Positions 1 through 64,000 are shown, counted from the first letter of the stretch. The stretch is DNA of 64,000 nt from a bacterium (GCA_963675755.2 CAXXMD010000002.1:2080001-2144000), one strand, 5' to 3'. Notes: generated by a model not told the origin, from the sequence alone. Made by a program: numbers and translations.

Positions 1-539
1 GCCACAGGCATTAATATCCTGCCATCTTTTAACTGCACCACCCGGTCATTATTCATAACAAAATAACCGTCATCCGGAATCATCCTCCGGGGTTCTCCCC
101 ATGATTTTGCTTCATCTTTGGAAATCCGCATATACGGTACACAATCGGTTTCAGAATTCTTGCGCAAATAAATCAATGCAATTTCACCTGTTTTTAACCG
201 CAGCATGGAAACCGACATGATGTTCATGTCCGCCTCATTGGCTACAATCAAACTGTCGGATTGGGTCCAGGTACGGCCTTTATCATCTGAATACCGACCG
301 GCAAGGTAAGCACTGTCATTGTCTCCATTACCACCGGTAAAATGTGTATACACGAATAAAATCCGACCATCTTTTAACGTAATAAAATCACCCTCACTAT
401 TACGAAAATTATCAGGACCCGGCTCCAACCTCAATGCCACCTCTTTACCGGGAAGAGGAACTACTTTATCCGTACCACAGGATTGCAATACTACTGCCAT
501 CAAAACCATCACTGTTAACAAATACCACTTGAATTTCAT
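1..539 (-). CDS. BNR/Asp-box sialidase-family lipoprotein, partial (3' end outside window)
   Basis: Not in the ORF track. Manual translation from ATG at 539 gives MKFKWYLLTVMVLMAVVLQSCGT...EPGPDNFRNSEGDF...YSDDKGRTW, a close paralog of 712..2514 with lipobox LQSC and an Asp-box. Confidence 0.85.
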   Translation of the reverse strand, partial: MKFKWYLLTVMVLMAVVLQSCGTDKVVPLPGKEVALRLEPGPDNFRNSEGDFITLKDGRILFVYTHFTGGNGDNDSAYLAGRYSDDKGRTWTQSDSLIVANEADMNIMSVSMLRLKTGEIALIYLRKNSETDCVPYMRISKDEAKSWGEPRRMIPDDGYFVMNNDRVVQLKDGRILMPV

Positions 540-575
540 AACCTACCCGTTCTTTAATAATAATCGATATTTATT

Positions 576-621
576 GGTGCCCGAGTATCCCGAACGTGCT
601 TCGGGATGTATAAAAGGCCCG
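576..621 (+). repeat. Repeat family B copy 1 (GGTGCCYGAGT-hairpin-TGTATMRAAGGCCCG)
   Basis: Shares flanks with 2546-2590 and 6311-6362. Internal hairpin ATCCCGAA/TTCGGGAT. Confidence 0.85.
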
Positions 622-680
622 ATGCTTTTCATCGCCCAACTCAAACTAACAGCTTTACTGTCTTTTATCTTTTTAGGCTA

Positions 681-710
681 CTGACAACCGATAACTGATT
701 ACTGATAACT
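681..710 (+). repeat. 7-nt-period array (ACTGAnn)
   Basis: actgaca accgata actgatt actgata ac, abutting the stop codon at 712. Confidence 0.85.
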
Positions 711-711
711 T

Positions 712-2514
712 TTATTTTCCATGAAACAACAATTCAGCAGGGATTTCAGATTTGTCAAAACCGGGACCTTTCCAGTTCAATTGCAAACCAAGTCCACCCG
801 CCATCTGAAAATACTCGCACTGCAATTTATGTTTTCCTTTTTTTAACGCCACAGTTGCATCCACTTCATACGTGCCATGTCCGCCGTCATTGTCAATCAG
901 CAGCTTGTCATCAATGTAGAGCATACTCCCGTCATTGGATTCCAGATAAAATGTATATTGACCGTCCTGCGGAATATCCACATATCCGTTATAAACAATT
1001 GCAAAATCATTTTTTCGTCTGCTTGGTTCAAGATTGATTTCCGACTGAATCCCGGAAGTGACCAATTTCAACGTTTTAATTTGTTCGGCTCTTGAAGCAG
1101 TTCCCTCATAATATTGATAAAACAAACCGGGACTCAAGTCTGCATCTAACTTTAAAGCTTCCTGAAAAACATCACTACCTACATTTGCATGAACTATCTC
1201 ACTGGGTGTTTTACCGGTTGCAAATGCCTGCATTGACAAAGGTGTTGTTCCGGTTACCTGGAAAGGTCCTTTGTAAATATCACCATGAGTCAAAGTAGGA
1301 AGACTATTGTCCAGCGTATAACGGACCATAGCACCCGCATCATCACAGGCCAATTCTATGGTCCCATCTTTATCTTTAACAACCCGGGGCTCTGCCGTTG
1401 CATCAGCATAAATCCAGTCATAACTCAACCGAGTAATCTGTGTGGTTTCAAGCCCATTGCTTTTACGTCGATCTCCGGCACAATGCCCCAATAACACACA
1501 GTCATCCAGAAACTCGATTGCTGTATAGCAATACCATCCATTCGGATCACTTTCAAGGGTTTTGATATGTTTCCAGGTCTCACCTTCATCCGAAGATACG
1601 GCAAGATGAAAAGGTGTGCGCATACCGCCATCCCGCGCGTCTTCATAGCAATTATTCCAGACCAGCAACAGATCGCCGGTGGATGGTATTCTCTCAATGG
1701 AAGCCGGTGAAAGTGGTGATGTTATATTACCCGGTTGTAAATCCGACCAGGTTTCTCCATGATCATCAGAATATGTAAAATATTGAGTCCCAACAATCGT
1801 ACGGCAAAACATCAAAAGTTTGCCCGATTTCAACTCTATCATGCCGGGTTCCTGGGTGATCACATGATTAGGATTACCCGCTACAGCACTTTTTATAAAA
1901 GTTTTACCATTATCATCCGAATAGTAGCATAAAATATCAGCACCTGAAACAAAAACATTATTCCGGGTATGCTTTGCTACCGGTATTAAAATCCTGCCGC
2001 TACCGAGCTTTACAACTCTATCATTGTTCATCACAAAATAAGCCTTATCCTGAATACAGCGTCTGGGTTCACTCCACGATTTGGCTTCATCATGTGATAT
2101 TCTCATATATGGCACACAGTCTGATTGCGAATTTTTAATTGCGTAAAACAATGCAATCTCGTCACTACCCAGTCGAAGCAGTGACACGGACATGGTATTC
2201 ATCCCCCCTTCATTTGCAACAATCAAACTGTCTTCCTGCGTCCAGGTTAGTCCCTGATCACTTGAAAAACGTCCCGCAAGATAAGCGCTGTCATCGTCAC
2301 CATTGCCACCGGTAAAATGACTATACACAAACAGAATTCTGCCATCTTTTAACCTAATAAAATCACCTTCACTGTTGCGGAAATTATCAGGACCCGGTTC
2401 CAACCTCAAAACTACTTCTTTACCGGGATGAGGAACAATATTTTTTGTCCCACAGGATTGCAATACTACTACCATCAAAACCATCACTGTTAACTTATAC
2501 CACTTTAATTTCAT
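712..2514 (-). CDS. BNR/Asp-box sialidase-family (GH33-like) lipoprotein with C-terminal FN3-associated and PA14 domains
   Basis: Lipobox LQSC, several SxDxGxTW Asp-boxes, YTLDNSLP motif, and PA14 motif YTFYLESNDGSMLYID. Confidence 0.85.
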   Translation of the reverse strand: MKLKWYKLTVMVLMVVVLQSCGTKNIVPHPGKEVVLRLEPGPDNFRNSEGDFIRLKDGRILFVYSHFTGGNGDDDSAYLAGRFSSDQGLTWTQEDSLIVANEGGMNTMSVSLLRLGSDEIALFYAIKNSQSDCVPYMRISHDEAKSWSEPRRCIQDKAYFVMNNDRVVKLGSGRILIPVAKHTRNNVFVSGADILCYYSDDNGKTFIKSAVAGNPNHVITQEPGMIELKSGKLLMFCRTIVGTQYFTYSDDHGETWSDLQPGNITSPLSPASIERIPSTGDLLLVWNNCYEDARDGGMRTPFHLAVSSDEGETWKHIKTLESDPNGWYCYTAIEFLDDCVLLGHCAGDRRKSNGLETTQITRLSYDWIYADATAEPRVVKDKDGTIELACDDAGAMVRYTLDNSLPTLTHGDIYKGPFQVTGTTPLSMQAFATGKTPSEIVHANVGSDVFQEALKLDADLSPGLFYQYYEGTASRAEQIKTLKLVTSGIQSEINLEPSRRKNDFAIVYNGYVDIPQDGQYTFYLESNDGSMLYIDDKLLIDNDGGHGTYEVDATVALKKGKHKLQCEYFQMAGGLGLQLNWKGPGFDKSEIPAELLFHGK

Positions 2515-2545
2515 ACCACATCCGTTCTTATAATTATAATATTAA

Positions 2546-2590
2546 CCGGTGCCCGAGTGATCGCCGAAGGTGATTGTATAAAAGGCCCGG
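2546..2590 (+). repeat. Repeat family B copy 2
   Basis: CCGGTGCCCGAGT-GATCGCCGAAGGTGAT-TGTATAAAAGGCCCGG. Confidence 0.85.
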
Positions 2591-2637
2591 TGTAATCTGA
2601 ATCCATTTTAATAACTACTCATTCTTATTGTTTTTAA

Positions 2638-2691
2638 CGTCTCACCTCTGCCGTCTACCATCTGACAACTGAATACTGACATCTGACAACT
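2638..2691 (+). repeat. 7-nt-period array (CRTYTnn units running in phase into CTGA units)
   Basis: cgtctca cctctgc cgtctac catctga caactga atactga catctga caact, ending at the stop codon at 2691. Confidence 0.85.
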
Positions 2692-5600
2692 CACCTTGGC
2701 TTTAACGCCCAAAGATCCGAAAACGGCTGTCTCTCCATTCCCGGTCCCTCAATTTCAATTTCCATACTTTCCGTTCCACCGTTCTCATAGTACAAGATGT
2801 CAATAGCATGACGTCCCTTATCCAGGTTTACACTGCCATCCAGGAAGCGGATTCCTCCTTCCGGCTCATCATCTACCACAACTTTGCCATCAACGGATAC
2901 AAAACAACCATCATTGGCCTTGGCATAAAATGTATATTTACCCGCGGTTTTAACCTCATAGTCAAACCGGAACCGGATTCCCACAAAATCCCCGCGACGT
3001 TTAATCTTGTTTACATCCAGTTCATAGGTAATCCCCGAAGAGACCTCTCTCACCTGACTCCAGTCCGGAAAGCCTTCCCATTCGCCTTCATATACCGTAT
3101 ACGCAATGCCCTGTACCCGGGGATCAACAAACCAAATCTTGTCGGTCTTGTCATAGCTGGTTAAAAATCCTTCCTTTACCGCAATAGCCCGGATCGTGGT
3201 TTCATCCCAGATCTCAATGGGGCTCTTGTATTTTTCCGATTCGGTTGTCGGCAGACTGCCATCCAGTGTATAATAAATATCCGCATCATTGCTTGCGGTA
3301 ATCTTAATCCTGGCCGCGTCCGGTTTGTGATACAGGGTATCGGTTTTGGCAATAATCGGCACAGGCAAATGCACGGTTTTGATCAACTCTGTTGCGCCCT
3401 TTGAAACAAACTGATATTTACCGGAACCAACTTTATAGATCACTGTCTGTTTGTCCGCCTTGACAAACTCTGCAGGCCCCTTGTTTACAGATACACTTTC
3501 TCCATCCACTGCGGGAACATATACAGTAGCAGTCGTATTTGCCGGGATCTCTATATCCATAACGAGATTATTATTTTTCAACTTCCAATGGCTTTTGATC
3601 ATACCATATATGGACTCGTACTCTCCAGTTACAAATGTCAAATCACCGCACAGCACAGGCTTGATGATAACGTGATTGAATCCGGGATCAGCCAGATCCG
3701 GATTAATACCTGCCAACGCTTTAAAAAACCATTTGTCAATACTGCCAAACATGGGGTGACTGTGCGAGCTGTGGCCGTCCCAGTCTTCCCACAAGGTTGT
3801 TACACCCTTGCCCAGTATATAATATCCAAATCCCGGAAAATCACTCTGGTTCATCACGCTGAATGCCAGGTCTTCCCGTCCCATTTCTGTCAACGTTTCC
3901 AACAACAACGGCGTTGCCAGTATACCGGTATCCAGATGGCCCCGGTTTCCCATCACATGCTCGGCCATGCTTTTAGAAACGCCTGCAATGTTATCCTGCT
4001 CTACCATACCAAAGGCAAGTGGAAACGTATCTGCGCCCTGGTAACTGGTCCAATAGCGCTGTTCTTTTGCATCGTAATATTGTTTATTAAAATTGTTCTG
4101 GATCTTGTCTGCCAATGCCGCCAGTTTCTTATGGTCCTGGTCATTCCCCAAAATTCCGGCAATTTCAGAAACGGTTTTAGCGCAGAAATAATAATAACTG
4201 GTATTCACCAACGGTGCCGGCAGTTCCAATGGATCGGGCGGACACCAGTCGCCCAACGGACTGTCACCGGGATTTTCATGTATCACCAGCCCGTTCCTGT
4301 CCGTTCCTTTGCCCAAAAACTCGACCCAGTGTTTCATACCTTCGTAATGCTTTGCAAGCAGAGTTGTGTCCCCGTAATAAAGATAATAATACCAGGGAAC
4401 CACAACAATTGCCGAACCCCAGGCAGGACCGCCGCCGCCGCCCTCATAAGGCGCAGTATGCGGAACAAATCCGGTTTTCTTGTCTTGCGCGTCATCAATG
4501 TCATTCATCCACTTGCGGTAAAACCGCATCATATCAAAATTAAATATAGAGCCTTCTACCAAAAGCTCTCCGTCTCCGGTATATCCCAAACGCTCACGGT
4601 GCGGACAATCACTGCTAAAACTGCTGTGAAAGTTGCCCAATTGTGTCCAGATGTAATTCTGATGGATTTTGTTAAACAAATCATTTGAACAGTGAAAATA
4701 TCCTGTCGTATCAACTGCAGTGTTAACGACCCGCCCTGTAATACTGCTTATATCCAGCGGCGTAGACGAACCCTTGATCTCTACCGTACGAAATGCATGC
4801 CAACTGAATCGCGGCTCCCAAATCTCGGTACCGCCTTTGCAGATATAATGATCGATCTGGCTAAAATCGCTGCCCAGCTCCTCATTATGGATAATTCTCA
4901 AGGTATCTCCACGATTCCCTTTTATATTCAAACGTACCCACCCTGTAAACATTTGCCCGAAATCATAAACATAGGTATTCTCTTTTGTGTGCTTGACAGA
5001 GACCGGTTTCAAAGTTGCAACTACTCCATCCTGTGGTGCCAGTTGTGGATGCAATGCTCCATCCGGTGCGTTTAACAACCTGGCTTGCTGCCAGCCAGAT
5101 GCATCGTAACCTGCCTTGTCCCATCCGGACATTTCCATACGTGCATCATAATGCTCACCGGTAAAAATATAATCATAACGGATTGGTCCGTCTGTACTGA
5201 ATTGCCAGCTTTCATCGCTTATAATGGTTTGTTTTTCGCCATCCTGGTATTCGATCTCGATCTGCATAATGAATCGCGGTGTATTGTACCAAACCCAGCC
5301 GTTAGGATCACGATGTCTACGATTATACCAGCCATTCCCAAGCACAATACCCACTGCATTGCGTCCTGCATGCAGCTGCTCGGTAATATCATAAATATTG
5401 TACAAAACCCGTGTCGACGAATTTTTATCAAAATCATAAACACGATTATTATTTACCCGTTTTTGATAGTGGGTCTGCGCGGGAACCAGTGCATCGTCTC
5501 CGGTTTTGGTCCCGTTGATGGACATTTCATAATAGCCCAAACCGCTCACATAAACGCGGGCAGTTTCAACAGGTTTGTCGATATTAAACTCTTTGCGGAA

Positions 5601-6095
5601 CCAGGGGGCCGGACCGTATTCAACCTCCTCCGGACTTTTACCCTCGGCAACCCCCACCCATTTTGCCTGCCAGGCATCAGGATTCAGCGTCATTTCCCAA
5701 TATGATATTTCACTCCAGAGAGAAGCCGCACCTGTTTCATCCCAAACCTGTACTTTCCAAAACACCTGCTGCCGGGGTGCAAGTTCTGCGCCCTCGTACA
5801 CAATATGCTGTGACTGGTTAGATCTTACTTTGCCGCTGTCCCAGATGTCACCCGTATCCGTTATGAGCAAATCAGGCGAGCTGGCAGCCAGAATACGATA
5901 AGCGGATTGGCTCCGGTTATGGCCTCCTGCCTCAAGCTTCCATCCCAATCGGGGCGCAGAGTTTTCAACACCCATAGGATTACTCATATACTCACAACGC
6001 AGGTCCACAACCCGCATGGCTTTATTCATTGGTTGACAACCGGATAACAATAAAAACATAAGCACAGCAGTAACAACCAGCAGCGTCTTTTTCAT
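2691..6095 (-). CDS. GH78 alpha-L-rhamnosidase-family lipoprotein 1 with FN3-associated and PA14 tail
   Basis: Lipobox LSGC, motifs GLGYYE, DFGQMFTGW, SDCPHRERLGYTGD, TTLWEDW, SHSHPMFG, and a PA14 C-terminus. Confidence 0.92.
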   Translation of the reverse strand: MKKTLLVVTAVLMFLLLSGCQPMNKAMRVVDLRCEYMSNPMGVENSAPRLGWKLEAGGHNRSQSAYRILAASSPDLLITDTGDIWDSGKVRSNQSQHIVYEGAELAPRQQVFWKVQVWDETGAASLWSEISYWEMTLNPDAWQAKWVGVAEGKSPEEVEYGPAPWFRKEFNIDKPVETARVYVSGLGYYEMSINGTKTGDDALVPAQTHYQKRVNNNRVYDFDKNSSTRVLYNIYDITEQLHAGRNAVGIVLGNGWYNRRHRDPNGWVWYNTPRFIMQIEIEYQDGEKQTIISDESWQFSTDGPIRYDYIFTGEHYDARMEMSGWDKAGYDASGWQQARLLNAPDGALHPQLAPQDGVVATLKPVSVKHTKENTYVYDFGQMFTGWVRLNIKGNRGDTLRIIHNEELGSDFSQIDHYICKGGTEIWEPRFSWHAFRTVEIKGSSTPLDISSITGRVVNTAVDTTGYFHCSNDLFNKIHQNYIWTQLGNFHSSFSSDCPHRERLGYTGDGELLVEGSIFNFDMMRFYRKWMNDIDDAQDKKTGFVPHTAPYEGGGGGPAWGSAIVVVPWYYYLYYGDTTLLAKHYEGMKHWVEFLGKGTDRNGLVIHENPGDSPLGDWCPPDPLELPAPLVNTSYYYFCAKTVSEIAGILGNDQDHKKLAALADKIQNNFNKQYYDAKEQRYWTSYQGADTFPLAFGMVEQDNIAGVSKSMAEHVMGNRGHLDTGILATPLLLETLTEMGREDLAFSVMNQSDFPGFGYYILGKGVTTLWEDWDGHSSHSHPMFGSIDKWFFKALAGINPDLADPGFNHVIIKPVLCGDLTFVTGEYESIYGMIKSHWKLKNNNLVMDIEIPANTTATVYVPAVDGESVSVNKGPAEFVKADKQTVIYKVGSGKYQFVSKGATELIKTVHLPVPIIAKTDTLYHKPDAARIKITASNDADIYYTLDGSLPTTESEKYKSPIEIWDETTIRAIAVKEGFLTSYDKTDKIWFVDPRVQGIAYTVYEGEWEGFPDWSQVREVSSGITYELDVNKIKRRGDFVGIRFRFDYEVKTAGKYTFYAKANDGCFVSVDGKVVVDDEPEGGIRFLDGSVNLDKGRHAIDILYYENGGTESMEIEIEGPGMERQPFSDLWALKPR

Positions 6096-6119
6096 ATTTT
6101 TCCTTTTGGATTAGAGAGG

Positions 6120-6173
6120 TGTGTAATTTTTTAGAATAAAATCATTTTTTACGAAAAAAACAAGAGGTATAAT
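6120..6173 (-). promoter_or_regulatory. Conserved upstream block of the GH78 paralogs (putative promoter/operator); other copies at about 12265-12312 and 15920-15968
   Basis: All three GH78 genes carry a similar + strand block, GTGT..TTTT(AG)AATAAAAYCAWTTTTTAC...CAA, about 25-75 bp upstream of the start. It reads TTG...TTTTATT on the coding strand. Confidence 0.5.
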
Positions 6174-6239
6174 TATATGCAGTTTCAAAGGTTTTCAATC
6201 ATGGATCACATAATTCTTTTGCTGTGGAATGATTTAAAT

Positions 6240-6270
6240 GCTATTAGCTGTTAGCTCCCAGCTATCAGTT
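6240..6270 (+). repeat. 7-nt-period array (AGCTnnn)
   Basis: gctatt agctgtt agctccc agctatc agtt. Confidence 0.7.
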
Positions 6271-6310
6271 TTCTATCTGCTCTTGTCAGCTTTGCAACAA
6301 CACACTACGC

Positions 6311-6362
6311 ACCGGTGCCTGAGTGCGAGTCCGTATAGCGGACGAGTGTATCGAAGGCCCGG
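6311..6362 (+). repeat. Repeat family B copy 3
   Basis: ACCGGTGCCTGAGTG..GTCCG-TATAG-CGGAC..TGTATCGAAGGCCCGG. Confidence 0.85.
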
Positions 6363-6392
6363 TTCATTCAACATCCAATAACAACAAATAAT

Positions 6393-6447
6393 TTGATCGC
6401 TCGGCATATTCATGCCGGGCGGAATATTCATCCGGGACATTCGTCCC
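6393..6447 (+). repeat. Two-hairpin repeat family A copy 1
   Basis: TTGATC-GCTCGGCAT-ATTC-ATGCCGGGC-GGAATAT-N6-GGGAC-ATTC-GTCCC. Confidence 0.92.
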
Positions 6448-6580
6448 GCTGGGTTTCACTCAATGGATCTCACGGTAAAATCTTAATCCAGATTTTTAAA
6501 TTCAGGATAAACAGTGTTTATCCTGTCCTTTCCGTCCAAAACCAGAGTTTTTAAAGGAGTAATGTCGAGCGGAATATTCG

Positions 6581-6643
6581 GCCCTTTTCCTTCGATACAT
6601 CCGTCCGCAAGCTGGCGGACGGGATGCCTGGGGTATATTAATT
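6581..6643 (-). repeat. Repeat family B copy 4 (inverted, 5' flank degenerate)
   Basis: Minus strand reads ...CCGTCCGC-CAGCTT-GCGGACGG-ATGTATCGAAGGAAAAGGGC. Confidence 0.75.
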
Positions 6644-6694
6644 CAGGTAACATCCATTTTCGACCAAAATCAGCATATAGAACAGAAGAAACTC

Positions 6695-7534
6695 TCAGTT
6701 TTTTTTTGTTACATAAACACATCGAAAGCCGATAAACTCCATTTCCAGACTTTTATCATCAGCATAACTGCGATATCCCGTATGTGAGTAAAAAGCACAA
6801 TTTTTATTAATGGATGCACCACGAATCACCTTAACATATCCTTCTTTGGGGCCAAGTGGATTTTTAGAAGTGGATTCGAAATAATAATCCCTGCTGAACC
6901 AGTCCATACACCACTCCTGTACATTTCCTCCCAAGTCATATATACCGTATTTATTTGGCGGAAATTGTCCTACAGGTTCAAGATTATAATCCTGACAATT
7001 ATCCTGCCCCATTATCAGTTCATCTCCCCAGGGATACAAGTAATCCTTACCACCTTTGGCTGTTTTCTCCCACTCTGCTTCTGTAGGTAGACGCTTTCCA
7101 TAAAACTTTGCATATTCAAAGGCATCCTGCCAAGTAACTCCATATACTGGGTAATCTTTCATTCCCGGTTCAAAATGATCTTTCCAATTACCTTTGGGAG
7201 TATACCCGGACTTTTCAACAAATTTCAAATATTGACCAAAGGTTACCTCATATTTATCAATATAAAAATCATCAATCCATACCTTATGTTTCGGTTGCTC
7301 ATCTTTAAACCAGTCTAAACTAGAAAAACCAGGAGCTTCATTTACTATGTATTCAGCCCGTTCTTCAGTTATTCCCATTTCAAATTGACCAGCAGGTATT
7401 AACACCATGTCATTTAATCTGGGATTCTTTTGATTTTGTGAACAATTATTAAAAAATAATACAATAAACACTAATGAAATAATTTTATAATCATTCATTG
7501 CTACCCCTATAGTTTTGCTGTTAAACAAGATCAT
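6695..7534 (-). CDS. Formylglycine-generating-enzyme (FGE/SUMF1) domain putative lipoprotein
   Basis: Motifs IPAGQFEMG, DEQPKHKV, YEVT, RLPTEAEWE, YPWG, PPNKYGIYDLGGNVQEW, IGFRCV. The true start may be 7498. Confidence 0.9.
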   Translation of the reverse strand: MILFNSKTIGVAMNDYKIISLVFIVLFFNNCSQNQKNPRLNDMVLIPAGQFEMGITEERAEYIVNEAPGFSSLDWFKDEQPKHKVWIDDFYIDKYEVTFGQYLKFVEKSGYTPKGNWKDHFEPGMKDYPVYGVTWQDAFEYAKFYGKRLPTEAEWEKTAKGGKDYLYPWGDELIMGQDNCQDYNLEPVGQFPPNKYGIYDLGGNVQEWCMDWFSRDYYFESTSKNPLGPKEGYVKVIRGASINKNCAFYSHTGYRSYADDKSLEMEFIGFRCVYVTKKN

Positions 7535-7549
7535 GGCCTAATGGATAAT

Positions 7550-7942
7550 TTATAAATGCCAAATGCGCAAACCTTTTATATATTCAAAATGTTTATCGAA
7601 TGTTATTAAAGTTGACCCAATTTCCATTGCATGCGAAGCAATCCAGATATCCTGAATAGGAATAGGTGTTCCTGAAAGTTTAAGATCGTTTTTGATCATA
7701 CTAAAATACTCGGCAGTTTCCAATGTTGAATTTAATAACTGAACGGTAGGTTTTTCCAAAAATTTATTCAGGATTTCACGATTTTGTATCTCTTTACTAC
7801 CACCCCGAAATCCGTAATATAGTTCAGCAATAACAAAAACAGACATGTATACCATTTCTGCATTTGAAATCGCCTCTAACACAATTTTATTGCCTGCCAG
7901 CAAATGACTATACGCATTAGTATCAATTAATAAACGTTTCAT
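7550..7942 (-). CDS. vapC: VapC/PIN-domain toxin
   Basis: LLIDTNAY...IAELYYG...IPIQDIWIAS...LITFDKHF. The ATG at 7942 overlaps the antitoxin stop (ATGA). Confidence 0.92.
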   Translation of the reverse strand: MKRLLIDTNAYSHLLAGNKIVLEAISNAEMVYMSVFVIAELYYGFRGGSKEIQNREILNKFLEKPTVQLLNSTLETAEYFSMIKNDLKLSGTPIPIQDIWIASHAMEIGSTLITFDKHFEYIKGLRIWHL

Positions 7943-8181
7943 TTCCATTGATCCGGTTCAATTTCACGGAGTTCTGCTGTCTTTTGATCAAACACATTTG
8001 CCTCATCTTTAGACCAAACACCACAAAACTCTGAAAAATCCTGTTTTCTTTTATTCAAGCCAAGAGCATCGTACAAAAGCATTTTTATAGTCTTGTTCAG
8101 ACTTGCACCGTTTTTTCTAGCCAATTCTTCAATTTTTCTACTTGCTTGACTATCAATATTATGTACAGTTATAGATTTCAT
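7939..8181 (-). CDS. Antitoxin (FitA-like ribbon-helix-helix)
   Basis: MKSITVHNID...LARKNGASLNKTIKMLL. About 80 aa, directly upstream of and coupled to vapC. Confidence 0.85.
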   Translation of the reverse strand: MKSITVHNIDSQASRKIEELARKNGASLNKTIKMLLYDALGLNKRKQDFSEFCGVWSKDEANVFDQKTAELREIEPDQWK

Positions 8182-8347
8182 GCCACACCTATGAATCAAT
8201 TTATGGTTCAAAATACACTAAAAAATAGTTCAATATATATTTAAATGCAAGTATTTATTTAATTATCTCAAGTCACTATTATTAGCAACGCTTATTGAAA
8301 ATCCAAAGCAAGAAGCAACCTCAGAAATCCCCCATTCGCTTAATTTC

Positions 8348-8515
8348 TCCCGCTGGCTTTTACTTAATGGACCTCACAGTAAAACCTTAATCCAGATTTT
8401 TAAATACCGATCGCTCGGCATATTCATGCCGGGCGGAATATTAATCCGGGACATTCGTCCCGCTGGCTTTTACTTAATGGACCTCACGGTAAAACCTTAA
8501 TCCAGATTTTTAAAT
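8348..8515 (+). repeat. 58-bp direct repeats (8348-8405, 8458-8515; third copy 6444-6501) enclosing family A copy 2 (8407-8461)
   Basis: TCCCGCTGGCTTTTACTTAATGGACCTCACRGTAAAACCTTAATCCAGATTTTTAAAT occurs twice with one mismatch. A2 is nearly identical to A1. Confidence 0.92.
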
Positions 8516-8634
8516 TAAGGATAAACAGAGTTTTGGATGGAGTAAAAAACACCATTCTACTTGTTGACATGAAAACAGTAAATCATTAATCAAATTTTCT
8601 GTTTCATCCGAGCAAATCCGTGGCTAAATAAATG

Positions 8635-8659
8635 GGTTCCAAGGCAGAGCCTTTGAACC
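8635..8659. repeat. Isolated REP-like palindrome
   Basis: GGTTCCAAGGC-AGA-GCCTTTGAACC, an 11-bp arm with one mismatch. Only one copy seen. Confidence 0.5.
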
Positions 8660-8710
8660 AGATAATATATACAGCGTTTTAGACAGAGTATTATCGAGCG
8701 GAACATTCAG

Positions 8711-8770
8711 GCCCTTTTCCTTCGATACATCCGCCCGCCATCTGACGGACGGACACTCTGGAACCGGGCC
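8711..8770 (-). repeat. Repeat family B copy 5 (inverted)
   Basis: Minus strand reads CCGGTTCCAGAGTG-TCCGTCCGTC-AGAT-GGCGGGCGGA-TGTATCGAAGG. Confidence 0.82.
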
Positions 8771-8781
8771 TCGTTTTTTTT

Positions 8782-8811
8782 CTGATAACTGATTACTGAA
8801 TACTGACTACT
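8782..8811 (+). repeat. 7-nt-period array (CTGAnnA)
   Basis: ctgataa ctgatta ctgaata ctgacta ct, next to the stop codon at 8818. Confidence 0.88.
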
Positions 8812-8817
8812 TTTGCT

Positions 8818-11800
8818 TCACGGCAAAATCATCCACGACGGAGGAAACGCCTGCTTTTCATATCCCGGCCCCTCAAAATAAAAATCCATGGACTCAGAGC
8901 CAACAACCTCATAATAGAACAAGTCCAAATCATGACGACCTTTGTCCAACTGGATCTTGCCGGAATTAATACGTTTAGCATGCGCGCCTGCGTCATAAAC
9001 AATCGTCTTGCCGTCTATTTTCAACACACACCCGTCATTGGCATCACCATAAAAGGTATAAACACCGGGTGTCATAATATCAAATTTACCCTCAAAACGG
9101 ATTGCCACCTGATCACCCCGCCTGTCAATCTTGTTTACGTCAAACTGAAAAGTTTTTCCGGTAGATGCCACTGTAAACTCGTAGGTCTCGGGATCAGGAC
9201 CCAAATCGCCCCACTCTCCATGATACACAGTATACGCAATACCATTTACAGCAGGATCAATAAAACGGACATTGGCAGATGCAGGATAACTGGTTATAAA
9301 TCCCTCTTTGACCATAATCGCCTGAATGGTGCAGTTTTCTTTAATCTCTACCGGACCCGTATATTTCTCAGATTCTACAGTAGGCTCGCTTCCATCCAAT
9401 GTGTAATACACATCCGCATGATTTGTAGCCCGAATGGGTATGTATGCTGTATCATGAATGTGATACAATGTATCCACCTTGTCAATAATCGGTACAGGTA
9501 AACGGACCGGCTTTATCAACTCTGCGGCTCCCTGGGACTTGAATGTATATTTCCCTGAACCCACGTTGTAAACCGCTCTATTGTCCTCTGTTCTGACAAA
9601 TTGGGCGGCATCACTATTGACTGACACCAGCTCCTCGCTCGTTGCAGGTACATAAATTGTTGCCGTTGTATTGACAGGTATTTCTACATCCATTTTCAGG
9701 TTGCCCTTTTTATCAAGCTTCCAATGGCTTTTGATCATACCGTAAAATGTTTCTGTCCCGGCGTTCACATAGGTCAAATCCCCACAAAGAACGGGTTTGA
9801 TGATTATGTGCTTGAATCCCGGATTTTCAGGATCCGGATTAATACCTGCCGGTGCTTTAAAGAACCAACGGATTGTGCTTCCATACATAGGGTGACTGTG
9901 CGAAAGCTTGCCGTCCCAATATTCCCACAGCGTAGTAACGCCTTTGCCAAGGATATAGTGACCATAGCTGGGAAAATCATGCTGGTTCATCATCATAAAC
10001 GCAAGGTCTTCTCGACCCATTTCCGTCAGCATTTCCATTACAAGCGGCAGACCCAAAATACCGGTATCCAGATGTTCACGATTTTTAACAACATTCTCTA
10101 CCATGCTGTCAAAAACACCATCAATATTCTCTTCTTTTACCATACCAAATGCCAATGGAAACGCATCCGCGCCCTGGTAACTGGTCCAGTATTGTTGATT
10201 TTCTTCATTATAATACCGCTTGTCCAGTGCAGTTTTTATCTTTTCCATGAGGGCCAAATGTTCATCACGGTCAGCGGCTTTACCCAGCACATCCGCGGTC
10301 TGGGCCACCAGCTTTGCACAGAAATAATAATAACTGGTATTCACCAAAGGTTCCGGCAATTCCATGGGATAAGGAGTAGCCCAATCTCCCAGGCACCATG
10401 CGTTTGGTTCTTCCCGAACGACAATTCCATCCTTGTCTGTGCGAGTACCCAGGTATTCCACCCACTGCTTCATACCTTTATAATGTTTCTGCAATATCTG
10501 TGTATCACCATAATAGACATAATAGTACCAGGGAACAATTACATACGCTGAACCCCATGCAGGGCCACCGCCTCCGCCTTCATACGGAGCGGTATGTGGA
10601 ACAAATCCGGTTTTCTTGTTACGGGCATCGTCAATATCGTTTACCCATTTGTCATAAAACCGGGTCATGTCAAAATTAAAAATAGACGACTCTACCAGAA
10701 TCGATCCGTCACCAGTGTAGCCCAAACGTTCGCGGTGCGGACAATCACTGCTAAAGCTGCCATGCATATTGCCCAACTGGGTACGGATATAATTCTCATG
10801 GATCTTGTTAAACAGCTCGTTCGAGCAGTTGAAATAACCTACTGTATCCATAACAGTATTTACAACCCGCCCGCTGATGCTGTTTAGGTCGAGTGGAACG
10901 GACGATCCCCGGATCTCAACAGTCCTGAACGCATGCCAGGTAAAACTGGGTTCCCAGGTTTCCTGCCCGCCTTTACACATATACTGATCACCCTGGCTGT
11001 AATCGCTGCCCAGTTCTTCGATAAAACGCAAATGCAATGTATCTCCGCGATTACCGTTAATGTTCAATTTTACCCAACCCGAGAACATGTGTCCAAAGTC
11101 ATAGACATAAACATTATCTTCCGTATGTCTTACCGCAACCGGTTTTACGGTATTGATAATACCGTCCCTTGGCGCAAGCTGGGGCTGCAGTTTGCCATCC
11201 GGTGCTTTTAATAGATTGGCCTGCTGCCAACCCGATGCATCGTATCCCGCTGAACTCCAGCCGGGCATTTCCATACGGGCATCATAGTATTCACCGGAGA
11301 ATAGTCCGTTATGACGAATGGGTCCCTCTGTGGTAAATTTCCACGTATCATCACTCACTACCCGTTGACGTTCACCATCGGCATAATCAATTTCGATCTG
11401 CATGATAAATCGTGGTGTATTGTACCACATTCTGCCCTCGGCACCCCGGTCACGTTGATTATACCAGCCATTGCCAAGAACAATTCCCACAGCATTGGCG
11501 CCCTGCTCAAGCTGACTGGTTATATCATATATATTGTAGAAAACCCGTGTAGAGGATTGATCATCGTAATGATAGATCAAACCCGAAAGATTGCGTTTTT
11601 CATAATTGGTCTGCGCGGGGACCAGTTCGTCATTACCGGTCTCGCTTCCGTTCAAAAACATTTCATAATATCCCAAACCCGTAACATAAACCCGAGCTTT
11701 TTTAATGGGCTTGTTAATAGTAAATTCTTTGCGGAACCACGGGGCCGGGCCGGTTTTCTTCTCGACAGGTTCTTTGATTTCCGATACCCCCACCCATTTT

Positions 11801-12237
11801 GCCTGCCAGTCAGCAGGGTTTATCAGGGCCATCTCCCATTTAGCGGTTTCACTCCATTCAGATTCTGCACCCTGCTCGTCCCACACCTGTACTTTCCAGA
11901 ATACCTGTTGGCGTGAATTCAATTCTTTACCACCCCAGGGAATGTTTACGGATTGGTCCGAATCCACCTTACCGCTGTCCCACAAATCCGCGGAACCTTC
12001 TGTTAACAGATCAGGACTGCTTGCCGCCAGGATATGATATGCGGTCTGGATGCGATTGTACCCGCCTGCTGCCAGTTTCCAGCTTAATCGGGGAGTAGCG
12101 CTGTCAATCCCCAACGGATCGCTTATATATTCGCAACGCAGATCGTTGACCTGCATGGATTTATTCATGGATTGACAACCGGAAAATAAAAATACCAACA
12201 TCAGTACAAACAGCAAGACAGGAATGGTCTTTTTCAT
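8818..12237 (-). CDS. GH78 alpha-L-rhamnosidase-family lipoprotein 2
   Basis: Same motifs as paralog 1. Start moved to MKKTIPV at 12237 because it matches the paralog 3 N-terminus and RBS. Lipobox FSGC. Confidence 0.92.
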   Translation of the reverse strand: MKKTIPVLLFVLMLVFLFSGCQSMNKSMQVNDLRCEYISDPLGIDSATPRLSWKLAAGGYNRIQTAYHILAASSPDLLTEGSADLWDSGKVDSDQSVNIPWGGKELNSRQQVFWKVQVWDEQGAESEWSETAKWEMALINPADWQAKWVGVSEIKEPVEKKTGPAPWFRKEFTINKPIKKARVYVTGLGYYEMFLNGSETGNDELVPAQTNYEKRNLSGLIYHYDDQSSTRVFYNIYDITSQLEQGANAVGIVLGNGWYNQRDRGAEGRMWYNTPRFIMQIEIDYADGERQRVVSDDTWKFTTEGPIRHNGLFSGEYYDARMEMPGWSSAGYDASGWQQANLLKAPDGKLQPQLAPRDGIINTVKPVAVRHTEDNVYVYDFGHMFSGWVKLNINGNRGDTLHLRFIEELGSDYSQGDQYMCKGGQETWEPSFTWHAFRTVEIRGSSVPLDLNSISGRVVNTVMDTVGYFNCSNELFNKIHENYIRTQLGNMHGSFSSDCPHRERLGYTGDGSILVESSIFNFDMTRFYDKWVNDIDDARNKKTGFVPHTAPYEGGGGGPAWGSAYVIVPWYYYVYYGDTQILQKHYKGMKQWVEYLGTRTDKDGIVVREEPNAWCLGDWATPYPMELPEPLVNTSYYYFCAKLVAQTADVLGKAADRDEHLALMEKIKTALDKRYYNEENQQYWTSYQGADAFPLAFGMVKEENIDGVFDSMVENVVKNREHLDTGILGLPLVMEMLTEMGREDLAFMMMNQHDFPSYGHYILGKGVTTLWEYWDGKLSHSHPMYGSTIRWFFKAPAGINPDPENPGFKHIIIKPVLCGDLTYVNAGTETFYGMIKSHWKLDKKGNLKMDVEIPVNTTATIYVPATSEELVSVNSDAAQFVRTEDNRAVYNVGSGKYTFKSQGAAELIKPVRLPVPIIDKVDTLYHIHDTAYIPIRATNHADVYYTLDGSEPTVESEKYTGPVEIKENCTIQAIMVKEGFITSYPASANVRFIDPAVNGIAYTVYHGEWGDLGPDPETYEFTVASTGKTFQFDVNKIDRRGDQVAIRFEGKFDIMTPGVYTFYGDANDGCVLKIDGKTIVYDAGAHAKRINSGKIQLDKGRHDLDLFYYEVVGSESMDFYFEGPGYEKQAFPPSWMILP

Positions 12238-12327
12238 AGAGTCCCTCAAAATTTTAACAGAAAAGTGTATTTTTAATAAAATCAATTTTTACAAATTAAG
12301 CAAAGGTAATAATTCAACAATCTGGTT

Positions 12328-12450
12328 CTCAGTACCTGGTCATCAGTTTTCAGTAAAGGCTCAAGATATGGGTCTATTACAATAGTAATATATCTAATAA
12401 AGATAGTTTTTTTCTGACTACTGACTACTGACTACTGATAACTGATTACT
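12328..12450. repeat. Opposed 7-nt-period arrays (nnnCAGT units at about 12328-12354; CTGAnnA units at 12414-12450)
   Basis: ctcagt acctggt catcagt tttcagt ... ctgacta ctgacta ctgacta ctgataa ctgatta ct. Confidence 0.75.
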
Positions 12451-12461
12451 TTTCCCATCTA

Positions 12462-15400
12462 TTATTTCCCGTCTCCGGGAATTGTCATCCACTCTGGTGG
12501 GAACATTTGCTTTTCAAATCCCGGACCTTTGAAATTAAAATCCATACTTTCAGAACCGGTTACTTCATAATAAAACAAGTCCAAATCATGACGGCCGGCT
12601 TTTAGGTCTATTTCATCAAATTCTTTACGTGCAGCATAAGCACCCGCATCATATACCACCGTTTTTCCATCGATTTTCAGTACACAACCATCGTTGGCAT
12701 TCGCATAAAAAGTATATTTACCCGGTGTTTTTATATCAAATGAACCCTCAAAGCGGATAGCCACATAATCACCGCGCCTCTCAATCTTGTTCACATCAAA
12801 TTCAAAGGTCTTGCCGGTAGATGCCACTTTGTATTTATCAGATTCCGGATCAGGACCCAAATCGCTCCATTCTCCCTCATAAACCGTATAAGCAATTCCA
12901 TTTACAGCAGGATCAATAAATCGGACCTTGTCGGCTCTATCATAACTGTTTATAAATCCATCTTTAATAGCAACCGCCCGGATTATTGTATTGTCTTTAA
13001 TTTCTAAAGGTCCGGTATATTTAATGGAATTCCCGTCAGGTATGCTGCCATCAAGAGTATAATAGATATCTGCATTATTACTGGCAGAAATCTCTATATT
13101 CGCTGTATTGGGTTTAAAGTAAAGCGTATCCACATTTGTTATAATAGGAGTGGGCAAATGTACGGGCTTCATCAATTTCGCTGCTCCCTGGGACTTGAAT
13201 GTATATACCCCTGATCCCACCTTGTAAACCGCTTTATTGTCCTCAATTCTGACAAATTGGGCGACCTCACTATTGACTGACACCAGCTCCTCGCTCGTTG
13301 CAGGTACGTAAACAGTTGCTGTTGTATTGACAGGTATTTCCACATCCATTTTCAGGTTGCCATTTTTATCGAGTTTCCAATTGCTCTTGATTAGGCCGTA
13401 AAACGATTCGGTCTGTGTATTCACAAAAGTCAAATCACCACACAGTATGGGTTTGATGATGATGTGCTTGAATCCAGGATTGGCAGTATCAGGATTAATA
13501 CCCCCAAGCCCTTTATAAAACCATCGTATCACACTGCCAAACATGGGGTGACTGTGAGAACTTTTACCACTAAATTCTTCCCACAAGGTGGTTACCCCTT
13601 TACCCAGTATATAATTACCAAAACTCGGAAAATCACGCTGGTTCATCATCATAAACGCAAGATCTTCACGTCCCATATCTGTTAATACTTCCAGTACAAG
13701 CGGTGTACCCAAAATACCGGTATCCAGATGCTCACGGTTCTTGACAATATTTTCAACCATGCTGTCGAAAACACCATCAATATTCTCATTTTTAACCATA
13801 CCAAATGCCAATGGAAAAACATCCGCGCCCTGATAACTGGTCCAGTATTGTTGATTTTTTTCATTGTAATAGCGTTTATCCATTGCAGATTGAATTTCAT
13901 CCAATAGTGCCGAATAATGGTCTCTGTCTTTAGGTTTGTCAAGAACATCGGCAATCTGTGCAACCAGTTTTGCGCAATAATAATAATAACCGGTATTCAC
14001 CAATGGTTCGGGCAGTTCTATCGCCTCGGGAGTAACCCAATCACCCAGGCACCATCCGTTTGGTTCTTCACGCACCACAATGCCTTCCTTGTCTGTGCGT
14101 GTCCCCAAATAGTCCACCCATTGTTTCATACCTTCGTAATGCTGCTGCAATATTTGTGTATCGCCATAATAAACATAATAAAACCAGGGAACAATCACAT
14201 ATGCCGAACCCCATGCAGGTCCACCGCCTCCACCTTCGTACGGAGCGGTATGCGGAACAAATCCGGTTTTCTTGTTACGGGCATCATCAATATCATTTAC
14301 CCATTTGTCATAAAACCGGGTCATGTCAAAATTAAATATAGATGATTCAACCAAAAGTGATCCGTCACCGGTGTACCCCAGACGTTCACGGTGCGGACAA
14401 TCACTGCTAAAGCTGCCATGCATGTTGCCCAACTGGGTACGAATATAGTTATCGTGTATTTTATTAAACAGCTCGTTCGAGCAGTTGAAATAACCTACTG
14501 TATCCATAACGGTATTTACAACCCGCCCGCTGATGCTGTTTAGGTCGAGTGGAACGGACGATCCCCGGATCTCTACCGTCCTGAACGCATGCCAGGTAAA
14601 GCTGGGCTCCCAACTCTCGCTGCCACCCTTGCATATATACTGATCAGCCTGATTGTAATCGCTGCCCAGTTCTTCGATAAAACGCAAATGCAATGTATCT
14701 CCACGATTCCCGTTTATGTTCAACTTTACCCATCCCGAGAACATGAGTCCAAAGTCATAGACATAAACATTATCTTTTGTATGTTTGACGGATACCGGTT
14801 TTATCGTATCAATAATGCCGTCTCTTGGCGCAAGTTGAGGATACAGCTTGCCATCCGGTGCTTTTAACAGATTGGCCTGCTGCCAGCCAGACGCGTCAAA
14901 ATCCGCAGTGCTCCAGCCGGGCATTTCCATGCGGGCATCATAATGCTCGCCGGTGAATAGTCCATCATGACGAATGGGCCCCTCTGTGGTATACTGCCAG
15001 GAACGATCACCAACCAGAGTTTGACGTTCACCATCCTTATATTCGATCTCCAACTGTAGAAAAAATCTCGGTGTATTGAACCACATACGTCCTTCAGATA
15101 CCCGATCACGTTGATTGTACCAGCCATTGCCCAGCACAATTCCAGCCGCATTCTTGCCCTGTACGAGCTGGCTGGTTACATCATAAATATTGTACAATAC
15201 CCGGGTAGTAGATTGATCATCATAATCATAAATCAGTTTTGTCAAATCTCGCTTTTCATAATTAGTTTGCGCGGGGACCAGTTCGTCATTACCGGTTTTG
15301 CTGCCATTCAAAAACAATTCATAATATCCCAAACCGGTAACATAGACGCGGGCTTGTTTAACGGATTTGTTAATTGTAAATTCTTTACGAAACCATGGGG

Positions 15401-15893
15401 CAGGACCGGTTTTCATCTCGGCAGGTTCCTTGCTTTCCTCTACACCCACCCATTTGGCTTGCCATTCTTCCGCATTTAATAACGCCATCTCCCATTTGGC
15501 GGTTTCACTCCATTTAGACTCTGCTCCCTGCTCGTCCCACACCTGTACTTTCCAGAACACTTGTTGGCGTGAATTCAATTCTTTACCGCCCCAGGGAATG
15601 TTTACGGACTGGTCCGAATCCACCTTGCCGCTGTCCCACAAATCTGCAGAACCCTCAGATAACAAATCAGGACTGCTTGCCGCCAGGATATGATATGCGG
15701 ACTGGCTGCGATTATACCCGCCTGCTGCCAGTTTCCAGCTTAATCGGGGAGTAGTGCTGTCAATACCCAACGGATTGCCTATATATTCGCATCGCAGATC
15801 GTTAACTCGCATAGATTTGTTCATAGACTGACAACCGGAAAATAAAAATACCAACATCAGTACAAACAGCAAGACAGGAATGGTCTTTTTCAT
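12462..15893 (-). CDS. GH78 alpha-L-rhamnosidase-family lipoprotein 3
   Basis: SDCPHRERLGYTGD, TTLWEE, SHSHPMFG and a PA14 tail. Highly similar to paralog 2. Confidence 0.92.
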   Translation of the reverse strand: MKKTIPVLLFVLMLVFLFSGCQSMNKSMRVNDLRCEYIGNPLGIDSTTPRLSWKLAAGGYNRSQSAYHILAASSPDLLSEGSADLWDSGKVDSDQSVNIPWGGKELNSRQQVFWKVQVWDEQGAESKWSETAKWEMALLNAEEWQAKWVGVEESKEPAEMKTGPAPWFRKEFTINKSVKQARVYVTGLGYYELFLNGSKTGNDELVPAQTNYEKRDLTKLIYDYDDQSTTRVLYNIYDVTSQLVQGKNAAGIVLGNGWYNQRDRVSEGRMWFNTPRFFLQLEIEYKDGERQTLVGDRSWQYTTEGPIRHDGLFTGEHYDARMEMPGWSTADFDASGWQQANLLKAPDGKLYPQLAPRDGIIDTIKPVSVKHTKDNVYVYDFGLMFSGWVKLNINGNRGDTLHLRFIEELGSDYNQADQYICKGGSESWEPSFTWHAFRTVEIRGSSVPLDLNSISGRVVNTVMDTVGYFNCSNELFNKIHDNYIRTQLGNMHGSFSSDCPHRERLGYTGDGSLLVESSIFNFDMTRFYDKWVNDIDDARNKKTGFVPHTAPYEGGGGGPAWGSAYVIVPWFYYVYYGDTQILQQHYEGMKQWVDYLGTRTDKEGIVVREEPNGWCLGDWVTPEAIELPEPLVNTGYYYYCAKLVAQIADVLDKPKDRDHYSALLDEIQSAMDKRYYNEKNQQYWTSYQGADVFPLAFGMVKNENIDGVFDSMVENIVKNREHLDTGILGTPLVLEVLTDMGREDLAFMMMNQRDFPSFGNYILGKGVTTLWEEFSGKSSHSHPMFGSVIRWFYKGLGGINPDTANPGFKHIIIKPILCGDLTFVNTQTESFYGLIKSNWKLDKNGNLKMDVEIPVNTTATVYVPATSEELVSVNSEVAQFVRIEDNKAVYKVGSGVYTFKSQGAAKLMKPVHLPTPIITNVDTLYFKPNTANIEISASNNADIYYTLDGSIPDGNSIKYTGPLEIKDNTIIRAVAIKDGFINSYDRADKVRFIDPAVNGIAYTVYEGEWSDLGPDPESDKYKVASTGKTFEFDVNKIERRGDYVAIRFEGSFDIKTPGKYTFYANANDGCVLKIDGKTVVYDAGAYAARKEFDEIDLKAGRHDLDLFYYEVTGSESMDFNFKGPGFEKQMFPPEWMTIPGDGK

Positions 15894-16007
15894 AGAGTCC
15901 CTTAATTTTTTACAGGTGAGTGTTTTTTTTAGAATAAAACCAATTTTTACGATTTTTGCAAGATATAAAATTTAATATAGGATAGGTTGTTTTTATATTG
16001 TGGTTTA

Positions 16008-16610
16008 TTAAGATTGAAGTAAAAAATATAATGGTTTATAACTTACAAATCGAAAAAAATGATTTCCATAAGATAATCTTTTTATATCTCTAATTACATC
16101 CATAATCATATCTAGGCTATAATAATTATTATATTTCAAAACATAATCTTTTAATAAAATAGGATCAAAAATAAGATTATCATCAAAATAATCAGCAATT
16201 AATTTTTTTCTATCTATCTTGATAAATTTATCAGTTTTACTATTTAATTTTATCCAAATGCAATCAGGGCTATTAGCTAATTCCTTAAAATTATTAGCTA
16301 AAGGACAACCAGCAACCATAGGGAAACCGTACTCTTCAGCAATTTGAGCTGACTCAACTATCTCTTCATTAATCTTAATTAAAATTTCATTATAATTATG
16401 CTTATTTACTTTCGGCCGCCTTGGGAATAAACCTAAAAGCATATATCTTTCATTTGCATGAATTACCTTTGAAATATTACTTCCTTCACGATTTAACCAA
16501 GGAAAAATTGGACAAATTACATTAAAATCAGACCTTAAAATTTCCTTAATTTTAAACACTATTGGGAATTCAGCAGAGTGTTCAGAAATAAAGCTTGTGT
16601 ATTGTTGCAT
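16008..16610 (-). CDS. Hypothetical protein (AT-rich)
   Basis: 200-aa ORF in very AT-rich DNA, where such a length is unlikely by chance. No motif recognised. Confidence 0.7.
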   Translation of the reverse strand: MQQYTSFISEHSAEFPIVFKIKEILRSDFNVICPIFPWLNREGSNISKVIHANERYMLLGLFPRRPKVNKHNYNEILIKINEEIVESAQIAEEYGFPMVAGCPLANNFKELANSPDCIWIKLNSKTDKFIKIDRKKLIADYFDDNLIFDPILLKDYVLKYNNYYSLDMIMDVIRDIKRLSYGNHFFRFVSYKPLYFLLQS

Positions 16611-16640
16611 ATTAATCCAGTAAAATTTTATTTAAAAAAT

Positions 16641-17369
16641 TCATTCTCTCTCAACAATCCAAAATGTTAAATATAATTCTTCCCCATGAATCATATTAGG
16701 ACGTATCTCAATATATTCTTCAGTATTCTTTTCAATATCAAAAGTAAGGGCTCCAGCAGTCGTTTGTATCATTACAATTGGTGGTTTTTTAAATTTAGGT
16801 AAATTTGATGAATTAATTGGTTTTAAGTTTTTATAATCGTAATGTGAAGTACTATCTTCATTAACTAGTTTAATATCAGGTACAATATATATTTTTAAAA
16901 TTGTCTCTATATTCATCATACGTTCACTAAGTAAATTATCTAATTTATCATATTTTCCAATCAATTGCATTGTCGAATTTTCAAGATTATATAAATTATT
17001 TTGAATATTATTAATTGCATTTGAACTTTCTTTATAAGATAAATTAAGTAATTCAGCTTGTCCTTTTAGGTTTCCCAGATCATCCTTTACATCAGACAAA
17101 ATCTCACTTTTCAGCTCTCCAACTATTTGGGTTTTAACATTCCAACCAAGTGTAGTTATGGCAACACCTACAACCCAAAGAGTTGTAATCACAAGTTGAA
17201 ATTTAAAATTTAAATCCAAATAATTAGCATTCAAATCACTATTATGATTATTTTTAATTCTAGCTTGTTTGAACATATATATCAATATTAATATATTAGC
17301 TATGAAAATTGAAACTAGAAGAATTATTGAAATTGTTAGTAAATTATTTTGCATTATCCCCAATCTCAT
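16641..17369 (-). CDS. Hypothetical membrane protein (2 TM plus predicted coiled coil, AT-rich)
   Basis: 242-aa ORF with two hydrophobic segments followed by a heptad-like region. Confidence 0.72.
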   Translation of the reverse strand: MRLGIMQNNLLTISIILLVSIFIANILILIYMFKQARIKNNHNSDLNANYLDLNFKFQLVITTLWVVGVAITTLGWNVKTQIVGELKSEILSDVKDDLGNLKGQAELLNLSYKESSNAINNIQNNLYNLENSTMQLIGKYDKLDNLLSERMMNIETILKIYIVPDIKLVNEDSTSHYDYKNLKPINSSNLPKFKKPPIVMIQTTAGALTFDIEKNTEEYIEIRPNMIHGEELYLTFWIVERE

Positions 17370-17609
17370 TTACATTTTTCACAGTATTTAATACTACAAC
17401 ATTTATAGGATTATATGGAAAAATACACCCATATCAATAAATACTATTTTAAATTCATATGCAAGTAAATAATTTTGATTTAGTTAAAAAACCCAAGATT
17501 TGTCAAAAATGCAATTCAATAATTATAAAGCTTACAAACCACATCTAGCTTTGAATTTATCTCATACCGCCCTTACAGTCTTACCAACAAACAACTGACT
17601 ACTTTTCTC

Positions 17610-17658
17610 CGTCTTACATTTCACGTTTGCCGTTTGCCATTTATCGTCTGCCGTTTCC
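17610..17658 (+). repeat. 7-nt-period array (CRTYTnn x7)
   Basis: cgtctta catttca cgtttgc cgtttgc catttat cgtctgc cgtttcc. Confidence 0.85.
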
Positions 17659-17661
17659 CCC

Positions 17662-17690
17662 TTGCCTTTTATATTTTTTATACTTACCAT
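17662..17690 (+). promoter_or_regulatory. Putative sigma70 promoter of the lactate permease
   Basis: TTGCCT-17 bp-TACCAT, 45 bp upstream of the ATG. Confidence 0.55.
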
Positions 17691-17735
17691 ATCCTACTCA
17701 TCATAAAACATCACAATACAGGAATACACCCGATT

Positions 17736-19391
17736 ATGTTTTACGCATTCTTAGCTGTGCTCCCGATTTTGACCGCCGCGGTCCTGCTGGTCGGATTTCG
17801 TTTACCCGCCAAATACGCCATGCCCATCGTATTCATTATCGCCATTGCCGTTTCCATGCTGTTCTGGCATGTACAATGGATTGTTGTACTTGCTTCCAGT
17901 ATACAGGGATTGTTTATCACCTTTGACATTCTCTATATCATTTTTGGGGCAATCCTGTTGTTAAATACGCTAAAATATTCAGGGGCTATATCCGCAATCC
18001 GCGCGGGATTCTCTCACATCAGCGATGACCGGCGCGTTCAGGTAATTATTATCGCCTGGCTGTTTGGTTCGTTTATAGAAGGTGCATCAGGCTTTGGTAC
18101 ACCCGCTGCTATTGCAGCCCCTCTGCTGGTCGCACTCGGCTTCCCGGCCATGGCCGCAGTCATGATAGGCATGATGATACAAAGCACCGCCGTTACATTC
18201 GGTGCCGTGGGTACCCCCATCCTCATTGGCGTTAATGGCGGACTAGAAAATCCTGAACTCCTGGCCCAACTAGCCGCATCCGGTCATAATATGCAATGGC
18301 TGCTGCTCAATATCACTACCTATTCAGCAATTTTTCATGCCATCACCGGCACACTGATCCCTCTGCTCATGGTTGTCATGATGACACGTTTTTTCGGAGA
18401 GAACCGCTCCTGGAAAGAAGGTTTATCCATCACCCCGTTTGCAATTTTAAGCGGACTGGCATTTACTGTCCCCTATGTTCTTACCGGCGTGTTATTGGGA
18501 CCCGAGTTCCCCTCGCTTTTAGGCGCATTGATAGGATTGCCTCTGGTCACCTGGCTTGCACATAAAAAAATCCTGATTCCGCAAGACAAATGGGATTTCC
18601 CCAAATCCAACACCTGGCCTGCAGAATGGCTGGGCAAGATAGAGATCAAACCCGAAACCAATCCATCCAACAAAATTTCCTTTGCCGCTGCCTGGGTGCC
18701 CTATTTATTTGTAGCATTATTTCTGGTATTGACCCGCCTGCCTCGTCTCGGTATAGGCGCCTTTTTGAAAACCGCTGCCATCAAATGGACACACATTTTG
18801 GGAACGCCTGTAACCGCAGCATCCACCCCCCTGTATCTGCCGGGTTCCATCTTGTTGCTCGTGGTATTGATCACCGTATTCCTGCACCGCATGGATTTCA
18901 AAGCATTAAAGTCTGCGGTAACCGATTCAGTTAAAATCCTGTTCAGCGCAGGATTCGTCCTCGTATTTACCGTCCCCATGGTACGGCTCTATATCAATTC
19001 TGGAATCAACCCGGTAGACATGTCCAGCATGCCCGTTACCATGGCGCAATGGGTAGCGGATTCGGTGGGAGGCATTTGGCCCTTTTTCGCCCCGACCATT
19101 GGCGCTCTTGGAGCATTCATTGCCGGCAGCAATACCATCAGTAATCTCATGTTCAGCCTGTTCCAGTATAGTGTAGCAGAACGACTCCTGATCTCCGGCA
19201 CCATTACTGTTGCATTGCAGGCCGTAGGTGCCGCAGCCGGTAACATGATCGCCATTCACAACGTAGTAGCCGCATCAGCGACTGTGGGACTCCTGGGCAA
19301 AGAAGGCGCAGTCCTAAGAAAAACCATCATCCCCACTCTGTATTACCTCACAGTAGTAGGCTTGCTGGGATTGATCGCTGTTTATTTATAG
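17736..19391 (+). CDS. lctP: L-lactate permease (LctP family)
   Basis: [49 protein letters not shown]. Start placed at ATG 17736 after AGGA. Confidence 0.93.
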
Positions 19392-19409
19392 ATTATATCA
19401 ATTATTTAA

Positions 19410-19440
19410 TGTAGGGACCGATCTGAGACCGGTCCCTACA
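19410..19440. repeat. GTAG-type REP-like palindrome (may also terminate lctP)
   Basis: GTAGGGACCG-ATCTGAGAC-CGGTCCCTAC. A related copy lies at 21308-21336. Confidence 0.75.
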
Positions 19441-19457
19441 AATCCCCAATTCCTCAC

Positions 19458-19512
19458 TTGATCGCGATGCAGATTCCTGCATCGCGGAATATACACATGG
19501 GACATTCGTCCC
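19458..19512 (+). repeat. Family A copy 3
   Basis: TTGATC-GCGATGCAG-ATTC-CTGCATCGC-GGAATAT-ACACAT-GGGACATTCGTCCC. Confidence 0.92.
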
Positions 19513-19565
19513 AAATCATGATCTAACACATTCACCTATGGAATATATAACAGCTTGTAGCTTTC

Positions 19566-19753
19566 CGTCTCACATCTGCCGTCTTGCGTTTCTTCTGAAT
19601 ACTGAGCACTGATAACTTGATCGCGGTGCAGATTCCTGCATCGCGGAATATTGCTACGGGACATCTGTCCCGTTTTTCTGCATCTATCCGTGGCTAAAAG
19701 CTAATAGCTTATTAATGACAGCTTTTCTTCTGAATACTGAGCACTGATAACTT
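19566..19753 (+). repeat. Heptamer arrays plus perfect 30-bp direct repeat (19589-19618, 19724-19753) enclosing family A copy 4 (19617-19671)
   Basis: TTTCTTCTGAATACTGAGCACTGATAACTT occurs twice. A4 = TTGATC-GCGGTGCAG-ATTC-CTGCATCGC-GGAATAT-TGCTAC-GGGACATCTGTCCC. Confidence 0.92.
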
Positions 19754-21226
19754 TTATTTCCCCTCCGGCAACTCTACATCTTTACAATTCCGGGTCTGAA
19801 TCGGTGTTTTTGCAAGCAGACTCACATCATCCATTTTCCAGTTCACAGCATTGGTAATCTTGCCGCCATTCTGTGCTTCAATAGACACACGTTCCCAAAC
19901 CACATCCCGGATGGGTTTTTCTTCATACGCATTGGCATAAATCCCGATCCCCGCATTGGTTGCGGTTACATCCGAAATCCGGATATCATAAAACTCGGGA
20001 ATGCCCCGTTCCGGCGGATCGACTTTTGTCAGCATGGCTTTCCAGTGCGCCGGCCATTCCGATTCCGGAATATGCTCGGGACGCGGGGGATAACTGTATT
20101 CGGGAAACCAGTTCAACTCCCAATGAAACGGATTTTTCACACTGTCCATTTGGATATCATGAAACCAGACATTGCTGATCACACCGCCGCGCACCTTGGC
20201 GGATTTAAACCGGATACCGTTATTAGTCCCTCTGGCATCCAATCCGTACACTTCAATATTGTGCATCCCTCCCGAAGTCTCGCTGCCCAGGGTAATCAAA
20301 CCATGCCCCTTGCCGGTGATGCAATTGCGGACCACTATATTTTCAGCAGGACGGTTAACACGTAATCCGTCTGCGTCTCGTCCCGCTTTTAAACAGAAAT
20401 TATCATCATTACAGTCTATATCACAATCCTCAACCAATATATCTTGAGAAGAATCTATGTCAATGCCATCTGTACTGGGTCCATGCCCGCCAATGTTATT
20501 CCGAATGACAAGACCCTTTACATATACCCGCTCGCTGTAGGTCATGGTAACGGTCCAGAATCCCGACCGCTTGACCGTAAAGTCTGTCAAGCGCACATTT
20601 TTCGACTCGTACACAACAACGGGACGTACACGCTTTGCATCATAATCCACTGCCCAGCGCATGTTCTGTTGAGTATATGGTTCCAGCAGGGTAAAAAACT
20701 TGTCCCACCAGAATTTGCCGTTGCCGTCAATCATCCCCTTGCCCGTCACATGCGCATTTTCTACCTGGTAAATATTAATCAACGCCACGGGCCAGTCCAT
20801 TTCAATCCCCGCAATGCGTGTCCATTTGTCCGGAAATTCTTCATCCTTGTTTACAGCCTTTAGCACAACACCCGCATCCAGTCGCAGCTCTACATTGGAT
20901 TTGAGGAACAATGCCCCGCTCAAAACCGTACCTTCCGGCAGCGTTACAATCCCTCCGCCGGCGGCACTGGCCGCGTCAATAGCGGATTGGATCTGCTTTG
21001 TATTGATGGTCTTTCCATCCGCAACGGCACCATAATTCTCAGCGGCAAACACCGTCTGCGGTACTTGTCCAAAATTCGCATCATAAAAAATGGATTCCAG
21101 TTGCATCACCAGCTCACTCTTGCCGGATGAAACAGGCTCTCCACTCTGCGATTTACATAATAGAATAAATGGAAGAAAAACTACTAAACTCAGCCCCATC
21201 CACTTTTTCAGAGAAATAGTAACCAT
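19754..21226 (-). CDS. Glycoside hydrolase family 28 (polygalacturonase-like)
   Basis: STDGIDID, CNDDNFCLKAGRD, GHG..TLGSETSGG, GIRFKS and an N-terminal signal. Confidence 0.93.
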   Translation of the reverse strand: MVTISLKKWMGLSLVVFLPFILLCKSQSGEPVSSGKSELVMQLESIFYDANFGQVPQTVFAAENYGAVADGKTINTKQIQSAIDAASAAGGGIVTLPEGTVLSGALFLKSNVELRLDAGVVLKAVNKDEEFPDKWTRIAGIEMDWPVALINIYQVENAHVTGKGMIDGNGKFWWDKFFTLLEPYTQQNMRWAVDYDAKRVRPVVVYESKNVRLTDFTVKRSGFWTVTMTYSERVYVKGLVIRNNIGGHGPSTDGIDIDSSQDILVEDCDIDCNDDNFCLKAGRDADGLRVNRPAENIVVRNCITGKGHGLITLGSETSGGMHNIEVYGLDARGTNNGIRFKSAKVRGGVISNVWFHDIQMDSVKNPFHWELNWFPEYSYPPRPEHIPESEWPAHWKAMLTKVDPPERGIPEFYDIRISDVTATNAGIGIYANAYEEKPIRDVVWERVSIEAQNGGKITNAVNWKMDDVSLLAKTPIQTRNCKDVELPEGK

Positions 21227-21307
21227 AATTTACTCCTTAAATTAATACTTGTAAATATATTGAATATTCTTAAACGAGTCAACAATCTCAACTTGAATAT
21301 TCACAAT

Positions 21308-21336
21308 GAGGGGATTGGGCTAAGACCGATCCCTAC
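21308..21336 (-). repeat. GTAG-type REP-like palindrome, degenerate copy
   Basis: Minus strand GTAGGGATCGGTCTTAGCCCAATCCCCTC aligns with the 19411-19439 copy. Confidence 0.65.
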
Positions 21337-21407
21337 TCAAAACCTGTATTCTGCGTCCCACCTCCTACATAAATCACTTTTTCCCTCAACTACCTATCAC
21401 GTATTTT

Positions 21408-21478
21408 CTGACAACTGAGTACTGACTACTGACAACTTTAAATCTCACATTTGGCATCTTACGTTTTACGTTTCACGT
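21408..21478 (+). repeat. Adjacent 7-nt-period arrays (CTGAnnA then CRTYTnn)
   Basis: ctgacaa ctgagta ctgacta ctgacaa ct...aatctca catttgg catctta cgtttta cgtttca cgt. Confidence 0.85.
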
Positions 21479-21488
21479 AAAAAAACAC

Positions 21489-21517
21489 TTGCATCGATAT
21501 AACCAATCTATTATATT
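21489..21517 (+). promoter_or_regulatory. Putative sigma70 promoter
   Basis: TTGCAT-17 bp-TATATT upstream of 21581. Confidence 0.6.
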
Positions 21518-21580
21518 TAATCAGGGCCAAGGGGCAGATACGGAAGGATCAATTTACTACATATTCTTTGGGAGAGAACC

Positions 21581-24097
21581 ATGACCAAGCGTAACTATTT
21601 TGTACGTATTGTAGTGTTTGTTCTTTTGTATCTGCCATTCATTACCTATCCACAACACATCACAGACATCCTCGTCAACACCGAACCGGATTCCAACGCT
21701 TTCAAAGCCACATCCACCTCTCTGCATGTGCTTTCACCGGAAAAATTTATAGTTATTTGGAATGATGATCGTTGTGATCACAGAATGGCCTGGGCAAACA
21801 TCCTCAATGAAAATGCAGATATTCTTTATGATGACTTTATGGTCCCAGGGGGAGATGACATTTCAGTTTACGAGGATAGTTATACGGTTTTAGGTTCCTA
21901 CTACAACCTTACTCCCGTTATGGAAACACATGAAGGTTATTATCAACATTTCAATAACAATCAACCGATATCAGAACCTACCTCATTATATTCCGAATAT
22001 GTTGGCATGTGTGGAACAGGCTTTACAGGAGAAGGATTAGCAATGACGCGCACATCCTGGGGAAATGTCTATGTTCATAATTCGGGGGGTGCTATATATT
22101 GGGCAACACAAAATGAAATGCTGGGCACAACACAATCCAATTGGAATATCTTTTATCACCCGGATTCATTAAGCAATAATGATAGAACAACAGATGCAGA
22201 ACATTTTTCACTATTCCCATCCACAGATAATAGTTTTGCCTGGTGTGTAATCAGTCGTTCCAATTACTGGTGGTACGGGCCCAGAGAAAACCAGTTACTT
22301 TTATGCAAAATAGATCAAACCGGTTCAACAAAAAAAACAAAAATCGTTTTAAACGACACGCTTTCAACCGATTGGGGCTTTTCAAAATGGTTGCATGCTG
22401 AAACTGAAAACGACTCTTCTATTGTAATTTTCTGGGCAAAAAAAGATTCCCTTATCGAAACCCATATTGATACCAGCGGACAAGTAAAAAGTTATCAGGC
22501 GTTTCTACCTTTTCCAGAAGATAATGTGAATGATCCCGGATATCACGAATTGTCTACTTTTCATCTGAGCAATAAACAAAACGGGACCATGTTTCTTTAT
22601 ATAGGTATTATAAATCAACTTAAAAAAATAACAATTCAAAATAATCATATCACCAATATTTCTGAATCTATTACAGACTTTGAGAATTATGGTACACTCA
22701 ATTTGTCAGACCGTTTTTTTCAAAATTCAGCAGGAGACTTGTTTTTTGTAGCAATAAAAAATAATGATCCGGTTCTTTACAAATCTTCAGGAAGCACATT
22801 TCAACCTTGCAATAACCTGTCTTTTACCGGTAACGGAGCAAGTCAAAACACTCCTGGAATATTCAAAAAAACCAACAACAGCTTTGCCATTAGATATACC
22901 GAGTCCGACAAATACTATAAATCTGTTTATATGAACATGGACGGAGAAAGAGATCAACCACCATTATCCTGGCCCGTTCCCGGTAGTCTGCTCTTTAACA
23001 ATGGAGAAGAACTTTTACATTTAAATATTGAATATTTCAGCGGTCCGGATTATGTAACCCTGCACAAATTCAATGCCCTTGATGGTTCACTATTATTGGA
23101 AAAATTCTTACGACCTCATTTAAACACATTTACGTATGGCAAATTAAATGATGATCAGTTTTTTGTTTTTCAAACGCAGCAGGATTATCAAAACAAAATT
23201 TCTATTTTCAATACCAATGGTACATTAATAGACTCATTGGTTTTTGAAAAATATAAAAAAGAACATGACAATCTTACAGTATATCGTATGCCCAGTGGCA
23301 AGTTCTGGTTGAATGATAGAAACTATGCCCTTTGGGACCCGATAAATAAAACGGTCCGGTACACGCCCAAAGTAAAGAAATACAATACCCCACTCAACGA
23401 TTCTCTGTTTTTAGATTTATCAATTAAAAAAATTCAAAACGAATACACAATCAATTTAGTTTTAATTGATACAAGCAATATCGAGTTGATGTCAAATCAC
23501 ATATCATTTCAAGCGGAATACGGTTCTTATTCCTACCCCATATTGATAAATGATGCCTATTTTATACTACCCTATAGAATAAACAACCAATATATGTTCA
23601 ACATTTTCAACTTGAATTTGGAAACGGAATGCTTGCATCCCCAGGAAATATTCCCCAATGCTTCTCCTTATCTGACAAACTTTACGCGCAAACGCATCGG
23701 CAACCACATCGTCTTTGCCTGTACCGATATCCGCGATACTGAAACCGGACAAAATGTCTATGCCAGCATTTTCAACATTAACGATCTCATCACCGGCATT
23801 GACGATGCCCCCAAATCCCAGCAGGTGCCGAGCCGGTTCAGTTTGTCCGAACCCTCACCCAATCCCACCAAAGCGGGACAATCAATCACCTTTCAACTGG
23901 ATATACATAAACAATCCAAAATGGATTTTCAATTGTACAATATTCTGGGACAACGAATCCAAACTTTTAACCGGCAATTCAACGAGGGGCAACAGTCCGT
24001 CAGGTTCCAACTGCCCAATCTGGCCGCCGGTGTCTATTTTCTCAAAGCAACAGACAACCAGCAGGCCATTATCAAAAAAATCGCAGTGATACGATAA
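21581..24097 (+). CDS. Secreted protein with T9SS type-A-like C-terminal sorting domain, paralog 1
   Basis: Signal peptide and C-terminus TGIDD...PNP...LYNILGQRI...LAAGVYFLK...KKIAVIR. Confidence 0.85.
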   Translation: MTKRNYFVRIVVFVLLYLPFITYPQHITDILVNTEPDSNAFKATSTSLHVLSPEKFIVIWNDDRCDHRMAWANILNENADILYDDFMVPGGDDISVYEDSYTVLGSYYNLTPVMETHEGYYQHFNNNQPISEPTSLYSEYVGMCGTGFTGEGLAMTRTSWGNVYVHNSGGAIYWATQNEMLGTTQSNWNIFYHPDSLSNNDRTTDAEHFSLFPSTDNSFAWCVISRSNYWWYGPRENQLLLCKIDQTGSTKKTKIVLNDTLSTDWGFSKWLHAETENDSSIVIFWAKKDSLIETHIDTSGQVKSYQAFLPFPEDNVNDPGYHELSTFHLSNKQNGTMFLYIGIINQLKKITIQNNHITNISESITDFENYGTLNLSDRFFQNSAGDLFFVAIKNNDPVLYKSSGSTFQPCNNLSFTGNGASQNTPGIFKKTNNSFAIRYTESDKYYKSVYMNMDGERDQPPLSWPVPGSLLFNNGEELLHLNIEYFSGPDYVTLHKFNALDGSLLLEKFLRPHLNTFTYGKLNDDQFFVFQTQQDYQNKISIFNTNGTLIDSLVFEKYKKEHDNLTVYRMPSGKFWLNDRNYALWDPINKTVRYTPKVKKYNTPLNDSLFLDLSIKKIQNEYTINLVLIDTSNIELMSNHISFQAEYGSYSYPILINDAYFILPYRINNQYMFNIFNLNLETECLHPQEIFPNASPYLTNFTRKRIGNHIVFACTDIRDTETGQNVYASIFNINDLITGIDDAPKSQQVPSRFSLSEPSPNPTKAGQSITFQLDIHKQSKMDFQLYNILGQRIQTFNRQFNEGQQSVRFQLPNLAAGVYFLKATDNQQAIIKKIAVIR

Positions 24098-24152
24098 CCA
24101 ACTCCCGTCCATGAGCGAGCGTCCCTCGGGGGGATAACTTTAAGGAAGAACA

Positions 24153-26579
24153 ATGAAAAATATTTTAAATTACTCAATACTATTACTTTTACTAGTACAT
24201 ATAAATGCATCAGCACAACACATCACAGACATCCTTGTCCACACCGAACCGGATTCTAACGATTTCAATGCCACCTCTACTTCCCTGCATGTGCTTTCAC
24301 CGGACAAATTTATGGTTATTTGGCTTGATGATCGTGGAGTTCCTGATCAGGCATGGGCAAATATCTTTGATCAAAATGGAAATGAATTGTATACACCCTT
24401 TAAAGTTCCGGGAGACACATATGTCTCGGCTGAAGATGATAAATATACCATCCTTAGTAAATATTACTCACAATCGGGATTCTTGGAAAACTATGATTTC
24501 CAACATTTTCAAAACGATACAAATATTACGAAACAAAAAGAGATTGAATCTATTTTTTATAATCCATGTGATTATTTTAATCCAATTGAAAAGTTTGAAC
24601 TTTATCGAACACAAGAAAGAAACATCTGGATCAAAAATAACTGTGGTTCTATAAATATTGCAATTCAAGATTCACATTTCTCAACTTTAATTCCTGATTT
24701 TTATCCACTATACATAGATTATTGGGATAATGAAAACAATCATGGTTACGAAGAACTCGTATCAAATTATTCGATAGCACAAAATGATGATAAAAGCCAA
24801 TCATGGATGCTAACACTTCACCCTGGAGTATTTTTAGATTTAATTGACATTGACAAACCGAGCCATTCAGATCTTATAGCAAAAAAAATATACCTGGACT
24901 CTATAGATTACGATTTTGAGCAATATTGGGCAAATGCTCAGATGATAACAGATAGCACTATCTTGTTCTTATGGGCAACAAGAGATACACTAAGAACAAT
25001 ACAACTGGATACAAGTAGTACAATTCTTGAAAAACAAAATTATTATATTGGTGACGAACAATACTATAGCGATATCTATCACATAAGCAATGAGTCAAAT
25101 AATATAAAATATTTGCTGGCAGGAAACCACTTTCGGGCAAAAATTATTAAAATTAAAGATGATCTGGTTGAATCCATATCTGATAATTATCTCGATTTGC
25201 CTCAATCGTTGAACCGCAAAAAGTTCACACAAATATTTTTAAATGAAAACGAGGAAATGTTTCTCCCAGCTGTTGATAACAATCAGGCAAAGCTATTCAA
25301 AATTAAAAATAATTCAATTTCACAGTTTAAAACGTTAAAAGCTCCTGATACCGGGGCCAACCAGGAATGCTCACATATTCGTTCTATTGACGATAATAAT
25401 TTTGCAGTCACATTTAAAGAGTCAGGTGTCTCTAAAACAGCTAAAATGTCAGTTTACGGCACCATTATTAATCAGGAAATGGATTTACCATCAGCCAATG
25501 GAATGTTTTTCAATAATGGGACAGAACTCGTAACTCTAGTCAAAAATATGGAATCTAATATTTTACAGATGAAAAAATATGATTTACAAACAAATACTAT
25601 ACTTTTAGAAAAAACACTGTTTGACTCTACTCTCACTTTTTATTTTGAAAAGCTAAATGATTCATCATTTGTTGTTTTTAATCTATTGGAAAACAGGATT
25701 CATTTTGCATTATTTAATTCTAACGGAGATATAATAGGTGAAACAAGTATCCTCAATCCATTTAACAACGGTGAACAATTTATAATAGCAAAATTACCTG
25801 ATACTAAAATCTGGTTTCATTCAAATTTTAATTATTTTTTATTTGATCCGCAATCATTTAGCGTTCAATCATTTTCGGGTTTATATGGGCAATCAAAATT
25901 TTTCCCGGTTACTGAATCCAAACTTGTCAATCACAGAAATGGTACGTTTACAATCATTGACACATCAGGAACGATTTTAAAACAACTCGAAACCTCATTC
26001 AATTATTATGGATCATTGAATGTTCTTCCTCTAAATGATGATACATTTTTGTTTAATTCTGCTTATTCAGCTAAATTTCAACTAATTACAACTGAATTAG
26101 AGTTTTACACACAAAGCACGCTAAGCTGTTTTCCGAAAAGAACTTTATATAACATGACTGATTTCACATATGAACGCATCGGCAACCACATCGTCTTTGC
26201 CTGTACCGATATCCGCGATACTGAAACCGGACAAAACGTCTATGCCAGTATTTTCAATATAAACGATCTCATCACCGGCATTGACGATGCCCCAATATCC
26301 CAGCAGGTGCCGAACCGGTTCAGCTTGTCCGAACCCTCACCCAATCCCAGCAGAGCGGGACAATCGATCTCCTTTCAACTGGATATACATAAACAATCCA
26401 AAATGGATTTTCAATTGTATAATATTCTGGGACAACGAATCCAAACTTTTAATCGGCAATTCAACGCGGGGCAACAGTCCGTCAGGTTCCAACTGCCCAA
26501 TCTGGCCGCCGGGATCTATTTTCTCAAAGCAACGGACAGCCAGCAAGCCATTATCAAAAAAATCGCAGTTGTTCGATAA
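24153..26579 (+). CDS. Secreted protein with T9SS type-A-like C-terminal sorting domain, paralog 2
   Basis: Same mature N-terminus (QHITDILV.TEPDSN) and near-identical last ~135 aa as paralog 1. Confidence 0.85.
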   Translation: MKNILNYSILLLLLVHINASAQHITDILVHTEPDSNDFNATSTSLHVLSPDKFMVIWLDDRGVPDQAWANIFDQNGNELYTPFKVPGDTYVSAEDDKYTILSKYYSQSGFLENYDFQHFQNDTNITKQKEIESIFYNPCDYFNPIEKFELYRTQERNIWIKNNCGSINIAIQDSHFSTLIPDFYPLYIDYWDNENNHGYEELVSNYSIAQNDDKSQSWMLTLHPGVFLDLIDIDKPSHSDLIAKKIYLDSIDYDFEQYWANAQMITDSTILFLWATRDTLRTIQLDTSSTILEKQNYYIGDEQYYSDIYHISNESNNIKYLLAGNHFRAKIIKIKDDLVESISDNYLDLPQSLNRKKFTQIFLNENEEMFLPAVDNNQAKLFKIKNNSISQFKTLKAPDTGANQECSHIRSIDDNNFAVTFKESGVSKTAKMSVYGTIINQEMDLPSANGMFFNNGTELVTLVKNMESNILQMKKYDLQTNTILLEKTLFDSTLTFYFEKLNDSSFVVFNLLENRIHFALFNSNGDIIGETSILNPFNNGEQFIIAKLPDTKIWFHSNFNYFLFDPQSFSVQSFSGLYGQSKFFPVTESKLVNHRNGTFTIIDTSGTILKQLETSFNYYGSLNVLPLNDDTFLFNSAYSAKFQLITTELEFYTQSTLSCFPKRTLYNMTDFTYERIGNHIVFACTDIRDTETGQNVYASIFNINDLITGIDDAPISQQVPNRFSLSEPSPNPSRAGQSISFQLDIHKQSKMDFQLYNILGQRIQTFNRQFNAGQQSVRFQLPNLAAGIYFLKATDSQQAIIKKIAVVR

Positions 26580-26603
26580 ACACTTTTAACGAGGTATACA
26601 CGA

Positions 26604-27677
26604 TTGAAATTTGCTTTTTACATTTTAATATTGATCATAATTTTTATGGCGTGTTCATTACCTGTAGAAGAGGAATCCTCAGAATATTTCTATTATGAAT
26701 CTTTTATTTCGCTTATTTCAATAGATGGAGAAAATTTTGAAACGCTTGTAAATCATGCCGGTGGTGTGGAAGCAACAAGCGCGGATATATATTGGTTGGG
26801 TGATAAATCCCAATTTCTAGTGAACCGTGATGATCTATATATTTACGATCTTGAAGGAACGCTTGTTAAAGAAATCAGAATACCGGACTGTAATATTGAC
26901 ATTGATACTAGTCCCAATGGGGATAATATAGCTATTAGATGTGGCGGTGACGGTTCAGATTTGTACATAATTGACACAGAATCATTTAAAATGAAAAAAA
27001 TCACAAATACGCCATCAATTGTCGAACGTTACCCACGTTTCTCAAGTGATGGTAAAAAAATTGTATATGTATGCGTATTTGATAAAGAGGACCAAGAGAA
27101 GCCAGCTATCAAATTGTATGATATGGATTCAGACAGCTCGGTAACGCTGATAACGGTAAAAGAGGAGAACCTGCATTCCAATCCCTTTGTATCGCCCTGC
27201 TTTGGTAAAAATGATGAAATACTTTATTATATGAACAACTATAATAAAGAGATAAATTACTCGGGCACAACAACGCTTTACAGTTATAATTTAATTACCA
27301 GCGAAATATCCGAAATTGACAAGAATGCTATCTGGTTTACAAAAATGCAATATGCCCCGGCTGGTGACCGGTTAGTTTATCTCACGAGAGAACCATTCTG
27401 CGGAATCAAAGTATTTGATGCAAACACACAAAGCTTTTATAATTTGGGAGATAAAATCCATGAAGAATGTAGGGCCATTGGCCCCAATCAGATACTGAAT
27501 ATAAATTCTCAAGGTACGCATGTTATCGCAGGAACTGATTATTGTAGCAGCACCCATATATATGCAATAGATATTGAAAAAGCAGAATACAAAGAAATTG
27601 CTTTGGGTACATCACCCGCATTGAACAATGATGACAAGACAATTTTATTTGTAAAAACATTTAAAAACAAATACTAG
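26604..27677 (+). CDS. TolB-like/PD40 beta-propeller lipoprotein
   Basis: Lipobox FMAC, with SPNGDNIA, PRFSSDGKKIVY and APAGDRLVY repeats. Confidence 0.75.
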   Translation: MKFAFYILILIIIFMACSLPVEEESSEYFYYESFISLISIDGENFETLVNHAGGVEATSADIYWLGDKSQFLVNRDDLYIYDLEGTLVKEIRIPDCNIDIDTSPNGDNIAIRCGGDGSDLYIIDTESFKMKKITNTPSIVERYPRFSSDGKKIVYVCVFDKEDQEKPAIKLYDMDSDSSVTLITVKEENLHSNPFVSPCFGKNDEILYYMNNYNKEINYSGTTTLYSYNLITSEISEIDKNAIWFTKMQYAPAGDRLVYLTREPFCGIKVFDANTQSFYNLGDKIHEECRAIGPNQILNINSQGTHVIAGTDYCSSTHIYAIDIEKAEYKEIALGTSPALNNDDKTILFVKTFKNKY

Positions 27678-27698
27678 AGTTCATTTCCTCAATACAAT

Positions 27699-27764
27699 TT
27701 GATCGCACGGCAATCCGACAACTTACGGATACCGTGTGGAATATATCATCGGGATATTTGTCCC
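27699..27764 (+). repeat. Family A copy 5 (elongated first stem)
   Basis: TTGATC-GCACGG-CA-ATCCG-ACAACTTA-CGGAT-A-CCGTGT-GGAATAT-ATCATC-GGGATATTTGTCCC. Confidence 0.88.
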
Positions 27765-27787
27765 GGATTACTGCATCCATCCGTGGT

Positions 27788-27930
27788 TTGATCGTGATGC
27801 AGATTCCTGCATCGCGGAATATTTATTTGGGACATTCATCCCGCTTGCCAGCATCCATCCGTGGCTAAAAGCTGATGGCTTATAGCTGACAGCTAACAGC
27901 TTTTCTTCTGATAACTGACAACTGATTACT
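27788..27930 (+). repeat. Family A copy 6 (27788-27842) followed by ATCCGTGG, an AGCTnnn array (27863-27901) and a CTGAnnA array (27908-27930)
   Basis: Module order and sequence match 19617-19753. Confidence 0.9.
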
Positions 27931-27945
27931 TTTTACCATCTCCCG

Positions 27946-28713
27946 CTAATCCCTCTTTCCCTGCATCAACCGGGTATATACGCCATGTGGTAACAATTTT
28001 ATAAATTTACCAAACATTGACATACGATACGGAAAGTGGATCTCCAGCTTGCCCTTTTCAAGCCCCCTGATAATCCTCGCAGCCGCCTTGTCTGTCTCCA
28101 TCAAAAATGGCATTTGAAACGTATTCCGGTCCGTGATCTCGGATTTTACAAATCCCGGTGAAATAATCACACAATTCACTCCTGTCTTCCAGAGATCAAT
28201 ACGCAAACTCTCCATCAAATTATACAACGCCGCCTTGCTGGAACAATATGGCGCTGATTCCGGCATCCCACGGTACGCCGCCAAACTCGCAACAGCTGCA
28301 ATGGTACCGCGTTTACGTTCAATCATCCCCGGCAACAGATATTTCAGAAAATACAACGTATGAAAATAATTGACCTTGAATTCATGATGAAAATGGTCCA
28401 GGTTGATATCGTTCACATTAAATCCAAAACTCATTCCAGCGTTCATTAAAAGCAGATCAATCTCGGTTCCCTCTTCCAATAAAGATTCACACACATTCTG
28501 TACTGCTTTTTCATCGCTGACATCACAAGGAAAAAACAAATGCTGATCCAGATTTGGCAAAGACTTTACCAGCTCCAGCAGCCGATCTTCCCGACGTGCT
28601 ACCAGAATTAAGCGATTCCCTTTTTGCGCCAACTGTACTGCCAGTTCCCTGCCAATCCCAGATGACGCTCCCGTGATCAGTATCGTCTTGTTCGATATAG
28701 TTTCGTTACTCAA
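27946..28713 (-). CDS. Short-chain dehydrogenase/reductase
   Basis: TGASSGIG, NAG, YCSSK and PGFVKS motifs. Confidence 0.92.
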   Translation of the reverse strand: MSNETISNKTILITGASSGIGRELAVQLAQKGNRLILVARREDRLLELVKSLPNLDQHLFFPCDVSDEKAVQNVCESLLEEGTEIDLLLMNAGMSFGFNVNDINLDHFHHEFKVNYFHTLYFLKYLLPGMIERKRGTIAAVASLAAYRGMPESAPYCSSKAALYNLMESLRIDLWKTGVNCVIISPGFVKSEITDRNTFQMPFLMETDKAAARIIRGLEKGKLEIHFPYRMSMFGKFIKLLPHGVYTRLMQGKRD

Positions 28714-29395
28714 TTTTATATTCCTTTAATTTTAATGCTTCGTAAACAAAAGAGTTTGATCCCTGTCCCCATTCAAGAAATGAAATCCCAAATTCTTTAA
28801 CAAATTCAACATTGGTCACTTCATAGTACGGATAATAGTCAGTCCCTCTGATATAAAGTGTATCTGTTGTTATTTGGCTAAAATGTTCTAATACGTAATT
28901 ATTGATTGAAAGGTTCCAACTGGTTTCATATTGGATCTCATAAATCACTGTATCATATTTTACTATTTGAAACTGTTTTGAATCAGAATAATTAAAATTC
29001 GTATCCGGTTCAATGGATGGATTATCAAAAAAGTAATGAATGGATATTCCGGCAACCTGTGTATCAACAGTATAATATTCCAGGGTATCAATCAATGCAG
29101 AGTCAATAACAGTCCAACCCATTTCACCGTAAATATCCCATGATTCACCGGAAACACCACTTTTAATTTCTTTATAATAATCATAGGTCCACACATTACC
29201 GGTTTTTATGGGCAGATATGCAATATTCAATCCCTTAATAGGCTCCGGTGCAGGTTCTTCCGGAACAGACACCGTATCAACATCGGTAACTGGTTCAGGT
29301 TCTGATACATTTGATAATGGAATTTTTTCACGTTCGCAAAACATAAAAAGGAGTGAGATGTAAGCAAAAAATAATAGTAATATGATCTTTTTCAT
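28706..29395 (-). CDS. Hypothetical putative lipoprotein
   Basis: Signal ending in Cys, Pro/Glu linker, YLPIKTGNVWTY segment and a GGGGG RBS. Confidence 0.75.
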   Translation of the reverse strand: MKKIILLLFFAYISLLFMFCEREKIPLSNVSEPEPVTDVDTVSVPEEPAPEPIKGLNIAYLPIKTGNVWTYDYYKEIKSGVSGESWDIYGEMGWTVIDSALIDTLEYYTVDTQVAGISIHYFFDNPSIEPDTNFNYSDSKQFQIVKYDTVIYEIQYETSWNLSINNYVLEHFSQITTDTLYIRGTDYYPYYEVTNVEFVKEFGISFLEWGQGSNSFVYEALKLKEYKIE

Positions 29396-29430
29396 GTTCC
29401 CCCCTGGTGCAAGTATGGTACTATAATATA

Positions 29431-30048
29431 TTATCGGAGGTCAATCAATTCGTACTGGTCCATATTGGAAATTTTAAAATCATCTGCGGTGAGTTTGGTA
29501 TCCAAATCCACGGAATCCACAATATAGGTGGTTTCATTCTCATTTGCATCAATCTGCAATACCTTGTTGATCAGTTTAGAGTCCTTGTTCACCCACAAAT
29601 GTACCTGACGTACAAATTCATCCTGGCTTTTCGCTGTCAAATGTAAATGAACAATCCCCGATTTTTCTTCAACCCATTCAGCATTATAATCAGTAACATA
29701 TTTTTCAATAAAGCTCTTTAAAAAAGGTTGATCTCCACCCTGCTTGGCATCATTTACTATCACCTGATTATTGGCATAACTCAGCGTATACAGGGCCTTG
29801 CCATCATTGATGATCAGATTATCGGGATTCTCAAAGCGAAATTTTTCACCATCCTGCACAAATATTTTGCCGGCAATGGTAATCTCTTCTTTTGTCAGTT
29901 TCCATAAAAATTTCTGAGTAAAATGTATGCTTAAATCTTTATTAGATTTATAGGTCTTTTGCACATCTTTTAAAAGATCATTGGCATCATCTTTGGCAAA
30001 TGCCAGAGACACAAAACCAATCAATATCAATACTAAAATTTTCTTCAT
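29431..30048 (-). CDS. lolA: Outer-membrane lipoprotein carrier LolA-family protein
   Basis: Signal MKKILVL..AFA and the FTQ..GKIF...KFRFE...IINDGKALY pattern. Lies downstream of ftsK (conserved synteny). Confidence 0.8.
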   Translation of the reverse strand: MKKILVLILIGFVSLAFAKDDANDLLKDVQKTYKSNKDLSIHFTQKFLWKLTKEEITIAGKIFVQDGEKFRFENPDNLIINDGKALYTLSYANNQVIVNDAKQGGDQPFLKSFIEKYVTDYNAEWVEEKSGIVHLHLTAKSQDEFVRQVHLWVNKDSKLINKVLQIDANENETTYIVDSVDLDTKLTADDFKISNMDQYELIDLR

Positions 30049-30061
30049 TCTCAATGTTCCT

Positions 30062-32554
30062 CTATTCAAGATACTCATCATCATCGTCACTCATATTGTC
30101 CACAGCACCGTTTTCCATAGCTTCCAATTCTTCGGGCGAGATCAAAACTTCTCGCGCTTTACTGCCCTCAAACGGACCTACAACACCTGCGTCTTCCAGT
30201 TCATCAATAATCCTTGCGGCACGTGAATATCCAACTTTGAGGCGTCGCTGTATCAGCGATACTGAACCCTGCTGGTGCCGTACTACCAGTTTGAGTGCTT
30301 CATTAAACAAGGCGTCTCTATCTCCGCTGATTCCACCATAACTGGATGTTTCTTCAGCTTCTGTAAAGAGAGGCAGTGGTTTTTTATCTACCGGAGACTG
30401 ATGACGTATATGTTCAATAATGTTTTCAATCTCGTTCAAGTTTATAAACGCACAATGGATACGAATTGTTTCAGGACTTGCTGGTGGAAGATACAACATA
30501 TCTCCACGACCCAATAATTTTTCAGCTCCGTTTGTATCCAGAATGGTCCGGGAATCAATCTTGGAGGCAACCTGAAATGCCATACGTGCCGGAAAGTTTG
30601 CCTTGATCACACCTGTAATGACATCAACAGAAGGACGTTGTGTTGCTAAAATCAAATGGATCCCCACAGCACGAGACATCTGGGCCAATCTTGCAATAGG
30701 CTCTTCAACCTCTTTTGAGGCTTGCGAAGTCATCATCAAATCCGCCAGCTCATCAACAATGACGACCATATAGGGCAAAGTTTTCGTTTCTTCTTCACCT
30801 TCTGCCTGGTATATGCCATCACGAATACGTTCATTATATTCTTCTATATTCCTAACACCCGCTCCGGCCAGTTTTTCATAACGTCGTTCCATTTCCTGCT
30901 CAACAGATTTAAAGACCTGTATAGCAGACTTGGCCGATGTAGCTACTTTTTCCTTCGATCCCTGCACATAGCTCAAATGGTGCCTGAACAATTTGGCATA
31001 ATTTGACAATTCCAGTCGCTTCGGATCAATCAGTACAAACTGCACTTCTTCCGGTGTGGACTTGTACAAAAAGCTCATAATGATGGTATTCAAGCATACA
31101 CTCTTACCTGATCCGGTAGCACCCGCAACAAGCAAGTGTGGCATTTTAGCAAGATCGGCAATAAACGGTTTGCCTGATATCGTTTTACCCACAGCTATGG
31201 TCAGCGGAGATTTGGCTTCCTGAAATTCAGGTGTCTCTACAATTTCCCTAAGGAATACGGTTGCCGGATTCATGTTCGGCAATTCCACTCCCACTGCCGC
31301 CTTACCGGGCACAGGCGCAACAATACGGATGCGTTTCGCCCGCATGGTCATAGCAAGATCGTCTGCTAATGCGGTAATTCGTGATACTTTGACACCGGGA
31401 GCCGGTTCAAGTTCATATCGGGTAATCACAGGCCCGGGATGAATTTCCAATACAGTGGTTTTGATTCCAAAATCCGCCAGCTTGTCTTCAAGCATCCGTG
31501 CATTAGCCTGAAGCATATCTTCATCCACATAATCTTCCTGTTCATCAGGATAAAACATCAGATCCGTTGGTGGCTTTTCATAGGGTCTACCGGGAGGTGG
31601 TGGCGGTTCTTCATCCAAATCCACTTCATCTTCTTCAGATGTTTTCGCTTTATTACCCAGTTCCAGATTCAACTGTTCTTTCAAAGCCCCAATCTTTGCA
31701 GGATCAATAGGTGCTTTTTGCTGCTGCAACTCTTCGTCATATCCGGGATCCGATTCACCATACTCGGGATCATAATCAATAACAGGCTTGGGTTCGGGTC
31801 GGCCAAATATTTTAGGCTTGACTGGTACAGGCGGTTCTTCTTCCTCTTCGTCAACCTCGGGTTTCCGTACATTTTCACGCTGGTGCCGTACCAATGCCGG
31901 ACGCGGACGTTTTTGTTTTGCCGGTGTTTTAAAACTCTTTTTGAGGAAAATACCAGCCTGAAAGAAGAATTTGGTTAAAAATGTACTGATTATATTGTAC
32001 AATTCGGCAAAACTGAATGTGGTAGACAATAAAACCGTGACCATTATAATACCAATCAATACCACAACCGCACCAGACTTGCCAAAAATAATAACAAGCA
32101 ACTGCGCGCCCATTCCACCGAAACGCCCGGAAAACTCGAATGCAGGTGAACTGCCAACCGAGGATATTACATCATGCAGGGCAAAACCAATAGAGAGTAA
32201 AAATGCAAACAAAAAGGTCATTCCGGTCCATCTTGCCAACTCGTAAGGGCTTTTCCCGATCAACCGGTTAATACCCCAGGCTATCACGAAAAATGGCAGT
32301 ACCAGAACAGGGAAACCAATGGTCCAGTGGATCAAATAATAAGCCACATAAACTCCGGCAATTCCCAATCCGTTTTTAATCAATCCCGGATGTTCAATAT
32401 TATTCGGTGCTTCTCCTGGTTCATAGGTAAACAGTGCAATCAGCATCAGAATACCCATCAGGATCAGCAACAACCCAATCAACTCTTCCTGTTTTCTGTC
32501 CGGCAATGAAGCTCCGGAATATTTTACAGTTTTTTTCTTTTTTGCGTTTCTCAT
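30062..32554 (-). CDS. ftsK: DNA translocase FtsK
   Basis: N-terminal TMs, PHLLVAGATGSGKS, VDELADLM, LATQRPSVDVITG and gamma domain QRRLKVGYSRAAR. Confidence 0.97.
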   Translation of the reverse strand: MRNAKKKKTVKYSGASLPDRKQEELIGLLLILMGILMLIALFTYEPGEAPNNIEHPGLIKNGLGIAGVYVAYYLIHWTIGFPVLVLPFFVIAWGINRLIGKSPYELARWTGMTFLFAFLLSIGFALHDVISSVGSSPAFEFSGRFGGMGAQLLVIIFGKSGAVVVLIGIIMVTVLLSTTFSFAELYNIISTFLTKFFFQAGIFLKKSFKTPAKQKRPRPALVRHQRENVRKPEVDEEEEEPPVPVKPKIFGRPEPKPVIDYDPEYGESDPGYDEELQQQKAPIDPAKIGALKEQLNLELGNKAKTSEEDEVDLDEEPPPPPGRPYEKPPTDLMFYPDEQEDYVDEDMLQANARMLEDKLADFGIKTTVLEIHPGPVITRYELEPAPGVKVSRITALADDLAMTMRAKRIRIVAPVPGKAAVGVELPNMNPATVFLREIVETPEFQEAKSPLTIAVGKTISGKPFIADLAKMPHLLVAGATGSGKSVCLNTIIMSFLYKSTPEEVQFVLIDPKRLELSNYAKLFRHHLSYVQGSKEKVATSAKSAIQVFKSVEQEMERRYEKLAGAGVRNIEEYNERIRDGIYQAEGEEETKTLPYMVVIVDELADLMMTSQASKEVEEPIARLAQMSRAVGIHLILATQRPSVDVITGVIKANFPARMAFQVASKIDSRTILDTNGAEKLLGRGDMLYLPPASPETIRIHCAFINLNEIENIIEHIRHQSPVDKKPLPLFTEAEETSSYGGISGDRDALFNEALKLVVRHQQGSVSLIQRRLKVGYSRAARIIDELEDAGVVGPFEGSKAREVLISPEELEAMENGAVDNMSDDDDEYLE

Positions 32555-32558
32555 ATCC

Positions 32559-33293
32559 TCAGGGTGCTAATTTAACAACACGTTTATCAAATACCATATT
32601 TAAATCATAAAAATCTTTTTGTGAACAGAATCGTAAATCCTTTTCAAATCCAATTTCTTGTAAATACCGCCCATGCTTGCTTTGCAGCATCATATTGAAC
32701 AGATCATTTTCATACTGTTCTGCCTGTTCGATGAAAGGGAGTTCAGTGCTATCCAAATGAAACCGCTTTTCAATATTTGCAATTTCCCGGGCCAGCAAAC
32801 CCGCACATACCGTATCTTCCAAAGTGGGCTTTCCATTCGTACCCGCGCATAAAATATTAACATCTTGATCATGTCCGGCAGCAGCTTTGGCTATTGCACT
32901 CAAATTCAACAGAGATGCAATATAAATCCAATCTGCAGATAATGCATGCTGCATTGCTTTGGTGCCGTTTGATGTAGTCCAGACCAGAGTTTTATCTTTA
33001 ATAATGGAACGCTGGTACTCTAATGGAGAATTCCCAAAATCGAATCCTTCAATTTTCACACCTTTGCGCTCTCCACACAACTTAACCGATTGTGGCAAAA
33101 GTTTATCTCTGAGAGCAAACGCGTCCTGCACATCAACAACAGGATAAATCTCTTTGCATCCATGGTTCAATGCCGCAGCCATACTTGATGTTGCACGCAG
33201 CACATCTATCACAATAGCTACCGATCCTTTTAATGCGAACGGTTCAACATGTTCCGGTATTTCAAAGATCCGTATATTTGGTTCTTGCATCAA
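32559..33293 (-). CDS. comB: 2-phosphosulfolactate phosphatase family
   Basis: VIDVLRATS, GERKG..FDFGNSP, TTSNGT and LEDTVCAG. Confidence 0.92.
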   Translation of the reverse strand: MMQEPNIRIFEIPEHVEPFALKGSVAIVIDVLRATSSMAAALNHGCKEIYPVVDVQDAFALRDKLLPQSVKLCGERKGVKIEGFDFGNSPLEYQRSIIKDKTLVWTTSNGTKAMQHALSADWIYIASLLNLSAIAKAAAGHDQDVNILCAGTNGKPTLEDTVCAGLLAREIANIEKRFHLDSTELPFIEQAEQYENDLFNMMLQSKHGRYLQEIGFEKDLRFCSQKDFYDLNMVFDKRVVKLAP

Positions 33294-33294
33294 A

Positions 33295-34383
33295 TCAAAC
33301 AGATGTTTTATAAAACGGCGGTTTTACTACAGTTGCAGGTACCGCCTTGTTACGTATCATAATATCAATTTCAGTTCCAAATTTAGTATGTGGTCTGTTT
33401 ACATACCCCATACCAATACCTTTTTCAAGCATGGGTGAAAATGTACCACTGGTAACAGCACCAACTTCAGCACCATCTTTTGTAATGGTATATCCATGAC
33501 GAGGAAACGCACGGTCATTCAACTCGAACGCAACCAGTCTGCGTGTGGGGCCATCTTCCAGCATTTTCACAATAGCGTCACGGCCTATAAAATCACCCTT
33601 GTCTGCTTTGGTAATCCAGCCCAATCCTGCTTCAATTGGATTGGTGGTTTTATCAATATCATTGCCGTAAAGGCAATATTTCATTTCAAGTCTCAGTGTA
33701 TCTCTGGCACCCAATCCTACGGGTTCAATATCAAAAGGTTTACCCGCTTCCATGAGTGCGTTCCAGATCTGCAATGAATATTGTTTAGTGAAACACAATT
33801 CAAATCCCGCTTCACCGGTATAACCGGTACGTGAGATCAACATATCTACACCGTCAACCTTGCCCGGCAGAGTCCAGTAATATACTATATCACCAACAGG
33901 CACATCTGTCAGCTTTTGCAAAATTTCAATGGATTTGGGACCCTGCAATGCCAGCAGAGATGTATCGTCGCTAATGTTCTCCAACTCTACATCACCCAAT
34001 TTATGTTCAACAGCCCAGTTCCAGTCTTTTTCAAGATTGGCGGCATTAACAATCATCATATAATGATCATCCATCTTGTAAACCAGCAAATCATCAACAA
34101 TACCACCATCATCATAACACATGGCAGAGTATTGTACCTGGTTTACCTGCAAGCTGGCAACATCATTAATTGTAATACGCTGTAAAAATGCTTCTGCATC
34201 TTTACCTCGGACGAGAAATTCACCCATATGCGAAACATCAAACAACCCCGCCGTGGTACGAACACGTTTATGTTCATCAATAATACCTTTGTATTGTATA
34301 GGCATAGCATACCCGGCAAATTCTACAATCTTGGCACCTGCATCAACATGCACATCATAGAATCCGGTTTTTTTAATTTCCAC
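33295..34383 (-). CDS. gcvT: Glycine cleavage system aminomethyltransferase
   Basis: LFDVSHMGE, ALQGP, SRTGYTGE and GLGARDTLRLE. Confidence 0.97.
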   Translation of the reverse strand: MEIKKTGFYDVHVDAGAKIVEFAGYAMPIQYKGIIDEHKRVRTTAGLFDVSHMGEFLVRGKDAEAFLQRITINDVASLQVNQVQYSAMCYDDGGIVDDLLVYKMDDHYMMIVNAANLEKDWNWAVEHKLGDVELENISDDTSLLALQGPKSIEILQKLTDVPVGDIVYYWTLPGKVDGVDMLISRTGYTGEAGFELCFTKQYSLQIWNALMEAGKPFDIEPVGLGARDTLRLEMKYCLYGNDIDKTTNPIEAGLGWITKADKGDFIGRDAIVKMLEDGPTRRLVAFELNDRAFPRHGYTITKDGAEVGAVTSGTFSPMLEKGIGMGYVNRPHTKFGTEIDIMIRNKAVPATVVKPPFYKTSV

Positions 34384-34486
34384 GTCCGGCTCCTTTCAAG
34401 TTATAAGATAATGTAAAACATAAAGTAATATTTATATAGGAGAGTGTCAAGTTTATTTTAAGTTTATGAATAAAGTGGAGAAAACT

Positions 34487-34514
34487 AAAACCCGGCAGAA
34501 TATCTACCGGGTTT
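34487..34514 (-). terminator. Rho-independent terminator after rseP
   Basis: Minus strand AAACCCGGTAGA-TAT-TCTGCCGGGTTTT. Confidence 0.75.
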
Positions 34515-34527
34515 CATATAAAATTCT

Positions 34528-35610
34528 TTACGGAATGAGACGAGATACGTCGTTAAAGATCACAAAAACCATGAGCGCAAGTAATAAAGCCAAACCAATC
34601 TGTTGTACCATCAGCTTGATTTTGATGGATAAGGGTTTGCGCATAATTCCTTCAATCAAAATAAACACCAGGTGTCCACCATCAAGGACAGGTAATGGCA
34701 GTAAATTCAGCAATCCCAGGTTAATGCTCAACATTGCCGCAAATCCCATTAAATAGTTAAATCCTGCAGAAGCCTGCTCTCCTGTCATTTTGGCAATAGC
34801 AATAGGACCGCCAATACTTTCTTTAAAAGGAACCTGACCGCTGAACAACAGCCCAAAAGACTCACCAATCATGACTGTCATATTCCAGGTCATTTTGGTT
34901 CCAATCCAAAACGCCTCAAAAATACCAGGTTGCCGGATCTCGGTTACCGGGCCAACCCCAATCAAACCAATTTCATGAATCGGGTCCAGAACAGGAACAA
35001 CCGTTCCCGACATGGCTTCACCGTTTCGTTCCCATTCAATCAAAACTTCTTTTTCAGGTACATTATGAATAATTGCTACCAGATCATCCCATTTTTGGAT
35101 CTCCTGACCCTGTATGGCAGTAATTACATCACCCTCTTCCAGGCCAATCTTTGCAGCCGGCATATCATTCATAACAGAGCCAATAATGGGGGTCATGGGT
35201 TCAACAGGCTCGTTAATACCGTTAATTAACACGCTACCCATAAAAATAAACATGGCTAATAAAAAGTTGAAAAACGGTCCCGCAAAAATTACCAGCATTT
35301 TTGCCCACATGGGTTTCGACATAAACTCCCAGGGCTCGCCTTTAATGCTGTCACTTTCCAGACTCTCGTCAACCATTCCCGACATTTTAACATATCCACC
35401 AATGGGTAAGGCGGAAATACAATAATCGGTATCACCAATTTTTTTACCAAACAAACGAGGTGGGAATCCAATAGAAAATCGTTCTACCCGAATCCCTACC
35501 AGTTTTGCTAAAAGAAAATGTCCCAACTCATGGACTACTATCAGCAGTCCCAATACAAAAATAAAAGGTATTAAATATGTCCCTGTAAAATGTAAAACAC
35601 TATCCATCAC
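34528..35610 (-). CDS. rseP: RIP metalloprotease RseP
   Basis: HELGH, GGYVKM, AGPFFN, a PDZ domain and NLLPLPVLDGG. Confidence 0.96.
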   Translation of the reverse strand: MMDSVLHFTGTYLIPFIFVLGLLIVVHELGHFLLAKLVGIRVERFSIGFPPRLFGKKIGDTDYCISALPIGGYVKMSGMVDESLESDSIKGEPWEFMSKPMWAKMLVIFAGPFFNFLLAMFIFMGSVLINGINEPVEPMTPIIGSVMNDMPAAKIGLEEGDVITAIQGQEIQKWDDLVAIIHNVPEKEVLIEWERNGEAMSGTVVPVLDPIHEIGLIGVGPVTEIRQPGIFEAFWIGTKMTWNMTVMIGESFGLLFSGQVPFKESIGGPIAIAKMTGEQASAGFNYLMGFAAMLSINLGLLNLLPLPVLDGGHLVFILIEGIMRKPLSIKIKLMVQQIGLALLLALMVFVIFNDVSRLIP

Positions 35611-35677
35611 GTTCCCTTGTTTATATCCTATAATTTGTCATATATTTGACGTACAAAACAGTCAAAAGGTTCATTTT

Positions 35678-36842
35678 TTATGAAAAATATTTATAAATAT
35701 CTGACCTTGCCAATAAATCCGCTTCTACCAGTGTTTCCTTGTCCGGATTTTGTATAACAGTATGTTCATTCAAAGCACGCTCAATCGCTTCCGGAATTTG
35801 CATAAATCCAATCTTTTTCTTTAGAAACAGGTCAACAGCGGCTTCATTTGCCGCATTCATAACAGCAGGAGCCGTTCCTCCTGTTGCAATCGCCTCAAAT
35901 GCAATTTTCAAAGCCCTGAATTTCTCAAGATCCGGCACCTGAAATGTCAGATCAATTATATCGCAAAAATCGAGCCGTTCAAAATCTGATTCTATCCGAT
36001 CCGGATAGGTCAATGCCAACTGAATAGGTACTTTCATATCCGGAACACCCATTTGTGCTTTAATGGATCCATCACAAAACGCTACCATAGAATGGATAAT
36101 GGATTGTGGATGAATAACCACCTGGATCTTTTCAACCGGCATACCAAATAACCAGCGCGCCTCTATCACTTCCAATCCCTTGTTCATCATGGTTGCGGAA
36201 TCAATGGTGATCTTGGCGCCCATATCCCAATTGGGATGTTTTTAACGCCTGCTCAACCGTAACCTGCTTCATCTCTTCAAGGGTAAAATTGCGGAACGGG
36301 CCACCCGATGCGGTCAAAATTATTTTTTCCACACTCTCCATAGACTCACCCATCAGACACTGAAAGATTGCACTGTGCTCACTGTCTATGGGATAAATAG
36401 AACAACCATTTTGTGCTGCCGATTCCATTATCAGCTCGCCGCCAATAACCAGAGTTTCCTTGTTTGCAAGGGCAATATCTTTTTCCCGTTCAAGAGCGGT
36501 CAGGGTAGGCAAAAAACCCGCACTGCCTACAATGGAATTTACCAGCAAATCATATTCCGATTCCTGCACAATGCGCTGTAAACAATCGGGTCCGGTAAAC
36601 AATCTTACACCCAGCTCGGCAAACGCTGCATGCTGTTCAAGAGAGGGCTCTACTCCGGATACGGCAACAAATTCAGGTTTGAATGCCTTGACCATATCGA
36701 TCAAAAATTCAACATTACTGTGAACACTCAACGCTGAAATCGAAAACCGATCAGGATTTTGCCGGACAATTTGCAAACAATTCTGTCCAATAGAACCGCT
36801 GCACCCCAACAGGGTTAATGCTTTTTTATTTATTTCACTCAT
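35678..36842 (-). pseudogene. dxr: 1-deoxy-D-xylulose-5-phosphate reductoisomerase split by a +1 frameshift (probable sequencing error)
   Basis: N-half (GCSGSIG, LANKE, PIDSEH, LTASGGPF) and C-half ([18 protein letters not shown]) rejoin as [10 protein letters not shown] if one T is removed from the T5 run at 36239-36243. Confidence 0.9.
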
Positions 36843-37658
36843 GAATAGATACGGTTTTAATTTTTTCTACGGTTTTGACTTCCCTGGGTGTCAGTTCAGT
36901 TTCTAAAAATTTTATATACAATTTTTCTTCAAACCCGCTTTTAATAGCTGCCGCAAGATCTGAATATGAAACAGTATTGCCATTACTTAGATCATTCAGG
37001 CAAATGGTCTTTTTCATCATAAACGACTTTATTTTTTCTTTGGCTTCACTGCTCTTGCCCGACAAGTAATTCGCAATATCCAAATGATCATTTCCAATCA
37101 AAATAGACCCATGCTGCAAAACAACGCCATTTAACCGACGTTGGGCACTTCCAACCAGCTTTTTACCTTGATAACTGATTTCATGCTGCACGGTAGAAGC
37201 ATAACACATGGATGACAATTCCCCTTTTGAAAAATCCTTGGGAGTTTGCACCGCACGTTCAAACTCTACCGGAAAATTAAGCATATTCAAACCGGCAACA
37301 AGGCATTGGCTGATTTCCTCATAAACCTTGCTAATCTCTTTTTCATAATACTGGCTTGATTCCGGCATAATAACCGAATAGGTCAACTCATCAGCATGCA
37401 ATATAGCTCTTCCACCGGTTGGTCGGGATACAATATCAATTCCCTTTTCACGGCATAACTCTAGATCAATTTCTTCTTTCCTTTGATGATATCCCAGTGA
37501 AATTGCGTGAGGAGTCCACCCATACAGTCTCAAAATCGGGTACCGCTTTCCGAAGACATACACTCTGCCAAAGCAACATCTATGGCCATATTGGTTTCGC
37601 CATCCAGAAAACCGGAATTGATGAATCGCCATGTTTCCTGATGCCCGTTACTAGTCAT
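36835..37658 (-). pseudogene. Lipoate-protein ligase A / LipM-like protein split by a -1 frameshift (probable sequencing error)
   Basis: ATG 37658 gives MTSNGHQETWRFINSGFLDGETNMAIDVALA, which is out of frame with PILRLYGW...RPTGGRAILH...KLVGSAQ...LQHGS. One extra G at 37538-37540 restores the frame. Confidence 0.85.
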
Positions 37659-38436
37659 CGCTTCCCTTGATCAGTCCACGGTCAGAATTCTCAATAAAAG
37701 CCAATACATTCTCAACTTCGGGCAGCATTTCCACTTCATTACGAATACGTTCTACTGCCTGGCTCACGTTCAAATGAGAACGGAACAACAGTTTATAAGT
37801 AGCTTTTAATGATTTTATCACAGGCAACTTGAATCCACGTCTACGCAAACCAATGGAATTCAAACCATGAAACTGTAATGGCTCACCGGCACAGGTGATA
37901 TATGGCGGAACATCCTGTACTGCACGAAATCCACCACCTATCATAGAGTGTCTTCCAACTTTGCAAAACTGGTGTACGGGTGTCATACCGCCTATAATAG
38001 CAAAATCCTCAATTACAACATGTCCGCCGAGTTGTACACCATTGGCAAGGATAACATCATCACCAATTACCGTATCATGCCCAACATGAGTATATGCCAT
38101 CAGCAAACAATTGCTGCCAATCTCACTTTTGCCTGAAGCATGTGTTCCACGGTTCAACGTGACACATTCACGTATGGTAGTATTATTACCAATAATAAAA
38201 AGGCTTTCTTCGCCGCCAAATTTTAAATCCTGGGGAATATTGGCAATCGCAGCGCCCTGGTGTATATTGCAATTTTCACCAATTCTGGCACCATTGTAGA
38301 TATGCACACTGGTACCAATCCGGGTACCATTACCAATTACAACATCCCCTTCAATAATAGAAAAGGCCCCTATGGAGACATTGTCTCCAATTTGGGCCTT
38401 GGGATCAACTATAGCTGTATTATGTATTTCTGACAA
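37651..38436 (-). CDS. lpxA: UDP-N-acetylglucosamine acyltransferase
   Basis: Hexapeptide repeats, PQDLKF, HVGHD and VHQFCKVG. Confidence 0.96.
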   Translation of the reverse strand: MSEIHNTAIVDPKAQIGDNVSIGAFSIIEGDVVIGNGTRIGTSVHIYNGARIGENCNIHQGAAIANIPQDLKFGGEESLFIIGNNTTIRECVTLNRGTHASGKSEIGSNCLLMAYTHVGHDTVIGDDVILANGVQLGGHVVIEDFAIIGGMTPVHQFCKVGRHSMIGGGFRAVQDVPPYITCAGEPLQFHGLNSIGLRRRGFKLPVIKSLKATYKLLFRSHLNVSQAVERIRNEVEMLPEVENVLAFIENSDRGLIKGSDD

Positions 38437-38466
38437 GTTTATTCCCTTACTAAATTAATTGCTCCG

Positions 38467-39870
38467 TCACACATTTTTACGGTCTACTATTGCAGCCATC
38501 AAATCTGCTTCACAAGCCAGCTCATCATTCACAAAAGCCCTTCCGAACATTTTTGCCAATGAACGACGATACGGTCCCATTTCCACTTCAAAACGCAGTG
38601 TATCTCCGGGTGTTACTGTTTTACGAAAACGAACGTTATCTATACCTGTAAAAAGCACAGCTTTTTCAGCCGGATCCGTTTCTGAATTTAACAGCATAAT
38701 ACCACCGGTTTGTGCCATGGCTTCAATGATCAAAACACCCGGCATAACCGGCCAACCGGGGAAATGACCCTGAAAAAACGGTTCATTCATGGTCACATTT
38801 TTAATACCAATAACACGTTCCTGTGGAATCAGATCAATGATCTTGTCAACCAGCAGGAATGGATAGCGGTGCGGTAAAATTCGCATAATCGCTTCAGTAT
38901 CCAGAAAAACACCAGTGCGTTGATTGATCTGATATTTTGATTTAATCAGTTTTTTCTTGTATTCTTTACGTATAAGTTTTACCAGTTCAGCATTGGCCTT
39001 GTGTCCCGAGCGCGCGGCAATAATATGCCCTTTTATAGGCACACCCAACAATGCAAGATCACCAATCAGATCAAGCGCTTTATGACGAACCGGTTCATTG
39101 GGATAACGCAACTCTTTACCGTTTAATATCCCATTCGATGACATGCTGACATCAGCTTCAATGCCAAACATTTTACGAAGATCATTCAACTCTTTTGTAT
39201 CCATATCGCGATCTATAATAACAACGGCGTTATCCAGATCACCACCTTTAATAAGGCCGGCTTTCCACAGTTCTTCAACTTCATGCAAAAAACAAAAAGT
39301 TCGTGAAGCTGCAAATTCAGTTGCAAACTCTTCGCGCAATGAATACATGGATGTATATTGTGTTCCCAATGCCGGGTTTTGATAATCAACCATAAAGGTG
39401 ATACGAAACTCGTCAGATGGGAATACAACAATATCAATACCGCGGTCCGGTTCGGAATATGCAATGGTACGATCAATAACCAAATAATCACGTGGAGATT
39501 CCTGTTCTTCAAAACCGCATTTCAGCAAAACTTCCACAAAAGGTAATGCACTTCCATCCCCTACCGGGGGTTCATTTCCATCAATTTCACAAATAATATT
39601 ATCAATTTCCAGTCCGCTAATGGCTGCTAAAACGTGCTCAACTGTATGGATTTTTACATCGTTAATACCAATCGTTGTTCCCCGTGAAATATCCACTACA
39701 TGATCAACATCAGCGGGAATCACAGGACTTTCTTCAATATCAACACGTTTAAATAAAATACCGGAATTAGCGGGGGCAGGTTTAAATGTTATTTTTGTTT
39801 TATTTCCAGTATGCAAGCCAACACCAGCATAGGACGCAGACTCTTTTATTGTCCGTTGGTTTGTCAGCAT
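38467..39870 (-). CDS. lpxC/fabZ: Bifunctional LpxC/FabZ
   Basis: GVGLHTG, TVEHVL and RHKALDLIGDL, fused to LPHRYPFLLVD and GHFPG..MPGVL. Confidence 0.96.
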   Translation of the reverse strand: MLTNQRTIKESASYAGVGLHTGNKTKITFKPAPANSGILFKRVDIEESPVIPADVDHVVDISRGTTIGINDVKIHTVEHVLAAISGLEIDNIICEIDGNEPPVGDGSALPFVEVLLKCGFEEQESPRDYLVIDRTIAYSEPDRGIDIVVFPSDEFRITFMVDYQNPALGTQYTSMYSLREEFATEFAASRTFCFLHEVEELWKAGLIKGGDLDNAVVIIDRDMDTKELNDLRKMFGIEADVSMSSNGILNGKELRYPNEPVRHKALDLIGDLALLGVPIKGHIIAARSGHKANAELVKLIRKEYKKKLIKSKYQINQRTGVFLDTEAIMRILPHRYPFLLVDKIIDLIPQERVIGIKNVTMNEPFFQGHFPGWPVMPGVLIIEAMAQTGGIMLLNSETDPAEKAVLFTGIDNVRFRKTVTPGDTLRFEVEMGPYRRSLAKMFGRAFVNDELACEADLMAAIVDRKNV

Positions 39871-39956
39871 TTCACCTCCTAGATGCGCAATGCGCCAGTT
39901 ACATATAAATAAGGGATTGATGAATTAAATACAATACAACCCCAAATTGTTGAACT

Positions 39957-40991
39957 TTATTCAATTTTTCCTTCAAGGTCCCGTAATTGTGCTTCAAGTC
40001 TTCTGACTTTTTTGATCAATTCCGGTAACTTTGCCAAACTTGCTTCTTCTCGTTTAGCCTGCATGTGAGGCCGTGCAGGGTATCCGGATACAAATTCTTT
40101 TTCTGGTACAGATTTGGTAATACCCGCTTGGGCTCCAATAGCCGCCTGATCGCCAATTTCAATATGACCAACCAAACCTGCCTGGCCACCCATTCTAACA
40201 TAACGACCAATTTTTGTACTACCGGAAATTCCAGCCTGTGCGGCAATTGCGGTATGTTCACCTACCTGCACATTGTGTGCAATTTGTACCAGATTGTCAA
40301 TTTTTGCACCGGTTTTAATACGAGTTTCTCCCAGTGTGGCCCGATCTATGGTTGTATTGGCACCAACCTCAACATCATCTTCCAGTACCACATTGCCCAT
40401 TTGCGGCAATTTGTGATACTTGCCATCCTCAAATGCAAAACCAAAACCATCGGAACCAATTACGGCCCCCATATGGATGATTACCCCGTTCCCAATTACA
40501 CATTGTTCACGGACTGTAACATTGGCATAAAGGATACAATTATCACCAACCGAAACATCGGTACCCAAAACTACACCCGGATGAATCACAACATTAGCAC
40601 CAATTTTACAATCCGAACCAATAACAACATTGGCGCCAATTGCAGGATTTTCACCAATTTCGCAATTTTCACCAATATTGGCTGTTTCGTGAATACCTTG
40701 TAAAACCTGAGGTTTTTGTTTGTAAAAATGTCGGGCAAGTTTGAGGAATGCAAAATACGGGTTTTTTACCCGTAACAAGGTTTTATCTTTTGCCTCTGGG
40801 AAATCCGGTTCAACCAACACTGCCGAAGCATTCGTAGTTTCAATAAACTTGAAATACTTGTTGTTAGCAATAAAAGAAAGCTGGCCTTGTGTTGCTTCTT
40901 CAATCTTGGCTAAACCGCTGATTTCCCTTGATCCGTCACCGTCTACAACAGCGCCGATCATTTCAGCAATACTATCTATGGTTAAAGACAT
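39957..40991 (-). CDS. lpxD: UDP-3-O-acylglucosamine N-acyltransferase
   Basis: IGSDGFGF, GANTTIDRA and KIDNLVQIAHN. Confidence 0.96.
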   Translation of the reverse strand: MSLTIDSIAEMIGAVVDGDGSREISGLAKIEEATQGQLSFIANNKYFKFIETTNASAVLVEPDFPEAKDKTLLRVKNPYFAFLKLARHFYKQKPQVLQGIHETANIGENCEIGENPAIGANVVIGSDCKIGANVVIHPGVVLGTDVSVGDNCILYANVTVREQCVIGNGVIIHMGAVIGSDGFGFAFEDGKYHKLPQMGNVVLEDDVEVGANTTIDRATLGETRIKTGAKIDNLVQIAHNVQVGEHTAIAAQAGISGSTKIGRYVRMGGQAGLVGHIEIGDQAAIGAQAGITKSVPEKEFVSGYPARPHMQAKREEASLAKLPELIKKVRRLEAQLRDLEGKIE

Positions 40992-41020
40992 ATGCGCCCT
41001 GATTTATACTATCAGATCAA

Positions 41021-41575
41021 TTATTTAGTTGTAGTTTCAAGACCTTTTTCAAGTTCTTCAATAACCAGTTCGGTCAGGTCTGTTTGGTTCGGGCTGGCAT
41101 ATACAATATTACCTGCAACTGTATCAAAAATATAATCAAAGCGTTCATCTTCACCAACAAGCTTGATAGCTTCGTTGATTTTGTCAAAAACGGGTTTCAT
41201 CTGTTTATCTTGTTCGCTGTAAAACTCACCACTTTGTCCCCATTTTTGGGCCTGGTACTGTTGAATTTTCAGGTATAATCCCTGCATTTCCTGCATTTTT
41301 TCTTTCTGACGTTCTTCACTCAAAAGCAGGCGTTGAGATTCCAACTGTTCGTTCATTTCTTCCAACTGTTGCTGCATCTCACGGGCTTCAGCTTCCCATT
41401 CTTTGTTGATTTTATCAAGTCTGTCTTGTGCATCTTGAGCTTCTTTATATGAAGCAAGAATTTGCTGTGAATTGATGTATCCAATTTTCTGAGCAAAAGA
41501 TGATGTTGCAATCAATAAAATAAAAATTACCATTGCACCCTTGATGAGATTACTTTTTTTCACTTTTTCCTCCAA
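41021..41575 (-). CDS. skp: OmpH/Skp periplasmic chaperone
   Basis: AQKIGYIN, a coiled coil and DLTELVI. Lies between bamA and lpxD. The start may be GTG at 41563. Confidence 0.92.
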   Translation of the reverse strand: MEEKVKKSNLIKGAMVIFILLIATSSFAQKIGYINSQQILASYKEAQDAQDRLDKINKEWEAEAREMQQQLEEMNEQLESQRLLLSEERQKEKMQEMQGLYLKIQQYQAQKWGQSGEFYSEQDKQMKPVFDKINEAIKLVGEDERFDYIFDTVAGNIVYASPNQTDLTELVIEELEKGLETTTK

Positions 41576-41607
41576 TATCCTATATTGATTATTGTTAAAT
41601 TACTTTT

Positions 41608-43917
41608 TTAATAGCTTCTTCCAAATACGAAATGCATTTTCCACTTGGGATCAGGATCACCGTATGCGTCCACACGGTCAAATCCATATCCATAATCAAA
41701 ACCGATAATACCAATCATAGGCATAAAAACTCTGGCACCAATACCTGCAGATCGTCTCATACTGAATGGGTCCGCGTATCTAAAACTCTTCCACACATCT
41801 CCCGCTTCTGCAAATAACAGTGCAAATATTGTTGGATTCGGAGCAATCGGTATACGGATTTCTGCTGTATATTTCATCATTGCCTTTCCACCCTCTGCTA
41901 TACGGCTGTATCCTGACAATGGATCATCATAACCGCGCAAAGGAATAGATTGTGACAATCCGTCACCGCCCATAAAAAAGTATTCCTGATATGGGATGCT
42001 CGAACTTCCACCAATCGTTTCCATATAACCAGCCTGGAACCCGGTGTACAATACCAGTTTCCAGTACGATGGCATAAACCAGTCTATCTGAAAACTGTGC
42101 TTCTGATAATCAACATTACCACCCAATACCGTACCGGCAAGTTCCGTGGTTAAAGACACTTCAGAACCTGCTGTTGGGAATTCAGGACGGTCAAGACTGT
42201 TTCTTGAAAAAATATGGGTAATACTGCTGCTTATCAAAGGCCAGTCATAAGATACAATACCATTAGGATTGCTTTCAACATAATAGCTGTTAAAATCAGA
42301 CAAGGTCGTCTGATCGTATTGATAAATCCAATCTGTTCTAAAAAAGTTATCGGGCCAGTTTAAACGGCGTCCCAATCTTACGGAGCCACCTCTACTCTGC
42401 TGGCGATAACCATAATAATATGCATCACGCTGAGTATCGTAAAAGCTGAGACCACCCAGGGTAGGTGTGTCCATAACCCAGGGTTCGGTAAAGCTGATAC
42501 TGAATGAGCGATAATACTGTCCAAAACTCCAGTTAAAATTCAAACGTTGTCCGTTTCCAAAAAGGTTGGCCATACCAACACCTACACTTCCAATCAGGCG
42601 GTCACGTTCACTCCAGCCTGCGGACATGTTGGCGGTGTCGGTTGATTTTTCTTCAACCTTGAATGCCAGATCAACCTGGTCACCAGACGAGGGTATTACC
42701 TGCGGTTCAACATTACCAAAATAATTCAGCATCCAAACTTCTCGCTGGCTTCTTTCAAGCAATGAACGGTTAAATGTGTCACCAGGATAAATTCGCAGCT
42801 CTCTGCGGATCACCTTTTCTTTGGTTTTGGTATTACCACTTACCCGAATCTCATTGATCTTGGCCTGGTTGCCCTCTGTAACATAAAAATGTAAATTTAG
42901 TTTATTGTCATTGTCTTCATCAACAACTTCCTGGGGAGTAATGGTAGAATAAATATAACCTCTGTCATAATACAGACTACCAATATGCTGATAAACAGCT
43001 TCATCCAGCTTTTGCTTGCTGTAAACATCACCACTGTCAAAACGCAAATTGGCTGTTAATTCATCATTAGAAAAGAGTTCATTTCCTTCCCAGCTAATAT
43101 CTCCAAAAATGTACTGTCTGCCTTCTGAGACCCAGATATCAACAAACATGTCATCTTTTTCTTCATTATAATATATTGAATCTTTGAGTACTTCTGCGTC
43201 TCTATAACCCTCATTCTGATAAAAACTGATTAAATTCACCAGATCTTCATCATACTTTTCACGGTCAAAATCCGCACCACGCCACCAGCGGTCTTCTTTG
43301 ATCTCTTTGAATGATTTTTTTAATTTCTTGTCGCTAAATGCCGTATTGCCATAAAAATTAATTTTTTCGACCTGTACTTTTTTACCTTCATTCATATAAA
43401 ACCGAACAATCACCCGATTAGAATCAGTTTTAGAAGGAATTTCTGAAGTATTTACCTCTGCAAGCAAATACCCTTTTTCTTTATACATTTCATAAATCTT
43501 TGTACGAGATCTTGCAAGTAAGGTGGGATTTATAACCTGGCCGCTATAAAAATTCAATTCTTCTTCAATATCATCGGTTTTCAACTTTTTGTTTCCGGCA
43601 ATCTCTACCGTATCCAACCGGGGATACTCTTTAATCTTGATGGTAATATAAATACCCTGGGCCAGTTCCTGATCTACTACTACCTGAATATCAGAGAACA
43701 ATTCCAATCGCCATAATTGTTTTATAGCGTCTTGAATACTTTCACCGGTAATTTCAGTACCGGGTACCAGTCCCGAATTCAAACGTACCATACTGGGATC
43801 CGTAGTAACGGCACCCTCAACAGATACATCCAAAATTTTTACCGCCCGACGTTGTGCCGAGACCATTGTTGTTAAAAGAATAAATACTACTAAAACGAGT
43901 TCAAATCTAATCCGCAT
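41608..43917 (-). CDS. bamA: Outer membrane protein assembly factor BamA
   Basis: POTRA repeats (GNTKTKEKVIRREL), NLFGNGQ, LRGY and a beta-barrel C-terminus. Start at 43917 after GAGGA. Confidence 0.96.
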   Translation of the reverse strand: MRIRFELVLVVFILLTTMVSAQRRAVKILDVSVEGAVTTDPSMVRLNSGLVPGTEITGESIQDAIKQLWRLELFSDIQVVVDQELAQGIYITIKIKEYPRLDTVEIAGNKKLKTDDIEEELNFYSGQVINPTLLARSRTKIYEMYKEKGYLLAEVNTSEIPSKTDSNRVIVRFYMNEGKKVQVEKINFYGNTAFSDKKLKKSFKEIKEDRWWRGADFDREKYDEDLVNLISFYQNEGYRDAEVLKDSIYYNEEKDDMFVDIWVSEGRQYIFGDISWEGNELFSNDELTANLRFDSGDVYSKQKLDEAVYQHIGSLYYDRGYIYSTITPQEVVDEDNDNKLNLHFYVTEGNQAKINEIRVSGNTKTKEKVIRRELRIYPGDTFNRSLLERSQREVWMLNYFGNVEPQVIPSSGDQVDLAFKVEEKSTDTANMSAGWSERDRLIGSVGVGMANLFGNGQRLNFNWSFGQYYRSFSISFTEPWVMDTPTLGGLSFYDTQRDAYYYGYRQQSRGGSVRLGRRLNWPDNFFRTDWIYQYDQTTLSDFNSYYVESNPNGIVSYDWPLISSSITHIFSRNSLDRPEFPTAGSEVSLTTELAGTVLGGNVDYQKHSFQIDWFMPSYWKLVLYTGFQAGYMETIGGSSSIPYQEYFFMGGDGLSQSIPLRGYDDPLSGYSRIAEGGKAMMKYTAEIRIPIAPNPTIFALLFAEAGDVWKSFRYADPFSMRRSAGIGARVFMPMIGIIGFDYGYGFDRVDAYGDPDPKWKMHFVFGRSY

Positions 43918-43995
43918 TTCCTCACCTGTTTTCACAATTTCTAAATGTAATAAATTCATCCATTATTGTAAAGGAAAAATACAAATTCCTTTCAA

Positions 43996-46900
43996 TTAAA
44001 ATGGAAACCAATGCCGTAGTACGATACGTTTATCATCCCTGTTCTCTCGTTGCCATATCAAACTATCGTAATCGTACTCAAGTTCCAATAAAAGGCGAGG
44101 ATTTATCTGATATTCTAATCCCATGCGGTGATGTAACCCCACATTAATATCTTTGTAACGATAATCAATCCCGGATTCAACTTGACCTGTATACTGGAAA
44201 AATACATTATCTACAATGTATTTACCCACAACAAGACGGGTACTTTTCAATAGAGACAACCTGTTGTTTACCCTAAGGTTATTGTTTAAATTAAATTCTA
44301 AAAGATTTTTTGCAAACATGGAGCTAAATCGAACATAATCCAATCCAAATGTCTTTTCCAATGATCGTTCAACCGGCCGAATCAAAGGTCGTAAAATTAA
44401 ATTTTCTGTTCCAAAACCAATTGCGTCAATTGCAGGATTTTGTTGCAACGTTGCATTCGAATATCCCAATGTAGATAAAATTTGTCGTTCCGATGCACCC
44501 ACACTCGGATTATCTGAAGACAATTTAAACCGAATCTGGTTCCACCTGCCCCGTGTATCCTCCAGGCGGGCAATATCATCAACCGGCTTTTTATCCATAG
44601 TAATATCATGGGTTTGCATGGTAAGATAAATCTGTGATGGAATTCCCGCAGAATCAGCAACTGTCGTTCTTGCATTCCCATAAACCACAGGTTCAAGCGT
44701 ACTTTTATCAAACTCTGCACCGGCACGTTCTATCCTAAAATCCATTCCCAGGTATTCAATAACACCTTTAGTAGAGCGCGCTTCACCAATAATCCTGAAA
44801 CTTTCATCTTTTAACTGACCAGTAAAACCCAACTCACTGTATTTCTCATTTATTTGTAAATTTACATAAACATTATCAATAGCACCGGGAAATGTTTTTA
44901 CATACCTCACATCCTGAATCGGTCTAACTAAAAGATCCCACTGCATTCGCATAAAAAAGTCCTCAACAACCGGATCAGGGGTTGATGTACCTTCATAAAA
45001 CGGGTACATGATTTCAGTATCATACAACTGTATGGTTCCCCTGAATGTAGGATTACCATCAATCCATGCAAAATAAAAGTGGTCTTCACCATCTCTTCCA
45101 ATCATCTCCAGGTTACCATAGACTCCAGGCTCCATTAACCCATCAATGTTAAGCGGAACTCCTTTTTCAAATGACTGGGGAATAATAACACCCAAACTTA
45201 ATCCCGTATCACCTAACAGAATGTTTTCCAAAGGTTTGGATGAATTTACCGGTGCCAGCGTATTAAATATCCTGAAAGGTTTTCCACCCATCTTGCCGGA
45301 AATATACTTTGCATGGATAAACTGATCATCGGGAACAAACTCAAAATCACCTCTCAATTCGGTCATTGGAGGTATTACTCCACTGCAATACATATCGCCA
45401 TTTTCAAGCTTTAATGTTGCAGCTTCTAAAACGGGATTTTCAGGTGATCCACTTACACTGGCATTGAACACGCAATCACTGTGCGGTTCATTAAAAAAAC
45501 TGACCTTGTCTGATAATATCTGTAAAAAATTACCTTCACCGGTTAGGTAAATGTATAAACTGTCTCTGTTGTGGAACGGATAAACACCATTCCCTCTTAC
45601 CTCGTAAAAATTATGACGGGTTAACCTAAAATCATCAATAAACAATCCCGAATAATCACTTTTTCCCGCACCCAGATCAACCTCAATCTCATCAAACGGC
45701 ACGTCATACACACTGCCGTCCTTGACAGCAAATAAACCTTCAACGCTGGGGTTCTTTGCACTACCGGTCAAACTGATATCTACAAGACCGTTGCCAATAA
45801 ATGCAGGCTCTTCGTCTTCAGGTGTAATAAATATTTCTTCAAAATTAAATCCAGCACCTTTAACAAAAAAATCCAAACTATCTGATAGTATATTATACTT
45901 GCCTTGCGTATACAAAAGTGTTGCGTCTGAAGAGTTCAATGTTAAATGTGGAACAGATAAATACGTACTGTCCAGACCAATCTCCATATGTGCGCTATAA
46001 GGTCCCAGGGTTTCATATCTCAAATCTTTTAAATCCAGCTCAGATTCAAGGCGTGGATATTGCCGGCTGCCGGAAATATCCAGATTCATATCCAAAGTAC
46101 CATTCAACTTTGTTTCTCGGGTTTTATAAAAATCAGAAATCTCCAGGGATTTGGCAGAAACATTTCCTGATAATAGATTAAAATCCGTCAACGTAACATT
46201 AGCAAACAACTGATCAGCAAGATTAAACTGATTTAAAACGATCTTGTTATCATCCTGATGAAAACGGAATTCTCCATCCAACCGGTATTCCTTATCAGGA
46301 TACAAATCAAATTTACCCCAGCCATTTAACTGCTTTTTGTTATTAAATTCCATTTGCACATTAGCAAAACCATTACTGAAATACCCACCCTCAACACGGT
46401 TAATTCTACCAAACAGACGGTGTTCTTTATTGGTTCCACTCAACCGACCTGAAACAGAAAAATTTTTCAAAAAATAATCAGCAAAAGGCATATGAAAATG
46501 AGGCAAAATATATTTTTGAAGCTCCTCAAACTGAATATCCCATGCTAGAGGTGAAGACAAGTTGATGGTTGCAGTAATATCTGAACTACTGTCCGGATTG
46601 ATTTCAAGCTTGTTCTCCGCCAGCAAAACATTAACAGGTAACAATGTTGTATCTAAATCCTGAGATACGAGTTGAATACTACCAGTTCCATCAACTATGG
46701 GTGATTCCAAACTGCCATAAATATCTGCAGAAAGCGATGTACCAAATTTTTCAAGCTTATCAGCACCAAACCCCATCAATTCCTGGGTCATATCACCTTC
46801 AATAGATAGATTACCCAGCATGGGCCTTCCATCTAATCCAAAATCCAATACCCCAACCAGCGATATTTGATTACTCAATAAATTGAAATCACATTGATTA

Positions 46901-48108
46901 AAATAAAATTTATTTTTATTAAACCGGCTGTCAATATCAATATTCTTGACAATTACATTATCATACAACAAACTATCAGCATGGATGTGATTTACCAAAT
47001 CAAAATTGGTTATAGTTCCGGCAAGATGTGCATCTACCTCAACTGTTCCATCAATTTTTTCCGCAAAATTGCCCTCAAACATTGAATTGAAATTTTTAAA
47101 CTCAACGTGTGGGCTTTTTAATTGAAGATCAAAATAAGGAAAAACAACATTATAGATTTCACCGGTAATTTCCATATACGAATCATTAATACGCTGCGAT
47201 GCCTTGTCAACAATCAGATTCCAATCTTCAATATGTGACATCAGGTTCATATCAGTAATCTGATAAATGTCATCATACAACTCGGCACCCGCATCTTTGA
47301 TCCGTAAATCCCCTGACAAATCAAATCCCTTCTTTCCGGGTATGCGTTCAAGATTCAGAACACCATTCACCTCACCTGACGTAAAACGCAAATCAGGAAC
47401 AAGCTCTTCAGGTATATAATCTTTAAGCTTGTAACGCATCAACTCGGCTCTAATATGCGATATTGTTCCCTTTTTATTATGGGCCCTGGCCAGAATATTT
47501 AAATTTGCTTCATTGGAATTGAACAATTTTCCTGTCAGACGCAAGTCAATTGAATCTGCCTTGTCTACAAAAAAACCGCCTTCAATGGAATGAGCAAGAA
47601 GAATGTTTAACGAATCATGGACCTGATAATACAACTCGCCGTCAATAATTGACAAACGATTTAAAATCTCCAGACGTTGAAACTGCTTTTTATAGGTATC
47701 TTTAATTTCAGAAAAATTGGGATAAGATAGTACTTTTTGAGTAGTATCCGATTGCTGTACACGAATATACAGACTGGGGTGATCAATCAAAATATCCTGA
47801 GATATAGTTTGCGGATTAATGCCCTGCACCAACATCTTGAACAGATTAAAACCAACTCGAATATTTTCTACAGAAACATCAAATTGCTTATCCGGCAGCG
47901 GAATATTTACATCTTTGAACCGAACATTGCCAAAACCCAGCTTGACTTCTGAAATTGTACAATTTTCACCAAGCATAGGCCGAATTTGTTCAAGTACATA
48001 ATTTTTGATCCGTTCATTTGCCTTAAAGTATTGCAAACCATAGAGATAGGCAACAACTATAACAACAAGCAAAGCAAATACAAATAGGACCCATTTACGT
48101 TCGCGCAA
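43996..48108 (-). CDS. AsmA/TamB-like large periplasmic protein
   Basis: 1370 aa, single N-terminal TM and repeated xLxGSxxNPxxxG beta motifs. Lies upstream of bamA. Confidence 0.7.
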   Translation of the reverse strand: MRERKWVLFVFALLVVIVVAYLYGLQYFKANERIKNYVLEQIRPMLGENCTISEVKLGFGNVRFKDVNIPLPDKQFDVSVENIRVGFNLFKMLVQGINPQTISQDILIDHPSLYIRVQQSDTTQKVLSYPNFSEIKDTYKKQFQRLEILNRLSIIDGELYYQVHDSLNILLAHSIEGGFFVDKADSIDLRLTGKLFNSNEANLNILARAHNKKGTISHIRAELMRYKLKDYIPEELVPDLRFTSGEVNGVLNLERIPGKKGFDLSGDLRIKDAGAELYDDIYQITDMNLMSHIEDWNLIVDKASQRINDSYMEITGEIYNVVFPYFDLQLKSPHVEFKNFNSMFEGNFAEKIDGTVEVDAHLAGTITNFDLVNHIHADSLLYDNVIVKNIDIDSRFNKNKFYFNQCDFNLLSNQISLVGVLDFGLDGRPMLGNLSIEGDMTQELMGFGADKLEKFGTSLSADIYGSLESPIVDGTGSIQLVSQDLDTTLLPVNVLLAENKLEINPDSSSDITATINLSSPLAWDIQFEELQKYILPHFHMPFADYFLKNFSVSGRLSGTNKEHRLFGRINRVEGGYFSNGFANVQMEFNNKKQLNGWGKFDLYPDKEYRLDGEFRFHQDDNKIVLNQFNLADQLFANVTLTDFNLLSGNVSAKSLEISDFYKTRETKLNGTLDMNLDISGSRQYPRLESELDLKDLRYETLGPYSAHMEIGLDSTYLSVPHLTLNSSDATLLYTQGKYNILSDSLDFFVKGAGFNFEEIFITPEDEEPAFIGNGLVDISLTGSAKNPSVEGLFAVKDGSVYDVPFDEIEVDLGAGKSDYSGLFIDDFRLTRHNFYEVRGNGVYPFHNRDSLYIYLTGEGNFLQILSDKVSFFNEPHSDCVFNASVSGSPENPVLEAATLKLENGDMYCSGVIPPMTELRGDFEFVPDDQFIHAKYISGKMGGKPFRIFNTLAPVNSSKPLENILLGDTGLSLGVIIPQSFEKGVPLNIDGLMEPGVYGNLEMIGRDGEDHFYFAWIDGNPTFRGTIQLYDTEIMYPFYEGTSTPDPVVEDFFMRMQWDLLVRPIQDVRYVKTFPGAIDNVYVNLQINEKYSELGFTGQLKDESFRIIGEARSTKGVIEYLGMDFRIERAGAEFDKSTLEPVVYGNARTTVADSAGIPSQIYLTMQTHDITMDKKPVDDIARLEDTRGRWNQIRFKLSSDNPSVGASERQILSTLGYSNATLQQNPAIDAIGFGTENLILRPLIRPVERSLEKTFGLDYVRFSSMFAKNLLEFNLNNNLRVNNRLSLLKSTRLVVGKYIVDNVFFQYTGQVESGIDYRYKDINVGLHHRMGLEYQINPRLLLELEYDYDSLIWQRENRDDKRIVLRHWFPF

Positions 48109-48214
48109 ACATTATTCCCAAATAATACAACTAGAAAATTACAAAAAAAGCGGAATAATCCGCCCATAGTAATTATACAAATACAAAAATATTAGGTTCC
48201 GGTTAAAATCAATT

Positions 48215-48970
48215 TCAGGATTGCATTTGTTCACTGACTTTGCCAAACCGTCTTTCCCGCTGTTGATAAGATTCAATCGCATCCAAAAAATCTGATTCGT
48301 GAAAATCCGGCCACAAAGTGGATGTAATAAAGAGTTCGGTATAAGCAAGCTGCCATAATAAAAAGTTACTAATTCGCATTTCACCACTGGTGCGGATCAA
48401 AAGGTCCGGATCACCAATCTCAACAGTTTGCAGATATTGACTGAAAACCTTTTCGTCAACCTGCGATATGTCTAACCTTCCATCCTGAATATCTTTATAT
48501 AAGGTTTTAAACGACTGAAGTATTTCGTTTCTTCCACTGTAACTCAGGGCGAGGTTCAGGATCAAGCCTGTATTCTTGCTTAATTTTTTTATCGTATTCT
48601 TAATACCAAGACGTGGCGCCATTGGCAACACATCTATATCACCAATTGCCATTAGACGCACATTTTTTTTATTCAAATCGTTTACTTCTTCCTTAATCGT
48701 AGAAACCAGTAAACTCATCAAAGCAGAAACTTCTTGTTTAGGGCGTCGCCAGTTTTCAGATGAAAACGTATACAAGGTCAATGCTTTTATATCTAACGAA
48801 CCGGCGGCCTCTACAATATCACGAACTGAATTTACACCTTCACGGTGCCCTTCAATCCTGTCAAGCCCTCTTTTTTTTGCCCATCTGCCATTTCCATCCA
48901 TAATAATAGCAACATGAGAAGGAACCGGTCCCTGATTTTTTATTTTTTCAATTCTTGTTTCATCCATCAA
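48215..48970 (-). CDS. uppS: Undecaprenyl diphosphate synthase
   Basis: HVAIIMDGNGRWA, FSSENWRRP and RTSGEMRISNFLLWQ. Confidence 0.97.
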   Translation of the reverse strand: MMDETRIEKIKNQGPVPSHVAIIMDGNGRWAKKRGLDRIEGHREGVNSVRDIVEAAGSLDIKALTLYTFSSENWRRPKQEVSALMSLLVSTIKEEVNDLNKKNVRLMAIGDIDVLPMAPRLGIKNTIKKLSKNTGLILNLALSYSGRNEILQSFKTLYKDIQDGRLDISQVDEKVFSQYLQTVEIGDPDLLIRTSGEMRISNFLLWQLAYTELFITSTLWPDFHESDFLDAIESYQQRERRFGKVSEQMQS

Positions 48971-49048
48971 ATTGTTTCTCTAATATATACACAATCTACA
49001 AATTTATTGAAAAAATCATCAATTGCAAGAATAATAAAAAGATAATTC

Positions 49049-49085
49049 AAAAAAAAAGCCCCGTATTAGCATTTCTATACGGGGC
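49049..49085 (-). terminator. Rho-independent terminator after the TPR gene
   Basis: GCCCCGTAT/ATACGGGGC stem followed by a T9 tract on the minus strand. Confidence 0.85.
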
Positions 49086-49107
49086 AATATATTTTATCTA
49101 TATATTC

Positions 49108-50199
49108 TTATTTTTGCAGTTCTTCAGCTTTCTTAAAACATGCTACACCTTCATCCTGATTGCCGGATTGGATGTGAGCTACACCAAGATTATTCCACAA
49201 ATTTACATTTTCAGGTTGTGCTTCAACACCTTTTTTCAAATAAGGTATAGAATTGGTATAAAAAGTTTTCATTGCTTCACGTTCTTCAGCAGCAACGGTT
49301 TCACCGTTATTTTCTTTTTCTACCAGTTTCTTACGCATTTCATCAGCAATACTCAAATAAGCGTTACCAACATTAATATTTGCATCAATATCAGAAGGAT
49401 CATTTGCAATTACTCTTTCAAACAATTCAATTGCTTCTGCATATTCACCACGCATATAGTGCAAACGTGCTAAATTAAACAGCAGGTCCTTAGCATCTGG
49501 GTTCTTTTTAATAGCTTCTTTATAGATTTCCATTGCTTCTTCTTTTTTACCCAGAAAATCAAGAGCCAATGCCAGATTAGAAATAGCATCAGTATTTTCA
49601 GGATCTTTTTCCAACAATGCTTTTTCAAGATCCACTACTTTTTGATACTCTTTATCTTCAAAATATGCACCAGCAAGCGCCTGAACCACTTCAGAATCAT
49701 CAGGATTCATTTCAACAGCTTTTTCATAAGTTTCTTTTGATTTTTCTTTATCACCATTCTGGGTATAAGCAATTGCCAGGTTACGATATGCTTCGGGGCG
49801 ATTAGGCTCAACAGCTAAACAGGTCTCAAACTGATTGATTGCACCTGCAAGATCACCACTATTAATACGATTTACGCCAGAGTTAAAAGCAGTTACCCAA
49901 TATTTATCACGGCTGCTTTTAATTTGAGCTTCGTAGGTAGGTGCCAGTTCAAGTGATTTATTATACATTTCATTCATTTTTTCCCATTCACCCTGGTTTC
50001 CATATCCTTCTCCCAGAAGATAAGGGGCTTCAGCATTAGTCGGGTAAAGCTGTACAGCTTGTTCCAGCTGAGTAATTGCATTATTCCAGTCATCCTGTTG
50101 AATATACACTTTAGCGGAAGTTAGTTCTTTGGGAGTACAACCCATGAATGCAACCATTCCGATTAGAATAAACATGACTGCAAAATAACGAATCTTCAT
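49108..50199 (-). CDS. Tetratricopeptide-repeat lipoprotein
   Basis: Lipobox FMGC and multiple TPR units. Confidence 0.9.
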   Translation of the reverse strand: MKIRYFAVMFILIGMVAFMGCTPKELTSAKVYIQQDDWNNAITQLEQAVQLYPTNAEAPYLLGEGYGNQGEWEKMNEMYNKSLELAPTYEAQIKSSRDKYWVTAFNSGVNRINSGDLAGAINQFETCLAVEPNRPEAYRNLAIAYTQNGDKEKSKETYEKAVEMNPDDSEVVQALAGAYFEDKEYQKVVDLEKALLEKDPENTDAISNLALALDFLGKKEEAMEIYKEAIKKNPDAKDLLFNLARLHYMRGEYAEAIELFERVIANDPSDIDANINVGNAYLSIADEMRKKLVEKENNGETVAAEEREAMKTFYTNSIPYLKKGVEAQPENVNLWNNLGVAHIQSGNQDEGVACFKKAEELQK

Positions 50200-50338
50200 T
50201 ATTAACTCCTATTATTAAATTTAAAATTCAATAAATTTACTTAAATTTATTTTTCAAATCAAGAAAATTTTTATTTTCCATTTAAATAACAACATTCTAA
50301 CTAGCTATTTATTCACAACTTTATTATAAAAATCATTA

Positions 50339-51388
50339 TTAAAACAATTTTTCTATAGATTCCTTAAATGGAGCTTTAAGTATTCCCTTTTCTGTTACAA
50401 TAGCTGTAATATTATTCGCTGGTGTCACATCAAATGCAGGATTATAGACCTTGACATCCTCAGGAGCAATAAAATGTCCATTAATTTTCAGTACTTCTTC
50501 ATCACTACGCTCTTCAATGGGTATTTCATTGCCACTTTTCAATTGAACATCAAAAGTTGAAAGCGGTGCAGCTACTATAAATGGAATATTGTGTTCCTTG
50601 GCCAAAATTGATAACCCATATGTACCAATCTTGTTAGCTACATCACCATTTGCAGCAATCCGGTCTGCACCTACTATTACGGCATTTACAAGTCCTTGTT
50701 TCATTACTACAGCAGCCATATTATCACATATCAATGTAGTGTCAATTTCATCTTCCATCAACTCAAATGCAGTCAATCGTGATCCTTGTAACAAGGGTCT
50801 TGTTTCATCAGCATAAACCTTGACTTTTTTGCCAACTTTAACAGCCTCTCTTACAATCCCCAATGCAGTTCCATAATCGCCGGTTGCCAATGCACCTGCG
50901 TTACAATGGGTTAAAATATTGGCACGGTTTTCAAGCAATTGTACCCCATACCGTCCGATCTGCTTACACCGTTCAATATCATCTTCAAGTAGTCGTTGTG
51001 CCTTTTTCAATAGCGCCAGTTTAGTTTCGCGCAATGACTTGTTTAGATTAGATGATAATGTCTTACGCATAGTATCCAATGCCCAGAATAAATTCTTGGC
51101 AGTAGGACGTGTAGCTTTGAGTTCATCTATAGCTTTGTTTGCAATCATTAAAAATCCGGGACGGTCAGATTCATCCAGGTTCCATACAGCCAAAACAACA
51201 CCAAATGCTGCAGCAATACCAATAGCAGGAGCACCTCTCAAACTCATATTTTTAATAGAATTAACAATACCGTGATAATCTGAAATTTCTAATAAAACTA
51301 ACTCTTCTGGCAGTTTTCTCTGGTCCAGTATCCGTACTTTTCCATCATGCCATTGTATAGATTTAACATCCTGCATAAACGATCCCAA
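50339..51388 (-). CDS. mtnA: Methylthioribose-1-phosphate isomerase
   Basis: RGAPAIG, RPTAKNL, THCNAGALAT, ETRPLLQG, GADRI and NPAFDVTP. Confidence 0.96.
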   Translation of the reverse strand: MGSFMQDVKSIQWHDGKVRILDQRKLPEELVLLEISDYHGIVNSIKNMSLRGAPAIGIAAAFGVVLAVWNLDESDRPGFLMIANKAIDELKATRPTAKNLFWALDTMRKTLSSNLNKSLRETKLALLKKAQRLLEDDIERCKQIGRYGVQLLENRANILTHCNAGALATGDYGTALGIVREAVKVGKKVKVYADETRPLLQGSRLTAFELMEDEIDTTLICDNMAAVVMKQGLVNAVIVGADRIAANGDVANKIGTYGLSILAKEHNIPFIVAAPLSTFDVQLKSGNEIPIEERSDEEVLKINGHFIAPEDVKVYNPAFDVTPANNITAIVTEKGILKAPFKESIEKLF

Positions 51389-51391
51389 TTT

Positions 51392-52684
51392 TTATAAATA
51401 ATTGTCTAGTAATTTTGAAATTTTTTCTGATGCGCCTGTATTCTGTTTGATAAAATTCAGAGCATGGGTCCCAGTTTCGCGTAACTTGTCCGGATGGTTT
51501 ATAAAATCATCCAGCAACTTTTCAAGGTCACTTTCACCTTTAATTTCCATTGCACCTTTTGCATCGATCAGGAATCTGGGCTCAACCGAAACAATGTTTC
51601 GGGGTCCAAAATAAACAGCACAACCATGTGCTGCCGGCTCGAGCACATTATGCACACCGGGGCTGAACCCACCACCTACATAAGCCAATAATCCTAATGC
51701 ATATAAATTGGCAAGTAAACCAATCCGATCTATAATTAAAAAACGAAAATCCCTCTGTTCAGGATTTTCCTCCAATTGCGACAATCTAATAAAGGGTATA
51801 TCATGAGTCTTGAACAATCCCTCTATTAACGCAATATGCTCGGCTGTGGTTTCATGAGGCGCGAGTATAAATCTAAATTCAGGATCTGATTTTAATACCT
51901 TTACAGTTGCCGGAATCCACAACTTGTCATCAGTTGGCCATGTACTTCCAATTATACATGTCTTTTCATGTATAAAATATTTCTCATCTATTAACCACTG
52001 AATTTTATCAAGTTGACGACTCCGTTGAAGCACCCTGTCATATCGTGTATCACCAAAATATTCTATATTGTTTCTATCAGGATACAACATTTCAAATCTC
52101 TCAGAACTCTTGTCTGATACCGTTAAAATTTTGGTAAAACCTGCAAGAACAGTTCGAAACGGGACTCTGAACCTGTTGTACATTTTTTCATTCTTGTCAG
52201 TAATACTTGCATCGATGAGGAATGAAGGTATTCTTTTTTTACGTATTAGCCAGTGAATATTGGGCCATATATCATGACGTACAATAATAACAACTGCGGG
52301 TTTTACAATTTTTAAAAATCTTTTTACATGAAACCAACCGTCAATAGGCATATAGGTTATAACAACGCGAGGATGCTGAAATTTTATATTTGTAAAAGCG
52401 GATGGAGAAAAAACGGATAAAATGACAATTGCATCTTTGAAACGTCCCAGTACTTCTTCTATTACCGGCATACCTTGCTCAAATTCACCCATTGAGGCAA
52501 CGTGTATCCAAACGCGTTGTTGAACATTTTCGAATTCTGACAGATTCTGCTCTAGTCTTTTAAATAATCCTATCCTACCCAGGATACCCTTGCGTATTTT
52601 AGGATTAAATAAAATGGCAATATGTACAAGAATAAAAAATAGTGGTATGAATAAGAAATTATAAATCAAAAAAAAAGGTGTCAT
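51392..52684 (-). CDS. waaA: 3-deoxy-D-manno-octulosonic-acid transferase
   Basis: WIHVASMGE, GDTRYD, GSTW and YVGGGF..VHNVLEPA. Confidence 0.9.
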   Translation of the reverse strand: MTPFFLIYNFLFIPLFFILVHIAILFNPKIRKGILGRIGLFKRLEQNLSEFENVQQRVWIHVASMGEFEQGMPVIEEVLGRFKDAIVILSVFSPSAFTNIKFQHPRVVITYMPIDGWFHVKRFLKIVKPAVVIIVRHDIWPNIHWLIRKKRIPSFLIDASITDKNEKMYNRFRVPFRTVLAGFTKILTVSDKSSERFEMLYPDRNNIEYFGDTRYDRVLQRSRQLDKIQWLIDEKYFIHEKTCIIGSTWPTDDKLWIPATVKVLKSDPEFRFILAPHETTAEHIALIEGLFKTHDIPFIRLSQLEENPEQRDFRFLIIDRIGLLANLYALGLLAYVGGGFSPGVHNVLEPAAHGCAVYFGPRNIVSVEPRFLIDAKGAMEIKGESDLEKLLDDFINHPDKLRETGTHALNFIKQNTGASEKISKLLDNYL

Positions 52685-52692
52685 ATGCGGAC

Positions 52693-53217
52693 TTATTGTA
52701 ATGCTCTATAAGATTTTAAGGATTCATAATCAGAACCAATAATCAGGGTTATGTCTGATTCGACTTCGTCATTTTGTATGCGATAAACCATTTCAGATGA
52801 CACACCAATTAAATCCTGAAATTTATCAATATATTTTCGTTCTTTGCGTTCACGGTTGATGATGACTGTTTTTTCATAATCCCAGTTTGGGGCATTTCCA
52901 ACATCAACAACTTTGTATTTTTTACGTTCAAGCAACTCTGCAAATTCATTTGCAATACCACTCACACCACATCCATTCAATATCTGCACTTTAATAGGAT
53001 CATCAATGGTAAAATCAGATGTAACGGTAGGGGTTTGCTCTGGAGTAACCAGTTTGTGCACAAATGAGGAGATTAAAACCGCATTTACTACAACCAGCGC
53101 CCAAATAAAGAAAAGATTAAAATTCTGTTTTACAGATAATAATAAAGTGTTAGAAGATTTTTTCTTGCTGGATGTATTCCGTTTTACCGGCTTGCGTTGC
53201 TTTTTTCGAGTGCTCAA
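52693..53217 (-). CDS. LytR C-terminal domain membrane protein
   Basis: TM segment followed by VQILNGCGVSGIA...VGNA...ITLIIGSDY. Confidence 0.85.
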   Translation of the reverse strand: MSTRKKQRKPVKRNTSSKKKSSNTLLLSVKQNFNLFFIWALVVVNAVLISSFVHKLVTPEQTPTVTSDFTIDDPIKVQILNGCGVSGIANEFAELLERKKYKVVDVGNAPNWDYEKTVIINRERKERKYIDKFQDLIGVSSEMVYRIQNDEVESDITLIIGSDYESLKSYRALQ

Positions 53218-53264
53218 ATTGTCTTCCCTTTATTTTTCTGTCAGCAACAATGCTGCTTTCTTTT

Positions 53265-53726
53265 CTACCAGCGATCAAATCGATTGTAATAATAACTTCC
53301 ATAAGGAATCTGGCGGTATTCAAGATCAATTACCATATTCTTGGTGGGTTCATAACGCAAACGTGCACCAGATACAAATGGCCCGCTCTGCAGCATGGAT
53401 AAATTCTCATTATTGCCAAAGGGTTGATGAGAAATTCCCCATTGAAAAGATACGGTAAGGGGCATTTTAAAATGATATGTAAGTGTATTCAAATAGGTAC
53501 TTTGCGTAATTCCCTGGCCTCCAAAAGAGCTATACCCCATCTGATAAGAATGTTGTATATCCAATTGAGAAGGATCAAGACCCAGGATACCCATTGTACT
53601 TGAACCGAGTTTTGCAGTTGTATTCAACAATGTACTGATACTGATCGGTTCATCTAATGGCTTGAACTGACCAAAAGCTACCAGAGGCAGTAAAATCAAG
53701 AATATCAGATTTGTTCGTTTCATCAT
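53265..53726 (-). CDS. Hypothetical secreted protein
   Basis: Signal peptide, beta-strand-rich, co-oriented with its neighbours. Confidence 0.75.
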   Translation of the reverse strand: MMKRTNLIFLILLPLVAFGQFKPLDEPISISTLLNTTAKLGSSTMGILGLDPSQLDIQHSYQMGYSSFGGQGITQSTYLNTLTYHFKMPLTVSFQWGISHQPFGNNENLSMLQSGPFVSGARLRYEPTKNMVIDLEYRQIPYGSYYYNRFDRW

Positions 53727-53814
53727 ATCAGTTTACCAGTATTGTTTAATTGCATTACACAAAATTAAAAAAAAATGTCATAATGTCAACAGATATTTAC
53801 AGGTGACAAAAATT

Positions 53815-54654
53815 TCACACCGCTATAAAACAGTTATCAATCAGGCGTGTAGTACTGATATAAACAGCAAGCATTACATTGATATTTCCAGTGATTGTTG
53901 TTATCGGTTTTAAATTCTCAGAATCAACTATCTCTACATAATCAATGCGTGCATGCTCTGCAGTGCCAATATGCGCTTTTAACTTTTTTAAAAGCGTTTC
54001 AACATCCCTCTCACCCTCTTTAACCGCGTTTTTTGCAATGTCCAATGCCTGGTTCAAAACCAGGGCTTCTTTACGCTCTACAGGTGACAAGTATTTATTT
54101 CTTGAACTCATGGCCAACCCATCCGGTTCCCGAACAATTGGCGCCAGAACAATTTCAACATCCATGTTCAGGTCCTGTACCATTTTTTCGATAATACGGG
54201 CCTGCTGAAAATCTTTTTGTCCAAATACTGCAAGGTGGGGTTTTACAATATTGAACAGTTTTGTTACAACTGTTGTAACCCCATCAAAATGCCAGGGACG
54301 AGAAGCGCCGCAAAGTCCTTCTGTCAATTCTTTAACATGAACTATTGTTACCGGCTTAATATACATCTCATCATCTGTGGGCACAAACAAAACATCCGTA
54401 CCATTCTCATATGCCATTTTTTTATCATGTTCCAGATCACGGGGATAACTGGCATAATCTTCTTTAGGACCAAACTGTGTGGGATTCACGTAAATACTGG
54501 TTACAACACAATCAGATTTTTCAGCAGCTATGCGCATGAGCGATGTATGCCCGTCATGCAGATATCCCATTGTAGGAACAAGCGCAATAGTTTTTCCCGC
54601 ACGTCTCCATTCATCAGCTTGACGCTGCATCTCTTTAACTGATTGGATGATCAT
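53815..54654 (-). CDS. panC: Pantoate-beta-alanine ligase
   Basis: VPTMGYLHDGH, FGQKDFQQ, DGLAMSSRN and RLIDN. Confidence 0.97.
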   Translation of the reverse strand: MIIQSVKEMQRQADEWRRAGKTIALVPTMGYLHDGHTSLMRIAAEKSDCVVTSIYVNPTQFGPKEDYASYPRDLEHDKKMAYENGTDVLFVPTDDEMYIKPVTIVHVKELTEGLCGASRPWHFDGVTTVVTKLFNIVKPHLAVFGQKDFQQARIIEKMVQDLNMDVEIVLAPIVREPDGLAMSSRNKYLSPVERKEALVLNQALDIAKNAVKEGERDVETLLKKLKAHIGTAEHARIDYVEIVDSENLKPITTITGNINVMLAVYISTTRLIDNCFIAV

Positions 54655-54660
54655 TTAAAA

Positions 54661-55479
54661 TTAAAAACTCTCTTTATCTGACGGAAAATCGCTTCGCTTA
54701 ATGTCTTCCGAATATTCTGAACATGCTTTTCGGATTGCCTGACCAATTTCCGCATAACGACGTACAAATTTAGGTTTAAATTTTTCATACATCCCCAGCA
54801 TATCGTGGGTAACCAGAATCTGACCATCACAATGCGGTCCGGCTCCTATCCCGATTGTAGGGATTTGCAAAGCTTCAGTCACCTGTTTTGCAAGTTCAGC
54901 AGGGATCTTTTCAAGAACCAGCGAAAAAATACCGGCATCCTGTAAAGCTGTAGCATCCGATAAAAGTTTTTCCGCATCAATAGCAGATGTAGCTTGTAAT
55001 CCGTATCCGCCCAACTGGTGAACAGATTGCGGACGAAGCCCCAAATGCCCCATAACCGGCATTCCGCATGTAACCATTCGGTGTACGGTTTCGGCAATTT
55101 CTTTACCGCCTTCAACCTTGACAGCTTCTACATTAGCTTCTTTGAAAAAACGTCCTGCGTTTTTCAATGCCTCTTCAACAGATACCTGGTAAGACATAAA
55201 GGGCATATCCGTTACAAATAACGCCCTTTCTATTCCTCTGCTAACCGCTTTACAATGGTACAGCGCTTCATCCATAGTTAGAGGTAACGTATTTTTATTG
55301 CCGCCAAAAACCATCGATCCGGAATCACCAACAAGAATCAGATCAATTCCTGCCTGGTCTAACAAGCTTGCTAATAGAAAATCATAGGCTGTTAATGCAG
55401 AAATCCGCTCACCACGGGATTTCATAGCGATCAGTGAAGGTACGGTGACTTTTTTTGTTTCAGGTGTATGACTACTCAT
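54661..55479 (-). CDS. panB: 3-methyl-2-oxobutanoate hydroxymethyltransferase
   Basis: LTAYD, LVGDS, DMPFMSY, VKVEGG and TIGIGAG..CDGQ. Confidence 0.97.
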   Translation of the reverse strand: MSSHTPETKKVTVPSLIAMKSRGERISALTAYDFLLASLLDQAGIDLILVGDSGSMVFGGNKNTLPLTMDEALYHCKAVSRGIERALFVTDMPFMSYQVSVEEALKNAGRFFKEANVEAVKVEGGKEIAETVHRMVTCGMPVMGHLGLRPQSVHQLGGYGLQATSAIDAEKLLSDATALQDAGIFSLVLEKIPAELAKQVTEALQIPTIGIGAGPHCDGQILVTHDMLGMYEKFKPKFVRRYAEIGQAIRKACSEYSEDIKRSDFPSDKESF

Positions 55480-55497
55480 AGATTTGAAATATCTTTA

Positions 55498-56421
55498 TTA
55501 AAAATGACCGGATAATGTAAAACGATTCAGACTCCCCAAAACTCCCATTGAAGAATAGGAATAATCAATATTAAAGCTGGAAAAGATCAAACCAAATCCA
55601 ACTGCACCACCAGCAAACGTATCATTTGAAGAATCTACATGCATTTTGCGGCCAACCAGATCATAACCCAATCTGAACAGCAACCGTTCGGAAAGTGTAA
55701 ATTCACCGCCAACAATACCCTGAAAAGATTCGTCAGAATACTTGTAAACATTCACATTTAATAAAAGAGGTAAGTGTGCCAGTCTTTTTGAAAATCCTGC
55801 ACGGAGGTTCATTGGCAGGTCGTCTTTGGTCTCAACAAAAGCAGAGACAGCCTGACCAACATTAAAAAATCCAGCGGCAAATGTTAAATTCTGTGAAGGA
55901 ATGGTATACATAATTCCACCGTCAACTGCAACCGCATCGGCAGAATAATTATCAATAGTGGCGTGAATATATTTACCGGTAAAACCGACAGAAAGATTAT
56001 CCATCACTTTTATTGCATATGTAGCATTAAAAGCAACATTATTTACCCCAAATGATCCCAAAGATTCACCGGTTTGGTCTAATTTTTCAAAGTCACCATA
56101 ATTTTTATATAACACACTGAGACCAACGCTGCCACCCCACAAGTTGGGTTGTACCATGCCGATAAATCCTGTAGAAAAATCCATTATATCATCAGCATAG
56201 GTTGCAGTACCCGCACGGCTGTCAATGGTAGTTATTCCGGCAGGATTATAATGCAGCGCGTTTACATCACCGGTTACGGCCACAAATGCACCGCCCATTG
56301 CCGATGGACGAGCGCCAACATTAGACTTTAGAAACTGAAATCCCGTTGTTCCCGGAGAATATGCAAAAAGAAATGAATAAAGTAGCAGATTCAAAAAAAC
56401 TGCAAAACCTAATCTCTTCAT
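55498..56421 (-). CDS. PorV/PorQ-family outer-membrane beta-barrel
   Basis: GFQFL..GARPSAMGGAF.A...DVNALHYNPAG and a C-terminal Phe. Confidence 0.85.
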   Translation of the reverse strand: MKRLGFAVFLNLLLYSFLFAYSPGTTGFQFLKSNVGARPSAMGGAFVAVTGDVNALHYNPAGITTIDSRAGTATYADDIMDFSTGFIGMVQPNLWGGSVGLSVLYKNYGDFEKLDQTGESLGSFGVNNVAFNATYAIKVMDNLSVGFTGKYIHATIDNYSADAVAVDGGIMYTIPSQNLTFAAGFFNVGQAVSAFVETKDDLPMNLRAGFSKRLAHLPLLLNVNVYKYSDESFQGIVGGEFTLSERLLFRLGYDLVGRKMHVDSSNDTFAGGAVGFGLIFSSFNIDYSYSSMGVLGSLNRFTLSGHF

Positions 56422-56457
56422 AATTTCACCTGTTCAGGTTGATATGTAAAAAAAAAG

Positions 56458-56530
56458 AGCCACCTGTCGGAATCGAACCGACAACCTGCTCATTACGAAT
56501 GAGCTGCTCTACCGACTGAGCTAAGGTGGC
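56458..56530 (-). tRNA. tRNA-Thr(CGT)
   Basis: GCCACCTTAGCTCAGTCGGTAGAGCAGCTCATTCGTAATGAGCAGGTTGTCGGTTCGATTCCGACAGGTGGCT folds as a cloverleaf with anticodon CGT. CCA is not encoded. Confidence 0.96.
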
Positions 56531-56586
56531 TTTTCAGACAATAAATTTAATTATATTCTTACAGAGAAGCAAGAAAAAATAAATAC

Positions 56587-56955
56587 TTATTGCATATTTT
56601 CAAGCCCTGTCGGTTCCTTGGCGGCATCACTTGCCATTTCATAAACCATTAATCCTGTTATAACAATGGCTGCTGCAATAACAAGCGCAATAAAAGTTAC
56701 GCTGCCTACCATAACAAAAAAATCAATAAACTTGTTTGGGTGTTCACGTTTATGATAACTTTCTATGATAATATCGTAAAACATTTTACCAATAAATAAA
56801 ATGAACAGCAGAATACCCAGCATGATGCGATAAAAACTCATTCGACTTGTTGCGCCCTGAGTAATTGGCCACACCAACCAGAATGCCAGCGCCCATTTAC
56901 CGATTTCTTTAACTATTAAAGTAATTTTTTTACGATTTTGTTCCATCAAAATCAC
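56587..56955 (-). CDS. Hypothetical membrane protein
   Basis: Three hydrophobic segments, directly downstream of yraN. Confidence 0.7.
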   Translation of the reverse strand: MILMEQNRKKITLIVKEIGKWALAFWLVWPITQGATSRMSFYRIMLGILLFILFIGKMFYDIIIESYHKREHPNKFIDFFVMVGSVTFIALVIAAAIVITGLMVYEMASDAAKEPTGLENMQ

Positions 56956-56961
56956 TCTTTA

Positions 56962-57336
56962 TTAAAAAACAGCCCAAAACGCGTTAGGGATATGTTTGAT
57001 ACGCATCTGATTCTGCTTGTACATGACTGCTACAACATCATACCTACAGCTTGTATCTTCTATTTCTTTACGATACATATAGTCTTCAGATGTTGCACAT
57101 ATTCGCTGCTGTTTCCTCTCATCCACCCAGGTTTCTGGCTCACCGAACTGAACTCCATTACTGGTTTTTACTTCAACAAAAACCAGTACATCCTCATCCC
57201 AGGCAATAATATCGATCTCGCCCTCTCGGGTTTTGAAATTTCTATCGACTATCCTGAATCCCTGCTTTTCAAGATATCGAACAGCCTCATCTTCTCCTTT
57301 TCTGCCGGTTTTGACCTTATGCATAGAATTTTTCAT
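56962..57336 (-). CDS. yraN: YraN/UPF0102 family endonuclease-like protein
   Basis: GRKGED.A..YL, GEIDII, LVFVEVK and RYDVV. Confidence 0.93.
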   Translation of the reverse strand: MKNSMHKVKTGRKGEDEAVRYLEKQGFRIVDRNFKTREGEIDIIAWDEDVLVFVEVKTSNGVQFGEPETWVDERKQQRICATSEDYMYRKEIEDTSCRYDVVAVMYKQNQMRIKHIPNAFWAVF

Positions 57337-57940
57337 GCAAATCCTCTAATGCTTTGGGACGAAAAGAACGACGGTGAATGGGGCACAAACCATGGTCACG
57401 TATAGCTTTAATATGCATTCGGGTCGGATATCCTTTGTGTTGAGCAAATCCATATTCAGGGTACTTGACATCATACTCGATCATCATTCGGTCACGCGTC
57501 ACTTTGGCGAGTATTGACGCTGCGGCAATAGACATAGACAGTGAATCACCTTTGACAATACATCGGTGCGGCATGTCAAATTTCGGGCCCCGTTTACCAT
57601 CAATTAGCAGAAAATCCTTCATACTCAATTCATCTGCCGCCTGCATCATCCCTTTATAGGTAGCGCCGAGTATATTCAACTCGTCAATCTCTTTATGATC
57701 AATGACTATAATAGCTGTTTCACTGGCATGCTCCAAGATCATATCATACATTAAATCACGTTGACGGGCGGATAGCTTTTTTGAATCTATAATACCTTCA
57801 ATTGATGTCTGATTTTTCTCAAATACAACTGCCGCCGTCACCACAGGACCCGCAAGTGGCCCCCTACCCGCCTCATCAATACCTGCAACATATGTATATT
57901 CCTGTTGCCAGCATTCACGCTCAAACCCTAATAAATCCAT
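57317..57940 (-). CDS. rnhB: Ribonuclease HII
   Basis: GIDEAGRGPLAGPV, DSKKL, IAAASILAKVTRD and HKGYPT. Confidence 0.97.
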   Translation of the reverse strand: MDLLGFERECWQQEYTYVAGIDEAGRGPLAGPVVTAAVVFEKNQTSIEGIIDSKKLSARQRDLMYDMILEHASETAIIVIDHKEIDELNILGATYKGMMQAADELSMKDFLLIDGKRGPKFDMPHRCIVKGDSLSMSIAAASILAKVTRDRMMIEYDVKYPEYGFAQHKGYPTRMHIKAIRDHGLCPIHRRSFRPKALEDLHEKFYA

Positions 57941-57991
57941 ACGTAATAGTCAACTCCTTGTTTCAACCGCACTTAAAATAGTCACATACTG

Positions 57992-60409
57992 TTACAAATG
58001 CAAGCGAAACCCCTTCCAATCAATGAGCTCAAACATGGAACCATCGGTTTCAATTACAACAGCACCATCAAGATCTGTTCGTAATAGCCGGGTACTCCGG
58101 TCTTGAATTTCCATCATCAGGGAATCAGACGGCAGCCCGAACCTGTTTCGCTGCCCCACGGAAACAATCGCAAACTGTGGTGACGTTTTATCTAACAATG
58201 CCTCACCGGTTGCCGTATCACTACCGTGATGACCGATTTTCAGCACATCACATTTCAACAAATTTCCATATTGTAAATATTGAATCTCGGATTCCTTTTC
58301 AGCATCCCCTGTCATGAGAAACTTGAAATTGCCCCACGGAATCAGCAATACCAGCGATGCATTATTCAACTCTGCAGGATGCTCATTCACATAACCGATC
58401 ATCCCACTATCCGGATGCAGTACCATTGCTTTCCCATATTTCCCACATTCGATGATATCCCCAGCAAAAGGATTGGTCCTTTCAACGTTTAGCGATCTTG
58501 CCAGACTGTCAAGCTGGATTTTTAAAGCATTGATCGTATCGCTTGTTGCAGGCCAAACCAGGCTTTTCACATCTAAATTCCGGATCAGGAACGGTGCGCC
58601 TCCGCAATGATCGGAATGTGTGTGTGTAACCACCAACACGTCCAGGGTCTGTATTCCGTTTTGCCGCAGGTATGGGGCAACTATCTGTTCTCCGCAATCA
58701 AAGTATTCCGTTTTCTCACCACAATCAATCAACATCGTGGACCCATCCGGATACTCGAATAAAGCGGCATCCCCCTGTCCCACATCAAAAAAGGTCACCT
58801 TTAATTTATCTTGAGTAAATACAGGCTTCCAGACATTGATAGTAATCAAAACCAGGATTCCAAACACCAATCCTTTGAATACCTGCTTTCTGTTAAAAGC
58901 AGCAGCTAAAACAGATGCCAGCATGGCAAAATAGATCAAAATCCACAACAGCGATGGCCGAGCGGTCTGCAACCCCGCAAAAGGCAGGACACTGCTCCAT
59001 TCAACAATCCATATCATAACCCTTAACAGCCAACCATCCAGCCAAAGGATTAGCACACCCAATGGCTGAAACAATGCAGCGATGATTACACCCACAAAAC
59101 CGGCAGAAACAACAACCATTGTCAGGGGAACAATCAGCAAATTTAACAACAAGGATACAACAGGCACCCGCCCAAAATACCAGGCTGTGAGGGGTAATGT
59201 TGCCAGTTGTGCCGCAAGTGACACAAGAAACAACCTTATCACATTGATCAAAAACCGGTGGTCCTGCTCATAAAGTTGGGTAATTACAGGCTTTAACCAT
59301 CGTGAAAAAGCGCCATACAACAAAACAATCCCCAATACAGCAGTACAGCTCAATTGAAATCCCACCTGAAACAGATCAAGCGGATTCAACAGCAGGATTA
59401 TCATCATTGCAATGGATAAGGTATTAACTGCTGTTGCACGGCGATGAAGCATTTTACCCACTGTATAGGTTCCCGCCATTATTGCCGCGCGCACAACAGG
59501 AGGATGGCTACCGGTCAGCAAAACAAAAAAGTACAGTCCCGCAAGCGTAAGCATTCCCTTGTACCCCGGACTCACGCCCAGTGTTTTAAAAATAAAATTT
59601 AAACCGATCAATATAAACCCCACATGCAAGCCCGATACTGCCAACACATGGATCACCCCCACATTTGCAAAAGCATTGTACAACTCGGTATGAATGTCCT
59701 CCCGTGCCCCCACCAGTAATCCCTTTAACAAGGCTGCCGGTTGCCTTGTCAAACTCTTGTTTACAACATCAAGAACAAACCGCCGTACAGGATAAACCCC
59801 TGCTTGAAGCAACATTTTTCCCTTATTTTCTGCAAGCACCTGCAACATCACATCCGATTCCATAGACATGATTGCATGGATTCCATTTGCCGCTAAATAT
59901 GAACGATAATCAAACCCGCCAGGATTCCTCAATCCCGGTGGTGCGCGCAGATTGCCTTTGCATACAATATGGTCTCCGTATTTCAGCGTTTTGCTCATAT
60001 TATAAATCGTCACTTTTATGTTCCCTGAACATGCAGTAACGTTATAATCAATCCAGATGCTGTCACTCTTGAGGGAAAAAGTTGTCTTTTCCTTCGTGTA
60101 TACGACCGGACCGCAAACAGTACCTTCTATAGCTACCGGTTCTTCCGGGAATGCAATGTATCCAATATGAGTTTGAGGAAACCGATTGCTCTGTTCCATT
60201 CTCACCCAGCCCAATGCAACAAGCGCCAATTGGACCAACACGAAAAATATTATATATTTATAGAACCTGTAAGCAATAATCAAAAAGAAAAAGAGTAAAA
60301 GAATTGTAATATATAGACATACTATACCCACCTGGATATATTTGCCAATAATTATCCCCAATATGATTGGAACGATTGTTAATAGTGCGGGCGGTAATTG
60401 TGTTTTCAA
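57992..60409 (-). CDS. comEC: Competence protein ComEC/Rec2
   Basis: RNPGGFDY, HVLAVSGLHVG, GFQLS, DVGQGDA, THTHSDH and GHHGS. Confidence 0.95.
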   Translation of the reverse strand: MKTQLPPALLTIVPIILGIIIGKYIQVGIVCLYITILLLFFFLIIAYRFYKYIIFFVLVQLALVALGWVRMEQSNRFPQTHIGYIAFPEEPVAIEGTVCGPVVYTKEKTTFSLKSDSIWIDYNVTACSGNIKVTIYNMSKTLKYGDHIVCKGNLRAPPGLRNPGGFDYRSYLAANGIHAIMSMESDVMLQVLAENKGKMLLQAGVYPVRRFVLDVVNKSLTRQPAALLKGLLVGAREDIHTELYNAFANVGVIHVLAVSGLHVGFILIGLNFIFKTLGVSPGYKGMLTLAGLYFFVLLTGSHPPVVRAAIMAGTYTVGKMLHRRATAVNTLSIAMMIILLLNPLDLFQVGFQLSCTAVLGIVLLYGAFSRWLKPVITQLYEQDHRFLINVIRLFLVSLAAQLATLPLTAWYFGRVPVVSLLLNLLIVPLTMVVVSAGFVGVIIAALFQPLGVLILWLDGWLLRVMIWIVEWSSVLPFAGLQTARPSLLWILIYFAMLASVLAAAFNRKQVFKGLVFGILVLITINVWKPVFTQDKLKVTFFDVGQGDAALFEYPDGSTMLIDCGEKTEYFDCGEQIVAPYLRQNGIQTLDVLVVTHTHSDHCGGAPFLIRNLDVKSLVWPATSDTINALKIQLDSLARSLNVERTNPFAGDIIECGKYGKAMVLHPDSGMIGYVNEHPAELNNASLVLLIPWGNFKFLMTGDAEKESEIQYLQYGNLLKCDVLKIGHHGSDTATGEALLDKTSPQFAIVSVGQRNRFGLPSDSLMMEIQDRSTRLLRTDLDGAVVIETDGSMFELIDWKGFRLHL

Positions 60410-61029
60410 TGTAAAATCGTTTTGCTTTTCTCTATCAGCTTTTGGTTCAACGTTTTTACTTCTTCCCTCAGTAAATCAAGATCACCTGAATTATCTATAG
60501 TCATATCCGCGAGCTTGATCTTTTCTTCCTGCGAAAACTGTGCATTGGTCATCTGCTTTGCTTTTTCCGGACTGACCTTGTGACGTTCGCATAATCGCTC
60601 AAGACGTGTTTCCAAAGGAGCGGTTACAGTAACAACAAAATCGGTTTCACAATGCAGACGCAATTCAGTCAACAACGCAGCATCTATAACCACAAAGGTC
60701 ACATCCCGATAATGGTTACAATGAGAAATCATGGTGCGGACACGGTTAATCATAACAGGATGGACGATTTTATTCAGTGCTTGCTTTTGCGCTTCATCAG
60801 CAAATATAATATCACCCAGTTTTTTTCTGTCAACCTGACCATCTTCCAGGAACACAGAATCCCCAAAATGTTCTCTTAGACGCTGACGTGCAAGCAGACT
60901 ATTATCAAGCACCCACTTGCCTGCTTTATCTACATCCACAATGCAAGCGCCTTGCAATTTCAGCAACTTTGCTACTGTTGTTTTTCCGCTTCCCGGACTT
61001 CCGGTTATGCCAACAACAAACTGTCTCAT
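60406..61029 (-). CDS. coaE: Dephospho-CoA kinase
   Basis: GITGSPGSGKTT, VDRKKLG and LNKIVHP. Confidence 0.93.
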   Translation of the reverse strand: MRQFVVGITGSPGSGKTTVAKLLKLQGACIVDVDKAGKWVLDNSLLARQRLREHFGDSVFLEDGQVDRKKLGDIIFADEAQKQALNKIVHPVMINRVRTMISHCNHYRDVTFVVIDAALLTELRLHCETDFVVTVTAPLETRLERLCERHKVSPEKAKQMTNAQFSQEEKIKLADMTIDNSGDLDLLREEVKTLNQKLIEKSKTILH

Positions 61030-61038
61030 TTTTTCGCC

Positions 61039-64000
61039 TTACCTGATTATAGCAAGTTTCCCTAAAACATCCTGATCATCATTTTTAACTCTGTAAATAT
61101 AGATCCCCGAGGCTACAGAATTCCCCGCTTCATCACACAAATCCCAATCTGTTCCCCCGTTTCCGTCGGTTTCTTCCAAAGTACGTACATGCAAACCATG
61201 TTCTGTCATTATACGAATTTCAGCGGTTTTTGTCAAGTTCCCAAAGGTGATTTTATCTGTTCCCAATCCGGGTCGATAAGGATTAGGAAACGCAATAACA
61301 TTTGACAGATCAGTTCGGTTAAATAATAAGGTTAACACATCCCCACGCCCTGCCTCTATAGGTATACCGGTTTGACTGGCTACATTTTCCACCCTAACCG
61401 TATAACTGCTTCCAAGCGCACCAAATGCCACATCCGTTTCCAGAACCAATGTTACATAAAGATCATCATGCAATTCTGCAGAAACGACCTGAATATCCTC
61501 TCCCATATCATAATTTTCAGCAATTTCTACAGATGGCCCCATGGCTTCGCTATAATACAATTCAAGCGCATGGTTCCCCTTAAGAATTCCACCGGCAAGA
61601 TAAGGAGCAGTTGGGGTATAGCTTATGGAAACGGTTGCGCTATTTCGCAATGTATCGAGCGGGGTGCGGTCAGCATCTGCAATATCATTACAAGTAACAA
61701 TATAGGTTCCAATCTCCATGGGTTCTTTCCACGACAATAAAACCTGCTGTCCGGATGCGTCAATAGCCGCAGAGGAAGGCCTGCCATAACCGTTAGATAA
61801 CGTGTAATGTGATGCATTTTTCACATCATCGCCCATGGGTTCGCTGAAATACAAACGAATGGATTGGTTAGATTCTGCCAAAGCGGATTCCAGAAAAGGT
61901 TTTGCACCGGAACGCGCAGATACCAGCATTGACAATCCACTGGTTTGCGCGGGCAGATCATTTGAAACGGATATCAAGGCATACCAATACAGAGAATCCG
62001 TCTTTACAGATGTGTCCATATATTTATTTTCAGTGACCAATGCAAGAGGAAAAAGCTCAAATGGAGTTGTTCCCCTATATACCTGGTAAGCTGCTGCGCC
62101 ATCCACGTTTCGCCAGTTTAACGCAATCTGGTTCTCATTTAATGGAGTTGCACTGACGCCAACGGGTATTGCGGGCCCAGTCAAATCGCCAACCAAATTA
62201 AAGGAGCGGGTATATTCACCCGTACCGGCAAAAAACTCGGTACGGCCATCCTTGTCCGCATCCGTAACAATACAACTATTGCTAAGGGCTGTCTGGTAAT
62301 GGTAATCAATCACATAACCTGCATCAGTCTGGTATTCTACAATATATAAATCCGGGAACAGTGTCAGAATAATCTCATCGTCACCGTCATTGTTCAGGTC
62401 ACCACAGCTAACACCTGATGGAAAATCACGTACCGATTCAAACCCAAAAAAACGCCATTCGGCAGTGCGTTCATATTGATTATTTCCGATTTTATCATAC
62501 ACAGCAAAGTACCAATGCCGTGCGTCATAAAAATGTTCTGTATTCAAATTGGGATCAGAATGGCATCCCGCTATAAACTCGTCTTCTCCATCACCATCAA
62601 AGTCCCCGGCACGGATAAAATCAATGCTGTCCATCAAGGGCAGCGAATCAAACCATACATTGCTGTAACTATCATCACCGGTATTTTCATAGATGTAAAT
62701 ATCACCATCATTGTCACCCATCAGAATATCGGTATATCCATCCGCATCAAAATCACCTGTTTCCACATGGGGAACGCCATTAATATTCTCTCCATCGGTC
62801 ACATTGTCCAATGCAGCAACAGAAACAAAATCAGTACCCTGCAACTCCCATATCTCAAAACGGTCTACCTCTGTGATTACATAACGTATAATCATCTCGG
62901 CTTTACCGTCCTGGTCCGCATCCGCGAAACGGCTGGCCCAATACTGTTCCGAACTGCTGCCCGTCAATTCTTTAAAAATTTGCACAGGAAAGCCACCCGG
63001 TTCTGCAGTTGTATAAATATAACTGGAAAATCCAAATCCGCACAACAGTTCCGGCACACCATCACCGGTAACATCGGCCATGTCCCGGGGTATAAGATTT
63101 CCATCAATTACCGCCGTTTCTGCAAGCTCTTCCCCATTATACTCCCAAAAATGAATCTCACCAATATTCCCCTGTTCATCGGCAGAGAACAAGAGCTCGG
63201 GCAATCCATTTTGATTATAATCAAACGTTTTGTTCAATAAATGACCATAGGGTAACAGCAGATTTACCGGAGAATAGTTTGTTACGCTTGTTGGATCTTT
63301 ATCCAGGTTCACACGGTAATATTGCCCGCCATTATCATCGATGGACTCTAATCCGACGCCATTCACAGCTTTGACATAAATTTCCAGATCAGCAGTTACC
63401 TCTGACTGTGATAAATGATAACGCAATTCACGTGTTCTATAGGCCATAGCTGCTTCTGTGAATCCGGCATCGCTTCCAAAAGGTCTGTAATAGACCGAAC
63501 CTTCACACAGATCGTCTGTGCTGAATTGGACCAATACGGAATGCAGATCACTGTCATACATGGGAATGATTTCCATATTGGAAATGACAGGAGCGGATTT
63601 GTCAACAAATATACGCGTATTAGACTCTACTTTTGATCCATCACGATTTTCAACCAGCAATCGAAGGGTATATTCTCCTTCAGTGCCAGGTAATGGGTCC
63701 CAACTGCCAAGGTAGCCATCCAGCACTCGCTTGTCTTCAATGCGTTCAATCAATGTCCATGAATCAGGATTTGTCCCTACACCGTATGACAAGCTATAGC
63801 TCTCAAGCATGGGACTCCAGGCAGAGCCGTAAATATCGATAAAATTTTCAGAAATGCCCTGATCCAGAGTCGGTTCATCAATTCGAACAATGGATGCCAA
63901 AAACGATTCTACAAGCGTCAAGACATTCAATCGCCCCGCCCGAAAATAGGTATCTGTTCCTTCAGTTCCCAAATCATCGGCAGAGCTCATCAACCTGCCT
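61039..64000 (-). CDS. Large secreted protein, probably an S8 peptidase (partial, 5' end outside window), with FG-GAP repeats, FN3/Ig-like domains and a CTD
   Basis: The frame is open to the window edge. SADDLG..G.D.YFRAGRLN resembles the end of an S8 domain. GDFDxDGxxD/E repeats are present, and the C-terminus reads FPNPY...WD...ASGIYIY...KLAIIR. Confidence 0.78.
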   Translation of the reverse strand, partial: GRLMSSADDLGTEGTDTYFRAGRLNVLTLVESFLASIVRIDEPTLDQGISENFIDIYGSAWSPMLESYSLSYGVGTNPDSWTLIERIEDKRVLDGYLGSWDPLPGTEGEYTLRLLVENRDGSKVESNTRIFVDKSAPVISNMEIIPMYDSDLHSVLVQFSTDDLCEGSVYYRPFGSDAGFTEAAMAYRTRELRYHLSQSEVTADLEIYVKAVNGVGLESIDDNGGQYYRVNLDKDPTSVTNYSPVNLLLPYGHLLNKTFDYNQNGLPELLFSADEQGNIGEIHFWEYNGEELAETAVIDGNLIPRDMADVTGDGVPELLCGFGFSSYIYTTAEPGGFPVQIFKELTGSSSEQYWASRFADADQDGKAEMIIRYVITEVDRFEIWELQGTDFVSVAALDNVTDGENINGVPHVETGDFDADGYTDILMGDNDGDIYIYENTGDDSYSNVWFDSLPLMDSIDFIRAGDFDGDGEDEFIAGCHSDPNLNTEHFYDARHWYFAVYDKIGNNQYERTAEWRFFGFESVRDFPSGVSCGDLNNDGDDEIILTLFPDLYIVEYQTDAGYVIDYHYQTALSNSCIVTDADKDGRTEFFAGTGEYTRSFNLVGDLTGPAIPVGVSATPLNENQIALNWRNVDGAAAYQVYRGTTPFELFPLALVTENKYMDTSVKTDSLYWYALISVSNDLPAQTSGLSMLVSARSGAKPFLESALAESNQSIRLYFSEPMGDDVKNASHYTLSNGYGRPSSAAIDASGQQVLLSWKEPMEIGTYIVTCNDIADADRTPLDTLRNSATVSISYTPTAPYLAGGILKGNHALELYYSEAMGPSVEIAENYDMGEDIQVVSAELHDDLYVTLVLETDVAFGALGSSYTVRVENVASQTGIPIEAGRGDVLTLLFNRTDLSNVIAFPNPYRPGLGTDKITFGNLTKTAEIRIMTEHGLHVRTLEETDGNGGTDWDLCDEAGNSVASGIYIYRVKNDDQDVLGKLAIIR

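Follow-up and report, generated by a model that had tools for sequence, protein, structure and literature searches.

Intergenic two-hairpin repeats of a Bacteroidota-like genome, probably REP-type elements tied to a clade of RAYT transposases

Two-hairpin elements at the locus

Six copies of a small two-hairpin element, referred to here as family A, lie on the + strand of the window, the 64,000-nucleotide stretch analysed from a 6.5-Mb Bacteroidota-like genome (G000) (Table 1). An earlier reading made without database searches (the sequence-only reading) had described these copies, and their positions were confirmed from the sequence, as were the details of their stems: stem 1 occurs in three distinct sequences, that of A5 being longer and nested; the outer pair of stem 2 is C-G, T-A or T-G; G-T wobbles occur in A1, A4, A5 and A6; and a C-A mismatch occurs once, in A6. 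The common layout consists of (T)TGATC, stem 1, GGAATAT, a 6-nt spacer and GGGAY-N4-RTCCC. The pattern GATCG-N18-40-CGGAATAT has five matches in the window (0.02 in shuffles, with 0 of 100 shuffles reaching five); A5 escapes it and reads TGGAATAT at the corresponding place.

All six copies are arranged as singlets or tandem pairs, with no doublets among them. The suggestion that they are antisense to most genes was borne out for A1 and A2, which are antisense to both neighbours, but not for A3 to A6, which lie downstream of a co-oriented gene and between convergent genes. A1 and A2 share a 3′ flank and are therefore parts of a larger duplicated unit.

Table 1. Coordinates of family A copies, associated repeats and the RAYT gene of the same genome. 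Positions without a contig name are those of the window.
Feature	Coordinates	Strand	Description
Copy A1	6393..6448	+	TTGATC tag; stem 1 of 9-10 bp with one G-T; GGAATAT linker; 6-nt spacer; R1 85.6 bits; orthologue in G001
Copy A1, stem 2	within 6393..6448	+	GGGAC/GTCCC plus outer C-G pair
Copy A2	8407..8462	+	Nearly identical to A1; starts CCGATC; R1 79.8 bits
Copy A3	19458..19513	+	GCGATGCAG-type stem 1; T-A outer pair in stem 2; R1 82.4 bits; orthologue in G001
Copy A4	19617..19672	+	One G-T in stem 1; T-run after stem 2
Copy A5	27699..27765	+	Longer nested stem 1; TGGAATAT linker; stem 2 GGGAT/GTCCC; R1 61.6 bits
Copy A6	27788..27843	+	One T-G in stem 1; C-A mismatch in stem 2; missing from G001 site
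Common 3′ flank of A1 and A2	6449..6551 (A1), 8463-8530 (A2)	+	
Extra copy of last stem-2 bases and shared 3′ flank	8350..8406	+	Directly upstream of A2; tandem duplication without element body
Clade RAYT	contig C3:340671-341201		177 aa; NF047646 116 bits (cut-off 80); HFH and YIHYNP motifs

A conserved fold with covarying stems

Structure was assessed family-wide on an alignment of 111 copies from several genomes. Paired bases accounted for 95.5% of cells, compared with 75.3% in shuffles (0 of 500 reached 95.5%) and 27–43% with slid partners, and double changes were found at 14 of 16 pairs. The covariation of both stems proposed for the six copies is thus upheld in them and across the family. 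G-T/T-G cells outnumber A-C/C-A cells (86 vs 34), and this excess, together with the covariation, supports the proposal that selection acts on a folded single strand. Folding with DNA parameters yields two hairpins, A1 included. The element has a sharp 5′ boundary at (T)TGATC, and each position of the G-A-T-C foot is kept in 104–109 of the 111 copies. The linker GGAATAT and the spacer length, described as invariant, are so among the window copies but not genome-wide, where variants such as GTAATAT and GGGATAT occur and the spacer varies somewhat in length. A pseudoknot between the loop of stem 1 (ATTC) and the linker (GAAT) was rejected, with 67.9% of cells paired vs 66.8% in shuffles and no covariation.

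Copy number and genomic placement

A search of G000 with the covariance model R1 returned 102 matches at E≤1, of which 86 had E<1e-4. Family A comprises roughly 90 copies of small intergenic two-hairpin repeats, and the six window copies are genuine members; the long-stem layout of A5 is found in further copies of the same genome. Outside the crude ORF calls, which cover about 90% of the genome, lie 78 of 81 nhmmer copies. Only 6 of these 78 extragenic copies are found between divergent genes; the upstream gene is on the same strand for 55, and 23, A1 and A2 among them, are antisense to it. Neighbours within 200 nt form 19 convergent, 18 tandem and 5 divergent pairs, and the arms of the doublets belong to different sub-types, A (GGGAC/GTCCC) and B (CAGGAC/GTCCTG). 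Hairpin 1 is also found alone, in truncated copies and in a large sister family of single hairpins; no independent dispersed family of hairpin 2 was found. Orientation showed no bias with respect to GC skew (43 vs 38 copies; 19 vs 12 clusters).

The Rfam scan that the sequence-only reading had proposed gave no match for the elements, the window yielding only a tRNA at gathering thresholds and the region 19400-19760 only two chance-level 12-bit matches at E≤10. Three long motif strings of family A did not occur in the literature searched, and viral contigs searched for a phage origin gave 0 matches. One metagenome contig matches family A.

These data bear on a reading of the elements as structured RNA acting after transcription, either as a 3′-UTR stabiliser or terminator or as a small RNA, with any link to a transposase being incidental. 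The 55 extragenic copies on the strand of their upstream gene would be sense-transcribed 3′ trailers, the G-T excess suits RNA equally with single-stranded DNA, A4 carries a T-run after stem 2, and E. coli REPs (repetitive extragenic palindromes) are reported to influence mRNA stability and termination (PMC3733652). Against this stand the 23 antisense copies, the numerous inverted doublets and the lack of any Rfam match. Orthologous copies are conserved no better than their flanks (496/544 vs 1267/1389 positions, both 91.2%), and an RNA role leaves the specific flanking of one RAYT clade, described below, unexplained. A terminator function in particular was rejected: the region holds 14 terminator-like sites vs 16.1 in shuffles, A4 is the sole one of the six that clearly resembles an intrinsic terminator, and a + strand scan flagged stem 2 of A4 and, weakly, of A2 only. 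Nothing specific favours the unlisted ncRNA motif that had been among the candidates; we regard the RNA reading as improbable, and an RNA role may perhaps be a secondary effect of a REP and not a true alternative.

Presence and absence of copies in related genomes

The orthologous site in G001, a genome of the same genus, lacks A6. A contig from run X4 joins 27784 to 27857 with four letters (TTGA) between, but X4 is probably of the same species as G001 and therefore lends no independent support. The site without A6 in both keeps exactly the TTGA where the element begins in G000; the junction in G001 is imperfect, with 3 extra bases that differ and a 14-bp motif repeated on both sides. When the flanks of 29 copies were mapped to syntenic G001 regions, most proved to be rearranged repeat mosaics, and A6 alone gave a usable junction. 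Besides A1, A3 and A4, three of four singlets examined are also found in G001, and recent mobility of family A is putative because most examined singlets are common to both genomes. In the G001 orthologue of A4, both partners of a stem 1 pair have changed in a compensatory manner.

Larger differences are also bounded by the elements. A 2,054-bp segment (6552-8605) between A1 and A2 is missing from G001, and a second G000-specific segment bounded by direct copies, of 3.1 kb, was found in locus L094. Such segments, together with the palindromic arms and the invariant GATC, could be taken to indicate a site read in double-stranded DNA, be it the operator of a dimeric regulator, a site for a nucleoid protein or methylase (GATC), or an integron-like attC bounding cassettes. 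We give this reading almost no credence. A double-strand reader would conserve sequence without strand asymmetry, whereas the stems vary yet stay paired and favour G-T over A-C, and ordinary repeat recombination is sufficient for the boundaries of the A1/A2 segment, given about 160 bp of homology there. The attC version was rejected in its own right, as no integron integrase was found (best TIGR02249 score 81 bits vs a cut-off of 265) and the element consists of two separate hairpins, not one long imperfect palindrome.

Association with a clade of RAYT genes

Which genes are enriched beside the elements had been left as a question by the sequence-only reading. In relatives, elements of this type directly flank the genes of one clade of REP-associated tyrosine transposases (RAYTs, NCBIfam NF047646). 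A profile of three RAYTs (named A3, and distinct from copy A3) was run against 61 genomes, and six genes reached at least 245 bits: three in G004 and one each in G018, G014 and G000. Elements of the R1 type lie within about 100 nt of five of them, all outside G000; at four, an element (+) precedes and an element (−) follows the gene (+), and the fifth, a G004 gene, has one on its upstream side only. A set of 80 loci drawn from other assemblies added two more clade RAYTs with inverted elements on both sides, at L115 and L135, which brings the total to six genes flanked on both sides (G018, two of G004, G014, L115 and L135) and one, the third G004 gene, on one side. Lower-scoring RAYT loci searched with R1 had no adjacent match (L211 has non-adjacent ones), and RAYTs of other clades carry different flanking palindromes, either GTAG-tagged or CGTTCCCAAAC-type.

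Elements and enzyme do not always occur together. Of the 16 genomes with R1 matches at E≤1e-4, a set that includes fragmented assemblies, three (G000, G014 and G018) hold a clade RAYT of at least 245 bits. No clade RAYT was found at E≤1e-25 in G001, a single contig with a completeness rating of 100% and 55 copies, nor in the fragmented assemblies G011 (69 copies), G013 (41), G016 (32), G042 (28) and G025 (24). Conversely, G004 has three clade RAYTs and no R1 match at E≤1e-4, its elements being diverged (17–29 bits).

The clade RAYT of G000 itself (Table 1) sits on contig C3 inside an array of more than 20 single hairpins, which carry the same GATCG tag and stem foot (CGTGA...TCACG) as many family A copies and score only 14.7–20 bits with R1. 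No full two-hairpin copy lies directly beside it, the nearest being about 21 kb away. It aligns weakly, over the Y-motif region (E 0.0088), to PDB 4ER8, the structure of E. coli TnpAREP with its REP bound. Another RAYT of this genome, at C2:1359648-1360193 (NF047646 178 bits; 4ER8 E 3.5e-35), was the first candidate for the cognate enzyme, given the presence of family A copies within 1–1.5 kb of it. It was rejected, as its immediate inverted flanks are GTAG-footed palindromes, likewise at its orthologues in six other genomes.

Two-hairpin flanks of a similar kind were found beside related RAYTs in Pedobacter/Mucilaginibacter, an Armatimonadota MAG and Scalindua. Inverted flanks were present at 53 of the 80 loci, 32 of these having at least two hairpins within 80 nt, and of 11 elements picked by hand after inspection of 29 loci, 9 folded as two hairpins. 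A control on 33 evaluable loci showed no excess of structure on the 3′ over the 5′ side (Wilcoxon p 0.59 and 0.23). For the clade as a whole, a further hairpin on the 3′ side of the first is accordingly not established; this layout is limited to the elements recognised by R1 or by visual inspection.

The combination of two differing hairpins behind a sharp 5′ boundary would also suit a cargo-free miniature transposon of the IS200/IS605 type, similar to PATEs, in which hairpin 1 is the left end and hairpin 2 the right end and a small single-stranded circle inserts 3′ of TTGA(T). The TTGA retained exactly at the A6-less site in G001 and X4 agrees with such insertion, and so does the lack of an independent family of hairpin 2. 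The clade-associated genes, however, score 109–116 bits as RAYTs (cut-off 80) and only 20–31 bits on the IS200 transposase model NF033573 (cut-off 55), and the genes lie between whole inverted units and not between left and right ends on one strand. IS200/IS605-type elements have an orientation bias relative to GC skew, which is absent here. The occurrence of hairpin 1 alone, in truncated copies and the sister family, and the imperfect A6 junction weigh against this model as well, and we consider it highly unlikely.

We favour, with a probability of roughly 80%, the explanation that family A is an unusual form of a familiar kind of element, namely REP-type repeats of single-stranded DNA that are associated with a domesticated HUH transposase (RAYT). 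Of the candidates put forward earlier, a non-autonomous HUH-transposase substrate is the one supported, both by the direct flanking of a single clade of RAYTs (Y1 HUH) in relatives and by the C3 RAYT lying in an array with the same GATCG tag and foot. The elements are hairpin-forming imperfect palindromes, present in many copies that are nearly all extragenic, and in relatives they flank RAYTs in inverted orientation; within G000 such flanking is seen only for the related single-hairpin family. With whole units inverted on either side of the gene, unlike an IS with differing left and right ends, the layout looks like a REPtron. Weighing against this explanation are the lack of a full copy beside the C3 RAYT, the poor match between genomes with elements and genomes with clade RAYTs, the missing orientation bias, the single and imperfect case of presence and absence, the large share of examined singlets held in common with G001, and a foot other than the canonical GT[AG]G. 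The sequence-only reading had recognised no named family, which holds for Rfam, and had tied novelty to the lack of a REP match; with elements that are REP-like, that novelty is largely gone.

Comparison with known REP systems

The foot of family A is GATC in place of the GT[AG]G of REPs, which excludes the canonical REP classes and leaves the "atypical" class of subclass 2.6 open. The kind to which family A belongs is already known, since Quentin et al. (2018, PMC6006769) report, in the main text, that TnpAREP genes of subclass 2.6 (Bertels group 5), mostly from Bacteroidetes, have on their flanks atypical secondary structures that lack GT[AG]G, and that copies of these are found elsewhere in the genome. 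Their Table 1 gives the motifs NH[LIV]H, WQ and YIH[QN]NP and a length of about 179 aa. The RAYTs associated with family A agree in size (about 180 aa), Bacteroidota host, non-GT[AG]G flanks and copies elsewhere, and those of two relatives (L077 and L078) carry the N-H-x-H HUH motif, WQ and YIHNNP. By motif and length alone, the G004 protein fits (NHLH, YIHNNP, 183 aa), that of G018 is close (NHMH, YIHNNP, 182 aa) and that of G000 differs in both motifs (NHFH, YIHYNP, 177 aa). The main text of that study gives neither consensus nor architecture for the atypical structures, whereas the family A unit is defined by a GATC(G) foot, a 9-10-bp stem 1, GGAATAT, a 5-6-bp stem 2 and about 90 copies.

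Family A resembles the REP/BIME and TnpAREP system of E. coli in its extragenic imperfect palindromes with a conserved 5′ foot, high copy number, mosaics of sub-types in alternating orientation, and a transposase gene between inverted copies. It differs in the foot (GATC(G) vs GTAG), in having two distinct hairpins and a conserved linker vs one bulged hairpin, and in a RAYT of another clade. With the REPINs of P. fluorescens (Bertels and Rainey 2011, PMC3116915), it shares frequent inverted doublets (19 convergent pairs), a single-copy RAYT and apparently vertical inheritance, as judged from the orthologous copies present also in a sister species. The window copies, by contrast, are singlets or tandem pairs, and doublet arms in family A are of differing sub-types (A and B). 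The ends of IS200/IS605 elements and PATEs are similar in that a Y1 HUH enzyme recognises single-stranded hairpins and the element may begin right after a short conserved flank, but the family A enzyme scores as a RAYT, its gene lies between inverted whole units and a replication-strand bias is absent.

A proposed mechanism

Each unit would be a non-coding stretch of about 55–60 nt, and its top strand, once single-stranded, would fold into two hairpins behind the GATC(G) foot. Its spread and shaping are most likely due to a RAYT/TnpAREP (HUH Y1) of the clade of C3:340671-341201. By analogy with E. coli TnpAREP and REP (PDB 4ER8), the enzyme, acting on single-stranded DNA, would bind the tag together with the stem 1 foot and then cut and rejoin nearby, which could give rise to singlets, tandem copies and tail-to-tail doublets; the single-stranded state, tag recognition, catalysis and the role of hairpin 2 are what we infer from these observations. 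Variants of the stem sequence would represent sub-lineages, each of which needs pairing in order to be copied, and this would explain the covariation without present-day selection at each site. Once inserted, copies would be mostly static, most examined singlets being present also in a sister species lacking a RAYT of this clade, and they would serve as substrates for recombination, as in the 2-kb segment between A1 and A2.

A bolder version of this explanation is that a distinct RAYT clade, extending beyond Bacteroidota, requires the two-hairpin unit as a bipartite substrate. This would constitute a second mode of REP recognition, unlike the single GTAG hairpin of E. coli, and the unit would be the first defined consensus for the "atypical" REPs of subclass 2.6. 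We offer it tentatively and consider it doubtful.

Conclusions

To our knowledge, nearly all that is known of REPs and RAYTs comes from the GTAG-footed single hairpins of Proteobacteria. In the case of the RAYT clade centred on Bacteroidetes, the flanking structures are described merely as "atypical" in the main text of the survey (PMC6006769). Family A is not a new kind of system. It provides a concrete architecture backed by covariation, along with candidate enzymes (C3:340671-341201 and the directly flanked genes of G018 and G014), so that the rules of recognition can be tested with oligonucleotides. The repeats also account for assembly breaks and intergenic mosaics in related genomes, and mark sites of repeat-mediated gene gain and loss such as the segment between A1 and A2.

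Layout and setting of the window copies

Inspection of the sequence bore out six family A copies on the + strand, at the positions proposed in the sequence-only reading (Table), together with their pairing details, their wobbles and the lone C-A mismatch of A6. A MAFFT alignment of the six gave a common layout of (T)TGATC, stem 1, GGAATAT, six variable bases and stem 2. Stem 1 comprises 9–10 bp closed by a loop of 4 nt, A5 having a longer, nested version, and stem 2 comprises 5–6 bp (GGGAY-N4-RTCCC and an outer pair). In the window, five matches to GATCG-N18-40-CGGAATAT were found, versus 0.02 in shuffles. The claim of a + strand mostly antisense to the genes here was only half right: it holds for A1 and A2, which are antisense to their neighbours, and fails for A3–A6, which lie 3' of a co-oriented gene, between convergent genes. 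Family A copies in the window matched no known Rfam family; over the whole window a tRNA was the sole match, with nothing credible across A3/A4.

Several other features were observed in the window. Runs of a 7-nt unit (CTGAYWA, + strand reading), often preceded by a T-run, lie just past the stop codon of each of four genes on the minus strand (ends 8818, 12462, 19754 and 27946); contig depth is raised at these runs, indicating a motif that recurs across the genome. A4 and A6 have in common a downstream module, and C(C/T)GTGG(C/T)TAA motifs, similar to its CATCCGTGGCTAAAAGC motif, adjoin several further family A copies elsewhere in G000. The GTAG-footed palindrome directly upstream of A3 resembles a canonical REP with a "double foot", which places at least two REP classes in one spacer. 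A GH28 gene lies near the three GH78 genes, as do two proteins bearing type IX secretion sorting domains, and the region therefore looks like a polysaccharide-degradation locus. The sorting domains, along with the glycoside hydrolases, point to a Bacteroidota host.

Table. Coordinates of features in the window (G000:C2:2080001-2144000) and elsewhere in the genome under study (G000) and a same-genus genome (G001)
Feature	Position	Strand	Remarks
Family A copy A1	6393-6448	+	
Family A copy A2	8407-8462	+	
Family A copy A3	19458-19513	+	
Family A copy A4	19617-19672	+	
Family A copy A5	27699-27765	+	
Family A copy A6	27788-27843	+	
GH78 alpha-L-rhamnosidase paralogues	2691-6095; 8818-12285; 12462-15893	-	PA14 and Fn3-associated domains
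Variable segment	6552-8605		2,054 bp
FGE-sulfatase-like gene	6695-7534	-	within variable segment
PIN-domain gene	7550-7948	-	within variable segment
Small ORF	7939-8211	-	within variable segment; overlaps PIN-domain gene, upstream of it
CTGAYWA runs	8770-8812; 12405-12452; 19725-19757; 27903-27935		
Motif 3' of A1, A2	6505-6522; 8516-8534		GGATAAACAG(T/A)GTTT
GTAG-footed palindrome	19411-19439		~10-bp arms; GTAG one end, CTAC other
A4/A6 downstream module	19676-19745; 27846-27905		CATCCGTGGCTAAAAGC motif, then AAAAGCT...AGCTTTT inverted repeat
RAYT-like gene	G000:C2:1359648-1360193		178 bits; GTAG-footed REPs, also at orthologues elsewhere
RAYT-like gene	G000:C2:1813559-1814101		95.8 bits; flanks, CTCCGTCCGAAAC-type palindrome
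RAYT-like gene	G000:C3:2392807-2393238		65 bits, below 80-bit cut-off; flanks, TTGCCCGGCACC-type palindrome
Candidate RAYT gene	G000:C3:340671-341201		116 bits; HFH and YIHYNP motifs; array of >20 GATCG-footed single hairpins
GTAG-type RAYT orthologue	G001:C1:6442346-6442799		split between two frames; G000 protein halves matched at 83% and 86% identity
Hairpin-1-only module and full copy	G001:C1, L102:14770-14880		syntenic with G000:C3:376738

Family A across the genome and its pairing

The covariance-model search suggested by the sequence-only reading recovered many further copies in G000 (6.48 Mb, 3 contigs, about 39% G+C): the model built from the six window copies, R1, gave 102 matches at E≤1, of which 86 had E<1e-4, and iterated nhmmer gave 81 copies. 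Copies form local clusters with stem variants in common, and two sub-types, A (CGGAATAT with GGGAC/GTCCC) and B (GGRATAT with CAGGAC/GTCCTG), are frequently arranged as tail-to-tail pairs. Among neighbours at most 200 nt apart, 19 pairs were convergent, 18 tandem and 5 divergent. Crude ORF calls span about 90% of the genome, and 78 of 81 copies fell outside them; of these 78, 55 were co-oriented with the upstream gene and only 6 lay between divergent genes. Copy orientation was unrelated to GC skew (replication strand) in G000 (43 vs 38), and hairpin 2 was not found there as a separate dispersed family.

Pairing was assessed on 111 copies from G000 and relatives. Standard pairs filled 95.5% of cells versus 75.3% in shuffles (0/500 reaching the observed value) and 27–43% with slid partners. 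The covariation noted from the six copies was upheld, with both-side changes at 14 of 16 pairs. Figures of this sort are inflated, because the alignment was fitted to the covariance model and the copies are related; stem 1 nonetheless has four or five pair types at several positions. The excess of G-T/T-G cells (86) over A-C/C-A cells (34) in the family alignment points to the strand as drawn as the folding strand. A loop-linker pseudoknot was rejected, being without covariation support.

A RAYT clade beside two-hairpin elements

The suggestion of an HUH-transposase substrate is supported, as a REP/RAYT system (RAYT, REP-associated tyrosine transposase), by two-hairpin elements beside the RAYTs of one clade. 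Profile A3 (distinct from copy A3), made from the C3:340671 gene and its two best relatives, found six genes at ≥245 bits in 61 genomes: three in G004 and one each in G018, G014 and G000. Each of the five outside G000 lies within about 100 nt of R1-type two-hairpin elements: four are flanked on either side, as element(+), gene(+), element(-), and the fifth upstream only. Stem sequences there are unlike those of G000 while the layout is kept. Among 80 loci of other assemblies, two more of this type occurred, L115 and L135, the latter from Armatimonadota. No lower-scoring RAYT locus searched with R1 had an adjacent match, and other RAYT clades have GTAG-type or other palindromes beside their genes.

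Two hairpins were also seen by eye in RAYT-proximal inverted flanks of Pedobacter/Mucilaginibacter, Scalindua and other loci (29 inspected), and in 9 of 11 chosen elements upon folding. In an automated pass over the 80 loci, 53 had inverted flanks, 32 of these with at least two hairpins. In a control on 33 evaluable loci, structure on the 3' side did not exceed that on the 5' side. The bipartite layout is therefore secure within the R1-detectable group and no more than suggestive outside it.

G000 itself has four RAYT-like genes by NF047646 (NCBIfam RAYT model, cut-off 80 bits), each beside its own palindrome family. Upstream of the C3:340671 gene its array is directly oriented; downstream of the gene are inverted variants. 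The hairpins of the array have the GATCG foot and stem base CGTGA...TCACG in common with many family A copies, and are without hairpin 2. The motif 3' of A1 and A2 is similar to the GGATAAACTCTGTTTAT repeat flanking the C2:1813559 RAYT-like gene. Three observations weaken the link between family A and the clade RAYT. No complete two-hairpin copy flanks the C3:340671 gene. Of the 16 genomes with R1 matches, only 3 had the clade RAYT, although several copy-rich genomes in which it was not found are fragmented assemblies and may still carry it. It was not found in G001, which is complete and carries 55 copies, and whose single good RAYT match (L086) is orthologous to the GTAG-type gene but frameshifted, and probably a pseudogene.

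Turnover between two genomes of the genus

G000 and G001 are about 90–92% identical over the syntenic regions examined. At orthologous G001 sites, copies are present for A1, A3 and A4 and for 3 of the 4 singlets checked in other regions, which dates most insertions to before the two species split. A6 is missing from G001, which has four bases (TTGA) in place of 72 in G000. A contig of sequencing run X4 has the identical A6-less junction; X4 is probably the same species as G001, and hence this junction is not independent. The A6 junction is unclean, with three differing bases and a 14-bp motif repeated either side.

The variable segment is missing at the syntenic G001 site and is bounded by A1 and A2, direct repeats with about 160 bp of common sequence; its presence/absence is what repeat recombination would produce, and L094 holds a 3.1-kb case of the same kind. 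The small ORF within it may encode the antitoxin of the PIN-domain gene. At L102, G001 has a hairpin-1-only module, about 85 nt of unrelated sequence and a full copy; the single G000 copy, with stem halves like the two G001 hairpins, suggests deletion or recombination between adjacent hairpins.

Over ten orthologous pairs, elements (496/544) and flanks (1267/1389) were each 91.2% identical. The A4 pair shows a compensatory double change, and several G001 copies have changes that break stems. As a whole, the comparison fits elements that needed to pair for copying and drift afterwards, not an RNA gene under strong constraint.

Relation to described REP/RAYT systems

TnpAREP subclass 2.6 (Bertels group 5), in the account of Quentin et al. 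(2018, PMC6006769), is mainly from Bacteroidetes and about 179 aa long, with motifs NH[LIV]H, WQ and YIH[QN]NP; from manual inspection, its flanks hold "atypical secondary structures" without GT[AG]G, with further copies in the genome. The relatives' RAYTs fit these motifs closely, whereas the C3:340671 gene fits more poorly. Abundant flanking 16-mers are reported for group 5 in the consulted part of Bertels et al. (2017, PMC5581495), and the available text of Di Nocera et al. (2013, PMC3733652) classifies GTAG- and CGTC-tagged repeats and does not mention GATC. By analogy with E. coli TnpAREP, the element would act in a single-stranded state, with tag recognition, cleavage and a part played by hairpin 2 as predicted steps. 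Family A is of a REP/RAYT kind already known but poorly described.
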